The translations under genes were made by a program, and so were the position numbers. Below are positions 1 through 64,000 of a stretch of DNA of 64,000 bases, piece by piece. The notes under the pieces are model-generated. The model worked only from the letters and a program-made list of their open reading frames with translations. It was not told the origin of the DNA and did no database searches. The stretch is from Chiloscyllium plagiosum (lineage: Eukaryota): the NCBI RefSeq assembly GCF_004010195.1, contig NC_057751.1, positions 18,011,325 through 18,075,324 of the forward strand, in the 5' to 3' direction. How positions within the stretch are numbered: position 1 is the first letter of the stretch; each line of letters opens with the position of its first letter.

Positions 1-510
1 AGCTGATGCAACATTCAAAGAGATCTTGGCGGATTGCCTGTAACAACACTGCCGTCTTGCTCTATCTCCAATTCAGTTGTTGTTAAACTGTGGAAATTGA
101 ACAATCCTGGTATTGAACTTAAAAATGTGAGTGATGGTAATTACCAGAGGAGTTTGGTAAGAGACATGCCAGAGACAATTCAGCCAAGCACAAGATCTGA
201 ATTTCAATTGAACACTGATAAAGCTGACAGATAGAAATTCGAAGTGCTTCGTGCAGAACAGGGCAGGATCGACAGCTTGTCATGTATTTGCATTTGAATT
301 CAGATCTTACATCGGCCAAGGGAAGGAACGATATTTTCAACAAATTAAGTGCTGCGCACAGTGCAAACCGTCTTTGTGTCATTTCGTTAATAATTGTGAT
401 GATTTTCACGTTGAAAAATAACTTTGGAATCTGAATTTGTTCTAAACCTGCTGGTATGCCAAGGCTGTCCCTCTTTCTGCATTCGAGTCAGATCAGGGTT
501 TTTGTTGGAG

Positions 511-594
511 AGTGTGGTGCTGGATAAGCACAACAGGTCAGGCCGCATCTGAAGAGCAGGAGAATCAACATTTCGGGCATACGCCTTCCTCAGG
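511..594 (-). mobile_element. Short PLE-terminus (hammerhead-bearing) element, degenerate copy
   Basis: Matches the family at 22866/23213/57737. Minus strand reads CTGAGGA-aggcgtatgccc-GAAATGTT-gattctcc. Confidence 0.75.
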
Positions 595-1643
595 GTTGTT
601 GCAGCAATCTGTACAGAACCCACTGCTGAGCTGGGGTTGAGATAATAATATATGAAATATAGGTTTCGATAATATTATCCTAGTTTCAAGACAAAGGCTA
701 AGAGTCACTGATAAATAATCTTTGCACTTCCATCCTCTACACGTTAATCCATGTTAATGGTTTCAGAAAGTATCACGAGCAGACGGTTCTCATTTGAGCA
801 GAAGGAGAATCGCGAGTGATCATTCAGACTTTTCGTTTACATCTTCATGACTTTCATGACGATATTCCCATGTTAGTCTAATCTTTGGTGACTTCATCCA
901 TTACATTACTTCCATCAGCCTCGAATATTGCACAGCTTGGCCTCACACTGGTATGAGCAAAATCACAGCTATCCGATCCCCTAATCACACCCCCTCCCAA
1001 TCATCAAGTCTTCCTATCTGCTCGTTGTCCATTTTCAGACGCCCTGTTGACAATTACGTTGAATTGCACAGGCTGAATCTGTGCAATTGAGAAATATTTC
1101 CCAATGAATGAGGGATGAATGACATGGAGCCCAACAACGGAGAGTAAGGAGTAGGAGATTAAGAGGTAATATGAAGTAAAATGTATTCACCCAGGAAATG
1201 GGAAAAATCTGGAACGTATTACCAGTTAAGGTGGTGACCCAAAAGTCACGAAAAACGAGTTGAGCTTTATTGTGCACTTATGGTGCAAGCATGGAAAAGG
1301 TCATAGCCGAAGGATTGAAAATCAGGTTACTGTAGTCAGGTGTTTGGTTTTGACTGGCACAGCCTGGACGAAATGACATCCCCCAGCAGAAGTGTACTTC
1401 CATACGATTGGGGCGAGTTTGTTTTTCCCCCGCATATATTAGGAGCTAACGGATTACCCACAGTTATAACAGAGGAATACCAAGATAGAGCTCATGGATT
1501 AATCTCACTCAGGTGGGTGGACATTGATGCTCATATTCCCAATTACAATAGACTCCTCACCCGTGCAATGTACTAAACCTGAAGGGAAATGACGGCTGGG
1601 AGGATACCATATAAATGCAGTTCTTTTGCCAGCAAATGTGTTA

Positions 1644-2242
1644 TGTTATGGAGCAGGTCATTCCCCCTCAAAGTATTTTAACAAGGTAGTCCAGACACTA
1701 GCTTATCATTTTTGTTTTCATTTTTTCTATAACTGCACAGTGGATATTGCAGAAGTGACGCAGCAAGTCAACCCACACGCCTTAAAGTACAATAGAATAT
1801 ATTTAAACGCTGCACTTTAACTTTAAAAAAGAAAACGGAATTCTGATAAACTTAACTATTTGAAAACTCAACCGATATGACACCACGACTGAACGAAGCT
1901 GTTGCAATTCTTAAAGCATCCCGTAAAATACCTCTTGGCAAATGGTAAATAAGAACACATGTTTTCCAGGCAGGCGAGGTTTCAGCTAGAAGAGTGAGGC
2001 CTGAAACATCTGTTGAAGCATGGCATCTCTTCTCGTTGGAATACCTTCACTGCGACCAGACATTTTTCTGGCTATCGGTTCAAACTCAACGCAACTACAA
2101 AAATCCTGAGATGGAAGACCAGGCCACCTCTCATTGTTGAAAATAGCTTCCTCCAGATATGTCAGCTCCTCTCTGTTTATGAACCCACTTGAAGAAATCC
2201 GAAGGACGACATAACCTTGTTAAATGTGCAGCATGGTCGCGA
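1644..2242. mobile_element. Solo-LTR-like repeat, family A
   Basis: Begins TGTTATGG and aligns end to end by eye with 45492-46057 (ccctcaaagtattttaacaaggtagt vs ccctcaaaatattttaagaaggtagt; ccttgttaaa vs tcttgttaaa near the end). Confidence 0.55.
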
Positions 2243-2550
2243 TTACCATCATGCAATCCTACTAAATTATTTCAATGTCACACTTACTTAAATGACAGAG
2301 GAAAGTTCTGACTGGTGTTGTCACCAGAACTAACTGATAAACTAAGATCATATGAAAAGGAAAATAATTTTTCCCATTAAGCTGTTTTGGAACACAGCTG
2401 CTTCATAATTTGAAACAATAGATTCTCTGTTACGAAAATGATTTTAATGCAAATTATATTTCGTTAACTGTGTATGTACATTCCATGCAAATTTCTGTTT
2501 AATGTTATGAACACGATTAGGCCGATTCAAGAAATCTACAACAACGTTAA

Positions 2551-2935
2551 ACTGAATTGAATTGAAATGAATTTATTATCACGTGTATCGAGGCACGGTG
2601 AAAAGCTTTGTCTTGCGAGCAATACAGACAGATCACAGAGTTTAGTAGGATAGGTAATAAATACTAGGTAAACGGAAACAAAATGAAAAACACAGGTAAA
2701 GGTGAATGTTAAGAGTTTGTGAGTCCATTCAGCATTCAAACAACAGTAGTGTGGAAACGGTTACGAAACCGGTTCGTGCGTGTGTTCAGGCTTCTGTACC
2801 TTCTCGCAGATGGAAGAATTTATGGGAAAATATTGCCAGGGTGGGATGGATCTTTGAGAATGCAGGCGACCATTTCTTGACATCGGGCCTGGCAGATGGA
2901 TTCTATAGATGGGAGGTTGGCGTTCGTGATTGTTC
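2551..2935 (-). mobile_element. Rex1/Babar-like LINE 3' fragment
   Basis: (TTCAA)n-type tail at 2551-2572 on the minus strand; similar in reverse to the 3' part of 50890-51745. Confidence 0.6.
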
Positions 2936-3114
2936 TCTGATTGTTTCTAAAAATTAGTAGCATATTAAGTAAAGAAACGTATCATCCCCATGATCCATAT
3001 TATCTGTTAGGAATGATGTGGAGGTGCTGGTGTGGAGAAGGTCAGAAGTCACACAACACCAGGTTGCAATCCAACACGTTTAGTTGAAATCACAACCTTT
3101 CTGAAATAAGGGAG

Positions 3115-3350
3115 GCAGAGTATGTGTAGAGACCCGGAGAGACAGTTTGTGAGAAAGGACTGGATGAGACAAATTGGGGAGGCACATTTGGCGAGACACA
3201 CTGGAATAACGAACCGGGATAACAGACTGGGACAGACAAGTTTTGCTGAGAGATGTAGGGGCACAGTCAGAGGCAGACTCAGGGAGACCGATTGTGGGGT
3301 GGGTCTGGGGAGATAAACTGTGGGGTGAGACAGCGGGAATCGGATTTTCG
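3115..3350. repeat. Degenerate GA-rich minisatellite (about 12-13 bp unit, gagacagactgg-like)
   Basis: Recurring gagacag/gagacac/acagactggg motifs. Confidence 0.5.
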
Positions 3351-3904
3351 GGAGGGGGGATTACAGTCTGTGTGATAAACTGAAGGAGGCAGGTATTAAT
3401 TTCCTCAATGCCTTGTTTGAGCTTGATTATAATTATAATGCCATGACAGAGCATTCACCCAATCAGTTTTCAGAAGTCAATGGCCGATGAAATGAAAGAT
3501 TAACATAATGCTTTCCCGTGGTAGGAAACTGCTAAACAGAAGTATGTGACAGTTATAGTCTGCAGCTCTTTCTTGAAATGGGCAGTTGTTAGAATGCACA
3601 GATTTGTAGAATTGCCATTGTGGCTTCTACTAAAACAGCGGGCTTCAACTCCTCCAACTGTGTGTGGATGGATATCGGCCAAGATGGGGAGAAAGATGGT
3701 GAGTCGAACAAACAGCCCTTGAGTCCATCCAACCCAAACTTGCTTTCTGGTACATGGATTCACCTTTGTCATCACTGAACGAAACAAATCAGGGGAAGCT
3801 TCAAGACAATCAATAATATTCTTCCAGGCATAATATTTACAATATAGAAAGAACACAAGAACAACAAAAACTGCCGTACTTACATATCACAGTAGGCCAG
3901 TCAG

Positions 3905-4795
3905 AAGGAATGCCAAACCAGTGTCTGCAGGAAAATAGCACATACAGAAAAAATATTCAGCTACAGAAGCAATCATCCCACACCCACAAACGAAGCTGCA
4001 TTAGGTTATTATTTCAACGAGCCACTGCACACTGCAGCACCAGGGTGCGACGAAGAGCAGAAGAAAACCTTGTATCAAGATGAAGTGTACCAATAAACAC
4101 ACTCGGCTGATCTCCCACAACAATCCCAAACGAGCAAACAAAACACGCCCCGCAACTGTAGCCAATTCGCACTAAATCAAATGCATCTCTGAAGTGATTG
4201 CCAGACTACTCAGACCTCTTGGCTTCATGGTGCCCAAAGTAAGCACCAAGAAATCCAGCAGCCGCTAATAAACTTCTAAGACCTCAGACAGACAACAGGC
4301 AAAACTAATTTCATTTACACGAAGAGCTTACAAGGAGTGTCTCAAACACGACATTGAAAAAGCAGGCCGGGAACTAGCCACCAGGATAAATGAACATCAA
4401 CTGTCCACGAAAGGACATGACCCACTATCACTAGTGTCCTTACATGCAGGCGGAAGGCCACCACTTTGACAGGGACTATACATACATTATATGACAAGCC
4501 AAATAAACCTTTGAAGCATGGCTTTCCAACAGGAACTCAATCAAACAACAGATGGATTTTGACGTCATGTACGATCCTCTGAGAAAAAAAAAACTGGAAA
4601 TGACATCACCAAACTCTCTAAGAAATTTAAGCAAATAGACAGGAAGCAGAACACAACCCCAGCTGTTCACTGGTGATTCACTGATGATGTTCCTCAGTAT
4701 GGTGATGAAACATCTGAAACTGAACTTTCCAGCTCAGCGAGCATACTCATATGCAGAATCTCAAACTGTGTTAAAAATCGTTTCAAACCTCGCCA
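3905..4795 (+). mobile_element. Penelope-like element 3' fragment (RT C-terminus, GIY-YIG endonuclease region, terminal repeat)
   Basis: Frameshifted translation gives SVCRKIAHTEKIFSYRSNHP..HKRSCIRLLFQRATAHCST, ISEVIARLLRPLGFMV and GRELATRINEHQLSTKGHDPLSLVSLH, followed by a hammerhead motif. Confidence 0.85.
4677..4718 (+). ncRNA. Minimal type-I hammerhead ribozyme motif in Penelope terminus (decayed)
   Basis: ttca-CTGATGA(4681-4687)-imperfect stem II-GAAAC(4707-4711)atc-tgaa. Stem I TTCA/TGAA pairs. Confidence 0.7.
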
Positions 4796-6029
4796 AAAAT
4801 TTGGAATGTTTCAATGGGAAGTGACTAATATGATTAAAAACACACCCATTCTCATTGAATACTATTCAAATATCGTTCAGCATAACTCTGGCAAGTCTTA
4901 TTCTCTTTAAAATCGATAGAGTTGATAATAAACCTTAAGTGTAACCTCATTAACCAGGAAAGTGGAGCCCACTGAATGAGTCCAATGACCAGAAGATGTG
5001 ATCCGTTCTCAGAGGCCACAACGCCCGATGTTCCGAATGACAATCACCACAGAGATAACTAAACCAGAAAGAAAAGCACTAAGGGAGTTTTAGCATGTCT
5101 CACTGCAAATGAACTTCTCAGTTACAAATTCAGATTCATTGAATTGCAAGAGTTCATCATAAAAGAATTTGAATCAGTCCATGGAGAATCATTTTAAGAC
5201 CAGGTTCACGGGTTAACACTGACAGCGCCGGAAAAACAGAGAGCAAGAGTGCAATGGAATTAATTAAAGAACACTAAATCTCATAATGAGAACAATTTAA
5301 AATATTGATGTCTGTTATCAGAAAATGGCATGGATTGCTTACTCGGGCATTTCCTCTGTATTTGTCCTTCTCCGTCTCAGAGGTGGGAGTTGCAGAAAAC
5401 GAACTTCTAAGTATTAACAAAAGACAAAGCTGAGGTGAGGAGTTCTTTAATTATAGCTGCTAGTTCATATAATAAAGGGAAGGACAGCATCAAGGTCCCA
5501 ATGGCATGGAATGTACTTCTGAAGAAGTGTGAAACCTCAGTAACAATTATTAAATCTTGGACCTTTTCTCTCCATTTCCATCAACATTCAATCCCACCAG
5601 GACAGTCAAACAATTGGTAGTACCATGTGATTAATGACTCAGTCGCACTGCACCAATATATCAATGCAACTGACAGTCTCCATATCAATTATCACTCCAT
5701 CTTGCCTACATATCATTACTCGCATCCTATTGACCAGTCTTTCTTCACATAATTATAATGCCATGGAAGACGCTCCTCCCCGTACCAAACCTTCCACTCC
5801 ATTGAATCATTGCTCTCATGACTTACTGGTCATCTCAGTGCCCGTTAAATCGCACTCCTAACATTGTCAATGCACTCATGCTACTAGTCAGTTCCGAAGT
5901 CAATCAAAAATGTCACCTCGCACACTGCCATCTCTCCCACTCTGATGGTCATATCTATCAGCACTCTTGCTCATAGCCTGTATGATGTTTCCAAACAGAT
6001 CAGTGCCCACATCCACCATTGGGAGAAAC

Positions 6030-6205
6030 GCAGGTCCACAGGCGCTGGAGATCAGTGCTGAGAGTATGTTGGTGGAAATGCACAGCAGGTCAGGCAGCAT
6101 CCACGAAGCCGGAGAATGGACGTTTTGGGCCGTCGGCCTTCGATTGTCCTGCTTTTCAAAAGCTGCCTGACCTGCTGTGCTTTGCCATCATCACAGTCTC
6201 GACTC
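6030..6205. mobile_element. Fold-back PLE-terminus element, decayed
   Basis: gcacagcaggtcaggcagc (6080) is inverted against gctgcctgacctgctgtgc (6162); ribozyme core lost. Confidence 0.75.
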
Positions 6206-9200
6206 CACATCCACCATTTCCAAGTCCACATTCTAATATACATATATTCTCCTTCAAGATGAAAGTGTACCAATAAACACACTCAGCTGACTTCAAGTGG
6301 ACAGTAATCATCAATGTCATCAGATCAAAATCCCACTCACTTCCCCACTGGCTTGTATTTCTTACCATCATCACTCTGTCATATAATCTGGCCATCAAAC
6401 CAATCCTATTTAGCAGTCACTCTTTCCACCGTCACTGTTACCCACATCCAACCACAAGAATGCATTGGTCTCTCCCACTCCTTTGGACAGTCTCAATGGT
6501 TACAATGACGCTCTATCAGACACGACCATTACTTCAACGCAATTAGCCCGTCACCATGACCACCGCCAGTCTCTTTGCCAACACTCAGTGTTTCCCACAC
6601 GGCTGTTCAGTGTCCATGACCAACTTCACTGTCCACACGTTCTATATCGGCAGTCTCCATATTCACCATCAACTTTCAAAGCACCACACAGTTACTCGCA
6701 TCACATCAGTCATCCTCCCACATCTCTCACCCGTCCTAAATTTACAGCTTTTGCATTCACATTTACTAGCTTCCAGGTCTAACATCACTTTTATCGCACT
6801 CAGCCGCATATGCAGTCCCGTCAATCGGCCTGTGTCCACCTCCATCATAAATGTCTCCGCACCTCCGACATTCCAATCATTCACTTGGCCATTCCCCACA
6901 TCGAACATAACTTTTTCCAGTGTTCTGTCAGTATCAATGAGGTTCCACCTTACACCTCCAACTCCAAAAGTTGAATTCTGCCGCAGACCACTTAACAGAT
7001 CGTCATGTTACAAGCCAGAAACATTCTTCTAATACATTCCATACGCTTTCCAGACCAGCATTTCCCTCCTTCAAATCAGGTTGCAACTCCGATCAAACCG
7101 TACAGAATGCAGTCTGTCCAGATCTTTCTCAAAAGGAAGAACTGCAGGAAAAGTGCTAACTAGGAGTAGACATGGAGGGCGGGAAAATGTCCTGACTGTA
7201 ACAGCTGCTCCTTTTTCGTGGTATTTTCGGTGTTTGATGTGGTTCTGCCGAATTCCAGGAGCAGTAATTTATTTTTTATATATGTTGTTGCATTGTTTTG
7301 GAACGTTGTAGAAAAAAAAAAGTCCAAACAACAACACTTTTAAAAGGTAGAGGAACAGACAAAGGAATTACATGGTGAGGTCATTGCAGGAGAGAAAGGG
7401 GTGGGGGGGAGGGAGAGAGAGAAACCCACATTGCTCACTGACAGAGTAGTGAGCCTGCACATTTAGTGTCTTTGCTGTTTGCTGTTTGCTGGACATCAGA
7501 GTGCATCTGGGATAATTAACAAGCTGTAATTTCAGAATTGATCTTGGAACAACCTGTTTTATAAAAGTTACAGCAGAGAAACAGATAACTGGATATTTTA
7601 AGCGTTGTTTTACAGTAAGTCTGCAGTAGTGAGTCGATTGGGTACTTTCTTGATTATATGTTTTATCGAGATATATGTCTTGATTAAACTGACAATATTC
7701 GCCATAAATATTAATTTAACCTGGAGCAGTGTTTGTAGAGGCATAAGACAGTGCTATTTTCTGGGTCTGTAGATGGAAAGAGCCAAAATTGACCTTCAGT
7801 AGAGTGACATGCACCTCTTGTCGAGTGTAGGCATTTCGGGGAGTTTATGGGTTACTGAGGATTACATCTGCAATAAATGCCATTGGTTGCGAATCCTATC
7901 AGATAGAATGTATTGGTTGGAGAGACTTTTAGAGGCTATGAGGAATTTACAAGAGCAAGGGGATGTGATGGATGGTAGTTATAGGAAGTGGGAAAAGTCG
8001 CAGGTACAGTCACATAGATGGGTTAACTCCAGAAAAGGTAAGAGAGGTAGACATGTAGAGCAGGAATCTTCTGTGGCTATCACAATTTCAAACAAGCATG
8101 CAAGGGAAAGTTGCACGAACAGCCAAGTTTCTGGTATTGAGACTGGATCTTATGCAGTGAGGGGTACGTTGAGGTCCAAGAGATCGATGGTGTTAGGAGA
8201 CTGTCTAGTCCGAAGTACACACAGACATTTCTGTAGCCAGTAATTAGAATGGTGTGTTGCTTCCCTGCTGCCACGATCAAGGATGTATCAGAGAGGGTTC
8301 AGAATGTTCTCAAAGGGGAGAGAGCCAGCCAGAGGTCACTGTACACATTACAACCAAAGACATAGGAAGGGAAAAGTTGGAGATTCTGAAGGGAGATTAC
8401 AGAGAGTTACGCAGGAATTTATTTTTTAAAAGGAGTTCCTCGAGCGAAATAATATCTGGAATACTCCCGGTGCGATGCGCCAGTCAGGGCAGGAATAGGA
8501 GTATAGATCAAATGAGTGCATGGCTGAGGAGCTGGTGTATGGGAGAAGGATTTTAATTTTTGCATCATTGGAAGAAGTTCTTATGGGATAGAAGTGACCT
8601 TTACATGAAGGATGAATTGCACCTGAATTGGAAGAGGACTAAGATATTGGGAGGGAGATTTGCGAGAACTGGTCAGGAGGATTTAACTGAGTAAAGTGGA
8701 GGGGGGGCGGTGTGGGTCTCAGTGAGATAGGAAGGAAAAAGATCAATCTGAGACTGGCACATTTGAGAACAACAGCGAATCGAACAGATAGGGCAGGCAG
8801 GGACAAACCAGAGAAAAAGTGATGACTGATGAATTAAACTGCATTTATTTCAATGCAAGAGGCATAACAGGGAAGGCAGATGAACTCAGGGCATGATTTC
8901 AAACATGTGACTGGGATATCACAGCAAGGATGGACATGATGGGGAGCTTATTGTTCTAGGATACAAATGTTACAAGAAAGACAGAAATCGAGGCTGGAGA
9001 GGAGGGTATGCAGCGTTTTTGATAAGGGATAGCATTACAATTATGCTGAAGGATAATATTCCCGGAAATGCATCTATGGAAGTTACTTGGGTGGAACTGA
9101 GAATTAAGAACGGTATGATCGCCTTATTAGGATTGTATTATCGACCCCCAAACAGTCAGAGGGAAATTGAGAAACAAATTTGTAAGGATATCTCAGCTAT

Positions 9201-9630
9201 CTGTAAGAATAGTAGAGTAGTTTTGGTAGGGATTTTAACTTTCCAAACCCAGACTGGGACTGCCAGAGTGTTCAAGGTTTAGATGGAGAGGAATTTGATA
9301 AATGCATACAAGAAAAAATTCTGATTCAGCATGTGGATGTACCGACTACAGAAAATTCAAACCTTGACCTACTATTGGGAAATAAGGCTGTGCAGCTGAT
9401 TGAAGTGTCAGTGGGTGTGGGGGTGGGGGGGGGGGGGGTTGGGGGGGGGGGGCGTCTGGGTCCAGCAACCAAAATTCTATTAGGTTTAAAACAGTGATGG
9501 AAATAAACTCTAAAAGTTGAAGTTCTAAATTGCAGAAAGACCATTTTTGGTGGAACTGGCACGAACTTTCAAAAGCCGATTGGGATCAGATGATCGCACG
9601 TAAAGGAACGGCTAGAAACTGGGAAGGCTT

Positions 9631-10471
9631 CATAGAGTCATAGAGATGTACAGCATGGAAACAGACCCTTCGGTCCAACCCATCCATGCTGGCCAGATAT
9701 CCCAATGTAATCTCGTCCCAACTGCCAGCATGCGGCCCATATCCCACCAATCTCTTCCTATTAATATACCCATCTAAATGTCTCTTAAATGTTGCATTTG
9801 TACCAGTCTGCCCCACTTCTTCTGCCCGCTCAAGACATACCCGTACCACCCTCTGTATGAAAAAGTTGCCCCTTAGGTTTCTTTTATGTCTTTCCCTCTC
9901 ACACTAAACCTATACCGTCTAGTTCTGGACTCCCTAACCCCAGGGTAAAGACGTTGTCGATTTATGCTATCCATGACCCTCATAATTTTGTAAACCTCTA
10001 TAAGGTCACCCCTCAGCCTCCGACGCTCCAGGAAAAACAGCCTCAGCCTGTTCAGCCTCTCCCTGTAGCTCAAATCCTCCAACCCTGGCAACATTCTTCT
10101 CGATCTTTTCTGAACCTTTTCAAGATTCACAACATCTTTACGATAGGACGGAGACCAGAATTGCATGCAATGTTCAAACAGTGGCCTAACCAATGTCCTG
10201 TACAGCCGCAATAATACCTCCCAACTCGTGTACTCAATACTCTGACCAATAAAAGAACGCCGTCCGAACGCCTTCTTCACTCTCCTATCTACTGCCGGCT
10301 CCAGTTTCGAGGAGCTATGAACCTGCACTCCAAGGTTTATTTGTTCAGCAAGATTCCCTAGGACCTTACCATTAAATGTATAAGTCCAGCTCAGATTTAC
10401 TTTCCCAAAATGCAACACCCTGCGTTTATCTGAAATAAACTCCATTTGCCACTTCTCAGCCAATTGGCCCA
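9631..10471 (-). mobile_element. 5'-truncated CR1 LINE nested antisense in the host CR1
   Basis: ORF 9873-10463 MAEKWQMEF..LYRTLVRPLFEHCMQFWSP..RRRLRGDLIEVYKIM; tail catagagtcatagag at 9631. Confidence 0.93.
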
Positions 10472-11246
10472 GAAATAAGATAACAAGAATCCAGAGAAAG
10501 TATATTCCTGCTTAGTGAAAGAAAAATCAGGGAATGCTGGATGACTGAAAAAATTGAGAATTTGTTTAAGATAAAAAATGAGGTATACGTCAAGTATAGA
10601 CAGGATAGATAAAATAAATCCTCAGAAGAGCACTAAGTCATAAGCAATATACTTAAGAGAGAAATAAGGAGGGTAAAAAGGGGGCATGACATACCTTTGG
10701 CAAATAGAGATAACAAGAATCCAAAGACTTTTTACAAATACATTGAAGATAATAGGGTAACGTGGGAGAGATTAGGGCCACTCAAATATCAGCAGGGTGG
10801 CCTTTGAGTAGAGATGCAGGAGATGGGTGAGATATTGAACGCTGAGATTGCACCAGTATTTACTGTGGAAAAAAGATATGGAAGATATAGAATGGAGGGA
10901 AACAGATGGTGACTTCTTGAAACATGTCCATACTACAAACGAGGACGAGCTAGATGTCTTAAATGCATCAAAATGGGTAAATACCCAGAAGCTGATCAGG
11001 TGTACCGCAGAAAACTACGTGATTGCTGGGTCTCTTACTCAGTCATTTGCATCATTCATCGTCACAGGTGAGGTTCCGGAAGACTGGAGGTTGGCTGACG
11101 TGGTGCCACTGTTTAAGAAAGGTGGTAAAGGCACGCCAGGGAACAATAGAACAATGACCCTGACTTTGGTGGTGATCACGTTGTTGGACAGAATCCTAAG
11201 GGGCAGGATGTACATGCATTTGGTTAAGCAAGGACAGATCAGGGAT

Positions 11247-11330
11247 TCTGGATCAATGGTGCTGGATGAGCACAGCAATTCAGGCAGCATCCTACGAGCA
11301 GCAAAATCGACGTTTCGGGCAAAAGCCCTT
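11247..11330 (-). mobile_element. Short PLE-terminus element inserted into the CR1 RT region
   Basis: ggtgctggatgagcacagcaattcaggcagcatcc..tcgacgtttcgggcaaaagccctt interrupts CR1 between agggat and ggctttgtg. Confidence 0.8.
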
Positions 11331-11499
11331 GGCTTTGTGCTTGGAAAATCATGTCTAACAAACGTGACTGAGTTTTTTGAAGAAGTAACAAAGGATTGAT
11401 GAAGGCAGAGCGGTAGATGTGGCCCATACGGACCTTAGTAAGCCGTTTGACAAGTTTCCCCATGGGAGATTATTTAGCAAGGCTCGATCTCATGGAATA

Positions 11500-11754
11500 C
11501 AGGCGACTGACTGTGTGGAGTTTGCACATTCTCCCCGTGTCTGCGTGGGTTTCCTCCGGGTGCTTCGGTTTCCTCCCACAGTCCAAAGATGTGCAGGGTC
11601 AGGTGAATTGGCCATACTAAATTGCCCGTAGTGTTAGGTAAGGGGTAAATGTAGGGGTATGGGTGGGTTTCGCTTCGGCGGGTCGGTGTGGACTTGTTGG
11701 GCCGAAGGGCCTGTTTCCACACTGTAATGTCATCTAATGTCATCATCTAATCTA
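11500..11754 (+). mobile_element. HE1-type V-SINE, 5'-truncated (tRNA head missing)
   Basis: V-domain ctgtgtggagtttgcacattctccccgtgtctgcgtgggtttcctccgggtg.., 3' gggccgaagggcctgtttccacactgta and tctaatctaa tail. Confidence 0.9.
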
Positions 11755-12829
11755 ACTACCATTTGGATACATAACTGGCTCAAAGGTAGGAGACAAAGGG
11801 TGGCGCTGTAGGGTTTCTTTCAGACGAGATACCTGTGACCAGTGGAGTGCCACAAGGATCAGTGCTGGATCCAATACTTTTCATCATTTATTGAAAAGAT
11901 TTGCATGTGAGCATAAGAGGTATAGTTAGTAAGTTTGCAGATGATACCAAAATTGGAGGTGCAGTCGACAGCGAAGAACGTTCCCTCAGATTGTTCAGAT
12001 AGGTCAATTGGCTGAGAAGTGACAGATGGAGATTAATTTAGATAAATTTGAGGTGATGCATTTTGGGGAAGCAAATTTTAGCATGACTTATACACTTAAT
12101 AGTAAGGTCCTAGGGAGTGTTGCTGAACAAAGAGACCTTTGAGCCCAGGTTCGTATCATCCTGAAAGTGGAGTTGCAGGGAGATAGGCTAGTGAAGAAGG
12201 CGTTTGATATGTTTTCCTTCATTTGTCAGAGTATTGAGTACAGGAGGTAGCAGGTCATGTTGCAGCTGTAGAGGACGTTGCTTAGGACACTTTTGGAATA
12301 TTGTATGCAATTCTGCTTTCGTTCCATTCGAAATGATGTTGTAAAACCTGAAAGGGTTCAGAAAACCTAAACAAGGATGTTGCTAGGTTTGGAGGATTTG
12401 AGCTATCGCCAGAGGTTGAATAGACTATGAATGTTTTCCTGGAGCGTGACTTGAAAGAGGTTTATAAAATCATGAGGGGTATAGATAGGATAAATAGACA
12501 CAGTATTTTCCCTGGGGTGGGAGAGTCCAGAACGAGAGGACATATGTTTAGGGTTAGAGGGGAAAGATTTAGAAGAGAAGTAAGGGACAAAATTTTCACG
12601 CATATACTGATGCGTGCATGAAATAAGCTGCCAGCGGAAGTGGCAGAGGCTTGTAAATTACAGCATTTAACAGGCATCTGGATGGGAATATGAATAGGAA
12701 GGGTTTGGAGGGATATGGGGCTGGTGCTGGCAGGTGGGACTTGATTGGGTTGAGATATCTTGTCGGCATTAACGAAGTGTCTGTTTCCGTGATGTACATC
12801 TCTATGACTCTACGACAGTAAATTGAACA

Positions 12830-14530
12830 CTACTGCACGCAATGTGGCAAAGCATATTGGGAAAATAGGCAATTGGACATTTTCAACGGTCAAAAGATAG
12901 CCACGAAGAAATGTTACAGAGAAAACTAATAAGCAGAGTATTTAAGCTCAGAAAATATAAAAAAAAAATTTAAACAAATATATAAAGCAAGAAAGAGAGA
13001 TAAGGCAAGCATTGGTTCTTTAGACGATGAGAAGCTGGATGTACTAGAGGGAAATGAGGAAATGACTGACGTATTGAACAGCGGGAAGACACAAATCACT
13101 TGCTAATAATTGATGACAGGATGTCTAAGGCAGGTAAAGAACTATAAGCGATCATATCAGGAAAGTACGAGTGTTGGCCAAGTTAATAGGTTGGAACGGA
13201 GACAAGTCCGCTGGCCCTGATGGAATGCATCATTCGGTAGTAAATAGAAACGTGGGAATAATTAGCAAATGTGTTTGTGGTAATTTTCCAAACTTCACTC
13301 GGCGTTTCCAAAAGATTGAAAAATAGCAATATTGACACCAGTGTTTAAAAAGGGTAGACAAAAAGCGGATAACTGTGCACCCATTACTTAACCTCTGCGG
13401 TGTGTAAAGTGTTTGTTCAGGGAAGATTTAGCGAGACATCTGGACCGAAATTCTACAATTGATTTGAAGCAGCGTGGTTTCATGAAATGCAAGTCAGTTT
13501 CACTGTTTTACTGGAATTGTTCGAAGACAATACGTGCATGGTGGACATTGGAGAACCGATAGATGCGGTGTCTCTTTATTTATAGATGGCATTCGACAAA
13601 TTGCACACAAATGTCTATTGCATAAAATTAGCGTTGACTGCATTATGGTCATGTATCAAGCATGGACAGAAGGTTAGGTAAATTGGCCATGCTAAATTAC
13701 CCGTAATGTTAGGTAGGGGTATGGGTGGGTTGCGCTTCGGCGGGGCGGTGTGGACTACTTGGGCCGAAGGGCCTGTTTCCACACTGTAAGTAATCTAATC
13801 TAGAAAGTAATCTAATCTAATCTAGAAATATTGGTGAATTAACAGAAAGCTAAGAATGAATATAAATAGTTGTTTTTTATGGTTAATGATGAGTGGTTAG
13901 TGGTGTTCCTCAAGGATCTGTATTGGACCCGCAATTGTTTTCAGTTTACACGCAGGAATTACATTTGGGACGAAATGCAGAGTTCACAGAAGTATGCAGA
14001 AGACATTGAAAGCATTCACATGGATATTCGTTGGTTGAGGCTACTTGAGATTTCAGGGAGAGAACAAGGGTGGTGAATGTAAGTTTATACATTTTGGTAT
14101 TATGGACTACCAGATAAATGATGAACAATTGCAGCATGCTGTTGTTCAGAGTGATCTGTGTGTCCTTGTCTGTGAATCACAAAATGTTTATTTTAAATTG
14201 CATTAGGCAATTAAGAAGGGAATGGCATATTCGCGTTCATTGCGAGACATGTGGAGATTTAAGTAAAGGGACAATGCGGCAACTGTGCAGAGTGTTGATG
14301 AGGCCACACTTGAAGCACTGTGTGCAGTTTTTGTTTTCCGGAGTGTGACATGATGTACTGGCACGGGAGGAGGTGTAGAGGAGTGTTAGTGAATTGATTT
14401 TAGAATTGAGAGTGTTGGCTTATGAAAAGAAATTGAGTAAATTAGGACGATACTCATTGGTGTTTAAAAGAATGAGGGGCATCTTAGGGAAACATGGAGA
14501 AATATGAAGAGAATAGATAAGATAGAAGCA
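12830..14530 (+). mobile_element. Old decayed CR1-clade LINE ORF2 fragment
   Basis: Remnants DKSAGPDGMH, TPVFKKG, VPQGSVLDP and RVLMRPHLKHCVQF. Confidence 0.75.
13671..13826 (+). mobile_element. HE1 SINE 3' half
   Basis: aattggccatgctaaatt..gggccgaagggcctgtttccacactgtaag followed by (TAATC)n. Confidence 0.85.
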
Positions 14531-14719
14531 GGTCCTGCTAGTCCATCTCACCGTCACTGCCATCCCAATGGCCAGTCACCACGTCCATCTTCACTCTGAA
14601 CCCCCACGTCACAGTTTGAGTCCTATCCCGTTGGCGAGTCTCCTTATCAAACATACTCTGAACCATCTCACCGCTCCCCGCCCCCAAACTCCAATAACTG
14701 TCCTTGCCTGTTCGCTCTG

Positions 14720-15985
14720 ACGCTCAGTATTATATAGAATGGAATCAAACCCTTCAGCCAAACTTATCCGTATGGACCAGGTTGCGTGAACTGCACTGGT
14801 CCAATTTTCCTCCATTTGATCTATAGCCCTTTATTTTCACCTAACCATTAGCTTTCCAAATGTAATTTAAACATTGCAATCATACTCTCCTCTACCAGTT
14901 CCTCTGTCTGCTCGTTCTATAAACATACAACCCTCTCTGTGAGAATGCTGCACCAAAGTCCAATTCTAAATCTTTCTTCGCTCACCTAAAAATTATGCCC
15001 TTTTGAATTCCGCTGCCTTGGGAAAATGAGTTTGACTATTGCCCTTATCTATTTATAGCACGATGTTATAAACCTCTTTAAGGTCACCTCTCAGCCTTCA
15101 ATATTCCAGGGAAAAAATGCCCCAGCTTCTAACCTCTCCTTTTAACTCAGGCTCCCTTCAGTCTTGTTAGCATCCTTGGAAATCTTATATTTGCCATTTC
15201 CAATTTAAGACAAATCTTCCTACAGTAGGGCGAACAGACTTGTATGCAGTACTCCAAAAGTGGCCTTACTAACATCCTATACAACTGTAACATTATGTCC
15301 TATACTGATTGCTGTGACTAATTCAGTCAAAAATGCCAAACGCCTGATTCAACACACTCTCTTCGTGAGGCCACAACTTCGTAATTGCATCCCTGCTTCT
15401 CTCTTTTTGACAACTCTGCCCAGGGCGCTACGATTAACTGTGGTTGCGTCTCCCTGGCTTGTCTTAATCAAATGCAACGTCTTGCAGTCAACATTATTAA
15501 ACTCCATCTGGAATTCCTCGACGCATGGCCAAGTAAATAAAGGTCAAGTTTTATTCTTAAATGACTTCCTGCACTGTCCACAATACTTTGATGTAGCTGT
15601 CATGTGCAAACTTACTAACCATGCCTCATATTTTTGATCCAGGACTTTTGCAGGAATGACAAACAAAACTGGATCAATAATAATCTTGAATCAACACGCT
15701 CTTTCTCCGACATTCAAGCTAATCTTACATTCATTTGCCGAGCTTTCCCAGGATCGCATGTAATCTGAACCTATAACCAGTCTCCCATGCAGAACCTTGC
15801 CAAATGCCTTGCAAAATTCAACGTTCACCATCCTGCTTTTCTCTGTATTCTTGGTCAATTCTTCAAAGAAAATCTCAACCACGTTTTTGAACCACGATTT
15901 ACTACGTGGAAAGCTATTCTGACTATCGCTAATCATTCCTTGCCACACAAAATGAAATTTTCACTTCTGACTGAACCCCGATAAC
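14720..15985 (-). mobile_element. CR1 LINE 3' fragment, decayed
   Basis: Minus strand FFEELTK..FCKAFGKVLHGRL and typical CR1 3' region. Confidence 0.8.
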
Positions 15986-16213
15986 CCCTTGCCTGTCACA
16001 GCCAACAGAAGACCCTCCAGCCACTCTCTGAACCAAACACACCAGGAGGTTGAACCCAAATCCTGATATAGGCTACGCCCTATTTCAATCATCTCACATA
16101 CCACGTACCTGGTGTCACACCTACCTGGAATACCTCAAGCTTATTCACATGCTCTCCTCGCTATCTGTTACCTTTCCACTACATGTAGGATGTATTCTTA
16201 TTCTTTCACAGCA

Positions 16214-17205
16214 GACCAGTTGGAAGAACATAGCAACCCAGGCAGCATACGGACGTGAAGAGATCAACGTTTCGAGTATAACATTTTTTTCAGTTCTGGG
16301 TGTCAGGGGATCTACAGGTTCAGGGGCATTGGGAAGGGTTTTCAGTGGGGAGAGGAGCGTGTTGACAGAAAGGAAGAGGTGAACGCATGCAGATTGCATG
16401 CTCTTTTAGATAGATGGGAGGAATGAATATGGATGGAAGCTGGAAGGAATGGCGGATCAGAGGACTGGAATGGAGAGGAATGGGTTGGAAAGGGAGTCGG
16501 GGATGGGAAGAGAAGATTTTTTGAAATTGGAGAAAACTTCACTGAGTTCTCCCATTTCAATAACCTCTCTTCCATTTCCCTGATGCCCTTTCCAGCACAT
16601 TCCCCTCCGTTCCATTGGAGGAACAACACGTCATCATTTGAATGGGGCGAAAATGAGGTGTTATTCCTCCAAGTTTCGTTCTGATTCGCTTTAGCAATGG
16701 AGGAGGGCAACGATGGTCAGGTCAGAAAGGGAGTGAGAGGAGGATTTCAAGTGGGCAGTTCCTGAGAGGTCAGATCAGCCCCTGTAAGCCCGGCTGAGAT
16801 GCTTGGAGAATCTTACCCTGAGTTTGTGCTTGTTGTCACTGGGCAGCCAGCAACCTGGAGGAAACAAAATTATCTTCTCCAAGTTCAATTAACATCCCTT
16901 CCCACCCTGGTATGACTTTTCATCCTCACCCCTTTCCATTGTTCTGATCGATCCTTCCTCCCATCGATCTACCAAGTCGTACCGTCGACCTGTGTTCCCT
17001 ACCTCACTAGCCCTCCCTTTTACCGACGGAAACGCTGCCGCAGTTTATCTGCAGCTCCCCATGCAGGAACCTCCAGTTCTGAAAACAGGTTATACCCGAA
17101 ACCTTGAACTATCCATCACCTGCTGCTGCCTGGGTTCTTGTATTCTTCCAGCCTTCTGCTTGTCTGGCTTGAAATCCCAGTATCTGCAGTGTTTTTGTCT
17201 CTACC
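16214..17205. mobile_element. Inverted (fold-back) Penelope-like insertion with GIY-YIG C-terminal remnant and 11-bp TSD
   Basis: Minus arm encodes FSKHL..AHLKSSSHSLSDLTIVALLHC*SESERNLEE*HLIF. Plus arm ends in the terminal repeat with a decayed hammerhead (17075-17110). CTTTCACAGCA flanks both sides (16203-16213, 17206-17216). Confidence 0.8.
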
Positions 17206-17649
17206 CTTTCACAGCAACGGTCATAGTTGACTGACTGTGCATCTGGAAATCAAAATGACAGGCCTTGGTAAACTGACATCTTTTGATTTCACAAAGACCT
17301 TCTTTCGAGTGGATTTGTACATTCCCGCCCGAGCTTGTAGAAGGAAACCCGTGTTCAGGAAACGGAAGTAAAGAATTCTTCCCAAAACACTTGGAATTTC
17401 TGTATCTGATCAGAATATCTGTGCCATTCTTTATAATGGAAACCTGATTGCGAAATCTGTATTTAGAAGTAAAGAGATGTCATTGGCCATATGAAAAACT
17501 GAGTGTTCCATTTTATCTAAAAAATGTTGTGCCCCGTGGACTTGAGGTACTGCTGCAAGACAGTTTACTCTTCCTGAAATTGAAACGATTCTGAAAAATG
17601 TACAAGGATCTTGCCTGCGATTAACTGTTTGAGATGACAAGTGCGGTTG

Positions 17650-18060
17650 AATGCGCTGGGGCTGTTTTGCCTGTAGCGTCGGAGGTGAGGAGTAACTTTG
17701 CAGAGGTTAATAAAATCATGAGAAGCATGAATAGTGTAAATGGATAAGGTCTATTCCCTGGGATAATAGCGTCCATAACTGGAGTGTAAAGGTTTAGGGT
17801 GAGAGGGAAACGGTTGGAAATCGAACCAAGGGGAAATATTTTTCATTCACATGGTGGTCCTGCATAAAATGAGCTATCAGTGGAATGTTGATGGTGGGAT
17901 AATTAAAACAGTTAGAAGGAATCTGGTTATGCTTATGAAAAAGAAGTTTTAGAAGTGATATGGGCCAAATGCTGGCAAATGTGATGAGATTAATTTCGGC
18001 TACCTGGCAAGCATGGACGGGTTTGATTGCAGGGTCTGTTTCCATTCTTGAATCTACTAT
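17650..18060 (+). mobile_element. CR1 3' end; paralogous copy at about 25655-26115
   Basis: gtcggagg..gaggttaataaaatcatgag..gggtctgtttcc 3' pattern at the same position in both duplicated NLR blocks. Confidence 0.75.
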
Positions 18061-18519
18061 ATATAACGGTAAAAATCTGAATGTGCAAGAATTAGAATTA
18101 TGTGAAGAGTTAAAAGGTTTCTCCACCGGTATTAATTTGTCAGTGGCATTTAACGTTACCATATCTTCAACAGTCTGTTGAAGCTGCAAATCAAATTTCA
18201 CACTAATCCACTGAGCTTTCAATAGAGTCATAAAACTGTACAGAATGAATAAGGAGCATTTAGTCTAATTCATTCATCTCGTTTTGGGCTCCCACACCAC
18301 GAGGAAAGGATCACAACTATTTAAGCTATCCATATTCCCCTAATTTTATAAACGTACAAAAATTTCAAATTCTTTCTGTAGAGCTCAAACCCTTCAATTT
18401 TGCAATCGGTTCTGGACGTTTTCAAGTTTCCCAACGTTCTTTCTATCGCCATCTCACTGAAAGGTTGTTCAAGCACAAACCAAACAACATGGAAATCACT
18501 TTATGTCTGCTCTTCTTGA

Positions 18520-20254
18520 AACAATTCACGAGAAACAAAGGAGACACTTCAGGTGCAAACTGTAACCCTGCGAGTGAGCATTGTTCAAATAAAGGATAAA
18601 AGAACACTCTCCAGCTGGTTGATCGATATGCCAACCTAACAATCATTTTTGCTGTTTGAGATCGAACACTTGTCGAACATGATATACTGGCAAGTGGTTG
18701 CTATGATAAGGAGTTGAGAAAGAAACATCTCAGAAGAGGACTGAAAATTAAAATCGAAATGACCAGTTGCTCAAGGTCAGCTTTTCCTTATGAAATTCCC
18801 AAATTTGAAGTTCCGCTCTAATGAGTGGTGTCCCATGAATTGCAAAACAAAAATATAATGGCACGAAAATAGGTTATGACTGGATCATTGAGAAAATGCA
18901 TCAGGACTTCCAATTTGTTTCAAGTCTTAAATTGCGTCATTTAACCACGATTAATATGCGGAATCTCACACTGGGAGCAATACCCGTACTTCGGGAATGT
19001 TCTGGGAGTGTTTCAGAACAACTCAGTGGTTTTGCTTTCTCTGTTCAATGGTTTGGATGAATGCATGGGCAGGCTCGATTTTGCTGAGAATCGGAGAGAC
19101 ACAGAAGCTCAGCACATGTTCACAAATCCTGAACACTGTTGTGAAGTGTCTGACGTTGTGTGCAGTCTATTCCAACACAAGCTTTCGCCAGAATGTTCCC
19201 TTTTAGTGACTACTCGTCCCATTTCATGTCATTAATTGGAAAAGGCTTGAGATCAGCATCTGATCTGAAATCCTGGGAGTTGAGAGTGCTTAGCAGAAGG
19301 AATACATCAAGATGTGTTTTGGAGATTGGTAAATGCCAGCAGCCGTTTTCAAACACGTGGAGGAGAATGAGATCATGTTCACCTTGGGCTACAACGGTTC
19401 GGACTGCTGGATCCTGGGCCTATCACTGGGTCCCGTCTTCACACCACGCAACAGGAAACAGCGGAACCTTCCCAAGTCCATCACTCACCTATATTCCCAC
19501 TATATTTGGAATATTCTGGAAATCCATGGCCGAGAGTTTGAAAACTCCTATCATGTATTACTAAGGATTGATGAGATGGCCTTCACTCGAGTTTCTGACA
19601 AGATGAAAATATGTTTCGAAATGGAGCTTTGAAAATGTACCACATCAAACACTCCCAGCTTCTGTCTGCGTTTCTGATGAAACGTTTGGAGGAAAATATT
19701 TCTGCCAAGAGTGTAGTTTTCAACATCCCGCACCTCATCATTCAAGTGTTTGTGGCTGCACGCTCTCAATTCCTCACTACAGAATACGGAAATATCCAGA
19801 AGCTCCTCCGTGAATCCCACAGAAATGATGATTTTGGTTTCAGACATTTCTCCGAATTCTTGATGTTCTATCCTCCCCACAGTCAGCTCAATTCCTTGAG
19901 CAGTGTCTCGGTCCATTTTGTCGTCAAGCAACCTCTTGCATGATTGATTGGGTGAAGCACAGGTTTTGGAGCATTTTGTGAAAACATAAATACTGAACCT
20001 GTAAACACGAGCCACCTTGAACTTATTTCACTATGAATTCGAGTCTCAGAGTAAAGCACTAGCTCAGAACACAGTGGAATCTATGCAAGCACTTGCATGT
20101 AGCGAGTTGCAACTGAACAGACTGAGTGTGTGGTCCTGTCTCAGGCTATTGATCTCTGTGTGACAGTAAAACAGCCCGAGCAAAAAAGATGCATCCTTGC
20201 TTCCGAGATTCTACAATGACTAGGATGTGTACTACGCATATGCCAGACGTTGAG
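18520..20254 (+). pseudogene. NLR (NLRC3/NLRP-like) pseudogene copy 1, large NACHT exon
   Basis: Walker A remnant SGVP*IAK (TGA at 18836), GYDW..FQFV, Walker B remnant LSLFNGLDEC, CEVSDVVCSLFQHKLSPECSLLVTTRP, AAVFKHVEENEIMFTLGYN..CWIL, PHLIIQVFVAA. GT donor at 20255. Many frameshifts and stops. Confidence 0.9.
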
Positions 20255-21526
20255 GTAATTCCTGATTTCCAGTTGTTGGATGAATTAGTAGACAGACATG
20301 CATTATTTTGTTGCTTTGTCATAAAAGGACTGAGTTGAACAATTAAATGATAGAAACAACTTCAAAACATACAGTATCAATAATGCTTAATATCGATCCC
20401 TTTGGCTCAGGAGGGACTTTACAGTATTTTCCACTCAGCAAGGCGAGATCACTGGAAGTGGCTGACGTATTTATTGTAATTCAGCTGCTGAGTCCAGATG
20501 ATGGAATATAAATACAACATTTTTTTATTAACCAGTGCATATGCCAGTTGATAAAGATGTCCAAAATGTAAGTAACACAAACAGAGTAAAATAAACATAA
20601 TACAAAAAGTGTACACATTAGAGTTATACATTGTTTATGTATAGCTAAACAATAGTGTATATGATTAACTGAAATAATAATACAATTTGCCTTAAATAAA
20701 ATGTACTGGCGAAAATGCAGTAAACGACCGTCACTTCGGGAGTAAAGGTTCACCAGTTTTGATAAGTGCTAGTTTGGAAGTTGCCAGGTAAAACAAGGTA
20801 TCCTGTATCTGTATAATGTAGAAGCTAACAAAAAAAAAGCCAAACGTTTTTCTCAACTGCCATTTTCTTTCGAAAAGAGAAAACAGTATGTATTCAGATT
20901 GATAATCGTTCCACACTTAGTCCTATTGGGTGCCTTGCCAAGGGAAGATTTCTCGGTTGGGAAAACAGAAATTCGTGTAATTATAAATGGTTAACATCAT
21001 TCGCAGTCTTGAGGATTTACACTCGTGAACTTCTACCTCTTAAAGCTAATATGTTGTGAGAAATTAGCACTAGAGTACAGACACACAGCAGAGAGTGGAA
21101 AGGCTTCAACAACATTGGGCAGGACTTGGGCAAAGGGCAACCAGTGTCACGAGACATTTCTTCCAATCCAATTCACGTGTGAGACACCTCTCTTCATGGG
21201 ATATTTTCGAATCTTTCAAAAATCTGATCATCGGTCACCAGAATGTTACAGTAAAGTAAACCAGTGGGAACATCCATAAACAATTTTGATCCACGGAGGA
21301 ATAAGATAAGACTGGAGCATCCTAGAAGCAGGAGAGTCTTTACTGCCCATTTTTTGAACGTAGTTGAACAGAGTGAGATTCATTATCAAGGATGGAGAAA
21401 TGTATTCCATTCACTTCCACAATTTTCTTTTCTGTATTAATATGCGTTCTAATAACGGCAACATCAATAAATGTCATTATCAGAAGCGAGGTTTGATTCG
21501 CGATGATTCAAATTCCATTTGCTAAG

Positions 21527-21613
21527 ATTGAATTGCAATGAACTGGGAGCTTCAAGCGTAAAAGTGTTCTCTGAGTCTCTTAGACATTCATACTGAAAGA
21601 TGCAGAAACTGCA
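21527..21613 (+). pseudogene. NLR copy 1 LRR exon (87 bp, ribonuclease-inhibitor type)
   Basis: AG..GT bounded; LNCNELGASSVKVFSESLRHSY*KMQKL. Confidence 0.8.
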
Positions 21614-21749
21614 GTAAATACTGAAACTGTATTTATAATAACTGAATGTTTGACACTGCGTGTTTTACTGATATCAAGCACAGAGCTATCACTATTCATT
21701 AGATTTGTTCGGATATCTGTTTCTGTTTCATCTTCATTTATGATTAAAA

Positions 21750-21922
21750 ACTCTATAGCAAAACGTACTGCTAGATAATTGACCTGAGGATCTCCCCTCG
21801 GCTCTTGGTACAAACAGGTCGCTGATGGACCTGATTCTGGGTAATAGTGAACTGGCAGATACAGCAGTGAAGCTATTGTTTTCGGTTCTGAAACATTAGG
21901 ATTGCAACACGCCCACTTGAGA
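21750..21922 (+). pseudogene. NLR copy 1 second LRR exon
   Basis: EDLPSALGTNRSLMDLILGNSELADTAVKLLFSVLKH*DC. Confidence 0.7.
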
Positions 21923-21981
21923 AAATGGCAGGCTCTCTGAAAATGTTGTAGCAACTGTTGTTCGACATGACAGAATATTTG

Positions 21982-22665
21982 TGTTTTGAAGTTGAAGCCG
22001 CATATTGTACCTTTCAGAGAGAGTGAAAGCTAGCAAAAACCTGCATGTCACAGATTGTGCTGGAAAATGTACAGGTGTAACATCTTGGGGTATACCTTGG
22101 ATAAGGACTTGTTTTCACAGCAGTTAAGATTCAGCCAATTCAGTTAAACTCTACCCCAAAGTACCGCACACAAACAAATTGGAAAGTTACTGCTTTGACA
22201 GCATCGAATCAACGAAATGAGCTGATAGCTTTGGGAATAAAAAGTAGCTGTTTTAAACAGTTAATCAGAGAAAGAGCACTGCCACCCATTGTCACACAGA
22301 CTGCCCGAAACGCTTCTCTCCAAAACGTACAGTTTTCATATGAAAACTCTATGCAGCAGAAGACCGAAGTTGACACAGAGAGATCGACAAAGAAAGGGAG
22401 TTAGACACCTGAAGACAATACACGTGGTCTCGTTTTCAAAATTGACTTGCTTCAAATTAAATAAAGGTTTTATCAGATCAGTATATTGTTATACAGAGTG
22501 AGGTGGGCAACAAATCTTTAAGAGAAAGGAGTATTACAGTTGTAGAGAGTTGTTGTTTAATGTTCTCTTTCGGAGTTAAAGAATAATTTTTTTGTCTTTA
22601 AATAGTGAAGTTTGGTTATTCTCTGTCACTCATACATTAACAGATTTCGGGGCGAGATGAACTGA
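21982..22665. mobile_element. Solo-LTR-like repeat, family B
   Basis: Starts TGTTTTGAAG. Shares ttcagccaat(t)cagtt, ttt(a)agagaaagga and tttaaatagtga blocks in order with 61883-63181. Confidence 0.55.
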
Positions 22666-22865
22666 AGAGTTAACACTGTTTTCGGGTTGTTCAGCTTCGT
22701 GGCTTGGAAATATTCAGACAGATCCAGTCTGAGATTTGGACAGATTTGAAGAGATTAGGGGTGCAAAAGATACCAGCAGATGTAAACATTTTCAGAGTAG
22801 TGTCCTAGATCTTTAAATAAACGGGAGGTGAGACGGTAAGTTTAATTTTGGCTATTACTGGATAG

Positions 22866-22954
22866 TTGAAACTTTATTGCTGGAACAGCACAGCAGGTCA
22901 GGCAGCATCCAGGGAACAGGAGATTCGACGTTTCGGGCACAGGCCCTTCTTCAG
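22866..22954 (-). mobile_element. 89-bp PLE-terminus element with intact hammerhead core and 15-bp flanking direct repeat
   Basis: Minus strand CTGAAGA-a-GGGC ctgt GCCC-GAAACGTC-gaatctcc. GCTATTACTGGATAG occurs at 22851-22865 and 22962-22976. Confidence 0.85.
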
Positions 22955-23212
22955 TAATTGAGCTATTACTGGATAGCTCAATTAAGAATGAGTGACAACA
23001 TGCTCTTAAAATTGCTATAGAAGTTCTGGGGTTTGAAGATGATACCCAAATTTTCCAAGAAAATGTAGAAAGAAATGACCGTACTTGTAGGTCCAATGTG
23101 CCTGGACTCTGACAACATACGTCAGTAGAATAAACAAGAAGGCATACGGCATGTTCTCCTTCATCGGGATGGGTATTGAGTACAAGAATTCACAGGTCAT
23201 ATTACAGTTGTA

Positions 23213-23424
23213 GCAAAAATTGTGTTGCTGGAAAAGCGCAGCAGGTCAGGCAGCATCCAAGGAGCAGGAGAAGCGACGTTTCGGGCATGAGCCCTTCTTC
23301 AGGACTCATGCCCGAAACGTCGATTCTCCTGCTCCTTGGATGCTGCCTGACCTGCTGCGCTTTTCCAGCAACACATTTTCAGCTCTTATCTCCAGCATCT
23401 GCAGTCCTCTCTTTCTCCTAGAAG
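23213..23424. mobile_element. Fold-back PLE-terminus element, 71-bp arms, 14-bp TSD
   Basis: Arms 23221-23291 and 23305-23375 pair at 70/71. ATATTACAGTTGTA at 23199-23212 and 23425-23438. Inserted in a CR1 fragment. Confidence 0.92.
23270..23307 (-). ncRNA. Minimal type-I hammerhead ribozyme motif
   Basis: gagtc-CTGAAGA-a-GGGC tcat GCCC-GAAACGTC-gcttc. Core intact; one mismatch in stem I. Confidence 0.75.
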
Positions 23425-23624
23425 ATATTACAGTTGTATCCTCACAACACAGCCCTTAGCTGTTTCTACAAAATGTTATACTGTAACCTGGCTCCGAACT
23501 CTCTGTGCTTCTCTGGTCCTTGGTAGCTTTTGAAATCTCTTAAATGTGCAGTATCCCTTACACATTCATTACAATGTGGATGCAGACAGAATACATCAGA
23601 AAGTTCTCTTTGCTTTTACCGTGG

Positions 23625-24170
23625 ACCCACAGAGTCTGGCAGTACAGAAACCGTCCCATCGGACTGAACCAGTGCATGCCGACTAGAATGCCAAACGAAA
23701 CTAGTCCCACCTGCTTGCTCCTTGCCCGTGACACTCCAAGCATTTCTGATTAATGTAATTACCAAATGTCTGTTAAAATATGTATGGCACCCACATCCAG
23801 TAATTCCTCATTTCTGTTTAAAGCCCTCTACTCTCAACCTTAAAATGTGTCCCCTGCTCGTGACATCCGCCATTTGGTGGACAACTACCAAGAAGCCTTT
23901 CTATACCCCTGACCATGTTAGACACCTCGACATATTCGCCTCTTATCCTCCGATGCTCCAGTGAAAAAACAAACCCAGCCTGTTTAGCCTCCATTTACAA
24001 CTCAAACTACTATACACAGTAAGATACTTGAAGTTTCTTCTGAAATTTCTCCAAATTAATATATCCTTCCATAGGTAGGGCGACCAGTCTTGGACAGACT
24101 ATTCCAGAAGACGCTTCATCAATGTACTGTAAAACTTCAACATGAGGTTTCCATTGCTGTATTCAAAGCA
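23625..24170 (-). mobile_element. CR1 3' fragment, decayed
   Basis: Typical CR1 3' end in reverse (agtcccacctgcttgct..ctctcaaccttaaaatgtg). Confidence 0.7.
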
Positions 24171-24459
24171 CTGAGCAGGAGAGACGTTAAAGCGTTAGTT
24201 CGCTCAGGGTCACCTTGTAGCAGGGTTCTAATCGAGAGTTGCCTTATTACAAAAGTAAAAACCAACAATAATTCTGACTCACAGAAAGGGTTATCATATC
24301 CACAAATGTTACAGTTCCAACGGTGTCTTTGACAATCGGATACATATCCAGGTAAAATTGTTGCAAAGCACAGAAATGGAGAAAGGGTGAGACAACTCTT
24401 TTTAATGTTGCTTTCAATTACAGAGATACGTGGGTCAGGGAATAAACAGGAACAGCAAC

Positions 24460-25150
24460 GACCACTTCATTCTCGTTTCGATCGGAAAAGGAGGGAGTCA
24501 TAAGAATACCTGGGTTTTTCTCCAACTCCACTCGATGAAAGTCAGGTGAGGATGTACAATGGGATGTTCGGCCCTCCGAGGAGAGAGGATTAGAGTATAG
24601 AAGCAGGGAAGGACAGGAGGAGACGATACGCTGGGTTTTTGTGTGTGCTTGCGGTTTGGACTCTTCTGATCTGAGGAAGGATGTTCTGGCGACGGATGGA
24701 GGGCAAAGGACGCTATCCTGGACAGATCTCTGGGCTGACAGATGGAGAGAGACTGGATCGGGTTGGCATTATGTGTGAGTTTACGAGAATGAGATGGGTG
24801 GGGCATCAATGAATAATATCAAATCCAAACAGGGAGCAGACAGAGTAAGGAATGTCCAAATCACTTGTGGGAGTGGTGCTGGTGATGCGCGGGAAACCAG
24901 AAACATGAGGTCACAGTGTAAGGTGTCGACAGCGGAATTAAGATTGCAAAGAGCTTTCTTCACCCAGAGAATAGGTGGGAGCCTGTGGAATTCTCTGCCA
25001 CAGAAAGACATCAGGGACAAAACATTGAGTGTTTCCAGGAAAGAGTTGAATATAGTCCTTGGAGTGAAAGGGAGGTAGTGTTGATGAGGACAGAGCTCGG
25101 TGGTTAGATCATGATCGAATTGAATGGTAGAGTCGGCCAGTAAGGGTCAA
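24460..25150 (+). mobile_element. Old CR1/L2-clade 3' fragment
   Basis: FFTQRIGGSLWNSLPQ motif in ORF 24794-25078. Confidence 0.6.
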
Positions 25151-26779
25151 GCACATCGCCTTTCTGTGAGGAAGCAAACAGAGTTCAGACAGGCATTACA
25201 CCCGTGAAACTGCTGTAACTCGTATACCCGATATATCTTCCATATGTATCATTTCATAGCAGTGGTAACAGTTGGGGACTGGGCTGATAGAAATTTTAAC
25301 GACAGAATGTGACACACAGACTTCTGCCATTTTCAGAAAGATTTTCTTTACGAGTGAATGCGTGGATTCCATCCCAAGATTGTTACGGAAGGTTCCTGTG
25401 AGGAATCTCAAGCAGAGGAGACATCTGGATTCAACAGGAATTCCGTAATCTGGTCTGAATATCTGTGTCATTACTTATTTTAAAGAAAACTTGCGAAATC
25501 TAGTTTTGCAGATTTGCAGTCAGAAACAAATAGATTAAAATGTATCACTAGCTATATTAATAACTGACTACACAATTTTGTCCAACATATGTTGTGTCTA
25601 GCAGAGTAGAGTCAGTGCTTGAAGCTCTTCCTAAACGTTTCGAATGAAGAAATTATGTACAAAGATGGTGCCAGGCTTTGAGGGTTTGAGCTGTAGGGAG
25701 AGATTACTACACTTATTTCACTGGAGCGTCGGAGGCTGTTGGGTGACATTATCGATGTTTTCAATTCACGAGGACACGGATAGCATAAATGGACAACGTA
25801 TTTTCCTGCTGATGGGTGAGTTGAGAACTAGAGGGTATACATTTAGGATGAGAGGGGAATGATTTGAAAGGGACCTATGGGGCAATGTTTTCATACAGAC
25901 ACTGGTATCTGTATGGTCTTAGCTGCTAGAGAATGTGCTGTAGGCTGGGCCAAATACTACAGTTAAAATGCCTCTGAATGAGTAAATGAATAGGAATTTT
26001 TAGAGGGATATGAGCCAAGTGCTGGAAAATATGAACGGATTACTTTAGGATATTTGATCGGCATGGATATGTTGGATTGAAGGGTCTGTTTCCATGCTGT
26101 AAATCACTATGATGTTACCGGTTAACATAAGAAAAATCTCCGCGGCACAGAGTCGTGAAGATTTGAAAATTTTCTCCACCATTATTAATTTTCAAGTGGA
26201 GTTTAAAGTGACCCTGTCTTAAATACTTCAAAAAATCTCTTGAAGCTACAGACCAAATTTTACACCAACTGACTCAGCATTCAAATAAAGTCACAGAGCG
26301 GTGTAACATGAAAACTTGGACTATTTTGGCCCGGCCGATATGATATCCTCAATTAATCTAGCCCGATATACAAATATTTGGCCCATATCCAGACAAACGT
26401 TTCCTATTCATGTACCCATTTAGATGGATTTTAAATTTGATAATTGTGTCAACCTCCAACACTTGGTCATGTATCTCATTCCATTTTTGCTCCTCCTTAT
26501 ATTTTGTAGTTTCGGACTCCACAAGACTGTGAAAAGGCCTCGACTATTCTACCAATCAATACCCCTCATGACCTTATCAAAACTCCAGGGAAAAGAGACC
26601 CAGCGGATTCACCTTCTCCGAATACCTCAAACCCTCCAACACTGGCAAAGTCCTTCTAAATGTTTTCTGAATCCTTTCAAGTTTCACACCATCCTTTGCA
26701 TGGCGGTTGTACTGAAAAGTTGTTTATACATAAACCAAATATCATTGGGCAACTACTTTTTGTCTGTGCTAATTGAACC

Positions 26780-27887
26780 AATTCAAATGAAACACAACAA
26801 GACATTCACGTGCAAACTGAATAATTCCAGTCAGCACTCTTCCAATAAAGGACAACGTGTAGACTTTCCATTTGGTTGATCAATTAGTCGAGCCAATAAT
26901 CATTTCTGCTGTACAAGATTGGACACTTTTGAATATGAGCTGCAGGCAAGAGGACGAGACAATGAGGAGTCGAGGAGCTGAAATCCAGGGATTTATTAGT
27001 GCTAAGTGGATGGAATAATTCAACAATTGTTTGGAGATTGGAAAGTTTTTGAGAGCTAGATCCTGTAAGCCATATGTTACGATCCGTCATACTGCTGGAT
27101 CCTTCACACGAAGAAACAGAAAACAGTGCATGTCCCTAAGAGCATCGTTCAACTATATTCCTAAAATTTTCACAACTTTCTGGTTAACCATAGCTGAGTC
27201 GTTGAAAATCCCCGTAATGTGCCGCAGAAGCTTGGTGGGGTGGCCTTCGATGGAGTCTCTGAAATAATTTTGTGTTTAGAAATAGAGATTTTGCGCAGTA
27301 CGATCTGAAACCCTCCAAGTTCCAGTTTGGAATGGAACATTTGAAGAAAGATGTTAATGCCCTGAGTGGAGTTTACATAGTCCCGCACTCACCATCAAAA
27401 CGTTTGCAACTACACTCACATAATTCTTCACTCCAGACCCTGTGGACATCCAGAAACTCCTCCGTGAAGCCAATAGTAAAGAATTATGTTCGATTTGAGA
27501 TTTTTTTCTACCCTTTCTTTCTGCTTTCTCCTCCCCACAGGCATGTCGGCTACTCGAATACTTGATTGATTAATTTCTTCAGCAAGCAGACTTTTGCTCA
27601 ATTGACTGGGTGAAGGAGAAGGTTGGAGCACACTTTGGAAATATAAAAACTGAAAATGTAAAAAGGAACCTCCGGAAATAATTTCAGTATCTGCTTGTGT
27701 CTCAGAATACAACTTTGCATCGTACCACAGTGGCATTAATGATTGGATTGGATTTCACGAGTTGCAACTGACCCCGGTGACTATGTGATCCTGTCCTAGG
27801 CCACTATTCTCTGTGCGACAGTAAAACAGCTTGTTTCAGAAAGATGCATTATTGTGTATTATTACTGCACAAATGCCAGGCATTGTG
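26780..27887 (+). pseudogene. NLR pseudogene copy 2, NACHT exon with internal deletion
   Basis: Paralogous to 18520-20254. YELQARGRDNEES joins directly to the AEIQGF-like segment; SYCWIL and FRNRDFAQYDLKPSKF follow; exon ends HKCQAL followed by GT. Confidence 0.85.
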
Positions 27888-29049
27888 GTAGTTCCTGATT
27901 TTGAACTGTTGGAGGAGTCAGTGAACAGACATGCATTATGTTCTTGCACTATAATAAAAAGAAACGGCTGCTCAGTACAACGACAGAAGCAGATTCGAAC
28001 CTATCTATGTCAATAATGTGAGGACTCAATTCATAATTTTGTCAGCACTCGAGAATCCAAAATTGATCTTTGTTGATCACAAGGAATTATTTCACAGCCT
28101 GTATTCAATCAGCAAGTAAAGATCACGAGAAGTGGCTGGTCGGTGTGGTTTTGCTGTTCCTTAGTGAATAAGACTTGATAGTGGGATGTAAATGCAACAA
28201 ACGTTTTATTAACCAGCATTTATGTGCATTGATGAAGAGGTCCTCATAATGTAAAAACACGGAGTAAAGAATAGAAATTTCAAACAGGGAGTGGATACAT
28301 CACTGTTATTGTTTACTTACGTCATAATTCCCCTGAAATAATCATACAACTTTGACTTAAATAAAATTTACTGGTGGAAAGCACCCTCAACTAAATACGT
28401 GGAGATTGTGATTACACAGGAAACATCCGTTATGTCAGGTGTTTAATTTTTTTCCGGATGAGCAAAAGGTTCCAGTTAAAACAACGTTTGCTGTGCCAGT
28501 ATAATGTACAAGCTAAAAAAAACTGAAGCATTGTTCTCAATTGTCAATTGGTGAGAAATGTGCAAAGCAATTTGAATTTAGATTCGTAATCATTACATGC
28601 TTAATATAATTGACCGTGTCTTATCAAGGGAATATTCCTAGTTACAGAAAAAGGGAATTCGTTTAGTTGCAAACAGCTAACAGTCTTGATGTTCCACAGT
28701 CTTCCCCCTTAGCACTTAACGCGAAAGTGTCGTGAGGCATTTGCCAGAGAATGCAGCCACAGCACAGAGAATGTCAAGGCTTCTCCCAAAGTGGGCAAGA
28801 ACTGGGCCAAGTGCAGCCGGTGTCACCAGAAATTTCTTTTTTTTTTAAAATCTAATTCATGTTTGAGACTCCACTCAATGTTTGGAAGGAATGTTTGGAA
28901 AATTTACCAGAAGTCTGTCCAGTGTGCACGTGCAGTTCCGGAAACATAAACGTTGAACAGGGAGTAACATCAGAATCTCCTGCGAGCGCATCTTTTACCA
29001 AACAGCAAACGTTCGTGGGTAGAAATTTCGATTCTCGGGGAAGAAGATC

Positions 29050-31965
29050 GAACACAGAACATTGGATATAGAACATTGAAGCACAGTACAGGCTATGTGG
29101 CCCTCAGTGACACACTTAACTGTAAAAATCAGGAGGACATTAAACCTGCAGTTTCTTGTCCACGTGCCTATCTAATGAGTATTTACTGCCCTGAAAGTTG
29201 ACAAGTCGACCACTTTTACAGGCAATGCGTTTCACACTCTTACTACAATCTGAGTAATGAAGCTACCTCTGACATCTGTTCAATATATATTATCCCTCAA
29301 TTTAAAGCTATGCCCCTCCTGTTAACTATCAACATCCGAGGCAAAAAGAACTCACTATGTAACCTCTGATCATCTTATATGTCTCAATTAAGTTATCTCT
29401 CAACCTTCTTCTCACGAAAGAAAACTGTCTCATATCCGTCACCCTTTCCTCGTAAGACCTTCCTTCCATACCAGGCAATCTCCTCTGAACCCTTTCCAAA
29501 GCTTCCATACTTTTCGTATAATGCGGTGTCTAGAACTGCATACAATACTCCAAGTGCAGCCATACTTGTACAGCGGCAGCATGACGTAATGGTTCCAAGA
29601 ATCAATCTCTCTACCAATAAAATGTTACACAACGCAAGACTTCTTGAGAACCCTATCAACCTGTGTGACAACTTTCAAGGATCTATACACATAGACACCG
29701 AGATGTCTCTGTTCATCTCCACTACCAAGTGAAGTACATTGCACTCCTGTTACTCCTTCCAAAGTGAATCCTCCCCACATTTTCGTGATAGACTCAAATT
29801 GCCACCTCTCAGCCCTGTTTTGAGCTTATCCGCGTCCACCTGTAACTGACAACATCTTTAGTCACTATCCACAACTCTACCGACCTTAGTGTCATACACA
29901 AATTTACCAACCCATTCTTCTATGCACTCATCCAGGTGATTTACAAAAATGACAAGCAACAGTGGACCAATTCTTTGCGGTAAACCACAAGTAACTGAAC
30001 ACCAGGATAAATGTTTCCCATCAATCATCGCCGTCTGTGTTCTTTCACGTAGCCAATTTCTGATCAAAATCACTATATCATCCCCAATCACATGCTTTGT
30101 ATTTTGTGCAATAACTTACCCTGGGGAACCTCATCAAACCCCTTATTAATATCCACATGCACCGCATCAACTATTTTATGAATTAACTATCATCCACCTG
30201 GTTGGTCACCTTCTGGAAGAACTCACAAACCCAATAATGTTTTTGAGTTACAACCTACATTTCACGAGACCATTTGGACTATTCCTAATCAACTTATTCC
30301 TTTATCAATGATGATGAATTCTATCGCTTATAACCCTTTCCAACAAGTTACAACAAGTAAAGTCTCACTAATCTACAATGACCATATTTGTCTCCACTCC
30401 GCTTCTGGAAAACGACAACTTTTGCTGTCCTCCAGTCTTCTGGCACTATATATGTATGCAATGACAACTTAAATATCAAGGCTAAATGCTCCACAATCGC
30501 CTCCTTGCCTTCCAGAGAATCATATGATCAATTCTATCTCGCCCAGGGGACTTATCAATTTACACACTTTCCAGAATTGCTAACACCTCCTCCTTGCGAA
30601 CCTCAATCCCAACTATCTAATGGCCTATATCTCAGCATTGGCCTCGATAACATTGTCTTTTACCAGTTTGAATACTGGCAAGAAGTATTCATTTAGCGCT
30701 TCCCTGACTCCACGCACAACGTCGCACTACTATCCGTCATTGGCCCTATTCTTACTCTAGTAATTCTTCAGTTCCAGATATACATACAGAAACCGAACCC
30801 TTAGAGCTTTCTTTAATCCTATCTGCCAATGACTTCTCATGTACTGTCCAGGCTCTTCCTCGCGCTCTCTTTACGATTTTCGTGCGTATATCTTGTAATT
30901 CTCAAGGACCCAAACTTAGCCATCACATATCATCCTAACATAAGTCTTCTTCTTCTCCTTGACTGGAGCTTCAAGTTCTATCATAAACCAAGGGTCCCGC
31001 ACTTGACAACTTCTTCCATGCTGGATAGTTACACATGCATGAAGGGTCTGTAGCAGCGGTTTCTTAAATACCCTCAACATTTCAACACAGCCTATTGCCC
31101 TGCAATTTCCTTCCCCATCCTACACACCCTAAATCGTGCCTATTCACGTCATAATTGCGTTTCCCCCAGCTATGATACTTACCCTGCATTATGAACCTAC
31201 CCTTTTCCATCACGAAAGTAAACATAATGGAATTGTGGTCATAATCAACATATTGCTCACCTTCCTCAAAATATAACACCTGCCTGGTTTCATTACCGAG
31301 TACCAAAACGAATGTGGCCTCCTCCATTATTGACCTGGCAACATACTGTGTCAGAAAAACCTCCTGCAAACATTGGACACATCCAAAGTACTTGAACGAC
31401 AGCATTTCCAGTCTGTTTTGGAAAGTTAAAGCCCCGATAATAACAACACTGACACTCTCGCTCCTATCGAGAATTCTTTTTGCTGTCGTATCCTCTACAG
31501 CTCTGGAACAAATTGTAGGCCTGTGGAAAATTCACAACAGTACAGCCTCTCCATCCCTATTACTAACCTCAGCCCATGTTACCTCAGTCGATGAGTCTTA
31601 AAATGTCCTCTCTCCAATCGTAATACTGTCCTTGACTAACAATGCCACACACACACACCACGTTCAACATCTTGTTTGCTCTTTCTGAAAGGTCTAAATC
31701 TCAGAACCTGCAATAGCCATTCCTGTCCCTTCAGTGCCCATGTCTCCAAAAATGACCACAACATCGAAATCTCAGGTGCCAACCCATGCTGCAAGTTCAC
31801 CCACCATATTCTGGATGCCCCGGCTTTGAAGTCGATATACTTCAAACCAACTTCCTGCTTGCCAGTGCCTTCTTGTAATCGTTAAAACCTATTTCTGAAC
31901 TCTCTACTTTCAAACCCCTGCAATCTCGAAATGCAATTTAGGTTCCCAGCTCCCTGCTGAATTAA
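29050..31965 (-). mobile_element. Long CR1-clade LINE (endonuclease to 3' tail, with deletions) in NLR copy 2 intron
   Basis: KYIDFKAG endonuclease start, EEATFVLVLGNETRQV, VTCGLPQ..GKFVYDTKVG. Flanks rejoin to match 21290-21330. Confidence 0.88.
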
Positions 31966-32178
31966 GTAGGACTGGAGTTTCCTAGAGGCAGCAGATTACT
32001 TACTCTCCGTCACTAAACGTACCTGTACAGAATCAGATTCAAAGTCAACATTGGAGACATTAATTCCATTCGTTTCCCAACTTTTATTTTTAACAGTTGT
32101 TCTAATATCAGAAACAACACAGCTGTTCTTATTAGAGGCGAGGTTTGGTTCGGGTTATTTCTCATTCATTTTGTTTAG

Positions 32179-32265
32179 GTTATGATAGAATGAACTGGGA
32201 GATTCAGGAGTGAAAGTGGTGCCTGTGTCCATGAGAAATCCAGCATGTCAGATACAGAAACTGCA
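32179..32265 (+). pseudogene. NLR copy 2 LRR exon (87 bp)
   Basis: L**NELGDSGVKVVPVSMRNPACQIQKL; donor mutated to CT. Confidence 0.85.
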
Positions 32266-32415
32266 CTAAGTACCTGACTGTAACTGACTTTTTATAATAA
32301 CTCAATGTTTGACGCTGCATGTTGTTACTGATATCAGGAACAGTGTATTACTATTTACTGAGGTTTGTTATGTTTCCTGCTCTGTTCCTCTTTCAACGTT
32401 TTGTCTGATTCTCAG

Positions 32416-32586
32416 CCTCTATTAGAATGGTATTACCAATGCTTGTGCTGAGGAACTCGCCTCTGCCCTCAGAACAAATGTGTCGCTGATAGATCTGAAA
32501 CGGCATATTAATAAACCGGAAGGCACAGGAAAGAAACTTTTTTTTACGAATCTGAAAAATGAGAATTATGAAGTACAGGCGCTTGA
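32416..32586 (+). pseudogene. NLR copy 2 second LRR exon
   Basis: After ctcag: LY*NGITNACAEELASALRTNVSLIDL.. Confidence 0.75.
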
Positions 32587-32824
32587 TTAAGCGCCAGACT
32601 CCCTGAACATGTTGATCTTAACTTTTGTTCAACACGACTGGAAATTAGTCATCTCAGTAATTTTTCTTGTACAGTATTATCATCAGTAATAGATTTGTTA
32701 TTACAACTGGTCGTAGTTTGTATCATTAGTAGTGTTTCTATTAAGGACAACACATTATTAATAGTTTCTGCAATTTTTTATGGACAAGTAACATGGTTTT
32801 ACTTTTATTCCTATTACTTATTGC

Positions 32825-33110
32825 TCTATTTTCTCATGGTGGTTGCGGTTTGTCTCTCACCTCCGTTCTTAGCACAAACCAATCACTGCTGAACCTAAGC
32901 CTGAGTAATAATGTACCGGGGGATTCAGGAGTGTGTCAGATTCTACTATTGATGATCTTGCCTCCAGTTTCCGTCAAATCTGGTAACTTACATTTCCGAA
33001 CCGAGGACCGTAACCTTCACCGACATATCATCCTCACAATCTGTCAGCTGACAATGATCTGCTGGAGAGTGCAACGAATCTGGTCAATTTCTCGGAGTAG
33101 TACCGAATGT
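32825..33110 (+). pseudogene. NLR copy 2 further LRR remnants
   Basis: LTSVLSTNQSLLNLSLSNNVPGDSGV within ORF 32793-33131. Confidence 0.6.
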
Positions 33111-34174
33111 AATAATCAACATATAAGCTGACTGAAGTCAAGGTTATGGTTACTTTGAAAGTGTTGACACCTTTGTGCCAATGCCCCTGCTTTTCCTCTG
33201 TTCTTGACTCAGGTTCTTTCCAGTTTAATCTGTTTCAGGTTGCAGCAGAATCAGATCAGTCCATCTGGAAAGATAAACTTGATGTCCACGCTGAAAATCA
33301 GACCTGGAATGTATACGGTCGTATGAACGTTGTTGCCTTATTATTTGTACCTTTTGCTGAAGGAGCTGCATTCCAGATTAAAGTCCTTTTGAATGTTTCC
33401 AAGAAAGATCCAGGATAAACCTGTGGCTGGCAGCAGTGGCATGCAGACAATTGCACTGGGTAGTTTTTAGTTCATTCTCAACATCCGCGCTTGGTGTTGC
33501 TTCTCGGAAGTGAACCAGTTCCCCGTTCAGGTTGGAGTCAGAATCTGTCCATCTGGGTGAATCACATCATCAGAAAATGCCCAGCAAACACCTGAAGTTA
33601 CTCACTGAGCGAGAGAGAGAGAGAGAGAGCATAGACGGATAAGCAAGCATCCGGGACTTGTGTGGACAGGATGGATCAGCGGAAAGAAAGTAGAAATGGT
33701 GCGTGTGCCAGGTGGGCACCTTACTGTTTGAAGTGAATGAACACTAGCAGTGTTGAAGGACTGTTCTACCAGTGTTTCTTCCATTAACAAGGGAACTGGA
33801 CGGCCATCACTGTGAAAAAATAACACCGTGTGCTTAGTTGAGAATGAATTCTTCAATCATTTCGACCTCAGAATATAAACCATGATTGATTTTGGAGAGA
33901 CATATTCACCCTGTGAAATCTCCTGAAAAAACTCTCATGTTTGCTGCACTCGCGTTGTGTTGTACAGTGACATTCACCTAGAATTTTGTTTCTGAAATAC
34001 ATGTAATTGTTGATCTAATCAATTGACACTGACAGTTTCACTCTCGTCAATTTCCTGTCTTATTATGTTGTTATGGATGATGTCATCCAGCAACTTTAAA
34101 TTAAGTCATTGATGAACTCAACATTTAATTTATTATAATTATCTTCATGAGTTAAGTATTGCCAGCTGATGACA

Positions 34175-35660
34175 TATTGTCTTACAATCTGTTTAAAACA
34201 TTTTGAAGAAGTAACAAAGAAGATTGATGAGGTGGACGTGATTTATATGAAATTCAGTAAAACGTTTGACAAGGCTACCCATGGTTTAGCATGGGTGGAT
34301 ATCATGGAATATTTGGAGAAGTATCTATTTCGGCCAGAACTGGCTGAAAGTTAGAAGGCAGAGTGTCATGGTGGAAGTTTTTTTTTAGACTGGAGGCCTT
34401 TGACGCGTGGAGTGCCACAAGGATTGGTGTTGGGTCCACTACTCTTCCGTCATTTATTTAGATGTGAGAATCAGTGGTAGAGTTAGTAAAGTGCAGATGA
34501 CATTAAAATTGGAGATGTCGTGGACAGCGAAGAAGGCTACCCGGGATTTGCAACGACATATTGATCAGATGCACCACTGGACTGACAGTTGGTGGATGGA
34601 GTTTAATTTAGTTAAATGTAAGGTGCTGCATTTTGGGAAAGCAAATCTTTGCAGGAATTATACACGTAATAGTAATGTCCTGGGGAGTGTTGCTCTACAA
34701 AGAGACCTTGGAGTGCACGTTCCTCGCTGCTTCACTTTATACTTGCGGGACCATAATCTACAAACCAAGAGCCAGTTAATGCTTGGCTGGGTCCCCTTTT
34801 CCAAATCGCAAGGGCACTTTGTGCCAAACTGCCTCCTTCTGTGCTGTAAATGCTCTTTGTTTCTGTGAGCAGTCTTGCAGGTAGATAGGATAGTGAATAA
34901 GGTGTTTGGTATGCTTTGCTTTACTTTTCGGAGTATTGAGTACAGGAGTTAGGAGGTCATGTTGCAGCTGTACAGGATATTGGTTAGGCCACTTTTGGAA
35001 TATTGCATGCAAATCTGTTCTTCTTCCGAACGGAAGGATGTTGTGAAACTTGAAAGGATTCAGATAATATTTTCAAAGGTTTTGCCAGGTTTGGAGGATT
35101 TGAGCTATAGTGGGAGGTTGAATAGGCTGGGGCTATTTTCCTTGCAGCGTTGGAGGCTGACGAGTGACTTTATAGAGGTTTATAAAATCAAGAGGATATG
35201 GATAGGGTAAATGGGCAAAGTCTCTACCCTGCAGTGGTGGAGTCCAGAACTAAAGGCATAGCTTTAGGGTGAGAGGGGCAAGTTATAAAAGATACCTAAC
35301 GGGCATCTTGTTCACCCAGAAGGTGGTACATGTATGGAATGAACTGCTAGAAGAAGTAGTGTGGGCGAGGGTCTCCTTAGGGTGCTTCCACTGTCCATAG
35401 ATGTTCACGGTATGTGAATTGACCATGCTAAATTGCTCATAGTGCGAGTTACATTCGTCAGCGGTAAATGTAGGGAATGGGTTTGGGTGGGATGCTCTTC
35501 AGAGGGTCGGTGTGGGACTTGTTGTGCCAAAGGGACTCTTTCCACACTGTAGGTGATCTAATCTATTCTTACCTAATGTAATCTAATATCTGGGATATCT
35601 GGTCTGCATAATTCGGTTTGATCAAAGGATCCGTTTCCGTGCTCGTCTCCTCTATGACTC
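34175..35660 (+). mobile_element. CR1 RT-to-3' fragment with nested HE1 piece (about 35375-35590) and a foreign insert (about 34705-34870)
   Basis: FEEVTKKIDEVDVIYMKFSKTFDK, WWMEFNLVKCKVLHFG, LYRILVRPLLEYC; ctctatgact tail. Confidence 0.88.
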
Positions 35661-36970
35661 CACAACTTGATTTCAGAAGAGGGGTTTATTCCGTTTGCAC
35701 ATGAGCTTGTTGCGATTTGAATGAGGATTGGTGATGATAACTAATAGCTTTCTGTTTAGATTGTGTACAGCACGACACAACGGTCTCATACTTTTTTAGG
35801 CTCGGAGAGCAATCCGAGACATCTCTGTTTGTCATGACGTGGTGATAGGACAAAGAATCAATCTTCTCCCTTGCTATGTTTTTTTTGTTTAATTGGAACC
35901 ATGATAGCCAGCATGCTAACACGGTTTATAACACACAACCTTCAGATTTAAAAACAACTGTTTCACGACTGAGCCACACTTAACACTGATGTCGAATGTA
36001 AATCCATCAGCTTAACTAAACTGTGCAACAGATTTTAATAACTGAACATTAACGATATAAATATAATGCACAAAATATGTAGAGTATGTGATCTGGGACA
36101 CGACTATTGTTACTGGCCTGGGAACCAGTGCAGCATCAGGTGACATTTTCGGGCCGACAGGCAGAACTGCAGATACCAACGTACCATCCTGTAGTCAGTC
36201 ATGACAATGTGGGGAAGAATGCAAGACTGCTCATTGAAACAGAGAGCGTTTACAGCCCAGGAAGAGGTAGTTTAGCACAATGTGCCCGTGTGGATTAGAA
36301 ATGGGATTCCAGCCCCGCATTACTTGACTGTTGGTTTGTGGGTTATGGTCAGTCAAATGTAAATCCAATGTTACTAATTCAACCACCGCTGAGTAGAAAG
36401 AATCATCTTCGCTTGCCCTCTGAGCGTTTTTTTTTTCCCTTTCTTGTTGTCGTCTCCTTAGCAGAATGTGTTTTCCTACTGACTACTACTAAACTTGAAT
36501 AATATTTTCTCTTCAATTAAATGTTATGTCAATGTCATCGCTTCCATAGACGCATTGCAAGGAAAAGAATTGCAAGGTTACCAAGCAGGGCAGTGCTGGA
36601 AGAAGAGTTGTCATTGTTGTCATTACACGGGAGGCACTGTTGCGCTTGTAAATCATATTATGCGGAGAAACGTCAACTCTTCGATGTTTTCACTACACCC
36701 AAGCCCACACAGTTCCAACGAAATACATCCCTCATCTGATTGCAAAACTAAATACAAGTTCTGTCTGCGCCTGACTGCCCCAATCGTGATTCTTTTGTCT
36801 GATTAAAAAACAACAAATCTCCGGGTGCTCAAAACTGTTTATCCACACCTTTTGAAGCAGCCAATGGGGCACCACTGTGGCAATACCTCGCTGCAAGAGA
36901 AACAGCACATAAAGACCTCCTGAAGCACCATCACAAGAAGTGCATGTGCATCGCTTCTTCTTCTAGCTCT

Positions 36971-37041
36971 GTAAAAACAATGACTGCAGATGCTGGAAAC
37001 CAGATTCTGGATTAGTGGTGCTGGAAGAGTACAGCAGTTCA
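36971..37041 (-). mobile_element. PLE-terminus element, distal fragment
   Basis: actgcagatgctggaaaccagattctggattagtggtgctggaagagtacagcagttca overlaps the 11247 variant. Confidence 0.7.
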
Positions 37042-37849
37042 CTAACATATTCCATGGTTCAATGATGCACACACACACACTCGCAATTCATGAAACCATA
37101 TATCTATACTCACATTTAGACAGCTCACAAATATGCATGCTCACACTCTTTTTCATTGATACTCTCTCAAAAACACGCAAACTGACATGGTTGCTTATCT
37201 CAAATGCAAGAGATCACATCCGCCTGCACATGCACATACACACAGGCCCTATCACATGCACAAATACCAAAGAGTGGCATGTGGATAGAAAGACAGAAAT
37301 AGCTCAGAAGGAAATCACTCGGACGTTCGACCCTGCCCAAAAAATTAATTTAGTGTAAGGTCGAATAACTAAAGTAAACATCTTAATTAAAACATTTCAT
37401 TTTTTCCCTATTATCCACTTTCTGTTCAAGAGAAGTCCAACGGGCTCACCACTGTCTGGAAGAAGTGCTTTTTCAGTGTTACACCTTTCGACTCACCGCT
37501 CAGTGGGCCAAGTCTTATTCTTTTGATTCTAAGTGGCCTACCTTGTGTTCTGAGACCATAACCTCTGAACTTGAATATCCTGGTAATCAGGAACTTCCTT
37601 CAAACGTTTAAACTGTATCGTTCTGTCAGAATTTGTTCGATTTCTACAGTTTTATCTCATTCTTATAAACTCCAGTGAATATTGCACCAACTGTTCCAAT
37701 CCTTCTTCAAACATAAATTCTGCCAAACCAGGAATCAGTCTGGTTAACCATTATTGCAATCTCGGAAGATATGGAGTTTATGAAAAGAATAAATAATGTC
37801 AGAGAAAATGATGTCTTTGAACAGGTATGGCAATGCAATGAATCGTCTT

Positions 37850-39560
37850 TCCGGAATATAATGAACCTTACCCCACATACTTTGTCTCGGATTTCTGGTT
37901 AATTCCTGTTGTTACAACTTCATCAAGAAAGATGGCATCCCAGATTAAATATGACAACACGCTTTGCATCGTCGACTGAATAATGGCACCGACGGTTGAT
38001 ACCCCAAATGGCAGTCTCGTACATTGTTACAAATCCATATGGCATTAAACGAAGCAAGTTTCTATGAATTCTTAGAAAAGCGTGGTGTACATGGCTCATA
38101 TTCGGATTCATTAATCCCTTCTCCGCAACCAGCCCCCACCTGCCACAGTTGCAGACAAGTTCTCTGTGCAAATGATTTAGCATTTATCCACCGGGAGAAC
38201 TGGTTAACTGTTTGAATAAAGTTGCCTCAAATTGAAACCGATCCATCGATCTTCACAATTATTGGAAACATTGCTGTACATTCTGCTAACTACTCTTTTC
38301 TGCATTCCCTAAATTATCAGCTTTCTGACCCATGCCTCTACTTTTGCACTTAATGGCGCTGGATGGGCCTGTAAACTTGCATCTCAGTTCAAGTGCAAGA
38401 TGGTGAAAAATGTGTTGCTGGAACCAAGTGTAAGTTATCTGACTAACAGAAGGAGCAGGAGAATCGACGTTTCGGGCTTTCTTCAGGCTTATGCTCGAAA
38501 CGTCGATTCTCCTGTTCCCTGGATGCTGCCTGAACTGCAACGCTTTTCCAGCAAAACATTTTTCAGCTCTGGTCTCCAGCATCTGCAGTCTTCACTTTCT
38601 CCTCCTTCACGTGCAAGATGGTGTTGGGCCCTTTGACAGTCCCTGAACCTTCCTGAAAATGGTTTGGGTGGTTAATTCCGACTACACTTAGTCAGCTATT
38701 TTCTCCTCGAAAAATGTTGAGAAGTCAAGTTGAATCTTTCTGAACTGGTTTCGCCCCATAAAACTTGGGGAAGGCATTTTCTGACAATTGGTGTTAACTG
38801 ACCAAGGTACTTTACATACCACTCTGGAACTGGAATTGTACCTTTAGTCTGTAAAAGCGTTCCAAGTGTAAGTTATCTGTCTAACAGAAGTCACGTGCAA
38901 TCGGAAGTGTTGGTCACCATAGCAATTTTTTTAAAGACTGTTTCTGCAATCACTGATACAGCCATGTGGGGTCAACCTCCTTTAGAATCGGGTGCCCCTT
39001 TAACCAGACTTTGATGGGTTTAGATTTGAATGTTGTGCAGCATATAAACTGTTTTCAGGCAAATATAGGTGCACGTTCCATACTGGAAATCTTAATAAGT
39101 TAATTCTGGCTACTCAGACTTTTTTGTCTTCCTGATGACGCATGCCAACAGCAACTGCAATGGTTTGCTAGCGCACATACGGAGGACAGTGCTAAACATT
39201 TGTCCGTAGCTTGGATTTTCTTTTTTATTGTGGAGGGGTTGTGGTGTTTGCTGAGGGCTGACCTAGAGCCGATCTGTTTATGTGAAATCGTGTGTAACTG
39301 CATGCAATTGCATTCACTCAAGTATTATGTGCAAAGCTCAGTCGACCTGGAGAGAGTACCAACTTCCATAGGCATAATTATGTTTTCAACTTATCACTTA
39401 TCTAAAATCAACGCCAGCTGTAGTGCCTGTTCAAGTTCAGGACGGCTTCAGCTAGAATGTGCCTATTTTATCATTAAATTAATCCCATTAACATCATGAC
39501 TGAAATAACTTCATCGGCGCCAGTATCCTGTCACCAGAGTACCATCTATTCACGCATGCA
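37850..39560 (-). mobile_element. Decayed Gypsy LTR-retrotransposon gag-protease-RT fragment
   Basis: Minus strand ILAEAVL..QALQLAL (gag), PSFMGRN..RKIQLD (end of protease region), IVKIDGSVSI*GNF..TVNQF and TRLPFGVST..IIQSTM..AIFLDEV (YLDD equivalent). Confidence 0.8.
38406..38605. mobile_element. Fold-back PLE-terminus element inside Gypsy pol, 18-bp TSD
   Basis: TTCAAGTGCAAGATGGTG (38388-38405) vs TTCACGTGCAAGATGGTG (38606-38623); inverted arms around cttcagg. Confidence 0.88.
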
Positions 39561-41588
39561 TAGTACTTCCCACTAGTCTGGCGTCTGCATAATCACCTCT
39601 CAAAGTGAACTGAATCTCTAATATTCCTTTTTTTCTGCCAGTCACGGTTCCGTGATTCTACCGGATTAAAAGCCCCAGTCATATTCAATGAGGTTCACCA
39701 AGCTGACGTCGGTACAGGCATGATAACCGTGTAAGGATAGGCAGGCAAGGCCTGCATTCATTGGACTTACACATTGACAGAATTGAGAGGGGTAAAAAAA
39801 ACTATAATGATTCTGATGGAACCAGACAAAATGGACTTGGAAAAAATGTGTCCTATTGTTGTAAAATCGAAAGCTAGGATATTAACTTTTAATGATAGTA
39901 GGGTATCTATTTCAGGAAGATATGAAGAAACGTTTATTCCTTTACTAAGATTCTTCTGAATCGTTGTAATTCCCTTTCAGAAAAGGCAGTGAGTGTAGAC
40001 ACTTTCTTTTTTGTTTGTTAAGGCAGACACAAATATATTTTTGATTTCCAAGGGGTTGAAAGGCTATCAGGGAGGGATTGCAGATGTGGCGAATTGATGT
40101 GAAATTCGGATTGGACCGGATCTTATGGAATGGCTGTGCAGGCTGCTTCCTCATGCGTTCAAATGTTGGTGTCGCAGTTTCAATGGTAAAGGTGGACTGG
40201 TGCAAACACATTTTGCCTAGCTTGTATGTGGGCAATGCATTTCTGAAGTCTTGAGATGTATTGATAGAGAGTATCGCATCGATACACCACAGGATCCACT
40301 CTACTAGCTTTCAGGCGCATGGAGACGGAATGCAACTGAAATCCAATTGATAGCCTCGTACTCAAGATGGTTTGAGGTCTCACGTTACTTCGAAGGTATT
40401 GACGTATTTCTGCGACAGCCCATGTCTTATGTTCTGCATAATCCTGCTACTTTCTGTTACAGTTTAGAGTCTTACCGAGCCAAAGACTGGGGCTGTACTC
40501 TTCCCATGAAGCATCCAAACCTCTGGAGTTTTTCTTCATAAATTACGGTCTTCAATAATTTAAGTAGATGAATGAGTAAATGTGAGTGTTCTGTGGGGTT
40601 AATCAAAATTACTACAACTGGTTAGGTGCGTGATTCTGACCTGAGCTGTAGACTGATCCATTTATGCAAGATGGAAGAATGGGAAAATCGCCTTAAATTA
40701 ACACATTCTGTTAAGTGTTTAATCCTGATCGAGCCTGCAAGTTGATCCCCTGAGGGAAGGCAGAAGGTGGCCAGATTTAAATATCAAACTCAGCTAATTG
40801 CTGGGATTGGGGAGGCCTTGAGTATTTGATCCCGGTGCCAGTGTTTTATCTTGTTGGTTTGTTTTGCTTTTTGTCTTTGTTTGCATCTTTTTCATTTGCC
40901 TATTGGAGACCGATCTGCATTCAGGACCTGGTATGTGAGAATGGGATCGAGACACGCCGCAAGACTGAAGCGCCAGTCCCAACTTCAAGGTAATTTTATC
41001 CTGCAATGCAGGCCGGCACCCGTCCTTTTGTCCCAATGGAGGAGACGCTGAAACTCCACAATAAACATGAGAAATGCAACACGGAAGTTAGAGAATTCCC
41101 TTGTTGAGTTTCATGAAGTGCATAAGAGCCATCAGTCGCTTACAGTTACAATCTGGGTCAAAGTCCTCGGAAACCTTTCAGAAACCCTCCCACTGTACTG
41201 GCGCCTTATTCCCCTAAGTATCCCAAATTCCCGTCGTAGTCGGGATTGCTGCGGTTGATACTTCCCAAATAAGCAGGAATGCTGGCCACTTACAGAATGC
41301 TGTCAGAACTAGTTTAAGAGTTCACACTACTTGGCCACAATTTACTCGTGCAAGTACTCAGCAGGGGCACCAACAGAACGTGTTGGTGAAAGCATCTCGT
41401 GTTTCACAGCGATTGGTGGTAAAGCACTTCTTTGCCAAGGATTATGAAAGGTGAAACTCCACTTAACATGTCCTCGGCTCACTCTCAGTCCCGTGGCATG
41501 CTTCATGAGGCCCCAATCCGCTCTAGTGGACAACATTTTTAAATTCGTTAGTACAAATCTGCAGGATTCATAAATGCTTGCCTCACAG

Positions 41589-42495
41589 CTAACATAGTAA
41601 CAGTTGTGATACTGTCCCGGGAAAAGTGTGCTCTCTCCAAATGTGTCACTCGCTACCTGATGGCCATGGCAATGGCTGATGTGCCGGTTATTATCGTTGA
41701 CCTCATATTGCGACACATTCCATTTGTATATATGGACGAGTATCATTTCTTAGAAGGCATTCCTGTGTGTAATATCCGCGCTGTCCTGCTTTATGCAGCC
41801 ATTTGACTGTTTTGCCTGGTTAACTGTCGCTTTCACCTTTGATTGTTTTGCGGCTATTTGCTGCCCAATTCTGAAAATTAAATATTGCAATATAAAAACA
41901 ACGGCTGTGGTTCTGGAAATGGTGATTGTCTTGAGCTGTTTGAAGAATATTTTCTGGTATTTCATTTCACAGGTCAGTATTATCCGAGGAACTGAACATG
42001 TTTTTGTTGTATTAAAAGAGAAGTCAAGTTTTCTCCAGCATGGGGAGCAATTGAGTTATTTCATTACATACTAACCCCGGGAGTTGCCTTTACTCTTATT
42101 CTGCTTTTCAATTTTTTAACGGGCAGACACGTTGTAGTGACCAACAAATTCCGCAAGATATTGCACATCAAAACAACAGGAAGAGAGCCAGAGGCCAAGA
42201 GCTGAAGAATCGAAGGAGTTCCATCACTTTATTGTTTTTTTTTTAATCTCAGGTAATTTTCTACTGTTATGGTCAGTATCATTGGTATTTTCCATAAATT
42301 GGAGAATGGTAAGTTTGGGATATCAATTCCAAGATCTCCCTCTTGGCATAATGGAACTGGGCCACATGCTCCAAGTGCTCAGTTGCTGCACAAACACTGC
42401 AATTTATGGCATCACACATCCTACGTTCAGACAGCAATTGAAGAATATGGTGAACTATCCTTTTACCCCACTTTAAAAATGGATTAAACATTGAT
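41589..42495 (+). pseudogene. GPR139-like class A orphan GPCR pseudogene copy 1 (main exon, TM1 end to TM7)
   Basis: AG acceptor, then NIVTVVILSREKCALSKCVTRYLMAMAMAD, TVAFTFDCFAAICCP (DRY equivalent mutated), KYCNIKTTAVVL, ELGHMLQVLSCCTNTAIY. Frameshifted. Confidence 0.88.
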
Positions 42496-44049
42496 AATTG
42501 CTGAAACATTACACCAGCAACAATCAATTCTTCATCTATTTCGATGCAATCTTCACGCTCTGTGTCAGGTTTATACACGTCTGTGTAACTGAATTATGCA
42601 TCCAGTTCCTCTAATCTGTGATTTTTGCATCTCCAAACTGACAGAGTGCAACGTATTTTCTGCATTCCAATTGGTTCTGTTGTACCAATGTTTCGGTTTG
42701 TGTGTGTGTCTGCATGTGTGAGGCGTTCGTATAGTCTGCGCGTAAATGTAAGATACATCGACAGAGGATAAGCTTCAGTAACGTGCCCACTACTCGAGAG
42801 TGATCACGAAATGATGAAATGTCGTCCAGTTAATACGTGGGAATGGTAATAAACATGGGAATGAACCCAATCTATAAATTTACATGAAACAAATAAAAAC
42901 TCGTAAAAGCACATTTTCTTTATGGTAGACTGCAAAAGAAACAGAAATGTTCGCATGGTTAAAAAAAAACGAATGAGCAGTGCTTCAAAAGTGAGTGGTT
43001 CCAAATGAACCTGTTTTGCAAAAACCTGGTGTAGTGTAATTTTTCGCATGTCAGATAAGCACTGTTGGGCTCTTAAAGTGACATTTCATAACTCTCAAAA
43101 AGAGCTCTCTTTACAGAGAAACATTAAATTTAACGATCATTTGACAGTGAACGAAACTTGTCAATGCTGTGGAGCTGTCTGGATAAGTTTAGGATTTTTA
43201 ATGAAAAGCAATGAATGATTTTTCGGAACAAAGGGAGACAGTCGCATGAAAACGGAAATTAACACGAAAAGATTCGAAAAGGAGATGGTAAGAACTTCGA
43301 CAAAGTTAGATATCGGGATGACGGTTGGAAAATAAAATATTAATCCCTGAATGAATGGAACGCTGGACCAAACAATGGGAGAGGAGGGAAATGGTGTGAT
43401 CCTTGAACAAATAACTTTTAGCTCTTTGTATAGATGAAGACATTAAAATGTCCAAAACAGAGAATCAGGTGTTAAAACGAGAGGAAGAAGAAATGATTGT
43501 AAGAAATCATTATCATTATTGACGAACTTAATGAAATATATGGATGGCAAGAGTGTTGGGGAAAAGTGGTAAATTAGAAAGCCACAATAATATTCTCTTG
43601 AAGAGCCAATGCCGATACAATGTTGCAAATGACCACTGTCAGTGTTGTACTACGGCTGTGATTCTCATGGAGAAAGGCAGCTGGGTAAATGTTCATCAGT
43701 TTCCAGCACCTGAACATTTACATTTTAGAATCTCACACTAAGTGACAGCAAAACTCGTGTAAGATTCGGTTTAATTTTACCAAATTCCTTTGTTCTGGGA
43801 AGCATAAGTGGATCAGAGAAGCAGAACATCTGATATTCAGCATCTTCCAAAAGGCTGAATTGAATGTGTTGAGTCAGGACAGCTAAGCTGAAAGCCGTGG
43901 TTTGCTCCCTTTGAACTCTGTTGGAATCCAGGCACACTACCCATTCCTAGGGCCGGGATATGAGCAGGAAAAGTGTCCAGGCGCAACTCCTGGAAGCCCG
44001 TGGTTTGCAACTCCACTAGCATGTTTGGAACACTGTGGAGCATACGTCT

Positions 44050-44795
44050 ATCACGTCATCTCTCTTCCTTCCTCTCTCCAGCGTGAAAAATCCTAATTGA
44101 TTCAACGTCTCTTTGTAAGACAAGATCTACAGGCAGCACACTGGTAAGTCTCCTCTGCACCCTCCCTAAAGCATTCATACCCTACTGTAATCAGCCAAAC
44201 TGAATGGATGCAATATTCCAAGTGTGGTCTTCTCAGCGTTTTGCAGAGCCGTAGTAATATCTTACGGCTCTTAAAGTTAATCACCCTGTTAATGAAAGCC
44301 AAAACACCATACGTTTTTTTCAGGAGGGGATTTGGGGTGCGCCGGGGTGAAGGGGGGGGGGGGAGGTATGGTGGGGTGGACAACTTTAAGAGATCTATGT
44401 ATTTGGATCCGAACATCTTGCTGTTCCTCAACGGTGCCAATAGTCATGTCTTTAACACGGTATTCAACATTCAAATTCAAAATAATCCAAAATGGATCAT
44501 TTCACATTTCTCTAGGATGAACGTCACCTGTCACATTTCAGCCCAGCATTGTATCTTGTTACTGTCATGTTGTCGACGGCGACAACCCTCGGCACTATCT
44601 ACAACAGCACCGACCTTTGTGTTATTGGCAACTTTACCAAACCACCCTTCTACTTCTTCACCCAAATCACTTATAGAAACTACAATGGGCAGAAGCGCAA
44701 GAACAGATGTCGACACAACGGCACTCCAGTCAGAATATTTTCATTCACTACCACTCACCGTCTTCTTTCGGCCAGCCAGTTCTGTATGCAGAAAG
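44050..44795 (-). mobile_element. CR1 RT 3' fragment; paralogous to the start of 56905-59525
   Basis: LCKTLRRPHLEYC and GKVANNTKVGAVVDS. Confidence 0.85.
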
Positions 44796-44799
44796 GCTG

Positions 44800-44887
44800 A
44801 ATGCTGGTGAAGAGCTTATGGTCGAAACGTCGACTCTACTTCTCCTCGGATCTGCCTGACTGGTTATGCTTTTCCAGCGCCACACTC
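44800..44887 (+). mobile_element. PLE-terminus element with degenerate hammerhead
   Basis: CTGGTGA-agagcttatggtc-GAAACGTC-gactc..ctgcctgac..cttttccagc. Confidence 0.75.
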
Positions 44888-45491
44888 TTCTGTCTTTTTC
44901 TCCAAAGCTTGGATATTTCCCAAATGTTTGCTGGGGAGGGGCGTGTGGCTTGAATAAATGGAGTTTCTGACCCACCTAATGTCCAGCGTGGCACCCACAT
45001 GTTCTGCGTGGCTGGGTGCTCCTAGTCAATCCTGGATGTCAGCGGGTCTGATAGATGTGTGGGTGCTCTTCATGTGGGCCTGCGAAAAATGTTGGAACAG
45101 CGTGTGGGTCTGTTGAAATCGCTGAGGGAATTCAAACTTTTCATAAAGTATATCAGTGATTCTAATGAGTTCCTGGTCAGTAGTCCTGACCTTCAGCGCT
45201 CCGACGGTCTTATCGTTGACCTGGACTCCTTGATGTCTTTTTATTGGGTGTTCAATTCTTATTCCTGTGGTTGTGGGGCCTATTTTTCCAGCTTTCGGAT
45301 TCGTCCTCGGGTTAATGGTTCCAGCGTTGGTAATCGTAATTTGTCAATCAGGGCATCCTCAGACCTACAAGTAGATTGAAAATACTTAAGAAAAAGATCT
45401 GCTTTCGACAGCTTGCCAGGATTTACCTTGCTCTGGCACCAACTCAGATGACCTTGGAATGTTTCTCCAAAATATTACGTTGTTCAAACCT

Positions 45492-46057
45492 TGTTTTGGA
45501 CCAAGCTGGATACCCTCAAAATATTTTAAGAAGGTAGTGCAGGCCCTAACATTTCTCATTTTAAAAGCAGATATGCTATGGATATTCCGAGTGTGATGCA
45601 ACTTCAAAGTAATCGGCTTTAGGCAAAACAGAATTAATTTAACCATTAAAGTTGGAAGACAAACAACACGAAATGAAATTTAGAATGATTTAACTGCTGA
45701 AAAACGTCAAGAGACCCGATGCAGCTATATAACTAAGGAGCCATTCCAATCCAATAGCACACAGAAACTCACGTTTTCATGGGAAGGAGGGATCAATTTC
45801 GAAAGAGATTTCACAGAGAAAAGTTAGTCAGAAATCATCTGCTGAAACTTGGGAACCTTTCCTGGACTTCAGCAGCTTCTAACTGCAACATCTAAACTAA
45901 ACTAGATTTAAAAAAAACAGAACTGGGTAAGTTGGCCACTCCACTGCCCTTTGGTAAACTGGAATATTCACAGAGTCCTTGGTAACTTTGCCTTTACAAC
46001 CACTCTTAAAAGAAAACAAGGGCAAAATAATCTTGTTAAAGCAACAGTATTGTCACA
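45492..46057. mobile_element. Solo-LTR-like repeat, family A
   Basis: TGT..TGTCACA termini, flanks ACCT/AGCT, similar to 1644-2242. Confidence 0.6.
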
Positions 46058-46624
46058 AGCTGAATGAACTTCCTTCTTGTTTTCAACTTGTGTGGAACAT
46101 TCTGCAAATCCTGATGAAGGACATGGGTCAGTTCTCTTATCTTTGGGCTATAATCCAGAACCCGAGACAAAGTTCTCCTGTGTTTAATTTCGCAAGGAAC
46201 AATAGCGCAATTTGAATGAAATTAATTGGTAAATTCACATATTCCAGTGTCATGCTTGTAAACGCTGTCGGTTTCTGGAAAAAAAAAGTCTCAGTTCACT
46301 AATGTCGCTTCAGGATGTGCATGTGTTGCCCTTACCTTGCTTTATTTCCAAATGACTCCAAACGCACAGCAACGTTGTTCCATTTTCAATGCCCTCTGAG
46401 CAATCAGCAATGAACCACTTTGGCATTGTCTGCCCAACCCAAAACGAGTTTTGTAAACATCCCTTGATTTGCTGAAGGCAGATAAGCTACTTAAATGATA
46501 AGTCAGCCCACATGATTGGAGGTTGGGCTTCAGCGAATGACTTCTCTCAATCTGCCCACCCGATTGCTTCTGTAGTTTGTTTGAGAGAGATGGACTAACC
46601 TCCATTATTTACACGTGGTCCAGA

Positions 46625-48230
46625 AGTGGATCTTATTTCTCTGAAGAGCCAGGCAAGTTCAGTCACTCCACCTCACCTCCGGAATTCAGCTGTTTTTGGC
46701 CATGTGTGGATCAAGGCTGTAAGGAATTCCGGAGTTGAGTGGTCCTGGCGGAACGCAAACTGGATGTCACAGAACAGGTTATTGCTCAGCTATTGCTGCT
46801 TGATAGCACTGTTGATAAAACCTTCCATCACTTTACTGATAATCCACGGTAGACTGATGGAGCGGTATTTGAACGGGTTGGATTTGTTCTGCTTTTTATG
46901 TACAGGCTATACTTCTGTAATTTTTCACATTGTTGGGTGGATACCAGTGTTTCAAAACTACTGGCTTAGATTGACTAGGGGAGGGCAAGCTCTGGAACAA
47001 AGGTCTTATGTACTGTTGCCCGAATTCTTCAAGTATCCAGTTTTTCCAACTGTTTATTGATATAAAGCAAAGGGAATCGAATCGGCTAAAGACTGGTATC
47101 TGTCAAGCTGGGGACCACTGGCGGGTTCGGAGATGAATCATCCACTCACCAATACTGGTGGAACGTTGTTGCGAAAGATTCATTCTTATGTTTGGCACTG
47201 CTGTGCTTGTCTCTTCCATCATTGTGGATGGGGATATTTGTGAGCCTGATCCTCCAGTGAGTTGTTCAACTATCCTAAAGCATTTCTGTGGCAGGATTGC
47301 ATAAATGATCTGTTCGTTGAAGGATCACTTAGCTCTGCCTCTCACTTGCTGCTTATGCTGTTTGCCATACAAGTCGCCCTGTTTGCTGCCTTCACCAGGT
47401 TAAATTCACAACTTCAGTTCTGCCTGGTGATGCTTCTCACATGCTCTCCTGCACTCTCCATTGAAACAGGATTGATGGATTGATTGGACTGACTGAGTGG
47501 GCGCTACGCCCGACCATGAGATTACAAATTGTGCAGGAGTATAATTCAGATGCTTGTGATGATCCACATCGCCTCATGGATGCCCAATCTTGAGCTGCTT
47601 GGTTTGATCTAAGTATGTCCCATTTAGCACGGTGTTCGTGCCGCACAACATGAATGGACGTTAATTTAAATATCGGGCCATCTCTATCTCCATTAGGATT
47701 ATACAATAGTCTGTCATACCTATATTGTCATCGACAGAGATATCTGCAGCTGGGAGATTGGTAAGGATGAAGTCAAGTATGATTTCCCTCTTGTTGTTCT
47801 CCTCACCATTAGACGCAGACACAGTCTAGCCACCTACGTTCTTGAGGATCAGTACAGCTCTACCTGCAGTACTGCTGCTGAACAATTCACGGTGGTTTAC
47901 ATTGAAGTCCACAAATCAGAGAAATTTTTCTGTTCTTGCCATCCTCTGCTTTCTCTTCATGCTCTTCGACGAAGAGGACCACTCTTTCATCAACAGAGGC
48001 AGGACGATTCATGTCAATCAGCAAGAGATTTCCTTGCCCATGTTTAACATGAAGCCATGAGACGTCGTGCGGTCTGGAACACGTTTTGAGGACTCGCACA
48101 GCAACTGCGTCTCCATTGCATATCACGGGGCCACCACCTCTGCTGGGTCTGACCTGATGGTGAGGCAGGACATATCCACATTTGGTGATTGGCTGAGTAC
48201 GATTCCGTGAGTATGTCTATGGAAGCTTGA
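46625..48230 (-). mobile_element. Non-LTR retrotransposon (CR1/L2-group, a family distinct from HER1) endonuclease-RT fragment
   Basis: VSWLHVKHGQGNLLL..RPASVDERV (endonuclease); TGIHPTM*K..PVHKKQNKSNPFKYRSISL..IISKVMEGFINSAIKQQ..QFAFRQDHS (RT). Confidence 0.8.
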
Positions 48231-48369
48231 CAGGTCTGTCAGAAATTTCTTCCAATTTTAGAATTAGCCCACAGACTGAGGAGGACTGTGCTGTGTGGAC
48301 GGGATATATCTTTTCTGTGCTGAGAACGATGCCCAGAAATCCATCCAGTTTCTTTGAGTGTTTGTAACC

Positions 48370-49095
48370 ATTGGTAGAACTAACTGGCTTGCTAGGACAC
48401 TTCAGAGGGCAACTGAGCGTTATTCATGTTGCTGTGCGTCTGAAATCACATTTTGGCCAGACGAAGTGATGATGCTAGATTTCCTTCTCTGAACTGGTTT
48501 AGTGAACCAGATGGGATTTTCTGACAATCCACAATAATTTCATAGCTATCAGTATATCCTTAGTTCGAGTTTTTTTTTAATTGAAATCCAATTCCACAAC
48601 TGTATTTGCTAGAGCGTCGGAACCTTATAGGTGAGGTTATCGAGCTTTATGAAATCAAGAGGGGTGTGGATATGGTAAAAGGACAAGGTCTTTTCGCTGT
48701 GATGGAGGTGTACAGAACGACAGGGCATAATCTCCGGATGAGAGGGGAAAGAATTAATAGTTAGCTAAAGGGCAATTTCAATACATAGAGAGGGCGCATG
48801 TATGGAATGAGCTGCCAGAGGAAGTGGTGGAGGCTAGTGCAGTTGCCAAATGTAAAAGGCATCTGGGTGGGTATATGAAAAGGAAGTGTTTACAAGGATA
48901 ATGGAAAAGTGCAGGCAAATGAGATTAGATAAGGACAGAATATCTGGATGGCATGGATGAGTTGGACCAAGGGTCTGGTTACGTGCTGTGCATCTGATTG
49001 ACTCTAACTCCTATGGCGTGTACGAACTCTTTTCCCCAGAACAGGAGCTGGGTTTTTGGATTCACGATCTCGCAATACTTCCAATGGAATGTCGC
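48370..49095 (-). mobile_element. Decayed SINE-like repeat split by a plus-strand CR1 3' end (about 48605-49010); related piece at about 46270-46475 on the plus strand
   Basis: cagagggca..gttgctgtgcgt..tagtgaac is the reverse of gttcactaa..acgcacagcaac..tgccctctg at 46295-46400. Confidence 0.5.
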
Positions 49096-50279
49096 TTAAC
49101 TGTTCCAGCCCTTGCAGCATTTTATGAAGGTATTGTACAGATAAACCCATTGTTTTAAGCAATAGATATATTTTTATTCTGTATTGAAACCTGAATTCGA
49201 CCTGTATTAGAAATGTTTGATAGAGGGTGTGTCATAGGATTTTATTCCAAAACGGCACTCATGTTGTACCTGACCTGGGATTCTTTATTGAGAATCGTTT
49301 GGAGGCCGTGCAATAAATAGAGAAATTCATGCTGAAGATGACATTGGGACATGCAAAGGATTTCAGATAGTCGTTTCAGTTATAATACTCGTTTCTTCAA
49401 CACGAGTTGGCTATAAAGCTGTTGCTTAAAATAGATAATCAGTTGTAAAATATAAAAATCCCTTATCTGTATTGACTCTAACTGGGTTCCGGTCAAACTG
49501 ATTTAAAAGGTGTTGCTGTTCCACGATTTTCTTGTAACGTGGGATCACACAGGATCAGAACTATTAACTTATATCAGAACAGAGGGCATTATTAAAATTT
49601 TAAATGATTTTCCCCTTCCAGATGCAGCATGACGTTTTCTCTCCAGTTAACATAGCAGTTTCCATTATTATTTCAAAAATTATAATGGCTGGAAATCTTT
49701 CTATATTCCAGAGGTGTAACACTGGGTTTGCGTCATTTCACTCTGTCGTCATTGAACCCTTCTTTTCAATCTATTAGTCTGGTGAATCTCCACTGCAGTT
49801 GAAAGCACGTGGACTGTTAATTCCATACGCTTCCGTGGCTTTTCCGGTTTATGAAGTAAATGACATTGCTGTGCTCACATCAGATGGCTACAGTGAACAA
49901 CGGTAAATTGCCTGACTGACTCCATCAGACTAACTCCTGCTGTCTTGCAAATTAAAACACATCTCACATATTGTACGTTCCCATATCTTGGCCTCCTATT
50001 TGTGAAATATAGTGATACGTCAAGTGATGTGTTTTGAATATTTGACTCAGAAATATGATACAAACCAAACGGTCCAATGTGAGGCAGGGCACCGGGCAGG
50101 GAGTGAAAATACGTTCACAAGGTGTTGAGTGTCGGATTTGTCTGAAGATATTTTCGTTCATTCATTCCTATATTGGAGAAGTAATAGTTTTAATTGCAGT
50201 AGTACGAACTTGGAAAAATAGACTTGGCAGGATATATAGGCTTTGATATGTAAAGATGCAAATTTCAGAATTGATTTCG

Positions 50280-53210
50280 AGTCTCAGAGTCATACAGTCA
50301 TACCACAGGAAAAGGACACGTCGGTCCAACCTTGCAATGCCGAGAATGCTCCCAATCTAAATGTGTCTCACCTCCCTGCTCTTGGCCAATATCCCTCCAA
50401 ATATTTCTTTTTCGTGTATTTAACTGTAACCTCCCGGACACAGTGTTACTGATGATGTGTCATTAATATCTTGTATATCCTCGACATGGCATTCCAACTT
50501 TTGTTCTCAAGAGTTTGAGTAATGTGAGAAAGCATGCTTTTAATGCCTTCTTAGCCACAGCATCCATGTGTGATGCAAATTTTGAATCATTTTATACCTG
50601 AACCACTGGGCGCAGCTGCTTGGCACCTCTGCCCAATACCCTACGTTTAATACCATAAGCCCTGTCTTTATTTGATTTTTTAACGGAATTCATTTATTCA
50701 AATTAAACTCTATTTACCACTATTCAGCCAATCGACTCATTTGGTCAAAATCTCTTTGTAATCTGAGATAACATTCTTCACTTAACACTGTTCAGAAATC
50801 TTTATGTCATCCGCAAACTTACTAAACATGCTTTCTTTGTTATTATCTAAATAGTCTATAGTCCAACATATTGCCCCGAAAAGTCTTTTTTCTCATCTCT
50901 ACGATCATTGACATCAAGCAGAAAGCAGGAGAACAGAAGAGACGTGCATGAATGGAACTGGGATTGAGAGGGTTGTGACGGTCACCTTCCTGGAGTGACA
51001 ACAACTGAAAAACTGACCTGGACATCTCAAGTTGATGCGACATTAAAGAAAGTACAGCAGCGCCTCTCCTTATTAGTCAGGCAAACACAGGTGACGTGCA
51101 TAATGGAGCTGAGATCGAAAGTGTGGAGACCACGATGTTCCTGGAATGACAATAACCGACAAACTGTCCTTGACTTCCCACGTTGATACGACATTCAAGA
51201 AAGTGCAACAACGCCTCTCCTTCCTCAGGCGACTAAGAAATTTTGGCATGTTCGAAAAGAATCTCAGCAACTTTTATTGAGGCGCAATTTAAAATTGCTG
51301 TGCACAGGACGGTAAGAAAGTACACAGATTTGCGTACACAACCATCATGGAAACCAACCTTCCACCTTTGGACTCATTTTACACTTCTCGCAACCGTGGA
51401 AAGGCTACCAACATCAGCAACGGGATTTCTCATCCCGGGAATGCTGTTTTGCAACCTCTTTTTTCAGACAGAGATACAGACGCTCGAACACACATACAAA
51501 TACCTTCAAGAACAGTTACTTCGTTGTCGTTATCACAATGACGAGTGTACTCAATAATGACAAATAATGTTGACCATATTAATGTTGATTTTCATTCATG
51601 CACCTCCAGTGTTACCTGTGTGCATCACTCTGTCTAAACCGCCTAAAATCTGTAGATATGTGCTTACTATGATCTATCTGTAAGGCACAAAATCAAAAGT
51701 TTTCACTATACTTAAGTACACATGATGACAAATCAAATCAAATCAGCCATGCATATGAATGACAATAAATAGTATACTCAGCACTGAACCATCTGGATAA
51801 CCCCTTGTCACAGGTCTCCAGCCCATAAAACCAGCTTCCACAATCACTCCCTGTCTACTGTTGTTAAGCCAATTTTGTATGCAACTGGCAAGCTAATTTC
51901 ACAATCCCATGTGATCTCACTTTTCGAATTAGTCTAACCAGTGCAAACTCGTAAAAAGGCTTTGCTAAAGTCCAAGTAAACAATTTCTATTGCTATGAAC
52001 TCGTCAATCACCTTGGTTACTTCATCAAAAAACTCAATCAAGTTAGTGAAATATGACTTTCCTCACGCAAACCCATGCTGACGATCCCCAATCATCCCTT
52101 GATTGTCCAAATGCATGTGAATTCTATCTTTCAGAATCATCTCTAACAACGTAACCATCACTGCATTCAGACTCACTGGTCCCCCCTACCGTCTCACATG
52201 TTCTTGGGATATGCTAGATCCAGTATTGGAGATTTATCTACCCTATGTTTTCTGAGACATTCCGCACTTCCTCTTCTGTAACGTTTTCAAATTATCAATA
52301 TTTATCTCCTTGAGCTCTTTAGCCTCCATTTCTTTCTCCACGGTTAGACATTTAACGACTTTTAACTTTTAGGGGCCCTACTATCGCTGTAGTTGTTGAC
52401 TTGCTATTAATGTACTTGTCGAATCTCTTTGGATTATCCGTTCATTTGGCAAGGGTGTCTCGTTTCCCGTCTTTGCCGTACTCAACTCCCTCGTGCGAAT
52501 GCCCCTCAATTGTTTATGCTGTTCAAGAACTCCATTTGAATCCAGTTGTGTATAAATAATATATATACATATTATCAGAACCGCAATGTGTTTATTTGTT
52601 TAAGTTTCTTGAAGCCTACCAGCCTTACCTTTTACTGTAACAGTATCATAATGACACAAGTCTCTCGTCCTTCCACATTTGAAACGTTTTCTTTTCAGAC
52701 GTCCTTTTATTTGCGAACAGTCTGCTCTGAATAATTTTATGAACTTCTTGTCTCATTTCGTTGGATTTTGCCTTTGTCCAACTAAAATCTGTGTTCTTTT
52801 ATGGAAGGCTTATGATTTTCGATAATATTTTAAAACAAACAAAAATGAGATCACTCGGTCAAAAGTGTTCTGCTCACATTGCTTTAGACAGTTGTTCTCT
52901 CTTATTGCCCAAGAGAAGGTCAAGATTTGCTCCTTCTCTGCTACAAAACCTTGCATTTTCGAGAAAGAACGTTTTCTTGCACACATTTAACAAATCGTTT
53001 AACACCCAAATGTTCAACGTGATGGTAGTCCTAGCCAATGTTTTGAAGACTAAAACCACCTACGATTACAGTCTTATTATTCTTATATATACCGGAGATC
53101 TCCCTACATGTGTGTTCCCCAATTTACCTCTGACTATTTGGAAGTCTATTTTATACTCCATTCAAGGTGGTCATTTTATTTCAATGTATAATGTAAAGGT
53201 AAAATAACTG
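50280..53210 (-). mobile_element. Long decayed CR1 LINE
   Basis: Tail agagtcatacagtcata; REGANLDLLLGNK; QHGFA*GKS..LTNLIEFFDEVTKVID. Confidence 0.85.
50890..51745 (+). mobile_element. Rex1/Babar-like LINE 3' fragment nested in CR1
   Basis: LTWTSQVDATLKKVQQRL, HVDTTFKKVQQRLSFLRRLRNFGM; (AATCA)n tail at 51731-51745. Confidence 0.75.
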
Positions 53211-53452
53211 TCCTGACGTCAATAAATGCTTAAGCAGTGTCACAATCACTCTCCCAACCTCAGCCGGAGTGGTCGGAGTGGTCGGAACATACAAAATAAT
53301 GACATATTTGGCCAAACACTGAACTGTATATCTATAGCCTTGCTCAGAATCTGACTCAGATTCTTCATTGCAATTTCGGCTTGTATTATTCAGAACGCAG
53401 GAATTTGTCAGAATTGATTAAAGTTAAAAAATGATTACATATAAGGTAGAAC

Positions 53453-53523
53453 GTGGTGCTGGAAAAACACAGCATGTGAGAAGAAGAAGAATCGACTTTT
53501 CGGGCATAAGCCCTTTATCAGGA
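53453..53523 (-). mobile_element. PLE-terminus element, internally deleted, degenerate hammerhead
   Basis: Minus strand CTGATAA-a-GGGC ttat GCCC-GAAAAGTC-gattc. Confidence 0.75.
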
Positions 53524-53639
53524 AACTTGTGCTTTGCTTAATGCTGAGTAGTTTGGCCAGTTGAATTCTATATCGAACACAGAAATTTACATTTATCTCT
53601 AACATAAGATGAAGACGTGTCTAGTCTACCTGCTTAAGA

Positions 53640-54130
53640 TACTTTGAGGGTGCCTGACCACGTCCATAAACGTGTCAGACATCCTAAGGGGCAATCTTTC
53701 ATGCAGAGGTTAATGCGTGTATGTAATGAACTACCAGAGGAAATAGTGGGGACTAGTACAATTGCAACATTTAGATGGCATATGGATGGGTATGTGAATA
53801 CGAATAGTTCAGAGGGATATGTGCCAATCACTGGCAAATGTGAGCAGATAATTGGGATATTTGGTCGGCATGTACGAGTTGAATCGAAAGACGTTTCCAT
53901 GCTGTACATCTCTATGACTCTTGGACTCTGTGTGCAGGTTCGATTAATTGGCCATGCTATTTCTTTTTCTTCGTGTTTAGGGATGCGTATGCTCAGATGC
54001 ATTATTGTGGGGAAATGTCGATTTATGGGGATGACACTGGTTCTGCGTGGGATAATGTTCGAAGGGTTGGTGTAGAACTGTTTGACATAAATGGAATCTT
54101 TCACATTGTGGGGATACGATGATTCTATGA
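53640..54130 (+). mobile_element. CR1 3' end followed by a decayed HE1 3' half
   Basis: gctgtacatctctatgactc tail near 53910, then tgtgcaggtt..aattggccatgcta. Confidence 0.75.
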
Positions 54131-54432
54131 AACAAAACCATCCACTGTGACTAATCTCTGTACAGCATTCTGTAAAACACGTTGAGTTCCTGTGGTTTCT
54201 GCTACTGTGAACAATTAATTGAAACCATAAGAAAAAAAATCATTGAACAGACATTTTAAAAATCATTTTAATATCGAATGGTAATATTTCGATTCAACAA
54301 ATAACGTTAGCCTTGGCGCAATCTCTTGCTCCAGTGATTAGTACTTAGTGTCATTTTGACATCCTCAGACAATGCTCCAGAAAACTGATATTATTCCAAG
54401 CAGAAACTATAACTACATTATTTTCCTTGCGG

Positions 54433-55330
54433 CTAATGTAGTAACAGTTGTGATCTTGATCCGGCAAAAATGTGGTTTCTCCAAATGTGTCACTCACTAC
54501 CTGATGGCCATGGCAATAGCAGATCTCCTGGTTATTTTCATTAACCTCATATTATGCCACATTCAGATTGTGTAAAAGGAAGAGCATCATTTCGTGGAAG
54601 GCATCCTTGTGTGTAATATCCACGCTGTTCTGCTTTGTGCAGCCACTGACTGTTCTGTGTTGTCCACCGTCACCTTCAACTTTGATCGATTTGTGGCCAT
54701 TTGCTGCCCAAATCTGGAAATTAAACATTGCAACATGAAAGCAACGTCTATGGTTCTCGGAATGGTACGGGGTAGAGCTGTTTGAAGCAAATGTTGTGGT
54801 ATTTTATATTCAAAGGGCAATATTACCCGCTGAACAGACCATGGTTTGGTTTCTGAAAATGAGATGTAAAGTTTTCTCCGGTGTGGGAGGCAATTGAAAA
54901 AGATCATTGCATACTAACAACGGGAGTTGCCTTTCTTCCTTTTCTGCTTTTCAATGTTTTGACTGTCAGAAACCTGATAGTGACTGGCAAAGACCGCAAA
55001 AGACTCCAGCATCAAAGTTATACGAAGGTCGCCAGGGACTTAGGATGAAGAGTCGAAGGAATTCCGTCATTTTATTGTTTCTTATCTCAGGGAATTTTGT
55101 ACTGTTCTGGTCAGTATCAACGATGTTTCCCATAAATTGGAGAATGGTATGTGTGGGATATCAATTCCATGATCTACCAGTTTCCGTAATGGAAATGGGA
55201 CACATGCTCTAGGTCCTCAGTTGCTGCACAAACACTGTAATTTATGTCATCTCACATCCCAAGTTCAGAGACCAGTTAAAGAATATGGTGAAGTATACCT
55301 TTTCTCGACTTGTCAAATTGATCAAATCAA
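54433..55330 (+). pseudogene. GPR139-like GPCR pseudogene copy 2
   Basis: NVVTVVILIRQKCGFSKCVTHYLMAMAIADLLV, ATDCSVLSTVTFNFDRFVAICCP, MKSRRNSVILLFLISGNFVLFW. Acceptor is GG rather than AG; stops at 54573 and 55210 plus frameshifts. Confidence 0.9.
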
Positions 55331-57736
55331 CTCTGCTTCTATTTCTATGAAATCTGCACTCTTGATGTCTGATTATCGGCACTTTTGAAACGATATTCTA
55401 CATCCAGCGCTTCAGATCTTTGAGTTTTGCGACTCTAAATTGCCTGTTCAACATTCTTTTCTGCAGAGCAGTTGGTTCCATTGTATCAATCATGAGGATA
55501 TTTGCTGAATCCAAACACGCGCATGTGTGTGTTTGTGTGTGTGTGTGTGCACGCGCACATCTTTCAGTCTGTCTGTGTATCGGTTGCACATTCTCTCCAT
55601 GTCTGTGTCTAAGTGTAAGATGGAGCATAAGGCAAGCTTCACTAACATGCTCACTACTCAAGAGTGATAACAAAATGATGAAATGTCGTCCAGTTTGAGA
55701 GCGATAAACATACAAATGAACCGAATCCATACACTTAAAAAGAAAACACGTGAGAGCATACTTTGTTATGGTGGACTGGTAAAGAAAGAGAAATACTAGC
55801 ATGGTAAATATGGTGAAGGAGCAGCGCCCCAGAAGTTAGTAGCTCCAAATAAACATGTTGGACTATAATCTGGTGTTGTGTGATTTTCGGCATGGTAAAT
55901 AAACTGTGATGCGCTCTAATCGTGACATTTCACAACTCTCAAAGAGCATACTGTTCACAAAGATACACTTGAATGAGATGGGAGCACTAATCTTTTAATT
56001 TAAGGATCATTAGAAAGTGGATGAAATTGGTCAATGCTGTGAAGCGGTCTCGTTAAGTTAGGTCTTTTTTTTCAAAATGCAATCGACGGTTTGTCGAAAA
56101 GGTGGGCGACAGCTGCACGGAAATGTAAAATAACAACAAGTGATTCACAAAGAAAATGAAAGGAACTTCGACAAGTTTTGATAAATAGATGACGATTGTG
56201 AAAGCAAATATTCATCCCTGATTGAATGGAACTCTGTAATTAAAACTGGGAGTTGATGAAAATGCTGTAGACGATCAACAAATACCATGCAGCTCTTTGT
56301 ACAGAGGAAAGCATTTTTAAAAAATGTACAAAAACAGAAATCAAGTACTAAATAGGGAGATTGGAGAAACGATTAGAAACAACCATCACCAGTGACGAGC
56401 ATGTACTGCAGTGAAAAGCTTGGAAGAGAGTTTTGTGAAAATGTGGGAAATTGGCAGCAGGTAATGATACCCTCTTGAACAGCCAATGGAAATACAATGT
56501 TGAAAAAGACGTCCATCTGCGCTGTATGAAGCCTGTGATTCCAGAATTTAAGAATCTTAGACTAAGTGACAGAAAATGTCGTGCATTTTGGGTTTAATTT
56601 TGCTAAACTCTTTTGTTCTGAGAAGGACCCAGTCGATCAGAGAAGCAGAATATCAGCTGTTAGAAATCTTACAAAAGGCTTGGTTTACAATGGTAAGTCC
56701 GGGCATTTAAGCACAAAGCCGTGATTTGCTCCCTTTGAACTATGTGAGAATCCAGGCTCATTTCCAGTTCCCAGTGAGCAGGAAAATACTCCAAGTGCAA
56801 AAATCTAATCTAATCTAATCTGATCTAATCTCCTGAAAGCTCGTATTTTGGAAATGGACTGGCCGCTCGTACACAGTGGAAGATCCACTGAGGGAATCAC
56901 GTCTGTCAAGTCACGTTTCTTCCTTCTTCTTTCCATTGTGAAAAGCCCAATTCACTCAACTTCTGTTCATACAACAAGCCCTCTGATCCAGGCAGCATCC
57001 TGGTAAATTCCCTCTGCACTCTCTCTACAGCATCTACATTATTCCCATAATGAGGCAAACAGAAGTGTGCACAATATTCTAAATGTGGTCCAAAAAACGT
57101 TTCACTGAGCTGCAGCAAAACCTCGCTGCTTTCCAACTCAACCTCCTGTTAATGAAAGCCTTCTGAACAAATTGGGTAGTAACGTTTACGGTTCTACGTT
57201 CGTGGATAGCAAGATCCCGCTGTACCGCCACACTTCCTTGAATGCTGTCTTTAAGAATGTTTTCAGCATTCAAATTCGACCTTCCTAAATGAATCAGTTC
57301 GCATTTATCCAGGTTCAACTCGAACTGTCTCTTCTCAGCCCAGCTCTGAATCCTGCCAATGTATTTTTGTAGCCTGCAACACTTCTTGTCACTATCTACA
57401 ACACCAACAACCTTTGTTCATCGGCAAACTTACTGACTCACACTTCCACTTCTTCATCCACGTCATTTATAAAAAGTAAAAAAATGCAGACGCCCAAGAA
57501 GGACACCACACATCACGACCAGCAGGCAGAATGCTTTCCATATACTACTACCTGTTGTATTCTTTTCGTCAGCCAATTTTTCAGCAGCAAGCCACATTCC
57601 CCTGCATCTCATATCTCCTAACGTTCTGAATGAGGATACGTGGGGAACCTTATCAAATACCTTATTGAAATCCATTTCCAACACTTCCACTGCTCGACCT
57701 TCGTTACATTCAAATAACTCAACAAGATTTGTGAGG

Positions 57737-57859
57737 AGAAAGTGAGGTCTGCAGACGCTGGAGATCAAAGCTGAAACTTTATTGCTGGAACAGCACAGCA
57801 GGTCAGGCAGCATCCAGGGAACAGAAGATTCGATGTTTCGGGCACATGCCCTTCTTCAG
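57737..57859 (-). mobile_element. Single-unit PLE-terminus element with hammerhead core and about 12-bp TSD
   Basis: Minus strand CTGAAGA-a-GGGC atgt GCCC-GAAACATC-gaatc..cactttct. AGATTTGTGAGG (57725) vs AGACTTGTGAGG (57858). Confidence 0.85.
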
Positions 57860-57873
57860 ACTTGTGAGGCATT

Positions 57874-58078
57874 TAGATTACTTACAGTGTGGAAACAGGC
57901 CTTTCGGCCCAACAAGTCCACACCGACCCGCCGAAGCGCAACCCACCCATACCCCTACATGTACTCCTTTTTACTAACACTACGGGCAATTTAGCATGGC
58001 CAATTCACCTGACCTGCACATCTTTGGACTGTGGGAGGAAACCGGAGCACCCGGAGGAAACCCACGCAGACACGGGGA
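57874..58078 (-). mobile_element. HE1-type V-SINE, 5'-truncated
   Basis: Close reverse complement of 11530-11730. Confidence 0.9.
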
Positions 58079-59524
58079 CCTGCCCCTCACAAAGCCATGC
58101 TGACTCTGTTTTAACAAACAATATTTTTTCCAAATTGTCATAAATCCGATCTCTCAGAATGCTTTCCAGTACCTTGCTTACCACAGACGTAAGAATGACT
58201 GTTCTGTAATACTCAACAGAGGAACAACATGCGCATCCTCCAATAATCCAGTTCTACTCCCATGGAGAGTGAAGATACAAATCTCAACCCAAAAAGAACA
58301 GTAAGCTCATTCCTCGCTTCCCATACTAACCTTGGACATTTGTGGGATTGATGTACTTGATGCTACCAAAACTTACAGCTTATCCATTTTCTAAACATCA
58401 ATCTTCCGAAGCATTTTGACTTGGTCCACGGGGTTCTTACATTCAAGAAGTTTTATTTTCATGTCAGTATTGAAGCAAAAATCATTTAGTGCCACCCTAC
58501 CTCGTCAGACTCTAGGCACAATTTCTCATCACGATCTGATCGGCCCAACCCTCACTCTAATTATTGTCTTATTCTACTGCTAAGTGTACAACACCTTTAG
58601 TTATCCGTAATCCTTCCTGTCAAGCCCCCTACTAGATCTCCTCATCCATTTTGAGTTATTTCATAACTACCCTGTATGCTCTAAAGTTGTGACAATTCTT
58701 TCCATCCTCAATCTTCAGTCAGCTTCCGTCTTCCTCTTCACGAGAAGCGCCTGTCCCTTGGCAGGCAAGCGTCATTCACCTTACACTCCTTGCCAGTCAC
58801 ACTGGGACAAAGTTATCCTACACTCGCAACAAGTGCTCCTTGAACGGCCTCCACATTTATGTTGTGCAATTCCCATAAATCAATTGTGCCATTTTTTTAT
58901 TTCAGAAATCCTGTCTAACAGCAGTATAGTTTCCCCTCCCTCATTAAATACCTTCCTAAACTGTCGGTTCCTATCCCTCTCCGTGGCTGTGATAAAGGCG
59001 AGGTAGCTTTGATCACTGTAACAGAATATCTCTCCCACCAAGAGATATGACACCTTGAACTGGCTCGTTTCCCGCACCAAATCCAATATGGCCTCCCCCC
59101 AGTTGGCCTCCCGACATATTGAATCAGCAATGCTTCCTCGACCACCCGACAAAATCAGTTCCATCCAGACCGTCTGCAAGAAGGAAATTCCAATGAATAT
59201 TGAGGAAGTTGAAGTCAACCATAACAACAAATCTGTTACAACTGCTCCTTTCCAAGATCTGCTGCCCAAACTGTTCTTCCACTTTTGTGTTGCTACTGTG
59301 CGGTCTATAGAAAAAAAATACACAACAAAGTGACTGTTCCTTTGCAGTTACTTACTTCCAATCATACCGACACAGTCGGCAAACCCTCCTTAACAATCTC
59401 CTTTACGGCAGCTGCGATGCACGCTCTAATAAACATTGGTACACCCCCTCCTCTTTTAGACCAATCCCTGTTCTATTGGAAATATCTAAACCATTGAACA
59501 TCTATCTCTCATTCCTGCCCCATA

Positions 59525-60745
59525 TCCTGAAGGGGAGGTGTTAGAAGACTTAAACGTTTTCGATAGAGAAATCCCACCACGCTTAGAAGGTTGTAGCCCC
59601 GGTTTTTGTCGGAGGCTAGGGAGGAAAGATTGGTGCCCTTTATGGAGATATTTGTATTATCAACAACCACCGGTGAAGTTTCCAAAGATTGGTGTGTGAA
59701 TAATGTTGTACTATTATTTTTGAACGCCTGTTGGGAAATGCGGAGAAACGACAGACCGTGAGCTAAACGACTATGTTGGATAAGTTGTTATAGGGTATTC
59801 TGAGAGGTTGGATTTGTAGGCATTCGAAGAGGTAAGCACTCATTTGGGACAATTTGCATGGTTTCGCGCTTTGGACGAATATATCGGAATGGTTTCGTAT
59901 CACCTAAGGTTAAATCTCACGAGATCTAGGGTGAGATAAGCAAATGGAGCTTGCCAAAATGGTTTGGACGATTGAAGACAGTGGATGGTGATAGATGGTT
60001 GTTTTCTGGACTGAAGGACAGGAACTAGCGGTCTGAGGCAGGGTTTGGTGCTGAGTCCATTGTTAGTCGTCATTCATATCAATGATTTGGATGAGAATTT
60101 AGGCGATATAGCTGTTAAGGTTTCAAAAGAAATCAAGATTGATAGTGTAGTGGACAGGGAAACGGTTATCTGGGATTGCAGCGTGATTTTGATCATCTGG
60201 GCCAGAGGATGCTGGAAAGACAAATAGAGTTAACTTAGATAAATGCAAACTGTTGGATTTTGATGTCAAAGTAGGGCAAGTTTCCACAGTCAATGGTAAG
60301 GCCCTGTGGAGAGTTATAGAACAAAGAGATCACGGTGTACAGGATCACATCTCCTCCAAAGTGGAGTAACAAATATGCACAAAACGTCGATTCTCCTACT
60401 TCTCTGATGTTGCCTGATCTGCGGTGCTTTCCCAGCACCACATTCTAGAGTTTCGTCTCCAGCATCTGCACTCCTCACTTATTCCTGTTAAAGAAGGCTT
60501 TCAGCATGCTTCGTTTCATTGTACAGAACATTAAGTATTGAAGTTTGGACGTCGCGCTGCAGCTGGTCAAGACATTGGTGAGGTCACGTTTGGAGGACAG
60601 TGTTCAATTCTGCTCGCAGTGTTATGGAAAGGGTATTATCAAACTGGAAAGAATGAAAAAGAAGGCGTTCGAACGTGAATGGACTGGAACATTTGAATTA
60701 AAAGGAATGTCTGCATTGGCGAATACATTTTTTCGTGTAGAGTAG
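59525..60745 (+). mobile_element. Decayed CR1 RT fragment containing a PLE-terminus piece (about 60378-60485, plus strand)
   Basis: VLSPLLVVIHINDLDEN and LVKTLVRSRLEDSVQF; insert aaacgtcgattctcct..ccagcatctgcactcctcactt. Confidence 0.8.
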
Positions 60746-61882
60746 GAGACAGTGTCTTCCTTCACGCCACCTTTACATCTTTTGCACATAAAATTTAATC
60801 AATTTCCTCACCTTCTTGTTCCTTTTACGATTGAGAAGAGCTTCTCACAATCATCTCTGTCCAGCCAGCTCACGAGTTTGAACACTTCGATTTGATCTTC
60901 CTCTCAGCTTTCTTCCATCCAAGGTGAACTGTGTAAACGGCTTCAGTCTATCCTCACGACAACAGTTTCCCATCCCGGAAACCGTTTTTGTAAATCCTCT
61001 CTGCATTCCGTCCAATGCATTCACATCTTACCTATAATGCCACACCCGCAAGTGCACACAATATCCTATAAGGTTTAATAAGAATCCTTTACAAGTTCAG
61101 CCTTACTTCCTTGCAATTGTCGTCTATGTCCTTATTAATTGAGCTGAGGACGCACTGTGTTTTATGAACTGCTCTCTCCATTTATCCTCGTACCTTTCAT
61201 TAATCCTCTCAGTTTCTGTTGACTCAGTTTGTTCAAAAGCAGAAACTCTGAAGGGGTGTTCTTATTCGCATTTATAATCCTCAATTTCTGTTTCTCTCCC
61301 ACATAATTCCTACATCGCTCCATCAACTCTCCATCCTCAATTTCTCTCTCAAATCCAAAGCCTCCAGCGGGTGCTGCAAATGTGTTCAGATTTCTAAAGA
61401 TAACACAATGCCAGATTTATTTTCTCTTTCTGAATATTGTCAGAAACAGGACGTGAATTTGCACTGCTCGTGTATTATGGCTGATATCCATTCAGAATAC
61501 ACTCTAATAATTTCCTTCAGCTATTCTATGTTCTCACATCGATTTACATTACCTCAAGTGTCTCTGACGTTTAAAAGAAACGTGTGCGTCTACTAATACA
61601 GCAATGAGAGAATGGGTAAGTCGAGTCATCGAGTGATACAACGTGGAAACAGACTGTTCAATAGAACTCGTCTGCCACGAAGTATCATAAATATGAACTC
61701 AAGCTATTTGGCAGTAACTGGTTCAAATATTTCTATCCTTCTTATTCATATAACATCCAGATATTTGTGAACTAGTGTAGATGTACCCACCTCCATCATT
61801 TCCTCTGGAAGCTCATTCCGTATATGCAGCACTGTCAGTGTGAAATAAATGCCGCTCAGGTCTCATTTTAATCTTTACCTTC

Positions 61883-63181
61883 TATTATGAAGTTCTGGGT
61901 GTACTATACCTTTATGGGAACCGGACTTTCCGGCTTGCATAGTGTTCTGAACAAGGTAACAATGTAACACTTGGTCAAAGAACTATCGAGGAGCTGTGTT
62001 GCCTGGATTAAACAAAAAACAAATTCAAATTCGGCCAATCAGTTTAAAATACGCCCCAAGATACAAAACTCCAATCAAATTTGAATATGCTGTTTAGACA
62101 ATATTGAAACCTATGAAATGATCCGATGTTTTGGCTTTTAAATATCAGTTACACAGAGCGTCAAAGTGCGAGATAGATAACTGCTAAAAGAACAACAGAT
62201 GTTGGCTGCTAGTAACAACACTCTGAAATGCACGTGCCTGGAGAAGGAGTTTGCACAGAAAAAGAAATAACATCGAATTTTTAGCGTTCATTAGCAGAGG
62301 GATTGAATTCAAGAGTCGTGAAGTGATGTTGCAGCTGTACAGGACCTTTGTTAGGCCACATTTGGAGTACTGTGTGCAGTTCTGGTCGCCTCACTTTAGG
62401 AAAGATGTGGAAGCTTTGGAGAGGGTGCAGAGAACATTTACCAGGATGTCGCCTGGAATGGAGAATAGGTCGTACGAGGATAGGTTGAGAGTGCTAGGCC
62501 TTTTCTCATTGGAACGGAGAAGGATGAGGGGTGACTTGATAGTGGTTTATACGATGATCAGAGGAATAGATAGAATAGACAGTCAGAAACTTTTCCCCCG
62601 GGTACAACAGAGTGTTACAAGGGGACATAAATTTAAGGTGATGGGTGGAAGGTATAGGGGGAATGTCAGGGGTAGGTTCTTTACCCAGAGAGTGGTGGGG
62701 GCATGGAATGCGCTGCCTGTGGGAGTGGCAGAGTCAGAATCATTGGTGACCTTTAAGTGGCAATTGGATAGGTACATGGATGGGTGTTTAAGCTAGGATA
62801 AATGTTCGGCACAACATCGTGGGCCGAAGTGCCTGTTCTGTGCTGTATTGTTCTATGTTCTATTTTCTAAGAGAAAATCTACACAGGAATGCACAAAGAG
62901 AAGATTCGAAGTTTTGTTTTATGATTTTTGGGTAAATCTTAATCGGAGGCTTTATTGGACCTGCACAGTAGAGGGGAAGGTAAAAGGTTTAGAGAAAGGA
63001 TTTGTAAATAGTTGTTAGTTAATTATTCGTTGTTAGAGTTCTTAACTTTTGTTAGATTTTGCTTTAAATAGTGATTTTTGGGGTAGTTCCTTCCGTCTTG
63101 AATTTTAACAGACCACTATGGGGTAACTCTTTTCTGTGTTGCTGCTTTAAATTAGTAGATGGCTTACGCCATGTCGCAACA
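61883..63181. mobile_element. Solo-LTR-like repeat, family B, inside a minus-strand CR1 and split by a young CR1
   Basis: Similar to 21982-22665 and ends GTCGCAACA. CR1 flanks (61620-61880, 63182-63320) rejoin. Confidence 0.6.
62277..62869 (+). mobile_element. Young 5'-truncated CR1 LINE
   Basis: Uninterrupted LAFISRGIEFKSREVMLQLYRTFVRPHLEYCVQFWSP..FFTQRVVGAWNALP..; (TTCTATG)n tail. Confidence 0.93.
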
Positions 63182-63329
63182 AATCTCACCTTAAAATTAT
63201 GCCCACTAGTTCTGGACTCACTTGTCTTGGCAATATTCACTGAATCCATGTTTCACGTGATTTTATAAATCTCTAGCAGATCTGCGCTCAGCCTGCTATG
63301 CTGCTGGAAAACAAGCCTGACCTCTTAAG

Positions 63330-63980
63330 AAGAAAGAACAATTCCGCACAGGAAAAGACTCTTAGGCCCTCGAAACCTGTGCCAACATATTTTTCCCTTT
63401 CATGTTAAAACTGCGTTCACTTTCAGGATCTGTATCACATTATTCCCTTCCAAATCATATATATATATATATATATACATAGCTGTGTCTTGAATGTTCG
63501 TGTGGTGTCATCTCTGGCAGACATTCGGGGCACCCACACTTTGTATGGAACATTTGCCTGGCACATTTGTTTTCGATATCTTGCCCACACTTTGAACTTA
63601 TCTCTTTTCGTACTTCACCTCTCCACTCTATCCGTGCTAGTCGTGAACCTATGAACTTCTGTCAGGTTGCCCCCCCCCCCCCCCCCAGCTTCTTGTGTTC
63701 CAATGAAAACAGACTCAATCAACCCAACTTTCTGGTAAAATCATAGAGTCTTAGCTTCGTATAACACTGAAGTGGATGTTTCGGTCCAGCCAGTCGATGC
63801 CGACTCTAATCCTAAACTAAACTCATCCCACCTGCCTGTTCCTAGCCCATGTCCTTCGACACCTTTCCTAATCCTGTAGCTAATCAAATGCCTATGAAGC
63901 ATAATAATTTTACCAACATCCACCACTTTGTTGGGAGATCATTCCACATTCCGACCATCCTCTGTGTAAGTAATGATCCT
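63330..63980 (-). mobile_element. CR1-clade 3' fragments with (AT)n and poly-C tracts
   Basis: tcatagagtc tail at 63741 and atcccacctgcctg pattern; (AT)n at about 63457-63477. Confidence 0.7.
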
Positions 63981-64000
63981 TTCGTGTCATTTTGACAAAT

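Follow-up and report, generated by a model that had tools for sequence, protein, structure and literature searches.

The window analysed here, a 64,000-nucleotide stretch of the Chiloscyllium plagiosum genome, contains short repeats that resemble hammerhead ribozymes, and the region at 22851-23438 holds two such insertions. This locus raises the question of whether such repeats form a mobile family of their own or are the debris of a larger element, and whether their motif is still a ribozyme. We found that they are most probably (probability about 0.9) dead-on-arrival insertions of endonuclease-bearing Penelope-like elements (PLEs) of at least three families. Family membership, copy numbers, target-site duplications (TSDs), continuity with remnants of reverse transcriptase (RT) and endonuclease, and the distributions of copy ends were observed directly and carry this reading.

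Results

Two separate insertions and their relatives in the window

Direct reading showed that 22851-23438 holds two separate insertions, 22866-22961 and 23213-23424, each with its own TSD (Table 1). The first stops at the short 3′ end of the tail, and its core, on the minus strand, matches exactly at 22927-22954. The second is a hairpin: read in reverse complement, the left arm (23213-23301) repeats the right arm (23302-23424), with 96% identity across 78 nt by blastn. When the right arm was compared with 40 scored genomic copies, identities were 97-100%, the value of 100% being the locus itself; the 39 non-self matches had 97-98% identity, which indicates that part of the repeat family is young.

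A blastn search of the window with the forward arm (23302-23422) as query matched every one of the 11 places that the preliminary description had listed, which therefore represent one repeat family. Copies other than the two exact ones read as decayed or truncated forms of the same sequence. The element at 16214, also placed in the family by that description, proved to be a diverged relative whose right end aligns with a family-A copy. TSDs had been claimed for four copies, and we found them in six, at 8-15 bp: 15 bp (22866), 14 bp (23213), 13 bp (38406), 14 bp (6030), 11 bp (16214) and about 8 bp (57737). The hairpins of the window are those at 6030, 23213 and 38406 plus the 16214 element, and all four have one short and one long tail. 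In the 38406 hairpin, about 40 nt of unrelated filler (window 38425-38450) splits the inverted arm between its tail and hammerhead parts.

Table 1 Insertions, arms and target-site duplications in the 64-kb window, with blastn matches to the forward arm 23302-23422
Position	Strand	Feature	blastn match	Basis and remarks
513-580	-	Decayed copy	513-580	blastn, 85% across 68 nt
6022-6195	-	Hairpin copy (6030 copy): short-ended inverted arm, long-ended forward arm; 14-bp TSD	6022-6195	blastn and reading
11257-11321	-	Family-B-like copy, truncation within motif	11257-11321	blastn and reading
16214-17194	+	Diverged, older insertion from a related PLE family, a hairpin with long arms; 11-bp TSD		Reading and alignment
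22851-22865	.	Left TSD of 22866 copy		15 bp, identical to 22962-22976
22866-22961	-	Solo mini-copy: hammerhead motif and short-ended tail, CTGT-loop subfamily	22864-22939	blastn
22962-22976	.	Right TSD of 22866 copy		15 bp
23199-23212	.	Left TSD of hairpin copy		14 bp, identical to 23425-23438
23213-23301	-	Inverted arm of hairpin: short-ended tail and complete hammerhead motif	23217-23422 (both arms)	blastn; exact core 23275-23302, minus strand
23302-23424	+	Forward arm of hairpin: from inside stem II to long tail end	23217-23422 (both arms)	blastn
23425-23438	.	Right TSD of hairpin copy		14 bp
36971-37041	-	Family-B tail fragment with long end	36982-37041	blastn; 53 nt identical to locus L032
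38407-38603	+	Hairpin copy, 13-bp TSD, unrelated filler in inverted arm	38407-38603	blastn and reading
44815-44904	+	Decayed copy	44815-44904	blastn and reading
53470-53513	-	Decayed copy, degenerate core	53470-53513	blastn and reading
57734-57861	-	Solo mini-copy, from 2 nt before CUGA to long tail end; TSD about 8 bp	57734-57844	blastn and reading
60375-60486	+	Copy with truncation inside stem II, long tail end	60375-60486	blastn and reading

Copy number and lineages in the genome

Copies were counted as exact pattern matches in the 3.56-Gb assembly, with the reversed pattern as control. The core motif gave 45,243 + 45,256 = 90,499 matches, and a mid-tail word of 21 bases gave 89,329 + 88,799 = 178,128; the reversed pattern gave 0 in both cases. 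The family comprises at least 178,000 arms, about 1 per 20 kb. At least three lineages could be distinguished. Family A has the loops TCAT, TTAT or TAAT, the CTGT-loop subfamily includes the copies at 22866 and 57737, and family B, with CUGAUGA and the loop TTTT, includes those at 11257 and 36971. When families A and B are compared, conservation is highest in the core (86%) and in the 43 nt that follow it (84%), while upstream sequence reaches 62-70%.

In some family-B copies the long tail end is followed by a 155-nt segment (L032:1156-1310, also at L024 and L115) that contains an ATG-led frame. The segment occurs at 1,081 or more places in the genome, and in 11 of 39 non-self best matches the upstream repeat adjoins it directly, with the joint at about -205; this joint of tail, 155-nt segment and upstream repeat may mark an ORF-less derivative of family B. 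None of the window copies holds the segment.

Another repeat, opening with a AAAATCACACAAC...CAGGTTATAG-like word, lies in the upstream flanks of L002, L007 and L024; it recurs beside PLE stubs and inside their TSDs and probably represents an abundant SINE-like family distinct from the PLEs. Non-LTR (CR1/L2-like) RT frames and an esterase-like word adjoin PLE copies at L025 (oriented locus, 370-807), L030 (438-782) and L042 (upstream of the N-run), and other retroelements often host PLE stubs.

Longer copies run into Penelope-like coding remnants

In longer copies, a common C/T-rich stretch lies upstream of CUGA and is followed by coding remnants of an RT and a GIY-YIG endonuclease. At locus L003, where tail and window copy share 98% identity, a CX4CX2C linker, the kind of word found ahead of a GIY-YIG domain, is encoded about 560 nt before the core, and an N stretch follows. 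A conserved C-terminal word of the endonuclease is encoded 230-320 nt before the core at L030/L061, L015, L025 and L034. The linker and the GIY-YIG domain's start at L031:710-1141 are 82% identical to P0001, a shark protein of 486 aa in which the last part of a reverse transcriptase shares a single frame with a GIY-YIG domain, with scores that are both below cut-off (RVT_1 16.4 bits against a curated cut-off of 29.6, GIY-YIG 21.7 bits against 22.6). According to the available part of one source (PMC8557442), an RT followed by a GIY-YIG endonuclease in one frame is the hallmark of canonical PLEs. A Pfam search of four ORF fragments from the loci alone matched no family, and the endonuclease fragment had no meaningful match among PDB sequences.

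Judged by the continuity of the tail with these RT and endonuclease remnants, the parent of the short copies is most probably a Penelope-like element, the tail being joined to remnants of the frame, and not to a full one, in the unmasked sequence that was read, as most long copies read N. N-runs of 443-3,386 nt adjoin the long copies and may include other elements, LINE-like sequence preceding the run of L042. The preliminary description had weighed extreme PLE truncations against a retrozyme-like family. The first alternative is supported, copy lengths reaching endonuclease coding sequence at L003, L015, L025, L030/L061 and L034; the second is not supported for these copies, among which head-to-tail arrays are absent. 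Since lengths running into PLE coding sequence had been named there as the mark of ordinary truncations, the proposal of a separate family is not upheld.

The C/T-rich repeat is poorly conserved except for a TTTATCT box, which three diverged PLE lineages (window 17044-17050, L008 and L032) have at a distance of 28-30 nt ahead of the core and which may be a promoter element. Its window copy belongs to the 16214 element, whose decayed core begins at 17079. The terminal arms of this element (16221-16289 and 17082-17150) are complementary at 75% across 69 nt, and further inverted matches make the arms long. Weak miRNA-family matches occur at 16464-16617 (32.8 bits at most, with the gathering score at 85); they merely reflect the inner inverted repeat of this long-armed PLE hairpin.

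Insertion ends in 80 sampled arms

The sample consisted of 80 arms (30 + 50) from 100 listed places, taken at tail-word matches in order along contig 1 and aligned to three real copies; 50 arms belong to family A and 30 to family B. Two of the loci, L099 and L100, have a common TSD and represent one insertion that was duplicated. The PLE signature was present in the form of 5′ truncation, an inverted adjacent copy, a one-sided tail of 35-41 nt and a TSD. Two classes of 3′ ends were distinguished, one about 77-100 nt and the other 116-134 nt past the C of CUGA, with 35-41 nt between them; the short end lies just past a small hairpin that has an AC-rich word after it.

A head-to-head inverted arm was joined to 37 of the 80 arms. 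These hairpins were short/long in 30 cases, long/long in 2, short/short in none and unclear in 5. Thus 30 of the 32 classifiable hairpins were mixed, for which independent choice would predict half (binomial p = 2.5e-7). Solo copies ended short in 23 cases and long in 18, with 2 unclear. An exact TSD of at least 9 nt was found for 32/80 arms versus 0/80 mismatched-flank controls; by class, it was present in 24/37 hairpins (11-19 nt), 8/30 solos and 0/13 copies with the 5′ end out of view. At the 5′ junction of L021 (C1:310647), the opening 8 nt of the core are partially duplicated ahead of the full core, as if the polymerase had slipped.

In the Anolis PLE, as far as the available text of Frangieh 2024 (PMC11167929) describes it, the PLE protein cuts and extends both target strands, and RT starts at two internal sites near an AC-rich hairpin, the tail being the stretch between them. 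By analogy, we infer a similar priming of the shark stubs. The nicked chromosomal strand would be the primer for the PLE reverse transcriptase, which would enter the template internally, either about 90 or about 125 nt past CUGA, and would mostly halt within about 130 nt, leaving only the hammerhead motif and the tail inserted. The motif would be carried along because it is located in the terminal repeat of the element. Often both target strands would prime, and two copies would meet head to head to form a hairpin insert with a TSD of 11-19 bp. Having neither coding capacity nor an upstream repeat, such stubs would be unable to move again.

The distribution of 5′ ends does not fit this scheme in every respect. 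In family A, 32 of 50 arms ended within -13..+4 of CUGA, 19 of them at -5..-1, and the inner ends of both hairpin arms clustered at the same 5′ point as the family-A arms. The 5′ ends are thus not smoothly spread; plain loss of processivity does not predict the cluster of 32/50, and this counts against reading the copies as truncated stubs. Only 7 of 30 family-B arms ended within the same interval despite the same core, a result that speaks against the folded motif simply blocking the enzyme. The pile-up 1-5 nt before CUGA goes beyond the published accounts consulted and perhaps lies at the transcript start. The word around -4 fits the initiator consensus, YYANWYY.

A tentative alternative, which we regard as possible but short of probable, is that nothing has been truncated and that each stub is a complete run-off copy of a PLE transcript's first 95-130 nt. 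The transcript would begin 4-5 nt before CUGA at the initiator-like word TCATTCC, that is, 24-26 nt after the TTTATCT box, which keeps its spacing in three diverged families. Because RT starts internally at the tail fold, it could use the 5′-proximal tail of any transcript and run off the 5′ end. If run-off copying were true, it would explain why solo minimal hammerhead motifs far outnumber full PLEs, why both hairpin arms end at the same point, and how any 5′-truncated copy that keeps the box could be a source; the rule of one long and one short tail would then reflect coupled strand primings in a single insertion event.

Short copies compared with a separate mobile family

Could the short copies instead be a separate non-autonomous family, retrozyme- or SINE-like, with transcripts of its own and mobilised in trans by PLE proteins? 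We consider this highly improbable. Such a family would account for the discrete 5′ end of the 19/50 family-A arms that begin at -5..-1, but copies beginning at -4 or at the motif lack the upstream repeat and the conserved box. In the CTGT-loop subfamily, six arms are nearly identical (97.6-100%) and ATTC ends 16 of 20 solo rows by eye, which also speaks for a separate family; yet long copies occur in every subfamily, including 39 of the first 100 CTGT-loop rows and the 14 of 50 family-A arms that extend beyond -13. Those 100 CTGT-loop rows, classed by eye and possibly including both arms of one hairpin, comprised 39 with the same upstream 15 nt, 41 joined to an inverted arm (2 of them doubtful) and 20 with unrelated flanks. 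The occurrence of long copies in each subfamily indicates that the short ones are PLE by-products and not a lineage of their own.

The ORF-less tail-X-pLTR arrangement seen in 11/39 non-self best matches of family B also speaks for a separate family, and Li et al. 2026 argue, in the available part of their preprint, that animal retrozymes derive from PLE terminal repeats. The genomic arrangement, however, differs from that of retrozymes. Direct pairs no more than 700 nt apart were present at only two places among the loci and the window, namely window 22926/23274 (own TSDs) and L034 = L066. Both are separate insertions, and a tandem or retrozyme arrangement was therefore rejected.

RNA reads point the same way. 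A raw single-cell polyA run with the same species label (X19) yielded 1,680 reads on L008:1293-1700, and a further raw RNA run (X20) yielded 0. In X19 the depth rose about 10-fold at the core, as in a DNA-like run, both orientations were covered, and 95% of the reads continued into unlike flanking sequence; a unit-length transcript was not seen. The reads showed no start or end pile, RNA joint or back-joint, in a polyA-selected library unsuited to transcript starts, cleavage or circles. Because reads track DNA copy number on both strands and run into the flanks, the stubs appear as passengers of other transcripts, which speaks against a family with transcripts of its own. We thus retain the reading as dead-on-arrival PLE insertions.

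The hammerhead motif

Two window copies hold an intact motif of CUGANGA, stem II and GAAACGUC. The exact pattern CTGANGA-N-stem-loop-stem-GAAACGTC occurs at 22927-22954 and 23275-23302, both on the minus strand, and shuffles of the window average 0.01 matches. The sequence given in the preliminary description, CTGAAGA-A-GGGC-N4-GCCC-GAAACGTC, was recovered exactly in both insertions at 22851-23438. That description had further recognised a minimal type-I hammerhead layout, and our reading agrees: the CUGANGA and GAAA boxes stand in type-I order around the stem II hairpin, with G10.1-C11.1, a palindromic ACGU and no helix III, as in the available text of PMC4209133. Within GAAACGUC the palindrome ACGU (15.2-16.2), by which two motifs could pair, has no loop, so the helix III hairpin is absent. 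An additional base, A in nearly all cases, separates CUGANGA from GGGC...GCCC among the 100 rows listed, the pattern itself having fixed the stem parts. Helix I is short: AUUC/GAAU gives the CTGT-loop subfamily 4 bp, and AUUC/GAUU in families A and B forms 3 of 4 pairs, compared with 4-5 bp in the published form.

A covariance-model check, proposed as a means of verification, gave no support: there were 0 Rfam hammerhead matches in the whole window, at the gathering score and with E up to 10, and the scan returned only weak miRNA-like matches to hairpin arms. The preliminary description had made the lack of such a match one half of its refuting condition for the ribozyme, but this is weak evidence, since absence of an Rfam hammerhead match is expected where helix III is absent. 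Cervera and De la Pena 2014 (PMC4209133), in the part available, required a descriptor of their own for the helix-III-less form. They also list three features that their search did not impose, namely the base 9/10.1, G10.1-C11.1 and the palindromic 15.2-16.2, and the shark motif has all three.

Ribozyme activity of the stub motif is predicted from this layout. The motif could instead no longer be a ribozyme and be kept because it overlaps the transcript start or an RNA fold recognised by RT. We consider this rather unlikely, although helix I has just 3-4 bp and no Rfam hammerhead model matched. Across diverged families the boxes are conserved, whereas loop II and position N7 (A, U or G) are free to change, and stem II closes with C-G in families A and B versus U-A in the 16214 element, a pattern that gives a maintained ribozyme some support. 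Folding was less decisive: z-scores of monomers and dimers ranged from -0.08 to -1.9 against mononucleotide shuffles, which is weak either way and if anything fits a relic, and cofolding, a weak test, yielded dimers of the motif.

Insertion 5′ ends are scarce around the cut site (predicted at +28), with just 6 of 80 arms starting within +20..+36. This suggests that cleaved RNA is rarely the template and is also what a relic motif would give. No pile of read ends was seen at the cut site, in a single-cell polyA library that cannot reveal cleavage ends. In the available account of Frangieh 2024 (PMC11167929), ribozyme mutants insert normally in vitro and RNA-seq ends are lacking at the cut site, as for a relic, but the same work describes protein-assisted cleavage of the Anolis PLE hammerhead.

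Discussion

Our results indicate that the two insertions at 22851-23438 are members of a very large set of PLE stubs. Their direct value is small: they add another very large PLE stub family, useful for repeat annotation of the Chiloscyllium plagiosum genome. The counts provide a natural record of PLE integration that fits the in-vitro work of 2024, with two starts, priming from both strands and an uncleaved template. Two regularities have to be accommodated by any mechanism, namely the hairpin with one tail only and the 5′ ends fixed just before the hammerhead. Evgen'ev and Arkhipova 2005 is reportedly the work that Craig et al. 2021 cite for canonical EN+ PLE insertion units.

Motif-bearing PLE stubs are a kind that has been in print since 2014 (2014-2024). 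In the literature searched, no dedicated account of such repeats in cartilaginous fish was found; the preprint of Li, Clavereau and Pollet 2026, in its available part, includes one chondrichthyan, and cartilaginous fish are not among the hosts named in the accessible text of Cervera and De la Pena 2014 (PMC4209133). These authors regarded such motifs as "probably related to truncated PLEs". The minimal hammerheads that they describe from the pseudo-LTRs of metazoan PLEs have, like the shark copies, the boxes, no helix III, an unpaired base 9/10.1, G10.1-C11.1 and a palindromic 15.2-16.2, and they likewise occur mostly solo, with some paired on opposite strands 100-700 bp apart (PMC4209133). 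Stem II has 4 bp in the shark family versus 7-8 bp in the Schistosoma families, and our 90,499 exact cores are about 10 times the numbers given for coelacanth (4,000) and Xenopus (9,000), which were obtained with a descriptor that differs from the present pattern (PMC4209133).

Animal non-LTR retrozymes resemble the shark copies in being non-coding, in carrying a type-I hammerhead, in their kinship to PLE terminal repeats and in their dispersed solo "monomers". Retrozymes, in contrast, form head-to-tail tandem arrays and circular RNA, whereas the shark copies are dispersed singles or head-to-head pairs with TSDs of their own (PMC7229834 and Li, Clavereau and Pollet 2026, preprint, both as far as available).

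Canonical EN+ PLE units, in the portion of PMC8557442 available, share with the shark insertions strong 5′ truncation, an adjacent inverted 5′-truncated copy and a tail of 30-40 bp, often at one end. In the shark, truncation usually leaves about 95-130 nt of either arm, which makes the entire insert a 200-bp hairpin, and the one-tail rule, given as "often" for the canonical units, is quantified at 30 of 32 hairpins.

A further close counterpart is PAc, the Poseidon PLE of Anolis carolinensis, which has been studied biochemically (PMC11167929, available part). There too the hammerhead lies just before the RT start region, two starts a tail length apart lie close to an AC-rich hairpin, cutting and extension affect both strands of the target, and the template is mainly uncleaved RNA. 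The two systems differ in their reading frames. The PAc ORF begins inside stem II, whereas in the shark an ATG in loop II occurs only in some subfamilies and its frame ends after 26 codons; a possible shark ORF start lies after the long tail end.

Follow-up and report, generated by a model that had tools for sequence, protein, structure and literature searches.

A constant stem II and a varying loop in hammerhead-like end-pieces of likely Penelope-like elements in a shark genome

Introduction

The 64,000-nt stretch of Chiloscyllium plagiosum DNA analysed here (the window) holds dispersed copies of a short repeat with a 4-bp hairpin whose stem seemed constant while its loop changed from copy to copy, and the question that it raises is whether this pattern records selection on RNA structure in the elements that gave rise to the copies. 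Minimal hammerhead ribozymes (min-HHR) are known from pLTRs of Penelope-like elements (PLEs) in metazoans (Cervera and de la Pena 2014, PMC4209133), in vitro tests exist for PAc, the autonomous Poseidon element of Anolis carolinensis (Frangieh et al. 2024, PMC11167929), and animal non-LTR retrozymes, with one chondrichthyan genome among their reported hosts, are non-autonomous, PLE-related and hammerhead-bearing (bioRxiv 10.64898/2026.07.22.740005). Comparisons with these and the other papers cited refer to passages of each; those of PMC4209133 name no shark, and our search for a PLE hammerhead from a shark in print, outside which most subscription papers lay, found none.

Hammerhead-like end-pieces in the window

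The hairpins are stem II of type-I minimal hammerhead motifs, situated in 3'-end stubs of what are likely Penelope-like elements (Table 1). Five of those named in a sequence-only reading of the window (loops CTGT, TCAT, ATGT, TTTT and TTAT, all minus strand) match the DNA letter for letter, whereas the sixth, GTAT, is present but in a stem that is not intact. The statement that nearly all hairpins lie inside GGGC/GCCC is true of the named copies, but the list was selective: 12 arms of the family reach the ribozyme region, and six of them, several with broken stems, had been left out. Core boxes with a stem of at least 4 pairs occur three times in the window against a mean of 0.29 (maximum 2) in 100 dinucleotide shuffles, and a relaxed hammerhead descriptor finds 15 matches against a mean of 3.97 (maximum 8) in 30 shuffles.

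Table 1 Features carrying the hairpin or a related motif. Coordinates are window positions; "unlisted" marks features absent from the list of the sequence-only reading.
Feature	Position	Strand	Stem II and loop	Core, tail and other details
Short PLE end-piece	22864..22954	-	GGGC/GCCC, loop CTGT (22935-22946)	Intact core (C3 at 22954), GUC; without stem I; tail ~63 nt; duplicated target and fold-back hairpin on flanks
Fold-back insertion, left arm	23212..23302	-	GGGC/GCCC, loop TCAT (23283-23294)	Intact core, GUC; stem I 1 bp
Same fold-back, right arm	23303..23420	+	Cut inside stem II; loop TCAT	Tail 98 nt
Longest solo copy	57734..57859	-	GGGC/GCCC, loop ATGT (57840-57851)	AUC replaces GUC; tail 98 nt
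Decayed copy	53448..53521	-	GGGC/GCCC, loop TTAT (53502-53513)	Core broken: G8>A, C15.2>A
Copy cut just 5' of stem II	11256..11330	-	GGGC/GCCC, loop TTTT (11317-11328)	Without CUGA box
Old copy	505..593	-	AGGC-GTAT-GCCC (575-586), outer pair broken	N7=G; loop probably private
Copy with broken core	44804..44912	+	GAGC-TTAT-GGTC (44812-44823), pair 2 G-C to A-U, pair 3 broken	Unlisted
Fold-back insertion	38403..38603		+ arm GGC-TTAT-GCTC (38486-38496), one broken pair; - arm (38474-38486), loop deleted	Unlisted
Decayed copy	60363..60486	+	3' arm GCAC (60369-60380)	G12>A; unlisted
Fold-back insertion	6022..6205		- arm GGCC-GAC-GGCC at stem II site, different register	Unlisted
Older, longer related element, inverted ends	16219..17200		GT-TAT-AC	Ends 75% alike over 79 nt
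Unrelated PLE end	4290..4800	+	Decayed stem II	Hammerhead core 4681-4714; 4-bp stem I; then tail

Structurally, the anatomy agrees with the published consensus CUGANGA-H-stem II-GAAA-palindrome-U-H (PMC4209133). Both boxes, CUGANGA and GAAA, are kept in 5 of 10 motifs, and GAAA-CG-U-C/U in 5 of 10, the other five having CpG-type or other single changes; the extra base between A9 and 10.1 and the G10.1-C11.1 pair are present, and the palindromic 15.2-16.2 is followed by U16.1 and H17, helix III being absent beyond the palindrome. In a min-HHR, a stem I of 4-5 bp closes the motif; here most copies end at the core, which leaves 0-2 bp of stem I in nine of the ten motifs, with 4 bp at 4681 alone, and none of the ten motifs examined is a complete hammerhead. 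Rfam covariance models gave no hammerhead among six matches up to E=1, presumably because the motifs have no helices I and III; the six are miRNA-type chance matches to fold-backs.

The copies are 348 to 34,557 nt apart, dispersed or as fold-back units (at 6022, 23212, 38403 and 16219-17200), with no tandem arrays in the window. By edges taken from alignments, they end 97-99 nt past the cleavage site in 5 of 12 arms, 46-63 nt in six and 81 nt in one, giving two end classes some 35-40 nt apart. The arms of the 23212-23420 insertion are 94% complementary and are predicted to form a single long duplex in which stem II is abolished (pair probability 0.0). The CTGT and ATGT copies (22864 and 57734) belong to one subfamily, their tails being 98% alike over 54 columns, and share a loop G, while TCAT occurs in both arms of 23212-23420. 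The letters of ATGT and GTAT appear in none of the 40 of 109 difference rows listed from the reads and contigs described below; these two loops look private, and four lineages, with two private changes on top, probably account for all six loops.

PLEs encode a telomerase-like RT with a C-terminal GIY-YIG endonuclease. In the window, neither an RT domain nor a full-length member of the short family was seen, and the short copies have no ORF. The longer related element carries hammerhead motifs at 17079 (+) and 16293 (-), both with A at core position 8, and its letters at 17087-17097 (+) are AGGTTATACCC. They had been taken for a compensatory change, but a one-base deletion plus one substitution explains them equally well; the same change stands in the inverted arm at 16274-16280 and was therefore probably already in the source. 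Its decayed reading frame at about 16630-16830 (-) is one that we take to resemble a PLE endonuclease end. At the unrelated PLE end, a GIY-YIG-like frame remnant (4290-4466, +) lies upstream of the 4681 motif; GIY-YIG-type clusters score 0.91 with it, and the family occurs in 18-20% of cluster members. A homologue search with this frame found none, and Pfam gave no families in six frames of either element body. The motif at 4681 does hold an unrelated stem II between both core boxes, as had been proposed, but one that is decayed to three contiguous pairs, two of them G-U (-0.5 kcal/mol).

Variation of stem and loop

Among the six named copies, differences fall on 1 of 48 stem and 7 of 24 loop positions; with all arms the counts become 6 of 76 and 9 of 40 (p=0.029), and with one arm per insertion 6 of 68 and 8 of 36 (p=0.057). 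Neither rate differs significantly from that of the tail (61/467; stem versus tail, p=0.22), and the window alone gives only borderline support for a fixed stem and a variable loop. These figures favour a reading that we hold to be very improbable, in which intact-stem copies were picked and neutral decay did the rest, GC-rich non-CpG sites changing less than an AT-rich loop: six of the 12 arms had been left out, several of them broken, and the stem is not quieter than the tail.

A larger comparison bears on this. The left arm 23212..23302 served as template for 2,564 raw RNA reads, from a polyA single-cell library, and for 44,904, 34,421 and 11,389 contigs from sequencing runs of three organisms, at an alignment threshold of 80% that probably left out subfamilies as divergent as 44804; among the listed holders of the stretch, none is recorded as RNA. 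Read starts and ends did not accumulate at any point, a neutral result, since cut ends do not show in a polyA single-cell library. Of the 109 difference rows, 40 are listed, with a frequency floor that appears to be about 5%. In these, three of four loop positions and N7 vary, whereas none of seven non-CpG stem positions and none of six CUGA/GA positions does. Local alignment clips reads near the element end (loose ends at 23287), which makes changes in the core and the 5' arm look fewer than they are. Within those rows, loop against non-CpG stem gives p=0.024 and loop plus N7 (4/5) against stem plus core (2/16) gives p=0.011; the non-CpG stem does not differ significantly from the tail (14/47, p=0.105). 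Loop position 2 is T in 69%, 34% and 77% of contig depth and in 878 of 1,214 reads, and N7 is T in 8%, 21% and 8% and in 305 of 900. Loop position 3 has a letter other than A in 11%, 5% and 18% of contig depth and in 544 of 1,219 reads, a read count that may be inflated by editing or by a handful of loci with strong expression. In the rows listed, DNA changes of stem or core occur solely at CpG, at G12 and C11.1 (3-8% of contig depth). Loop and N7 variants at 5-69% of contig depth, in runs of three organisms, are far above private decay, and the core letters that are A or T (U4, A6 and A9) have no row among the 40 of 109 listed. The reads and contigs support a fixed stem with a variable loop better than the window alone, and a variable N7 between fixed neighbours fits a hammerhead rather than a plain hairpin.

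The same contrast bears on whether the fold was kept for catalysis. The hairpin and core of the source RNA might instead serve the protein of the element as a signal for binding, pausing or template switching, with catalysis irrelevant. In the anole element, catalytic mutants of the hammerhead still insert in vitro and no RNA-seq reads start or end at the cut site (PMC11167929), hammerhead-free PLE clades that thrive exist (PMC8557442), and the window copies span the cut site, several stopping at C3, so that their template was uncut or re-joined. Yet in the 40 of 109 rows listed, conservation coincides exactly with the catalytic letters and leaves N7 free, and protein-assisted cleavage of the anole element depends on the C3-G8 pair (PMC11167929); we judge such a signal quite improbable.

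The loop does not vary throughout: positions 1-3 do, but the last base (U) is invariant, being T in 12 of 13 aligned arms and having no row among the 40 of 109 listed. With it, loop and stem always read NUG, and the ORF of the anole element begins at stem II (PMC11167929), so codons could have fixed these letters if loop bases 3-4 and the first stem G were the ATG of a parent ORF; in the 4681 motif an ATG at 4687 opens 45 codons. We find this extremely doubtful, since the A of the putative ATG (loop position 3) is replaced by each of the three other letters, codon positions 1, 2 and 3 of the ATG frame take 9, 4 and 4 of the 17 variable positions examined, the frame with nine third-position variants contains a stop, the 5' arm GGGC upstream of the putative ATG is equally fixed, and the 17087 family has no ATG at this site.

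The U is also last in the loops of two other families in the window, and T>C at A14, A15.1 and the extra A reaches 7-12% in ribozyme-strand reads against at most 0.3% in DNA contigs. A speculative reading that we regard as unlikely would make the U an undescribed tertiary or protein contact and the T>C changes host ADAR editing of the GAAA core in fold-back transcripts, which would disarm a very large number of ribozymes; the T>C excess could equally come from single loci with strong expression.

Covariation above the level of shuffles was not seen, and a pair without any variation counts as none. Double changes were counted in one of four helix II pairs, and 322 of 500 shuffles scored as high, in an ungapped alignment that misregistered the 3-nt-loop and junction arms. 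Of the two double-change cells, that at 44804 is real (G-C to A-U) and that at 16276 is a register-shift artefact. The 44804 change had been missing from the sequence-only list.

Relation to known elements

Like the min-HHR (PMC4209133), the window motifs have a type-I layout, a CUGANGA-H/GAAA core with an extra base before stem II and G10.1-C11.1, a CG palindrome where helix III would be, numerous truncated solo copies, opposite-strand pairs, and differences between families in stem and loop II; unlike them, their stem II has 4 bp against 7-8 in Schistosoma, and most copies stop at the core without stem I. The two end classes recall the two start sites and the 30-40 bp tail described in PMC11167929 and PMC8557442, whereas the window copies, unlike PAc, have no ORF. 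Non-LTR retrozymes are defined as tandem repeats (bioRxiv 10.64898/2026.07.22.740005), unlike the single or fold-back stubs dispersed here. A further PLE trait is present in the form of 5'-truncated copies with an adjacent inverted copy. Hammerhead variants of PLEs reportedly cleave as dimers (Lunse, Weinberg and Breaker, RNA Biol 14:1499). The very short palindromic stem III matches that of the PLE hammerhead variants reviewed in PMC6765202, which need a second copy.

Pattern scans for copies elsewhere gave 0 and 8 viral loci, 3 in metagenomes and 0 in prokaryote genomes; all 11 loci are without hammerhead context and apparently chance matches. Searches with spurious translations returned 0, 3 (two from the repeat, one an unrelated repetitive protein) and 1 of 23 candidates, copies too few to read the stem.

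Proposed history and implications

We put at roughly 0.8 the probability that these hairpins are type-I hammerhead stem II in PLE end-pieces whose stem and core were fixed by selection in the source elements. Selection on RNA structure, as the sequence-only reading had concluded, remains the best reading on the read and contig pattern, but the copies it had been drawn from are a selected subset. Copying would have continued only from source elements with RNA that still formed the ribozyme fold, and this restriction is the likely reason why stem and core are fixed. Meanwhile, source lineages may have drifted wherever letters were free (bases 1-3 of loop II, N7 and the stem I side), giving subfamilies with loops TTAT, TCAT, CTGT and TTTT and a rarer subfamily with C at loop position 3; the loop variation between subfamilies is observed, and we infer its assignment to source lineages. 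Reverse transcription would have two alternative start sites, some 60 and 98 nt past the cleavage site, and probably often stops at the front of the core, which leaves inserted copies without the 5' strand of stem I, as seen in the window. Inserted copies are predicted to be inactive and to decay, fastest at CpG sites, which would account for broken stems and private loop letters.

A fixed stem with a variable loop is already published for PLE hammerheads (PMC4209133), and the finding leaves current knowledge unchanged. If the reading is right, a shark family would be added to the published PLE minimal hammerheads, abundant non-coding stubs would descend from sources selected for ribozyme letters, and the many young subfamilies would offer a natural data set on the role of PLE hammerheads.

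Anatomy of the truncated hammerhead copies

A repeat profile search delineated 17 stretches in the window, and 12 arms of the short family (truncated 3'-end stubs of a likely Penelope-like element, PLE) reached the ribozyme region, each carrying on a single strand the core, stem II, GAAAC, GUC and the tail, in that order. Some insertions are fold-backs, and an older, longer relative has inverted ends (Table). Measured past the cleavage site, with approximate edges, tails end at 97–99 nt in five of the 12 arms, at 46–63 nt in six and at 81 nt in one. Truncated inverted copies and a 30–40 bp tail are known for PLEs in the sections of PMC8557442 covered, and the window copies match both; likewise, the two tail-end classes match the two start sites described in part of PMC11167929 for an anole element.

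Table. Repeat features in the window
Feature	Position	Detail
Fold-back insertions, short family (n = 3)	6022, 23212, 38403	
Older, longer relative, inverted ends	16219–16299 and 17073–17150	
Omitted arm	38494	GCTC
Omitted arm	44812	GAGC/GGTC
Omitted arm	60377	GCAC
Omitted arm	38474	loop deleted
Insertion at 22864 and flanks	22850–22985	~15-nt duplicated target; small target-sequence fold-back adjoins ribozyme end
Inverted segments within older element	16464–16617	purine-rich/pyrimidine-rich; 75% over ~150 nt; weak Rfam miRNA matches
Long direct copies	41587–43985 and 54431–56799	~12.85 kb apart; 79% over 904 nt, 67% over 1,255 nt
LINE-like copies, many, decayed	9873–12800, 34557–35666, 62227–62796 and others	reverse-transcriptase-like end frames

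We take the LINE-like copies to be a shark CR1-type family; no Pfam match supported them.

Motifs combining the core boxes with a stem of at least four pairs number three in the window versus 0.29 in shuffled sequence (maximum 2, n = 100), and a relaxed descriptor finds 15 versus 3.97 (maximum 8, n = 30). An Rfam search of the window gave no hammerhead match, as we would expect for motifs without helices I and III. Both core boxes are kept in five of the 10 motifs examined, and the two of these that also keep CGU have a stem I of only 0 and 1 bp; thus, none of these copies is complete. Folding predictions have the long duplex of the 23212 fold-back abolish stem II (pair probability 0.0), which is predicted to form in three solo contexts (0.77–1.0).

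Upstream of the 4681 motif lies a frame that resembles GIY-YIG clusters (0.91), with Pfam and homologue searches of it both blank. At 4687–4821 (+), A9, the extra U and G10.1 together make an ATG followed by an open stretch of 45 codons in all; the part of PMC11167929 covered reports a similar ORF start, at stem II, in the anole element. In the short family, where loop bases 3–4 and the first stem G spell another ATG, coding constraint could in principle account for the conserved positions, but a codon test in that ATG frame put 9, 4 and 4 variable positions on codon positions 1, 2 and 3, and the frame with a third-position excess contains a stop; both results argue against this reading. The family is present in sharks, since translations of the repeat turn up inside proteins named from Chiloscyllium plagiosum and Rhincodon typus. 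Each of the two proteins has an Arg spanning loop positions 4–2, which would fit an additional loop type carrying C at position 3, and a matching row is present among the reads and contigs.

Loop and stem variation in the window

The sequence-only reading had named eight hairpins (22935, 23283, 57840, 11317, 53502, 575, 17087 and 4681), the first six with a largely fixed stem II around a varying loop, and the described letters are present at all eight. The GGGC/GCCC stem is perfect in five copies (loops CTGT, TCAT, ATGT, TTTT and TTAT), with the outer pair broken at 575–586. The list was, however, selective, leaving out arms with broken stems or a deleted loop. Among the first six hairpins, which had been picked for intact stems, differences from the majority number 1/48 in the stem and 7/24 in the loop; across all arms they number 6/76 and 9/40 (p = 0.029), and with one arm per insertion 6/68 and 8/36 (p = 0.057). 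Set against the 13% tail rate, one arm per insertion, neither stem (p = 0.22) nor loop (p = 0.10) differs. The CTGT and ATGT copies belong to one subfamily, with tails 98% alike, and hence the six loops do not count as independent states. Loop II ends in U (23287 and equivalents) in 12 of the 13 arms aligned, and the loops at 17087 and 4681 likewise end in U.

A pair count in the window alignment did not demonstrate covariation, with a double change in one of four pairs (322/500 shuffles as high). Paired cells amount to 71%, a level reached by 8/500 shuffles. Only the copy at 44804, missing from the earlier description, shows a clean double change (pair 2, G-C to A-U). The stem GGT-TAT-ACC at 17087, proposed there as a compensatory change, may alternatively reflect a deletion plus one substitution; its inner part is common to the arm at 16276, so the variant was probably already in the source element. 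At 4681 the boxes and letters are present, the stem itself having decayed. In the older element, core position 8 is A in both arms (17079, +; 16293, −), facing C3, and a 4–5 bp stem I is possible only by pairing that C, as a source variant or through shared decay.

Variation among reads and contigs

Public sequences were aligned to 23200–23308 at 80% likeness, which probably excluded divergent subfamilies, using four of 24 listed runs and three organisms. Aligned were 2,564 of 12,955,460 raw RNA records, in which editing or a few highly expressed loci may distort the proportions, and 44,904 of 19,387,400, 34,421 of 32,417,302 and 11,389 of 2,290,627 contigs. We examined the best 40 of 109 difference rows, taking the smallest top share, ~5%, as the cut. 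The rows listed place variation at the first three loop positions (with three letters at the third), at N7 (the free position of CUGANGA), at A14 and A15.1, at the extra A and at all CpGs of the motif; none falls at loop position 4, the seven non-CpG stem positions, the six CUGA/GA positions, A13 or U16.1, the alignments being clipped near the element end with loose ends at 23287. In contig depth, which is weighted toward young copies, T makes up 69, 34 and 77% at loop position 2, letters other than A make up 11, 5 and 18% at position 3, and C makes up 1, 0.1 and 11% at position 1; the share of T at N7 is 8, 21 and 8%, with G12 and C11.1 decayed in 3–8%. Among the rows listed, loop differs from non-CpG stem (p = 0.024) and loop plus N7 from stem plus core (p = 0.011); stem versus tail (14/47 tail positions) gave p = 0.105.

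T>C changes were strand-biased, at 104/905 reads with first mate on + versus 12/701 in the opposite direction at 23279 (A15.1), 91/885 versus 9/686 at 23280 (A14), and 41/565 versus 6/367 at 23295 (extra A), and did not exceed 0.3% in two DNA contig sets. Of 11 A>G or T>C rows, nine lean in the A-to-I direction (p = 0.033). Rows of other kinds at 23236, 23243 and 23250 lean to an equal degree, so the pattern may come from single expressed loci; A-to-I editing in fold-back copies and one strongly expressed locus are both possible. Palindromic-repeat editing is known, with elephant shark among the hyper-edited species in the part of PMC5625713 covered.

Implications for the source elements

Cervera and de la Pena defined the minimal hammerhead motif in PLE repeats of many animals (PMC4209133), and in the portion of its supplementary alignment covered, helix II and loop II change freely between families. 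No shark appears in the portions of that work covered, and our literature searches found no shark PLE hammerhead paper; its supplement 1 and the Lunse paper may bear on the point. The pattern itself is already known from PLE hammerheads. Loop and N7 are polymorphic across runs, stem and core are quiet among the rows listed, CpGs have decayed and copies are truncated at the core. The observation is real, though it had been listed selectively, and selection on RNA structure in the source elements is probably the right interpretation. Less likely alternatives are a fold kept for some purpose other than catalysis, selective listing combined with neutral decay, and constraint from a reading frame. 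We posit that the polymorphisms would have arisen in source elements, where selection would have kept the hammerhead, and that the stubs would have been made by reverse transcription, beginning at two start sites, of RNA that was uncut or re-joined.

Follow-up and report, generated by a model that had tools for sequence, protein, structure and literature searches.

The short repeats in this stretch of the Chiloscyllium plagiosum genome raise a question: why should copies that carry a predicted self-cleaving ribozyme break off at the front edge of its core rather than at the site where it would cut? Within the 64,000 nucleotides analysed (hereafter the window; 40-45% GC), a first-pass annotation had singled out 22866-22954 and 57771-57859, which both terminate at cttcttcag, the first base of the core, and had counted about 3 differences between them. 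Their near-identity is borne out, with a corrected count of 4 differences over 89 ungapped positions, 3 of them internal. The two copies are 96% identical, lie 35 kb apart and have subfamily features in common. We checked whether the shared end could reflect segmental duplication of one insertion, a possibility that the annotation had itself raised. This is excluded by distinct target-site duplications (TSDs; 15 and 12 bp) and by unrelated flanks (25 and 28 identities per 100 ungapped positions; local scores of 18-20 over 500 nt), and the two are thus independent insertions.

A short Penelope-like family with a predicted hammerhead

Coordinates within the element follow its sense strand and count from the C of CUGANGA (+1), which places the predicted hammerhead cut at +28/+29. 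A profile search of the window recovered 14 arms at E <= 3.2e-7, which make up 11 insertions of what we call family A. Outside this census stand two arms of a second family (B) and 11 weak matches with E >= 0.017 (best shuffle E 1.3). Four coded runs from three coded organisms were also aligned to 57680-57872 at 80% likeness, giving 17551 (X1), 2153 (X21), 14853 (X9) and 6045 (X15) matching records. X21 consists of raw RNA reads, and the X1 and X9 records are contigs.

The second of the cited copies belongs to a long, tail-bearing form of the element that spans 57737-57859 on the minus strand (+1 to ~+123). Its predicted minimal type I hammerhead core (57832-57859, minus strand), recognized from its sequence and, for helix II, from predicted folds, comprises a CUGAAGA box (57853-57859), helix II (57840-57851), GAAAC (57835-57839) and the cleavage triplet AUC (57832-57834; GUC in most copies), with the predicted cut between 57832 and 57831. 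Farther downstream lies an optional 3′ tail of ~34 nt (57737-57770, minus strand), which is missing from the copy at 22866, and a sharp loose end at 57733-57734 is seen at the 3′ end in all four runs. The TSD copies, read on the plus strand, occupy 57725-57736 (left, 12 bp) and 57858-57869 (right, with 1 mismatch, 8 bp exact and 2 nt of microhomology with the element start).

Exact matches to the motif pattern were found twice against 0.05 expected, and the motif fits the minimal hammerhead of Penelope-like elements (PLEs), with the CUGANGA and GAAA boxes around helix II and a palindromic remnant of helix III. It agrees with the min-HHR of metazoan PLEs, as set out in the accessible part of PMC4209133, in both boxes, in the extra base before helix II, in the G-C closing pair, in a putative helix I of 4 bp, in the palindromic remnant replacing helix III, and in occurring mostly as single motifs or opposite-strand pairs. 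It differs in that helix II here has 4 bp and in that most window copies lack the 5′ strand of helix I and therefore cannot form the complete motif; that strand is present in the read consensus, where it is complementary. The same part of PMC4209133 describes minimal PLE hammerheads as weakly active. An Rfam scan at the gathering score returned no hammerhead match. Helix II appears in predicted folds, and its covariation (44 cells, of which 79.5% are paired, with a single compensatory change) is not significant against shuffles (47-128 of 500), in an alignment that includes flank bases of truncated copies. Beyond the window, pattern scans of genome contigs and of viral contigs yielded 0 copies, and the 6 loci found in metagenome contigs were set aside as chance matches because their flanks do not resemble the element. 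A tRNA scan returned 0 hits.

The family-A insertions, which are 70-210 bp long and ORF-less, have the anatomy of a PLE insertion unit and work like one, although the family is known here from these ORF-less copies. In the accessible text of PMC8557442 and PMC3846280, such a unit of endonuclease-positive (EN+) PLEs consists of a pLTR, an adjacent inverted and 5′-truncated copy, and a one-sided tail of 30-40 bp. TSDs of 12-15 bp, four of them exact and two with a single mismatch, accompany 6 of the 11 family-A events, and none was found for the other 5; at random positions, at least 8 exact bases were seen in 3 of 200 trials, with a maximum of 10. The 3′ ends that these TSDs define are bimodal, falling at +88, +89, +89, +90 and +91 (5 arms) and at +123, +126, +132 and +133 (4 arms). 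A head-to-head inverted copy is present in 3 of the 11 events, and also in the family-B event. All three inverted family-A events combine one short arm with one long arm, so that the tail is one-sided.

The first of these inverted insertions (23213-23424; 14-bp TSD; arms identical at 74 of 78 positions) joins a minus-strand arm from -2 to +90, which has the core and no tail, to a plus-strand arm from ~+8/+11 to +132, which has the tail. The second (38406-38610; 13-bp TSD) shows the same type of junction between a minus-strand arm from -1 to +88, carrying a 7-nt deletion in helix II, and a plus-strand arm from ~+9/+11 to +133. In the third (6021-6204; 14-bp TSD), a tailed minus-strand arm from +6 to +126 faces a plus-strand arm from +27..+29 to +91. 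The junctions of the first two, at ~23301-23303 and ~38486-38487, both consist of AGG/CCT at the core start. A mini-hairpin of CCT/AGG at the cDNA 3′ end is not predicted to be stable, and we read this junction as microhomology annealing.

The arm that bears the core lacks the tail in two of the three inverted events. Fold-back of a single cDNA cannot add a tail, and we therefore infer that inverted pairs arise from two priming events, one per tail site, on opposite strands. Such two-site, two-strand priming agrees with the behaviour of PAc (Poseidon of Anolis carolinensis), for which extension of both strands and two internal starts are reported (Frangieh et al. 2024, PMC11167929).

The inverted junction at 23293-23312 (minus strand) also places GAGUC before the core, a sequence able to form 5 bp (-2.7 kcal/mol) with GAUUC, the 3′ strand found in most copies. 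Fold-back at this site could thus rebuild helix I by chance; the arm itself carries a substitution in the 3′ strand of helix I and is predicted to fold into a long junction hairpin instead. The tail end has splice-acceptor-like features at 23410-23420 (plus strand, in the 23301-23424 arm) and at 57733-57750 (minus strand), with a pyrimidine run followed by TAG in the former arm, and a CUCAC-like branch motif lies near the tail end of other copies. PLEs are known to retain introns. A 3′ splice site at -1 was considered and rejected, there being no AG at that position.

The 5′ ends and the state of the template

The 5′-most ends of the 11 family-A insertions, called by eye, lie at -1, +6, +7, +1, -2, +55, -1, +1, -3, +1 and +14. 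Seven therefore start between -3 and +1, and ten between -3 and +14, with 5 of the 11 events ending at -1/+1. Against a crude null that is uniform over 105 nt, the occurrence of 7 of 11 ends within -4 to +1 has a scan-corrected binomial p of 5e-5. No primary 5′ end among the 11 falls at the cut (+27 to +31), and none lies upstream of -4. The other four insertions begin at +6 or farther in, within the core or past it.

The short-form copy at 22866-22954 (minus strand, +1 to +89) has an intact core and an exact 15-bp TSD (22851-22865/22962-22976). Another short-form copy, 505-594 (minus strand), begins at -1/+1 within a 12-bp TSD that has 1 mismatch and overlaps the core start by 4-5 nt. The short-form copy at 53448-53524 (minus strand), whose end had been reported near 53523 and for which no TSD was found, retains three bases upstream of the core, from the 5′ strand of helix I. 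An old copy at 44804-44904 (plus strand) starts, by eye, at ~+1, and no TSD there passed the automatic test. The copy said to end at 38477 in fact extends across the helix II deletion to 38487 (-1). The later-starting single copies are those at 11243-11330 (minus strand, from +7), at 60374-60484 (plus strand, tail-bearing, from ~+14) and at 36972-37041 (minus strand, truncated at ~+55 and without a hammerhead); no TSD was found for the first two. These two lie inside fragments that we take to be CR1-like, and by eye ~10 target bases have been replaced at them. It may be that target deletion accompanies 5′ ends lying downstream of the core.

The clustering at the front edge of the core thus stands as first described, whereas the family boundary itself lies ~4 nt farther out, because GAAT follows at the loose ends in X1, X9, X15 and X21; in the sense orientation this is ATTC, which forms the 5′ strand of helix I. 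Among records that diverge in loop II, the consensus behind 57844 reaches GGAAT (sense ATTC and the C of the core) and then decays (179 contigs in X1, 241 in X9 and 54 in X15). Sequence shared by the family thus stops at -4, where the 5′ strand of helix I begins. These counts are to be read with the property of contigs that they collapse shared upstream sequence, and so under-count it, and over-count unique flanks. In X21, 294 reads are loose at 57859, with a consensus beginning GAATGAGGAGAG that continues for at least 12 more bases at an agreement of 0.5; longer copies or one highly expressed locus therefore exist, and any longer copy appears loose at 57859 by construction, the reference having no upstream sequence.

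Exact ends in the window are blurred by microhomology, as the element and its TSD have their first 2 nt in common at 57858-57859, and 4-5 nt in common at 590-594. Comparison of the 5′ flanks (60 nt) among the 8 single-arm copies shows no relationship, the best score being 17 against null percentiles of 16 (95th) and 19 (99th), and therefore no upstream RNA was carried along.

The proposal that the template was uncleaved is supported by the insertions, 10 of 11 of which span the cut site, and by the X21 reads, in which 932 of the 1046 reads over +31 still cover +28 (89%). The remaining 114 of 1046 (11%) make up a step in read depth that spans the cut. Because read-depth steps track reference mismatches, and similar steps occur at other mismatches, this value is an upper bound, and ends at the cut make up at most about 11% in X21. 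A secondary arm at 6140-6142 starts at +27..+29 and is compatible with cleaved RNA; given this arm and the X21 step, a minor cleaved class may exist. Among the places listed for the read alignments, no pile-up of molecule starts or ends was seen, in single-cell polyA reads that are ill-suited to reveal RNA 5′ ends.

Strand information in X21 over 57736-57763 shows first mates on the plus and minus strands at ~520 versus 175 over the tail (~3×) and a skew of ~1.5× over the middle, hinting at sense transcripts or at internal priming near the tail.

A proposed RNA start at helix I and competing explanations

We consider the following account to be, on balance, probably correct: the template is an uncleaved RNA with its start at helix I, priming takes place inside it, and synthesis continues as far as the RNA 5′ end; the resulting short cDNA, which resembles a retroviral strong-stop product, is then joined to the target by microhomology. 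By analogy with PAc, both target strands would be nicked, and the Penelope reverse transcriptase (RT) would prime at two internal RNA sites bounding the tail, ~90 or 125-130 bases from the RNA start. The template would be uncut and, as the family boundary suggests, would start at -4, the first base of helix I, either at the transcription start of a pseudo-LTR promoter or at an internal promoter of the short copies. The RT would then run off the RNA 5′ end, and the cDNA would be integrated directly. Its last bases may be lost when it anneals to the end of the target, whether straight or folded back (as at 22955-22961), or to a second cDNA via AGG/CCT. Some such trimming must be assumed on this run-off account, since the unambiguous window ends lie at -3 to +1 and fall short of -4.

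Observations on PAc fit this account, and run-off where an RNA ends is the simplest interpretation of the pile-up. Its product length in vitro follows the template 5′ end, and in the anole element uncleaved RNA serves as template, ribozyme mutants leave the product unchanged and no reads end at the cut (PMC11167929). Position -4 is occupied by the A of a motif resembling the YYANWYY initiator consensus, as read both from the consensus of the X21 loose ends and from 17073-17079 in family B. This is weak evidence for an RNA start, since the motif is short (present at 1.2% of window positions), overlaps helix I and sits in a pyrimidine-rich context, and since families A and B are related. The Penelope promoter is placed in the pseudo-LTR upstream of the hammerhead in the accessible portions of PMC2377424 and PMC4209133. 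There, transcription of D. virilis Penelope does not begin at helix I but 46 nt before a 75-nt intron whose end lies at helix I. A downstream promoter element of the kind found in Drosophila LINEs (PMC2377424, accessible portion) would lie ~2 nt off the canonical spacing here and was not counted.

A probable trace of the joining step is visible at the copy at 22866. Seven extra bases at 22955-22961 are an inverted copy of target 22978-22984 and complete a 12-bp hairpin at 22955-22984 (z -6), and it is likely that the target 3′ end folded back, was extended and was then joined. The last bases of this segment resemble ATTC, and the copy may for that reason have reached -4. The apparent end at cttcttcag is thus partly set by the joining step. 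Template switching, one of the causes first suggested for the breaks, does occur at the ends, in the form of inverted junctions and target fold-back, but it resembles a joining step and not the cause of the stop.

The suggestion that the RT stops at the folded ribozyme is a poor fit. By the time the enzyme arrives at CUGA it would already have copied the 3′ strand of each of helices I and II, and therefore a fold in cis would be expected to stop it downstream of helix II. Strong RNA structure as a roadblock was likewise rejected, as whole-element folds are no more stable than those of shuffles (z -0.2 and -0.5). Family B serves as an internal control. Both arms of this inverted insertion (16214-17205; 11-bp TSD) run through the hammerhead and continue at least 200 nt upstream, which shows that the hammerhead is no obligatory RT stop.

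Arrest on a longer RNA could still occur just 5′ of the core if helix I were formed in trans within a ribozyme dimer, through the palindromic ACGU, or if a protein were bound there. We judge this unlikely, but it accounts for several observations. Minimal PLE hammerheads have been proposed to act as dimers (PMC4209133, accessible part), and a dimer would keep the helix I 5′ strand paired with another RNA when the RT arrives, leaving ends at -1/+1 as in 5 of 11 events. Moreover, PAc is predicted to form a protein dimer and its ribozyme needs protein (PMC11167929), and the two cDNAs per inverted event would fit two RNAs. Against such an arrest, the 4-bp helix I of family A has a duplex energy of about zero (+0.2 to +1.4 kcal/mol), the predicted homodimer of the core is not in the ACGU-paired form, family B reads through its hammerhead, and the read consensus spans the whole 5′ strand to -4. 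The size of the PAc product is also the same with ribozyme mutations (PMC11167929).

A further alternative, quite doubtful in our estimation, dispenses with a recurring stop: one or a few short masters were truncated once and then amplified as SINE-like passengers of PLEs, so that the boundary is inherited. The 96% identity of two copies that lie 35 kb apart and share subfamily features would follow naturally, as would the thousands of matching contigs and reads in three coded organisms, and non-autonomous pLTR-forming derivatives of Chlamys PLEs are described in the accessible text of PMC8557442. Yet the boundary is common to copies that differ in loop II and in 3′ sequence, and read-through from a master would carry 5′ flank, of which the copies have none in common. 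An RNA from such a master must still start at the boundary, and at that point the alternative merges with the account that we favour, in which the RNA starts at helix I.

Two other templates are very improbable. A circular or multimeric RNA, produced by ribozyme cleavage and ligation and copied for a single round, was suggested in the first-pass annotation and has been proposed for PLEs (PMC4209133, accessible part); by eye, 10 of 12 positions in the upstream consensus of X21 agree with the tail end, in low-complexity C/T sequence. No window copy is preceded by another unit or arranged in tandem, and head-to-tail joints from the 5′ edge are almost absent from the reads, numbering 2 of 17551 contigs in X1 and 1 of 14853 in X9, with none among those listed for X21 (2153 reads, from polyA libraries that miss circles) or X15. 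In addition, a single 5′ end is common to the +89 and +125-130 classes, an outcome not expected from one round of copying on one circle. The other candidate, an antisense RNA that primes itself such that the hammerhead end marks the start of synthesis, has been proposed for rotifer Penelope on the basis of head-to-head palindromic junctions (PMC3846280, accessible part). It is hardly compatible with PAc, whose RT initiates at the tail sites of sense RNA (PMC11167929), or with the microhomology and fold-back at the hammerhead end, which would be expected of the junction made last.

A broader form of the account that we favour holds that Penelope RNA in this lineage starts at the first base of the hammerhead, that the RT-binding site nearer the 5′ end gives rise to a retrovirus-like strong-stop cDNA which is integrated directly, and that the 90-130-bp copies form a Penelope-driven, SINE-like class with their own polymerase II promoter overlapping the ribozyme. 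This combination has a low likelihood. Were it correct, the hammerhead would be a control element of the 5′ leader, acting in decapping or as a promoter, and would not serve to process tandem transcripts. In any genome, the 5′ ends of PLE copies would then reveal where PLE transcription begins.

Relation to known elements

EN+ PLE units of Penelope/Poseidon and Neptune share with family A the head-to-head arms, a tail on one arm, TSDs, microhomology at the 5′ junction and a hammerhead near the 3′ end (PMC8557442 and PMC3846280, accessible text). Family A differs from them in its length of 70-210 bp, its lack of ORFs and the piling of its 5′ ends at helix I, and the accessible text of those papers describes no such pile-up. 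Parallels in PAc are two internal RT starts that bound a tail of 30-40 nt, extension of both target strands, uncleaved RNA as the main template and the absence of RNA reads ending at the cut; the PAc ORF starts in helix II. The main text of that study reports no clustering of genomic 5′ ends and no transcription start at the hammerhead (PMC11167929). Searching by title and the start of the abstract, with incomplete coverage of subscription papers, found no report of 5′-end clustering at PLE hammerheads, and Fig. S2 of PMC11167929 may show it.

Non-LTR retrozymes (bioRxiv 10.64898/2026.07.22.740005, accessible part) are likewise short, non-coding and derived from PLE pLTRs with a type I hammerhead. 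Their definition requires units in tandem and two or more complete hammerheads, whereas family A occurs as scattered monomers or as inverted pairs, with TSDs; none of its 11 events is a tandem copy, and head-to-tail joints are rare.

Retroviruses and LTR elements make a minus-strand strong-stop DNA, a short cDNA that runs from an internal priming site to the RNA 5′ end. The family-A product would differ in being target-primed and in ending up in the genome as a dead-end or SINE-like copy, whereas strong-stop DNA is passed on to the RNA 3′ end.

Previous work had already established this type of element, with its tail, its inverted pairs and its use of uncleaved RNA, which limits the surprise of the present findings. 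The role of the hammerhead in PLEs is still open (PMC8557442, accessible text) and the later steps of PLE integration are unvalidated (PMC11167929). If the account that we favour is correct, the junctions of a high-copy vertebrate family record the start and the uncut state of the template RNA, and the inverted pairs record two priming events at two tail sites. They would provide a cheap genomic test of the PAc model established in vitro, with capped ends at -4 as the precise prediction.

The related family B can be tied, tentatively, to an endonuclease-bearing PLE. It retains an apparent decayed endonuclease C-terminus at ~16646-16846 (minus strand), for which an exhaustive search returned 10 proteins at E <= 0.001; among the 9 of these that were scanned, 1 passes the Pfam GIY-YIG cut-off and 1 more matches weakly. 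The remnant itself gave no Pfam match and no word-index match, and an ORF combining RT with a C-terminal GIY-YIG domain is absent from all family-A copies in the window. Family B also contains a nested inversion, with ~16466-16614 being palindromic, suggesting several template switches in one event.

Other repeats surround these insertions. Decayed LINE-like ORFs are present in the window, and long repeated stretches of 0.7-1.8 kb lie at 19437-21982, 27102-28876, 41588-44300 and 55634-57160. A different repeat, which resembles a shark SINE, occupies 57873-58078, 4 nt past the right TSD of the cited copy, and has 3 further matches in the window.
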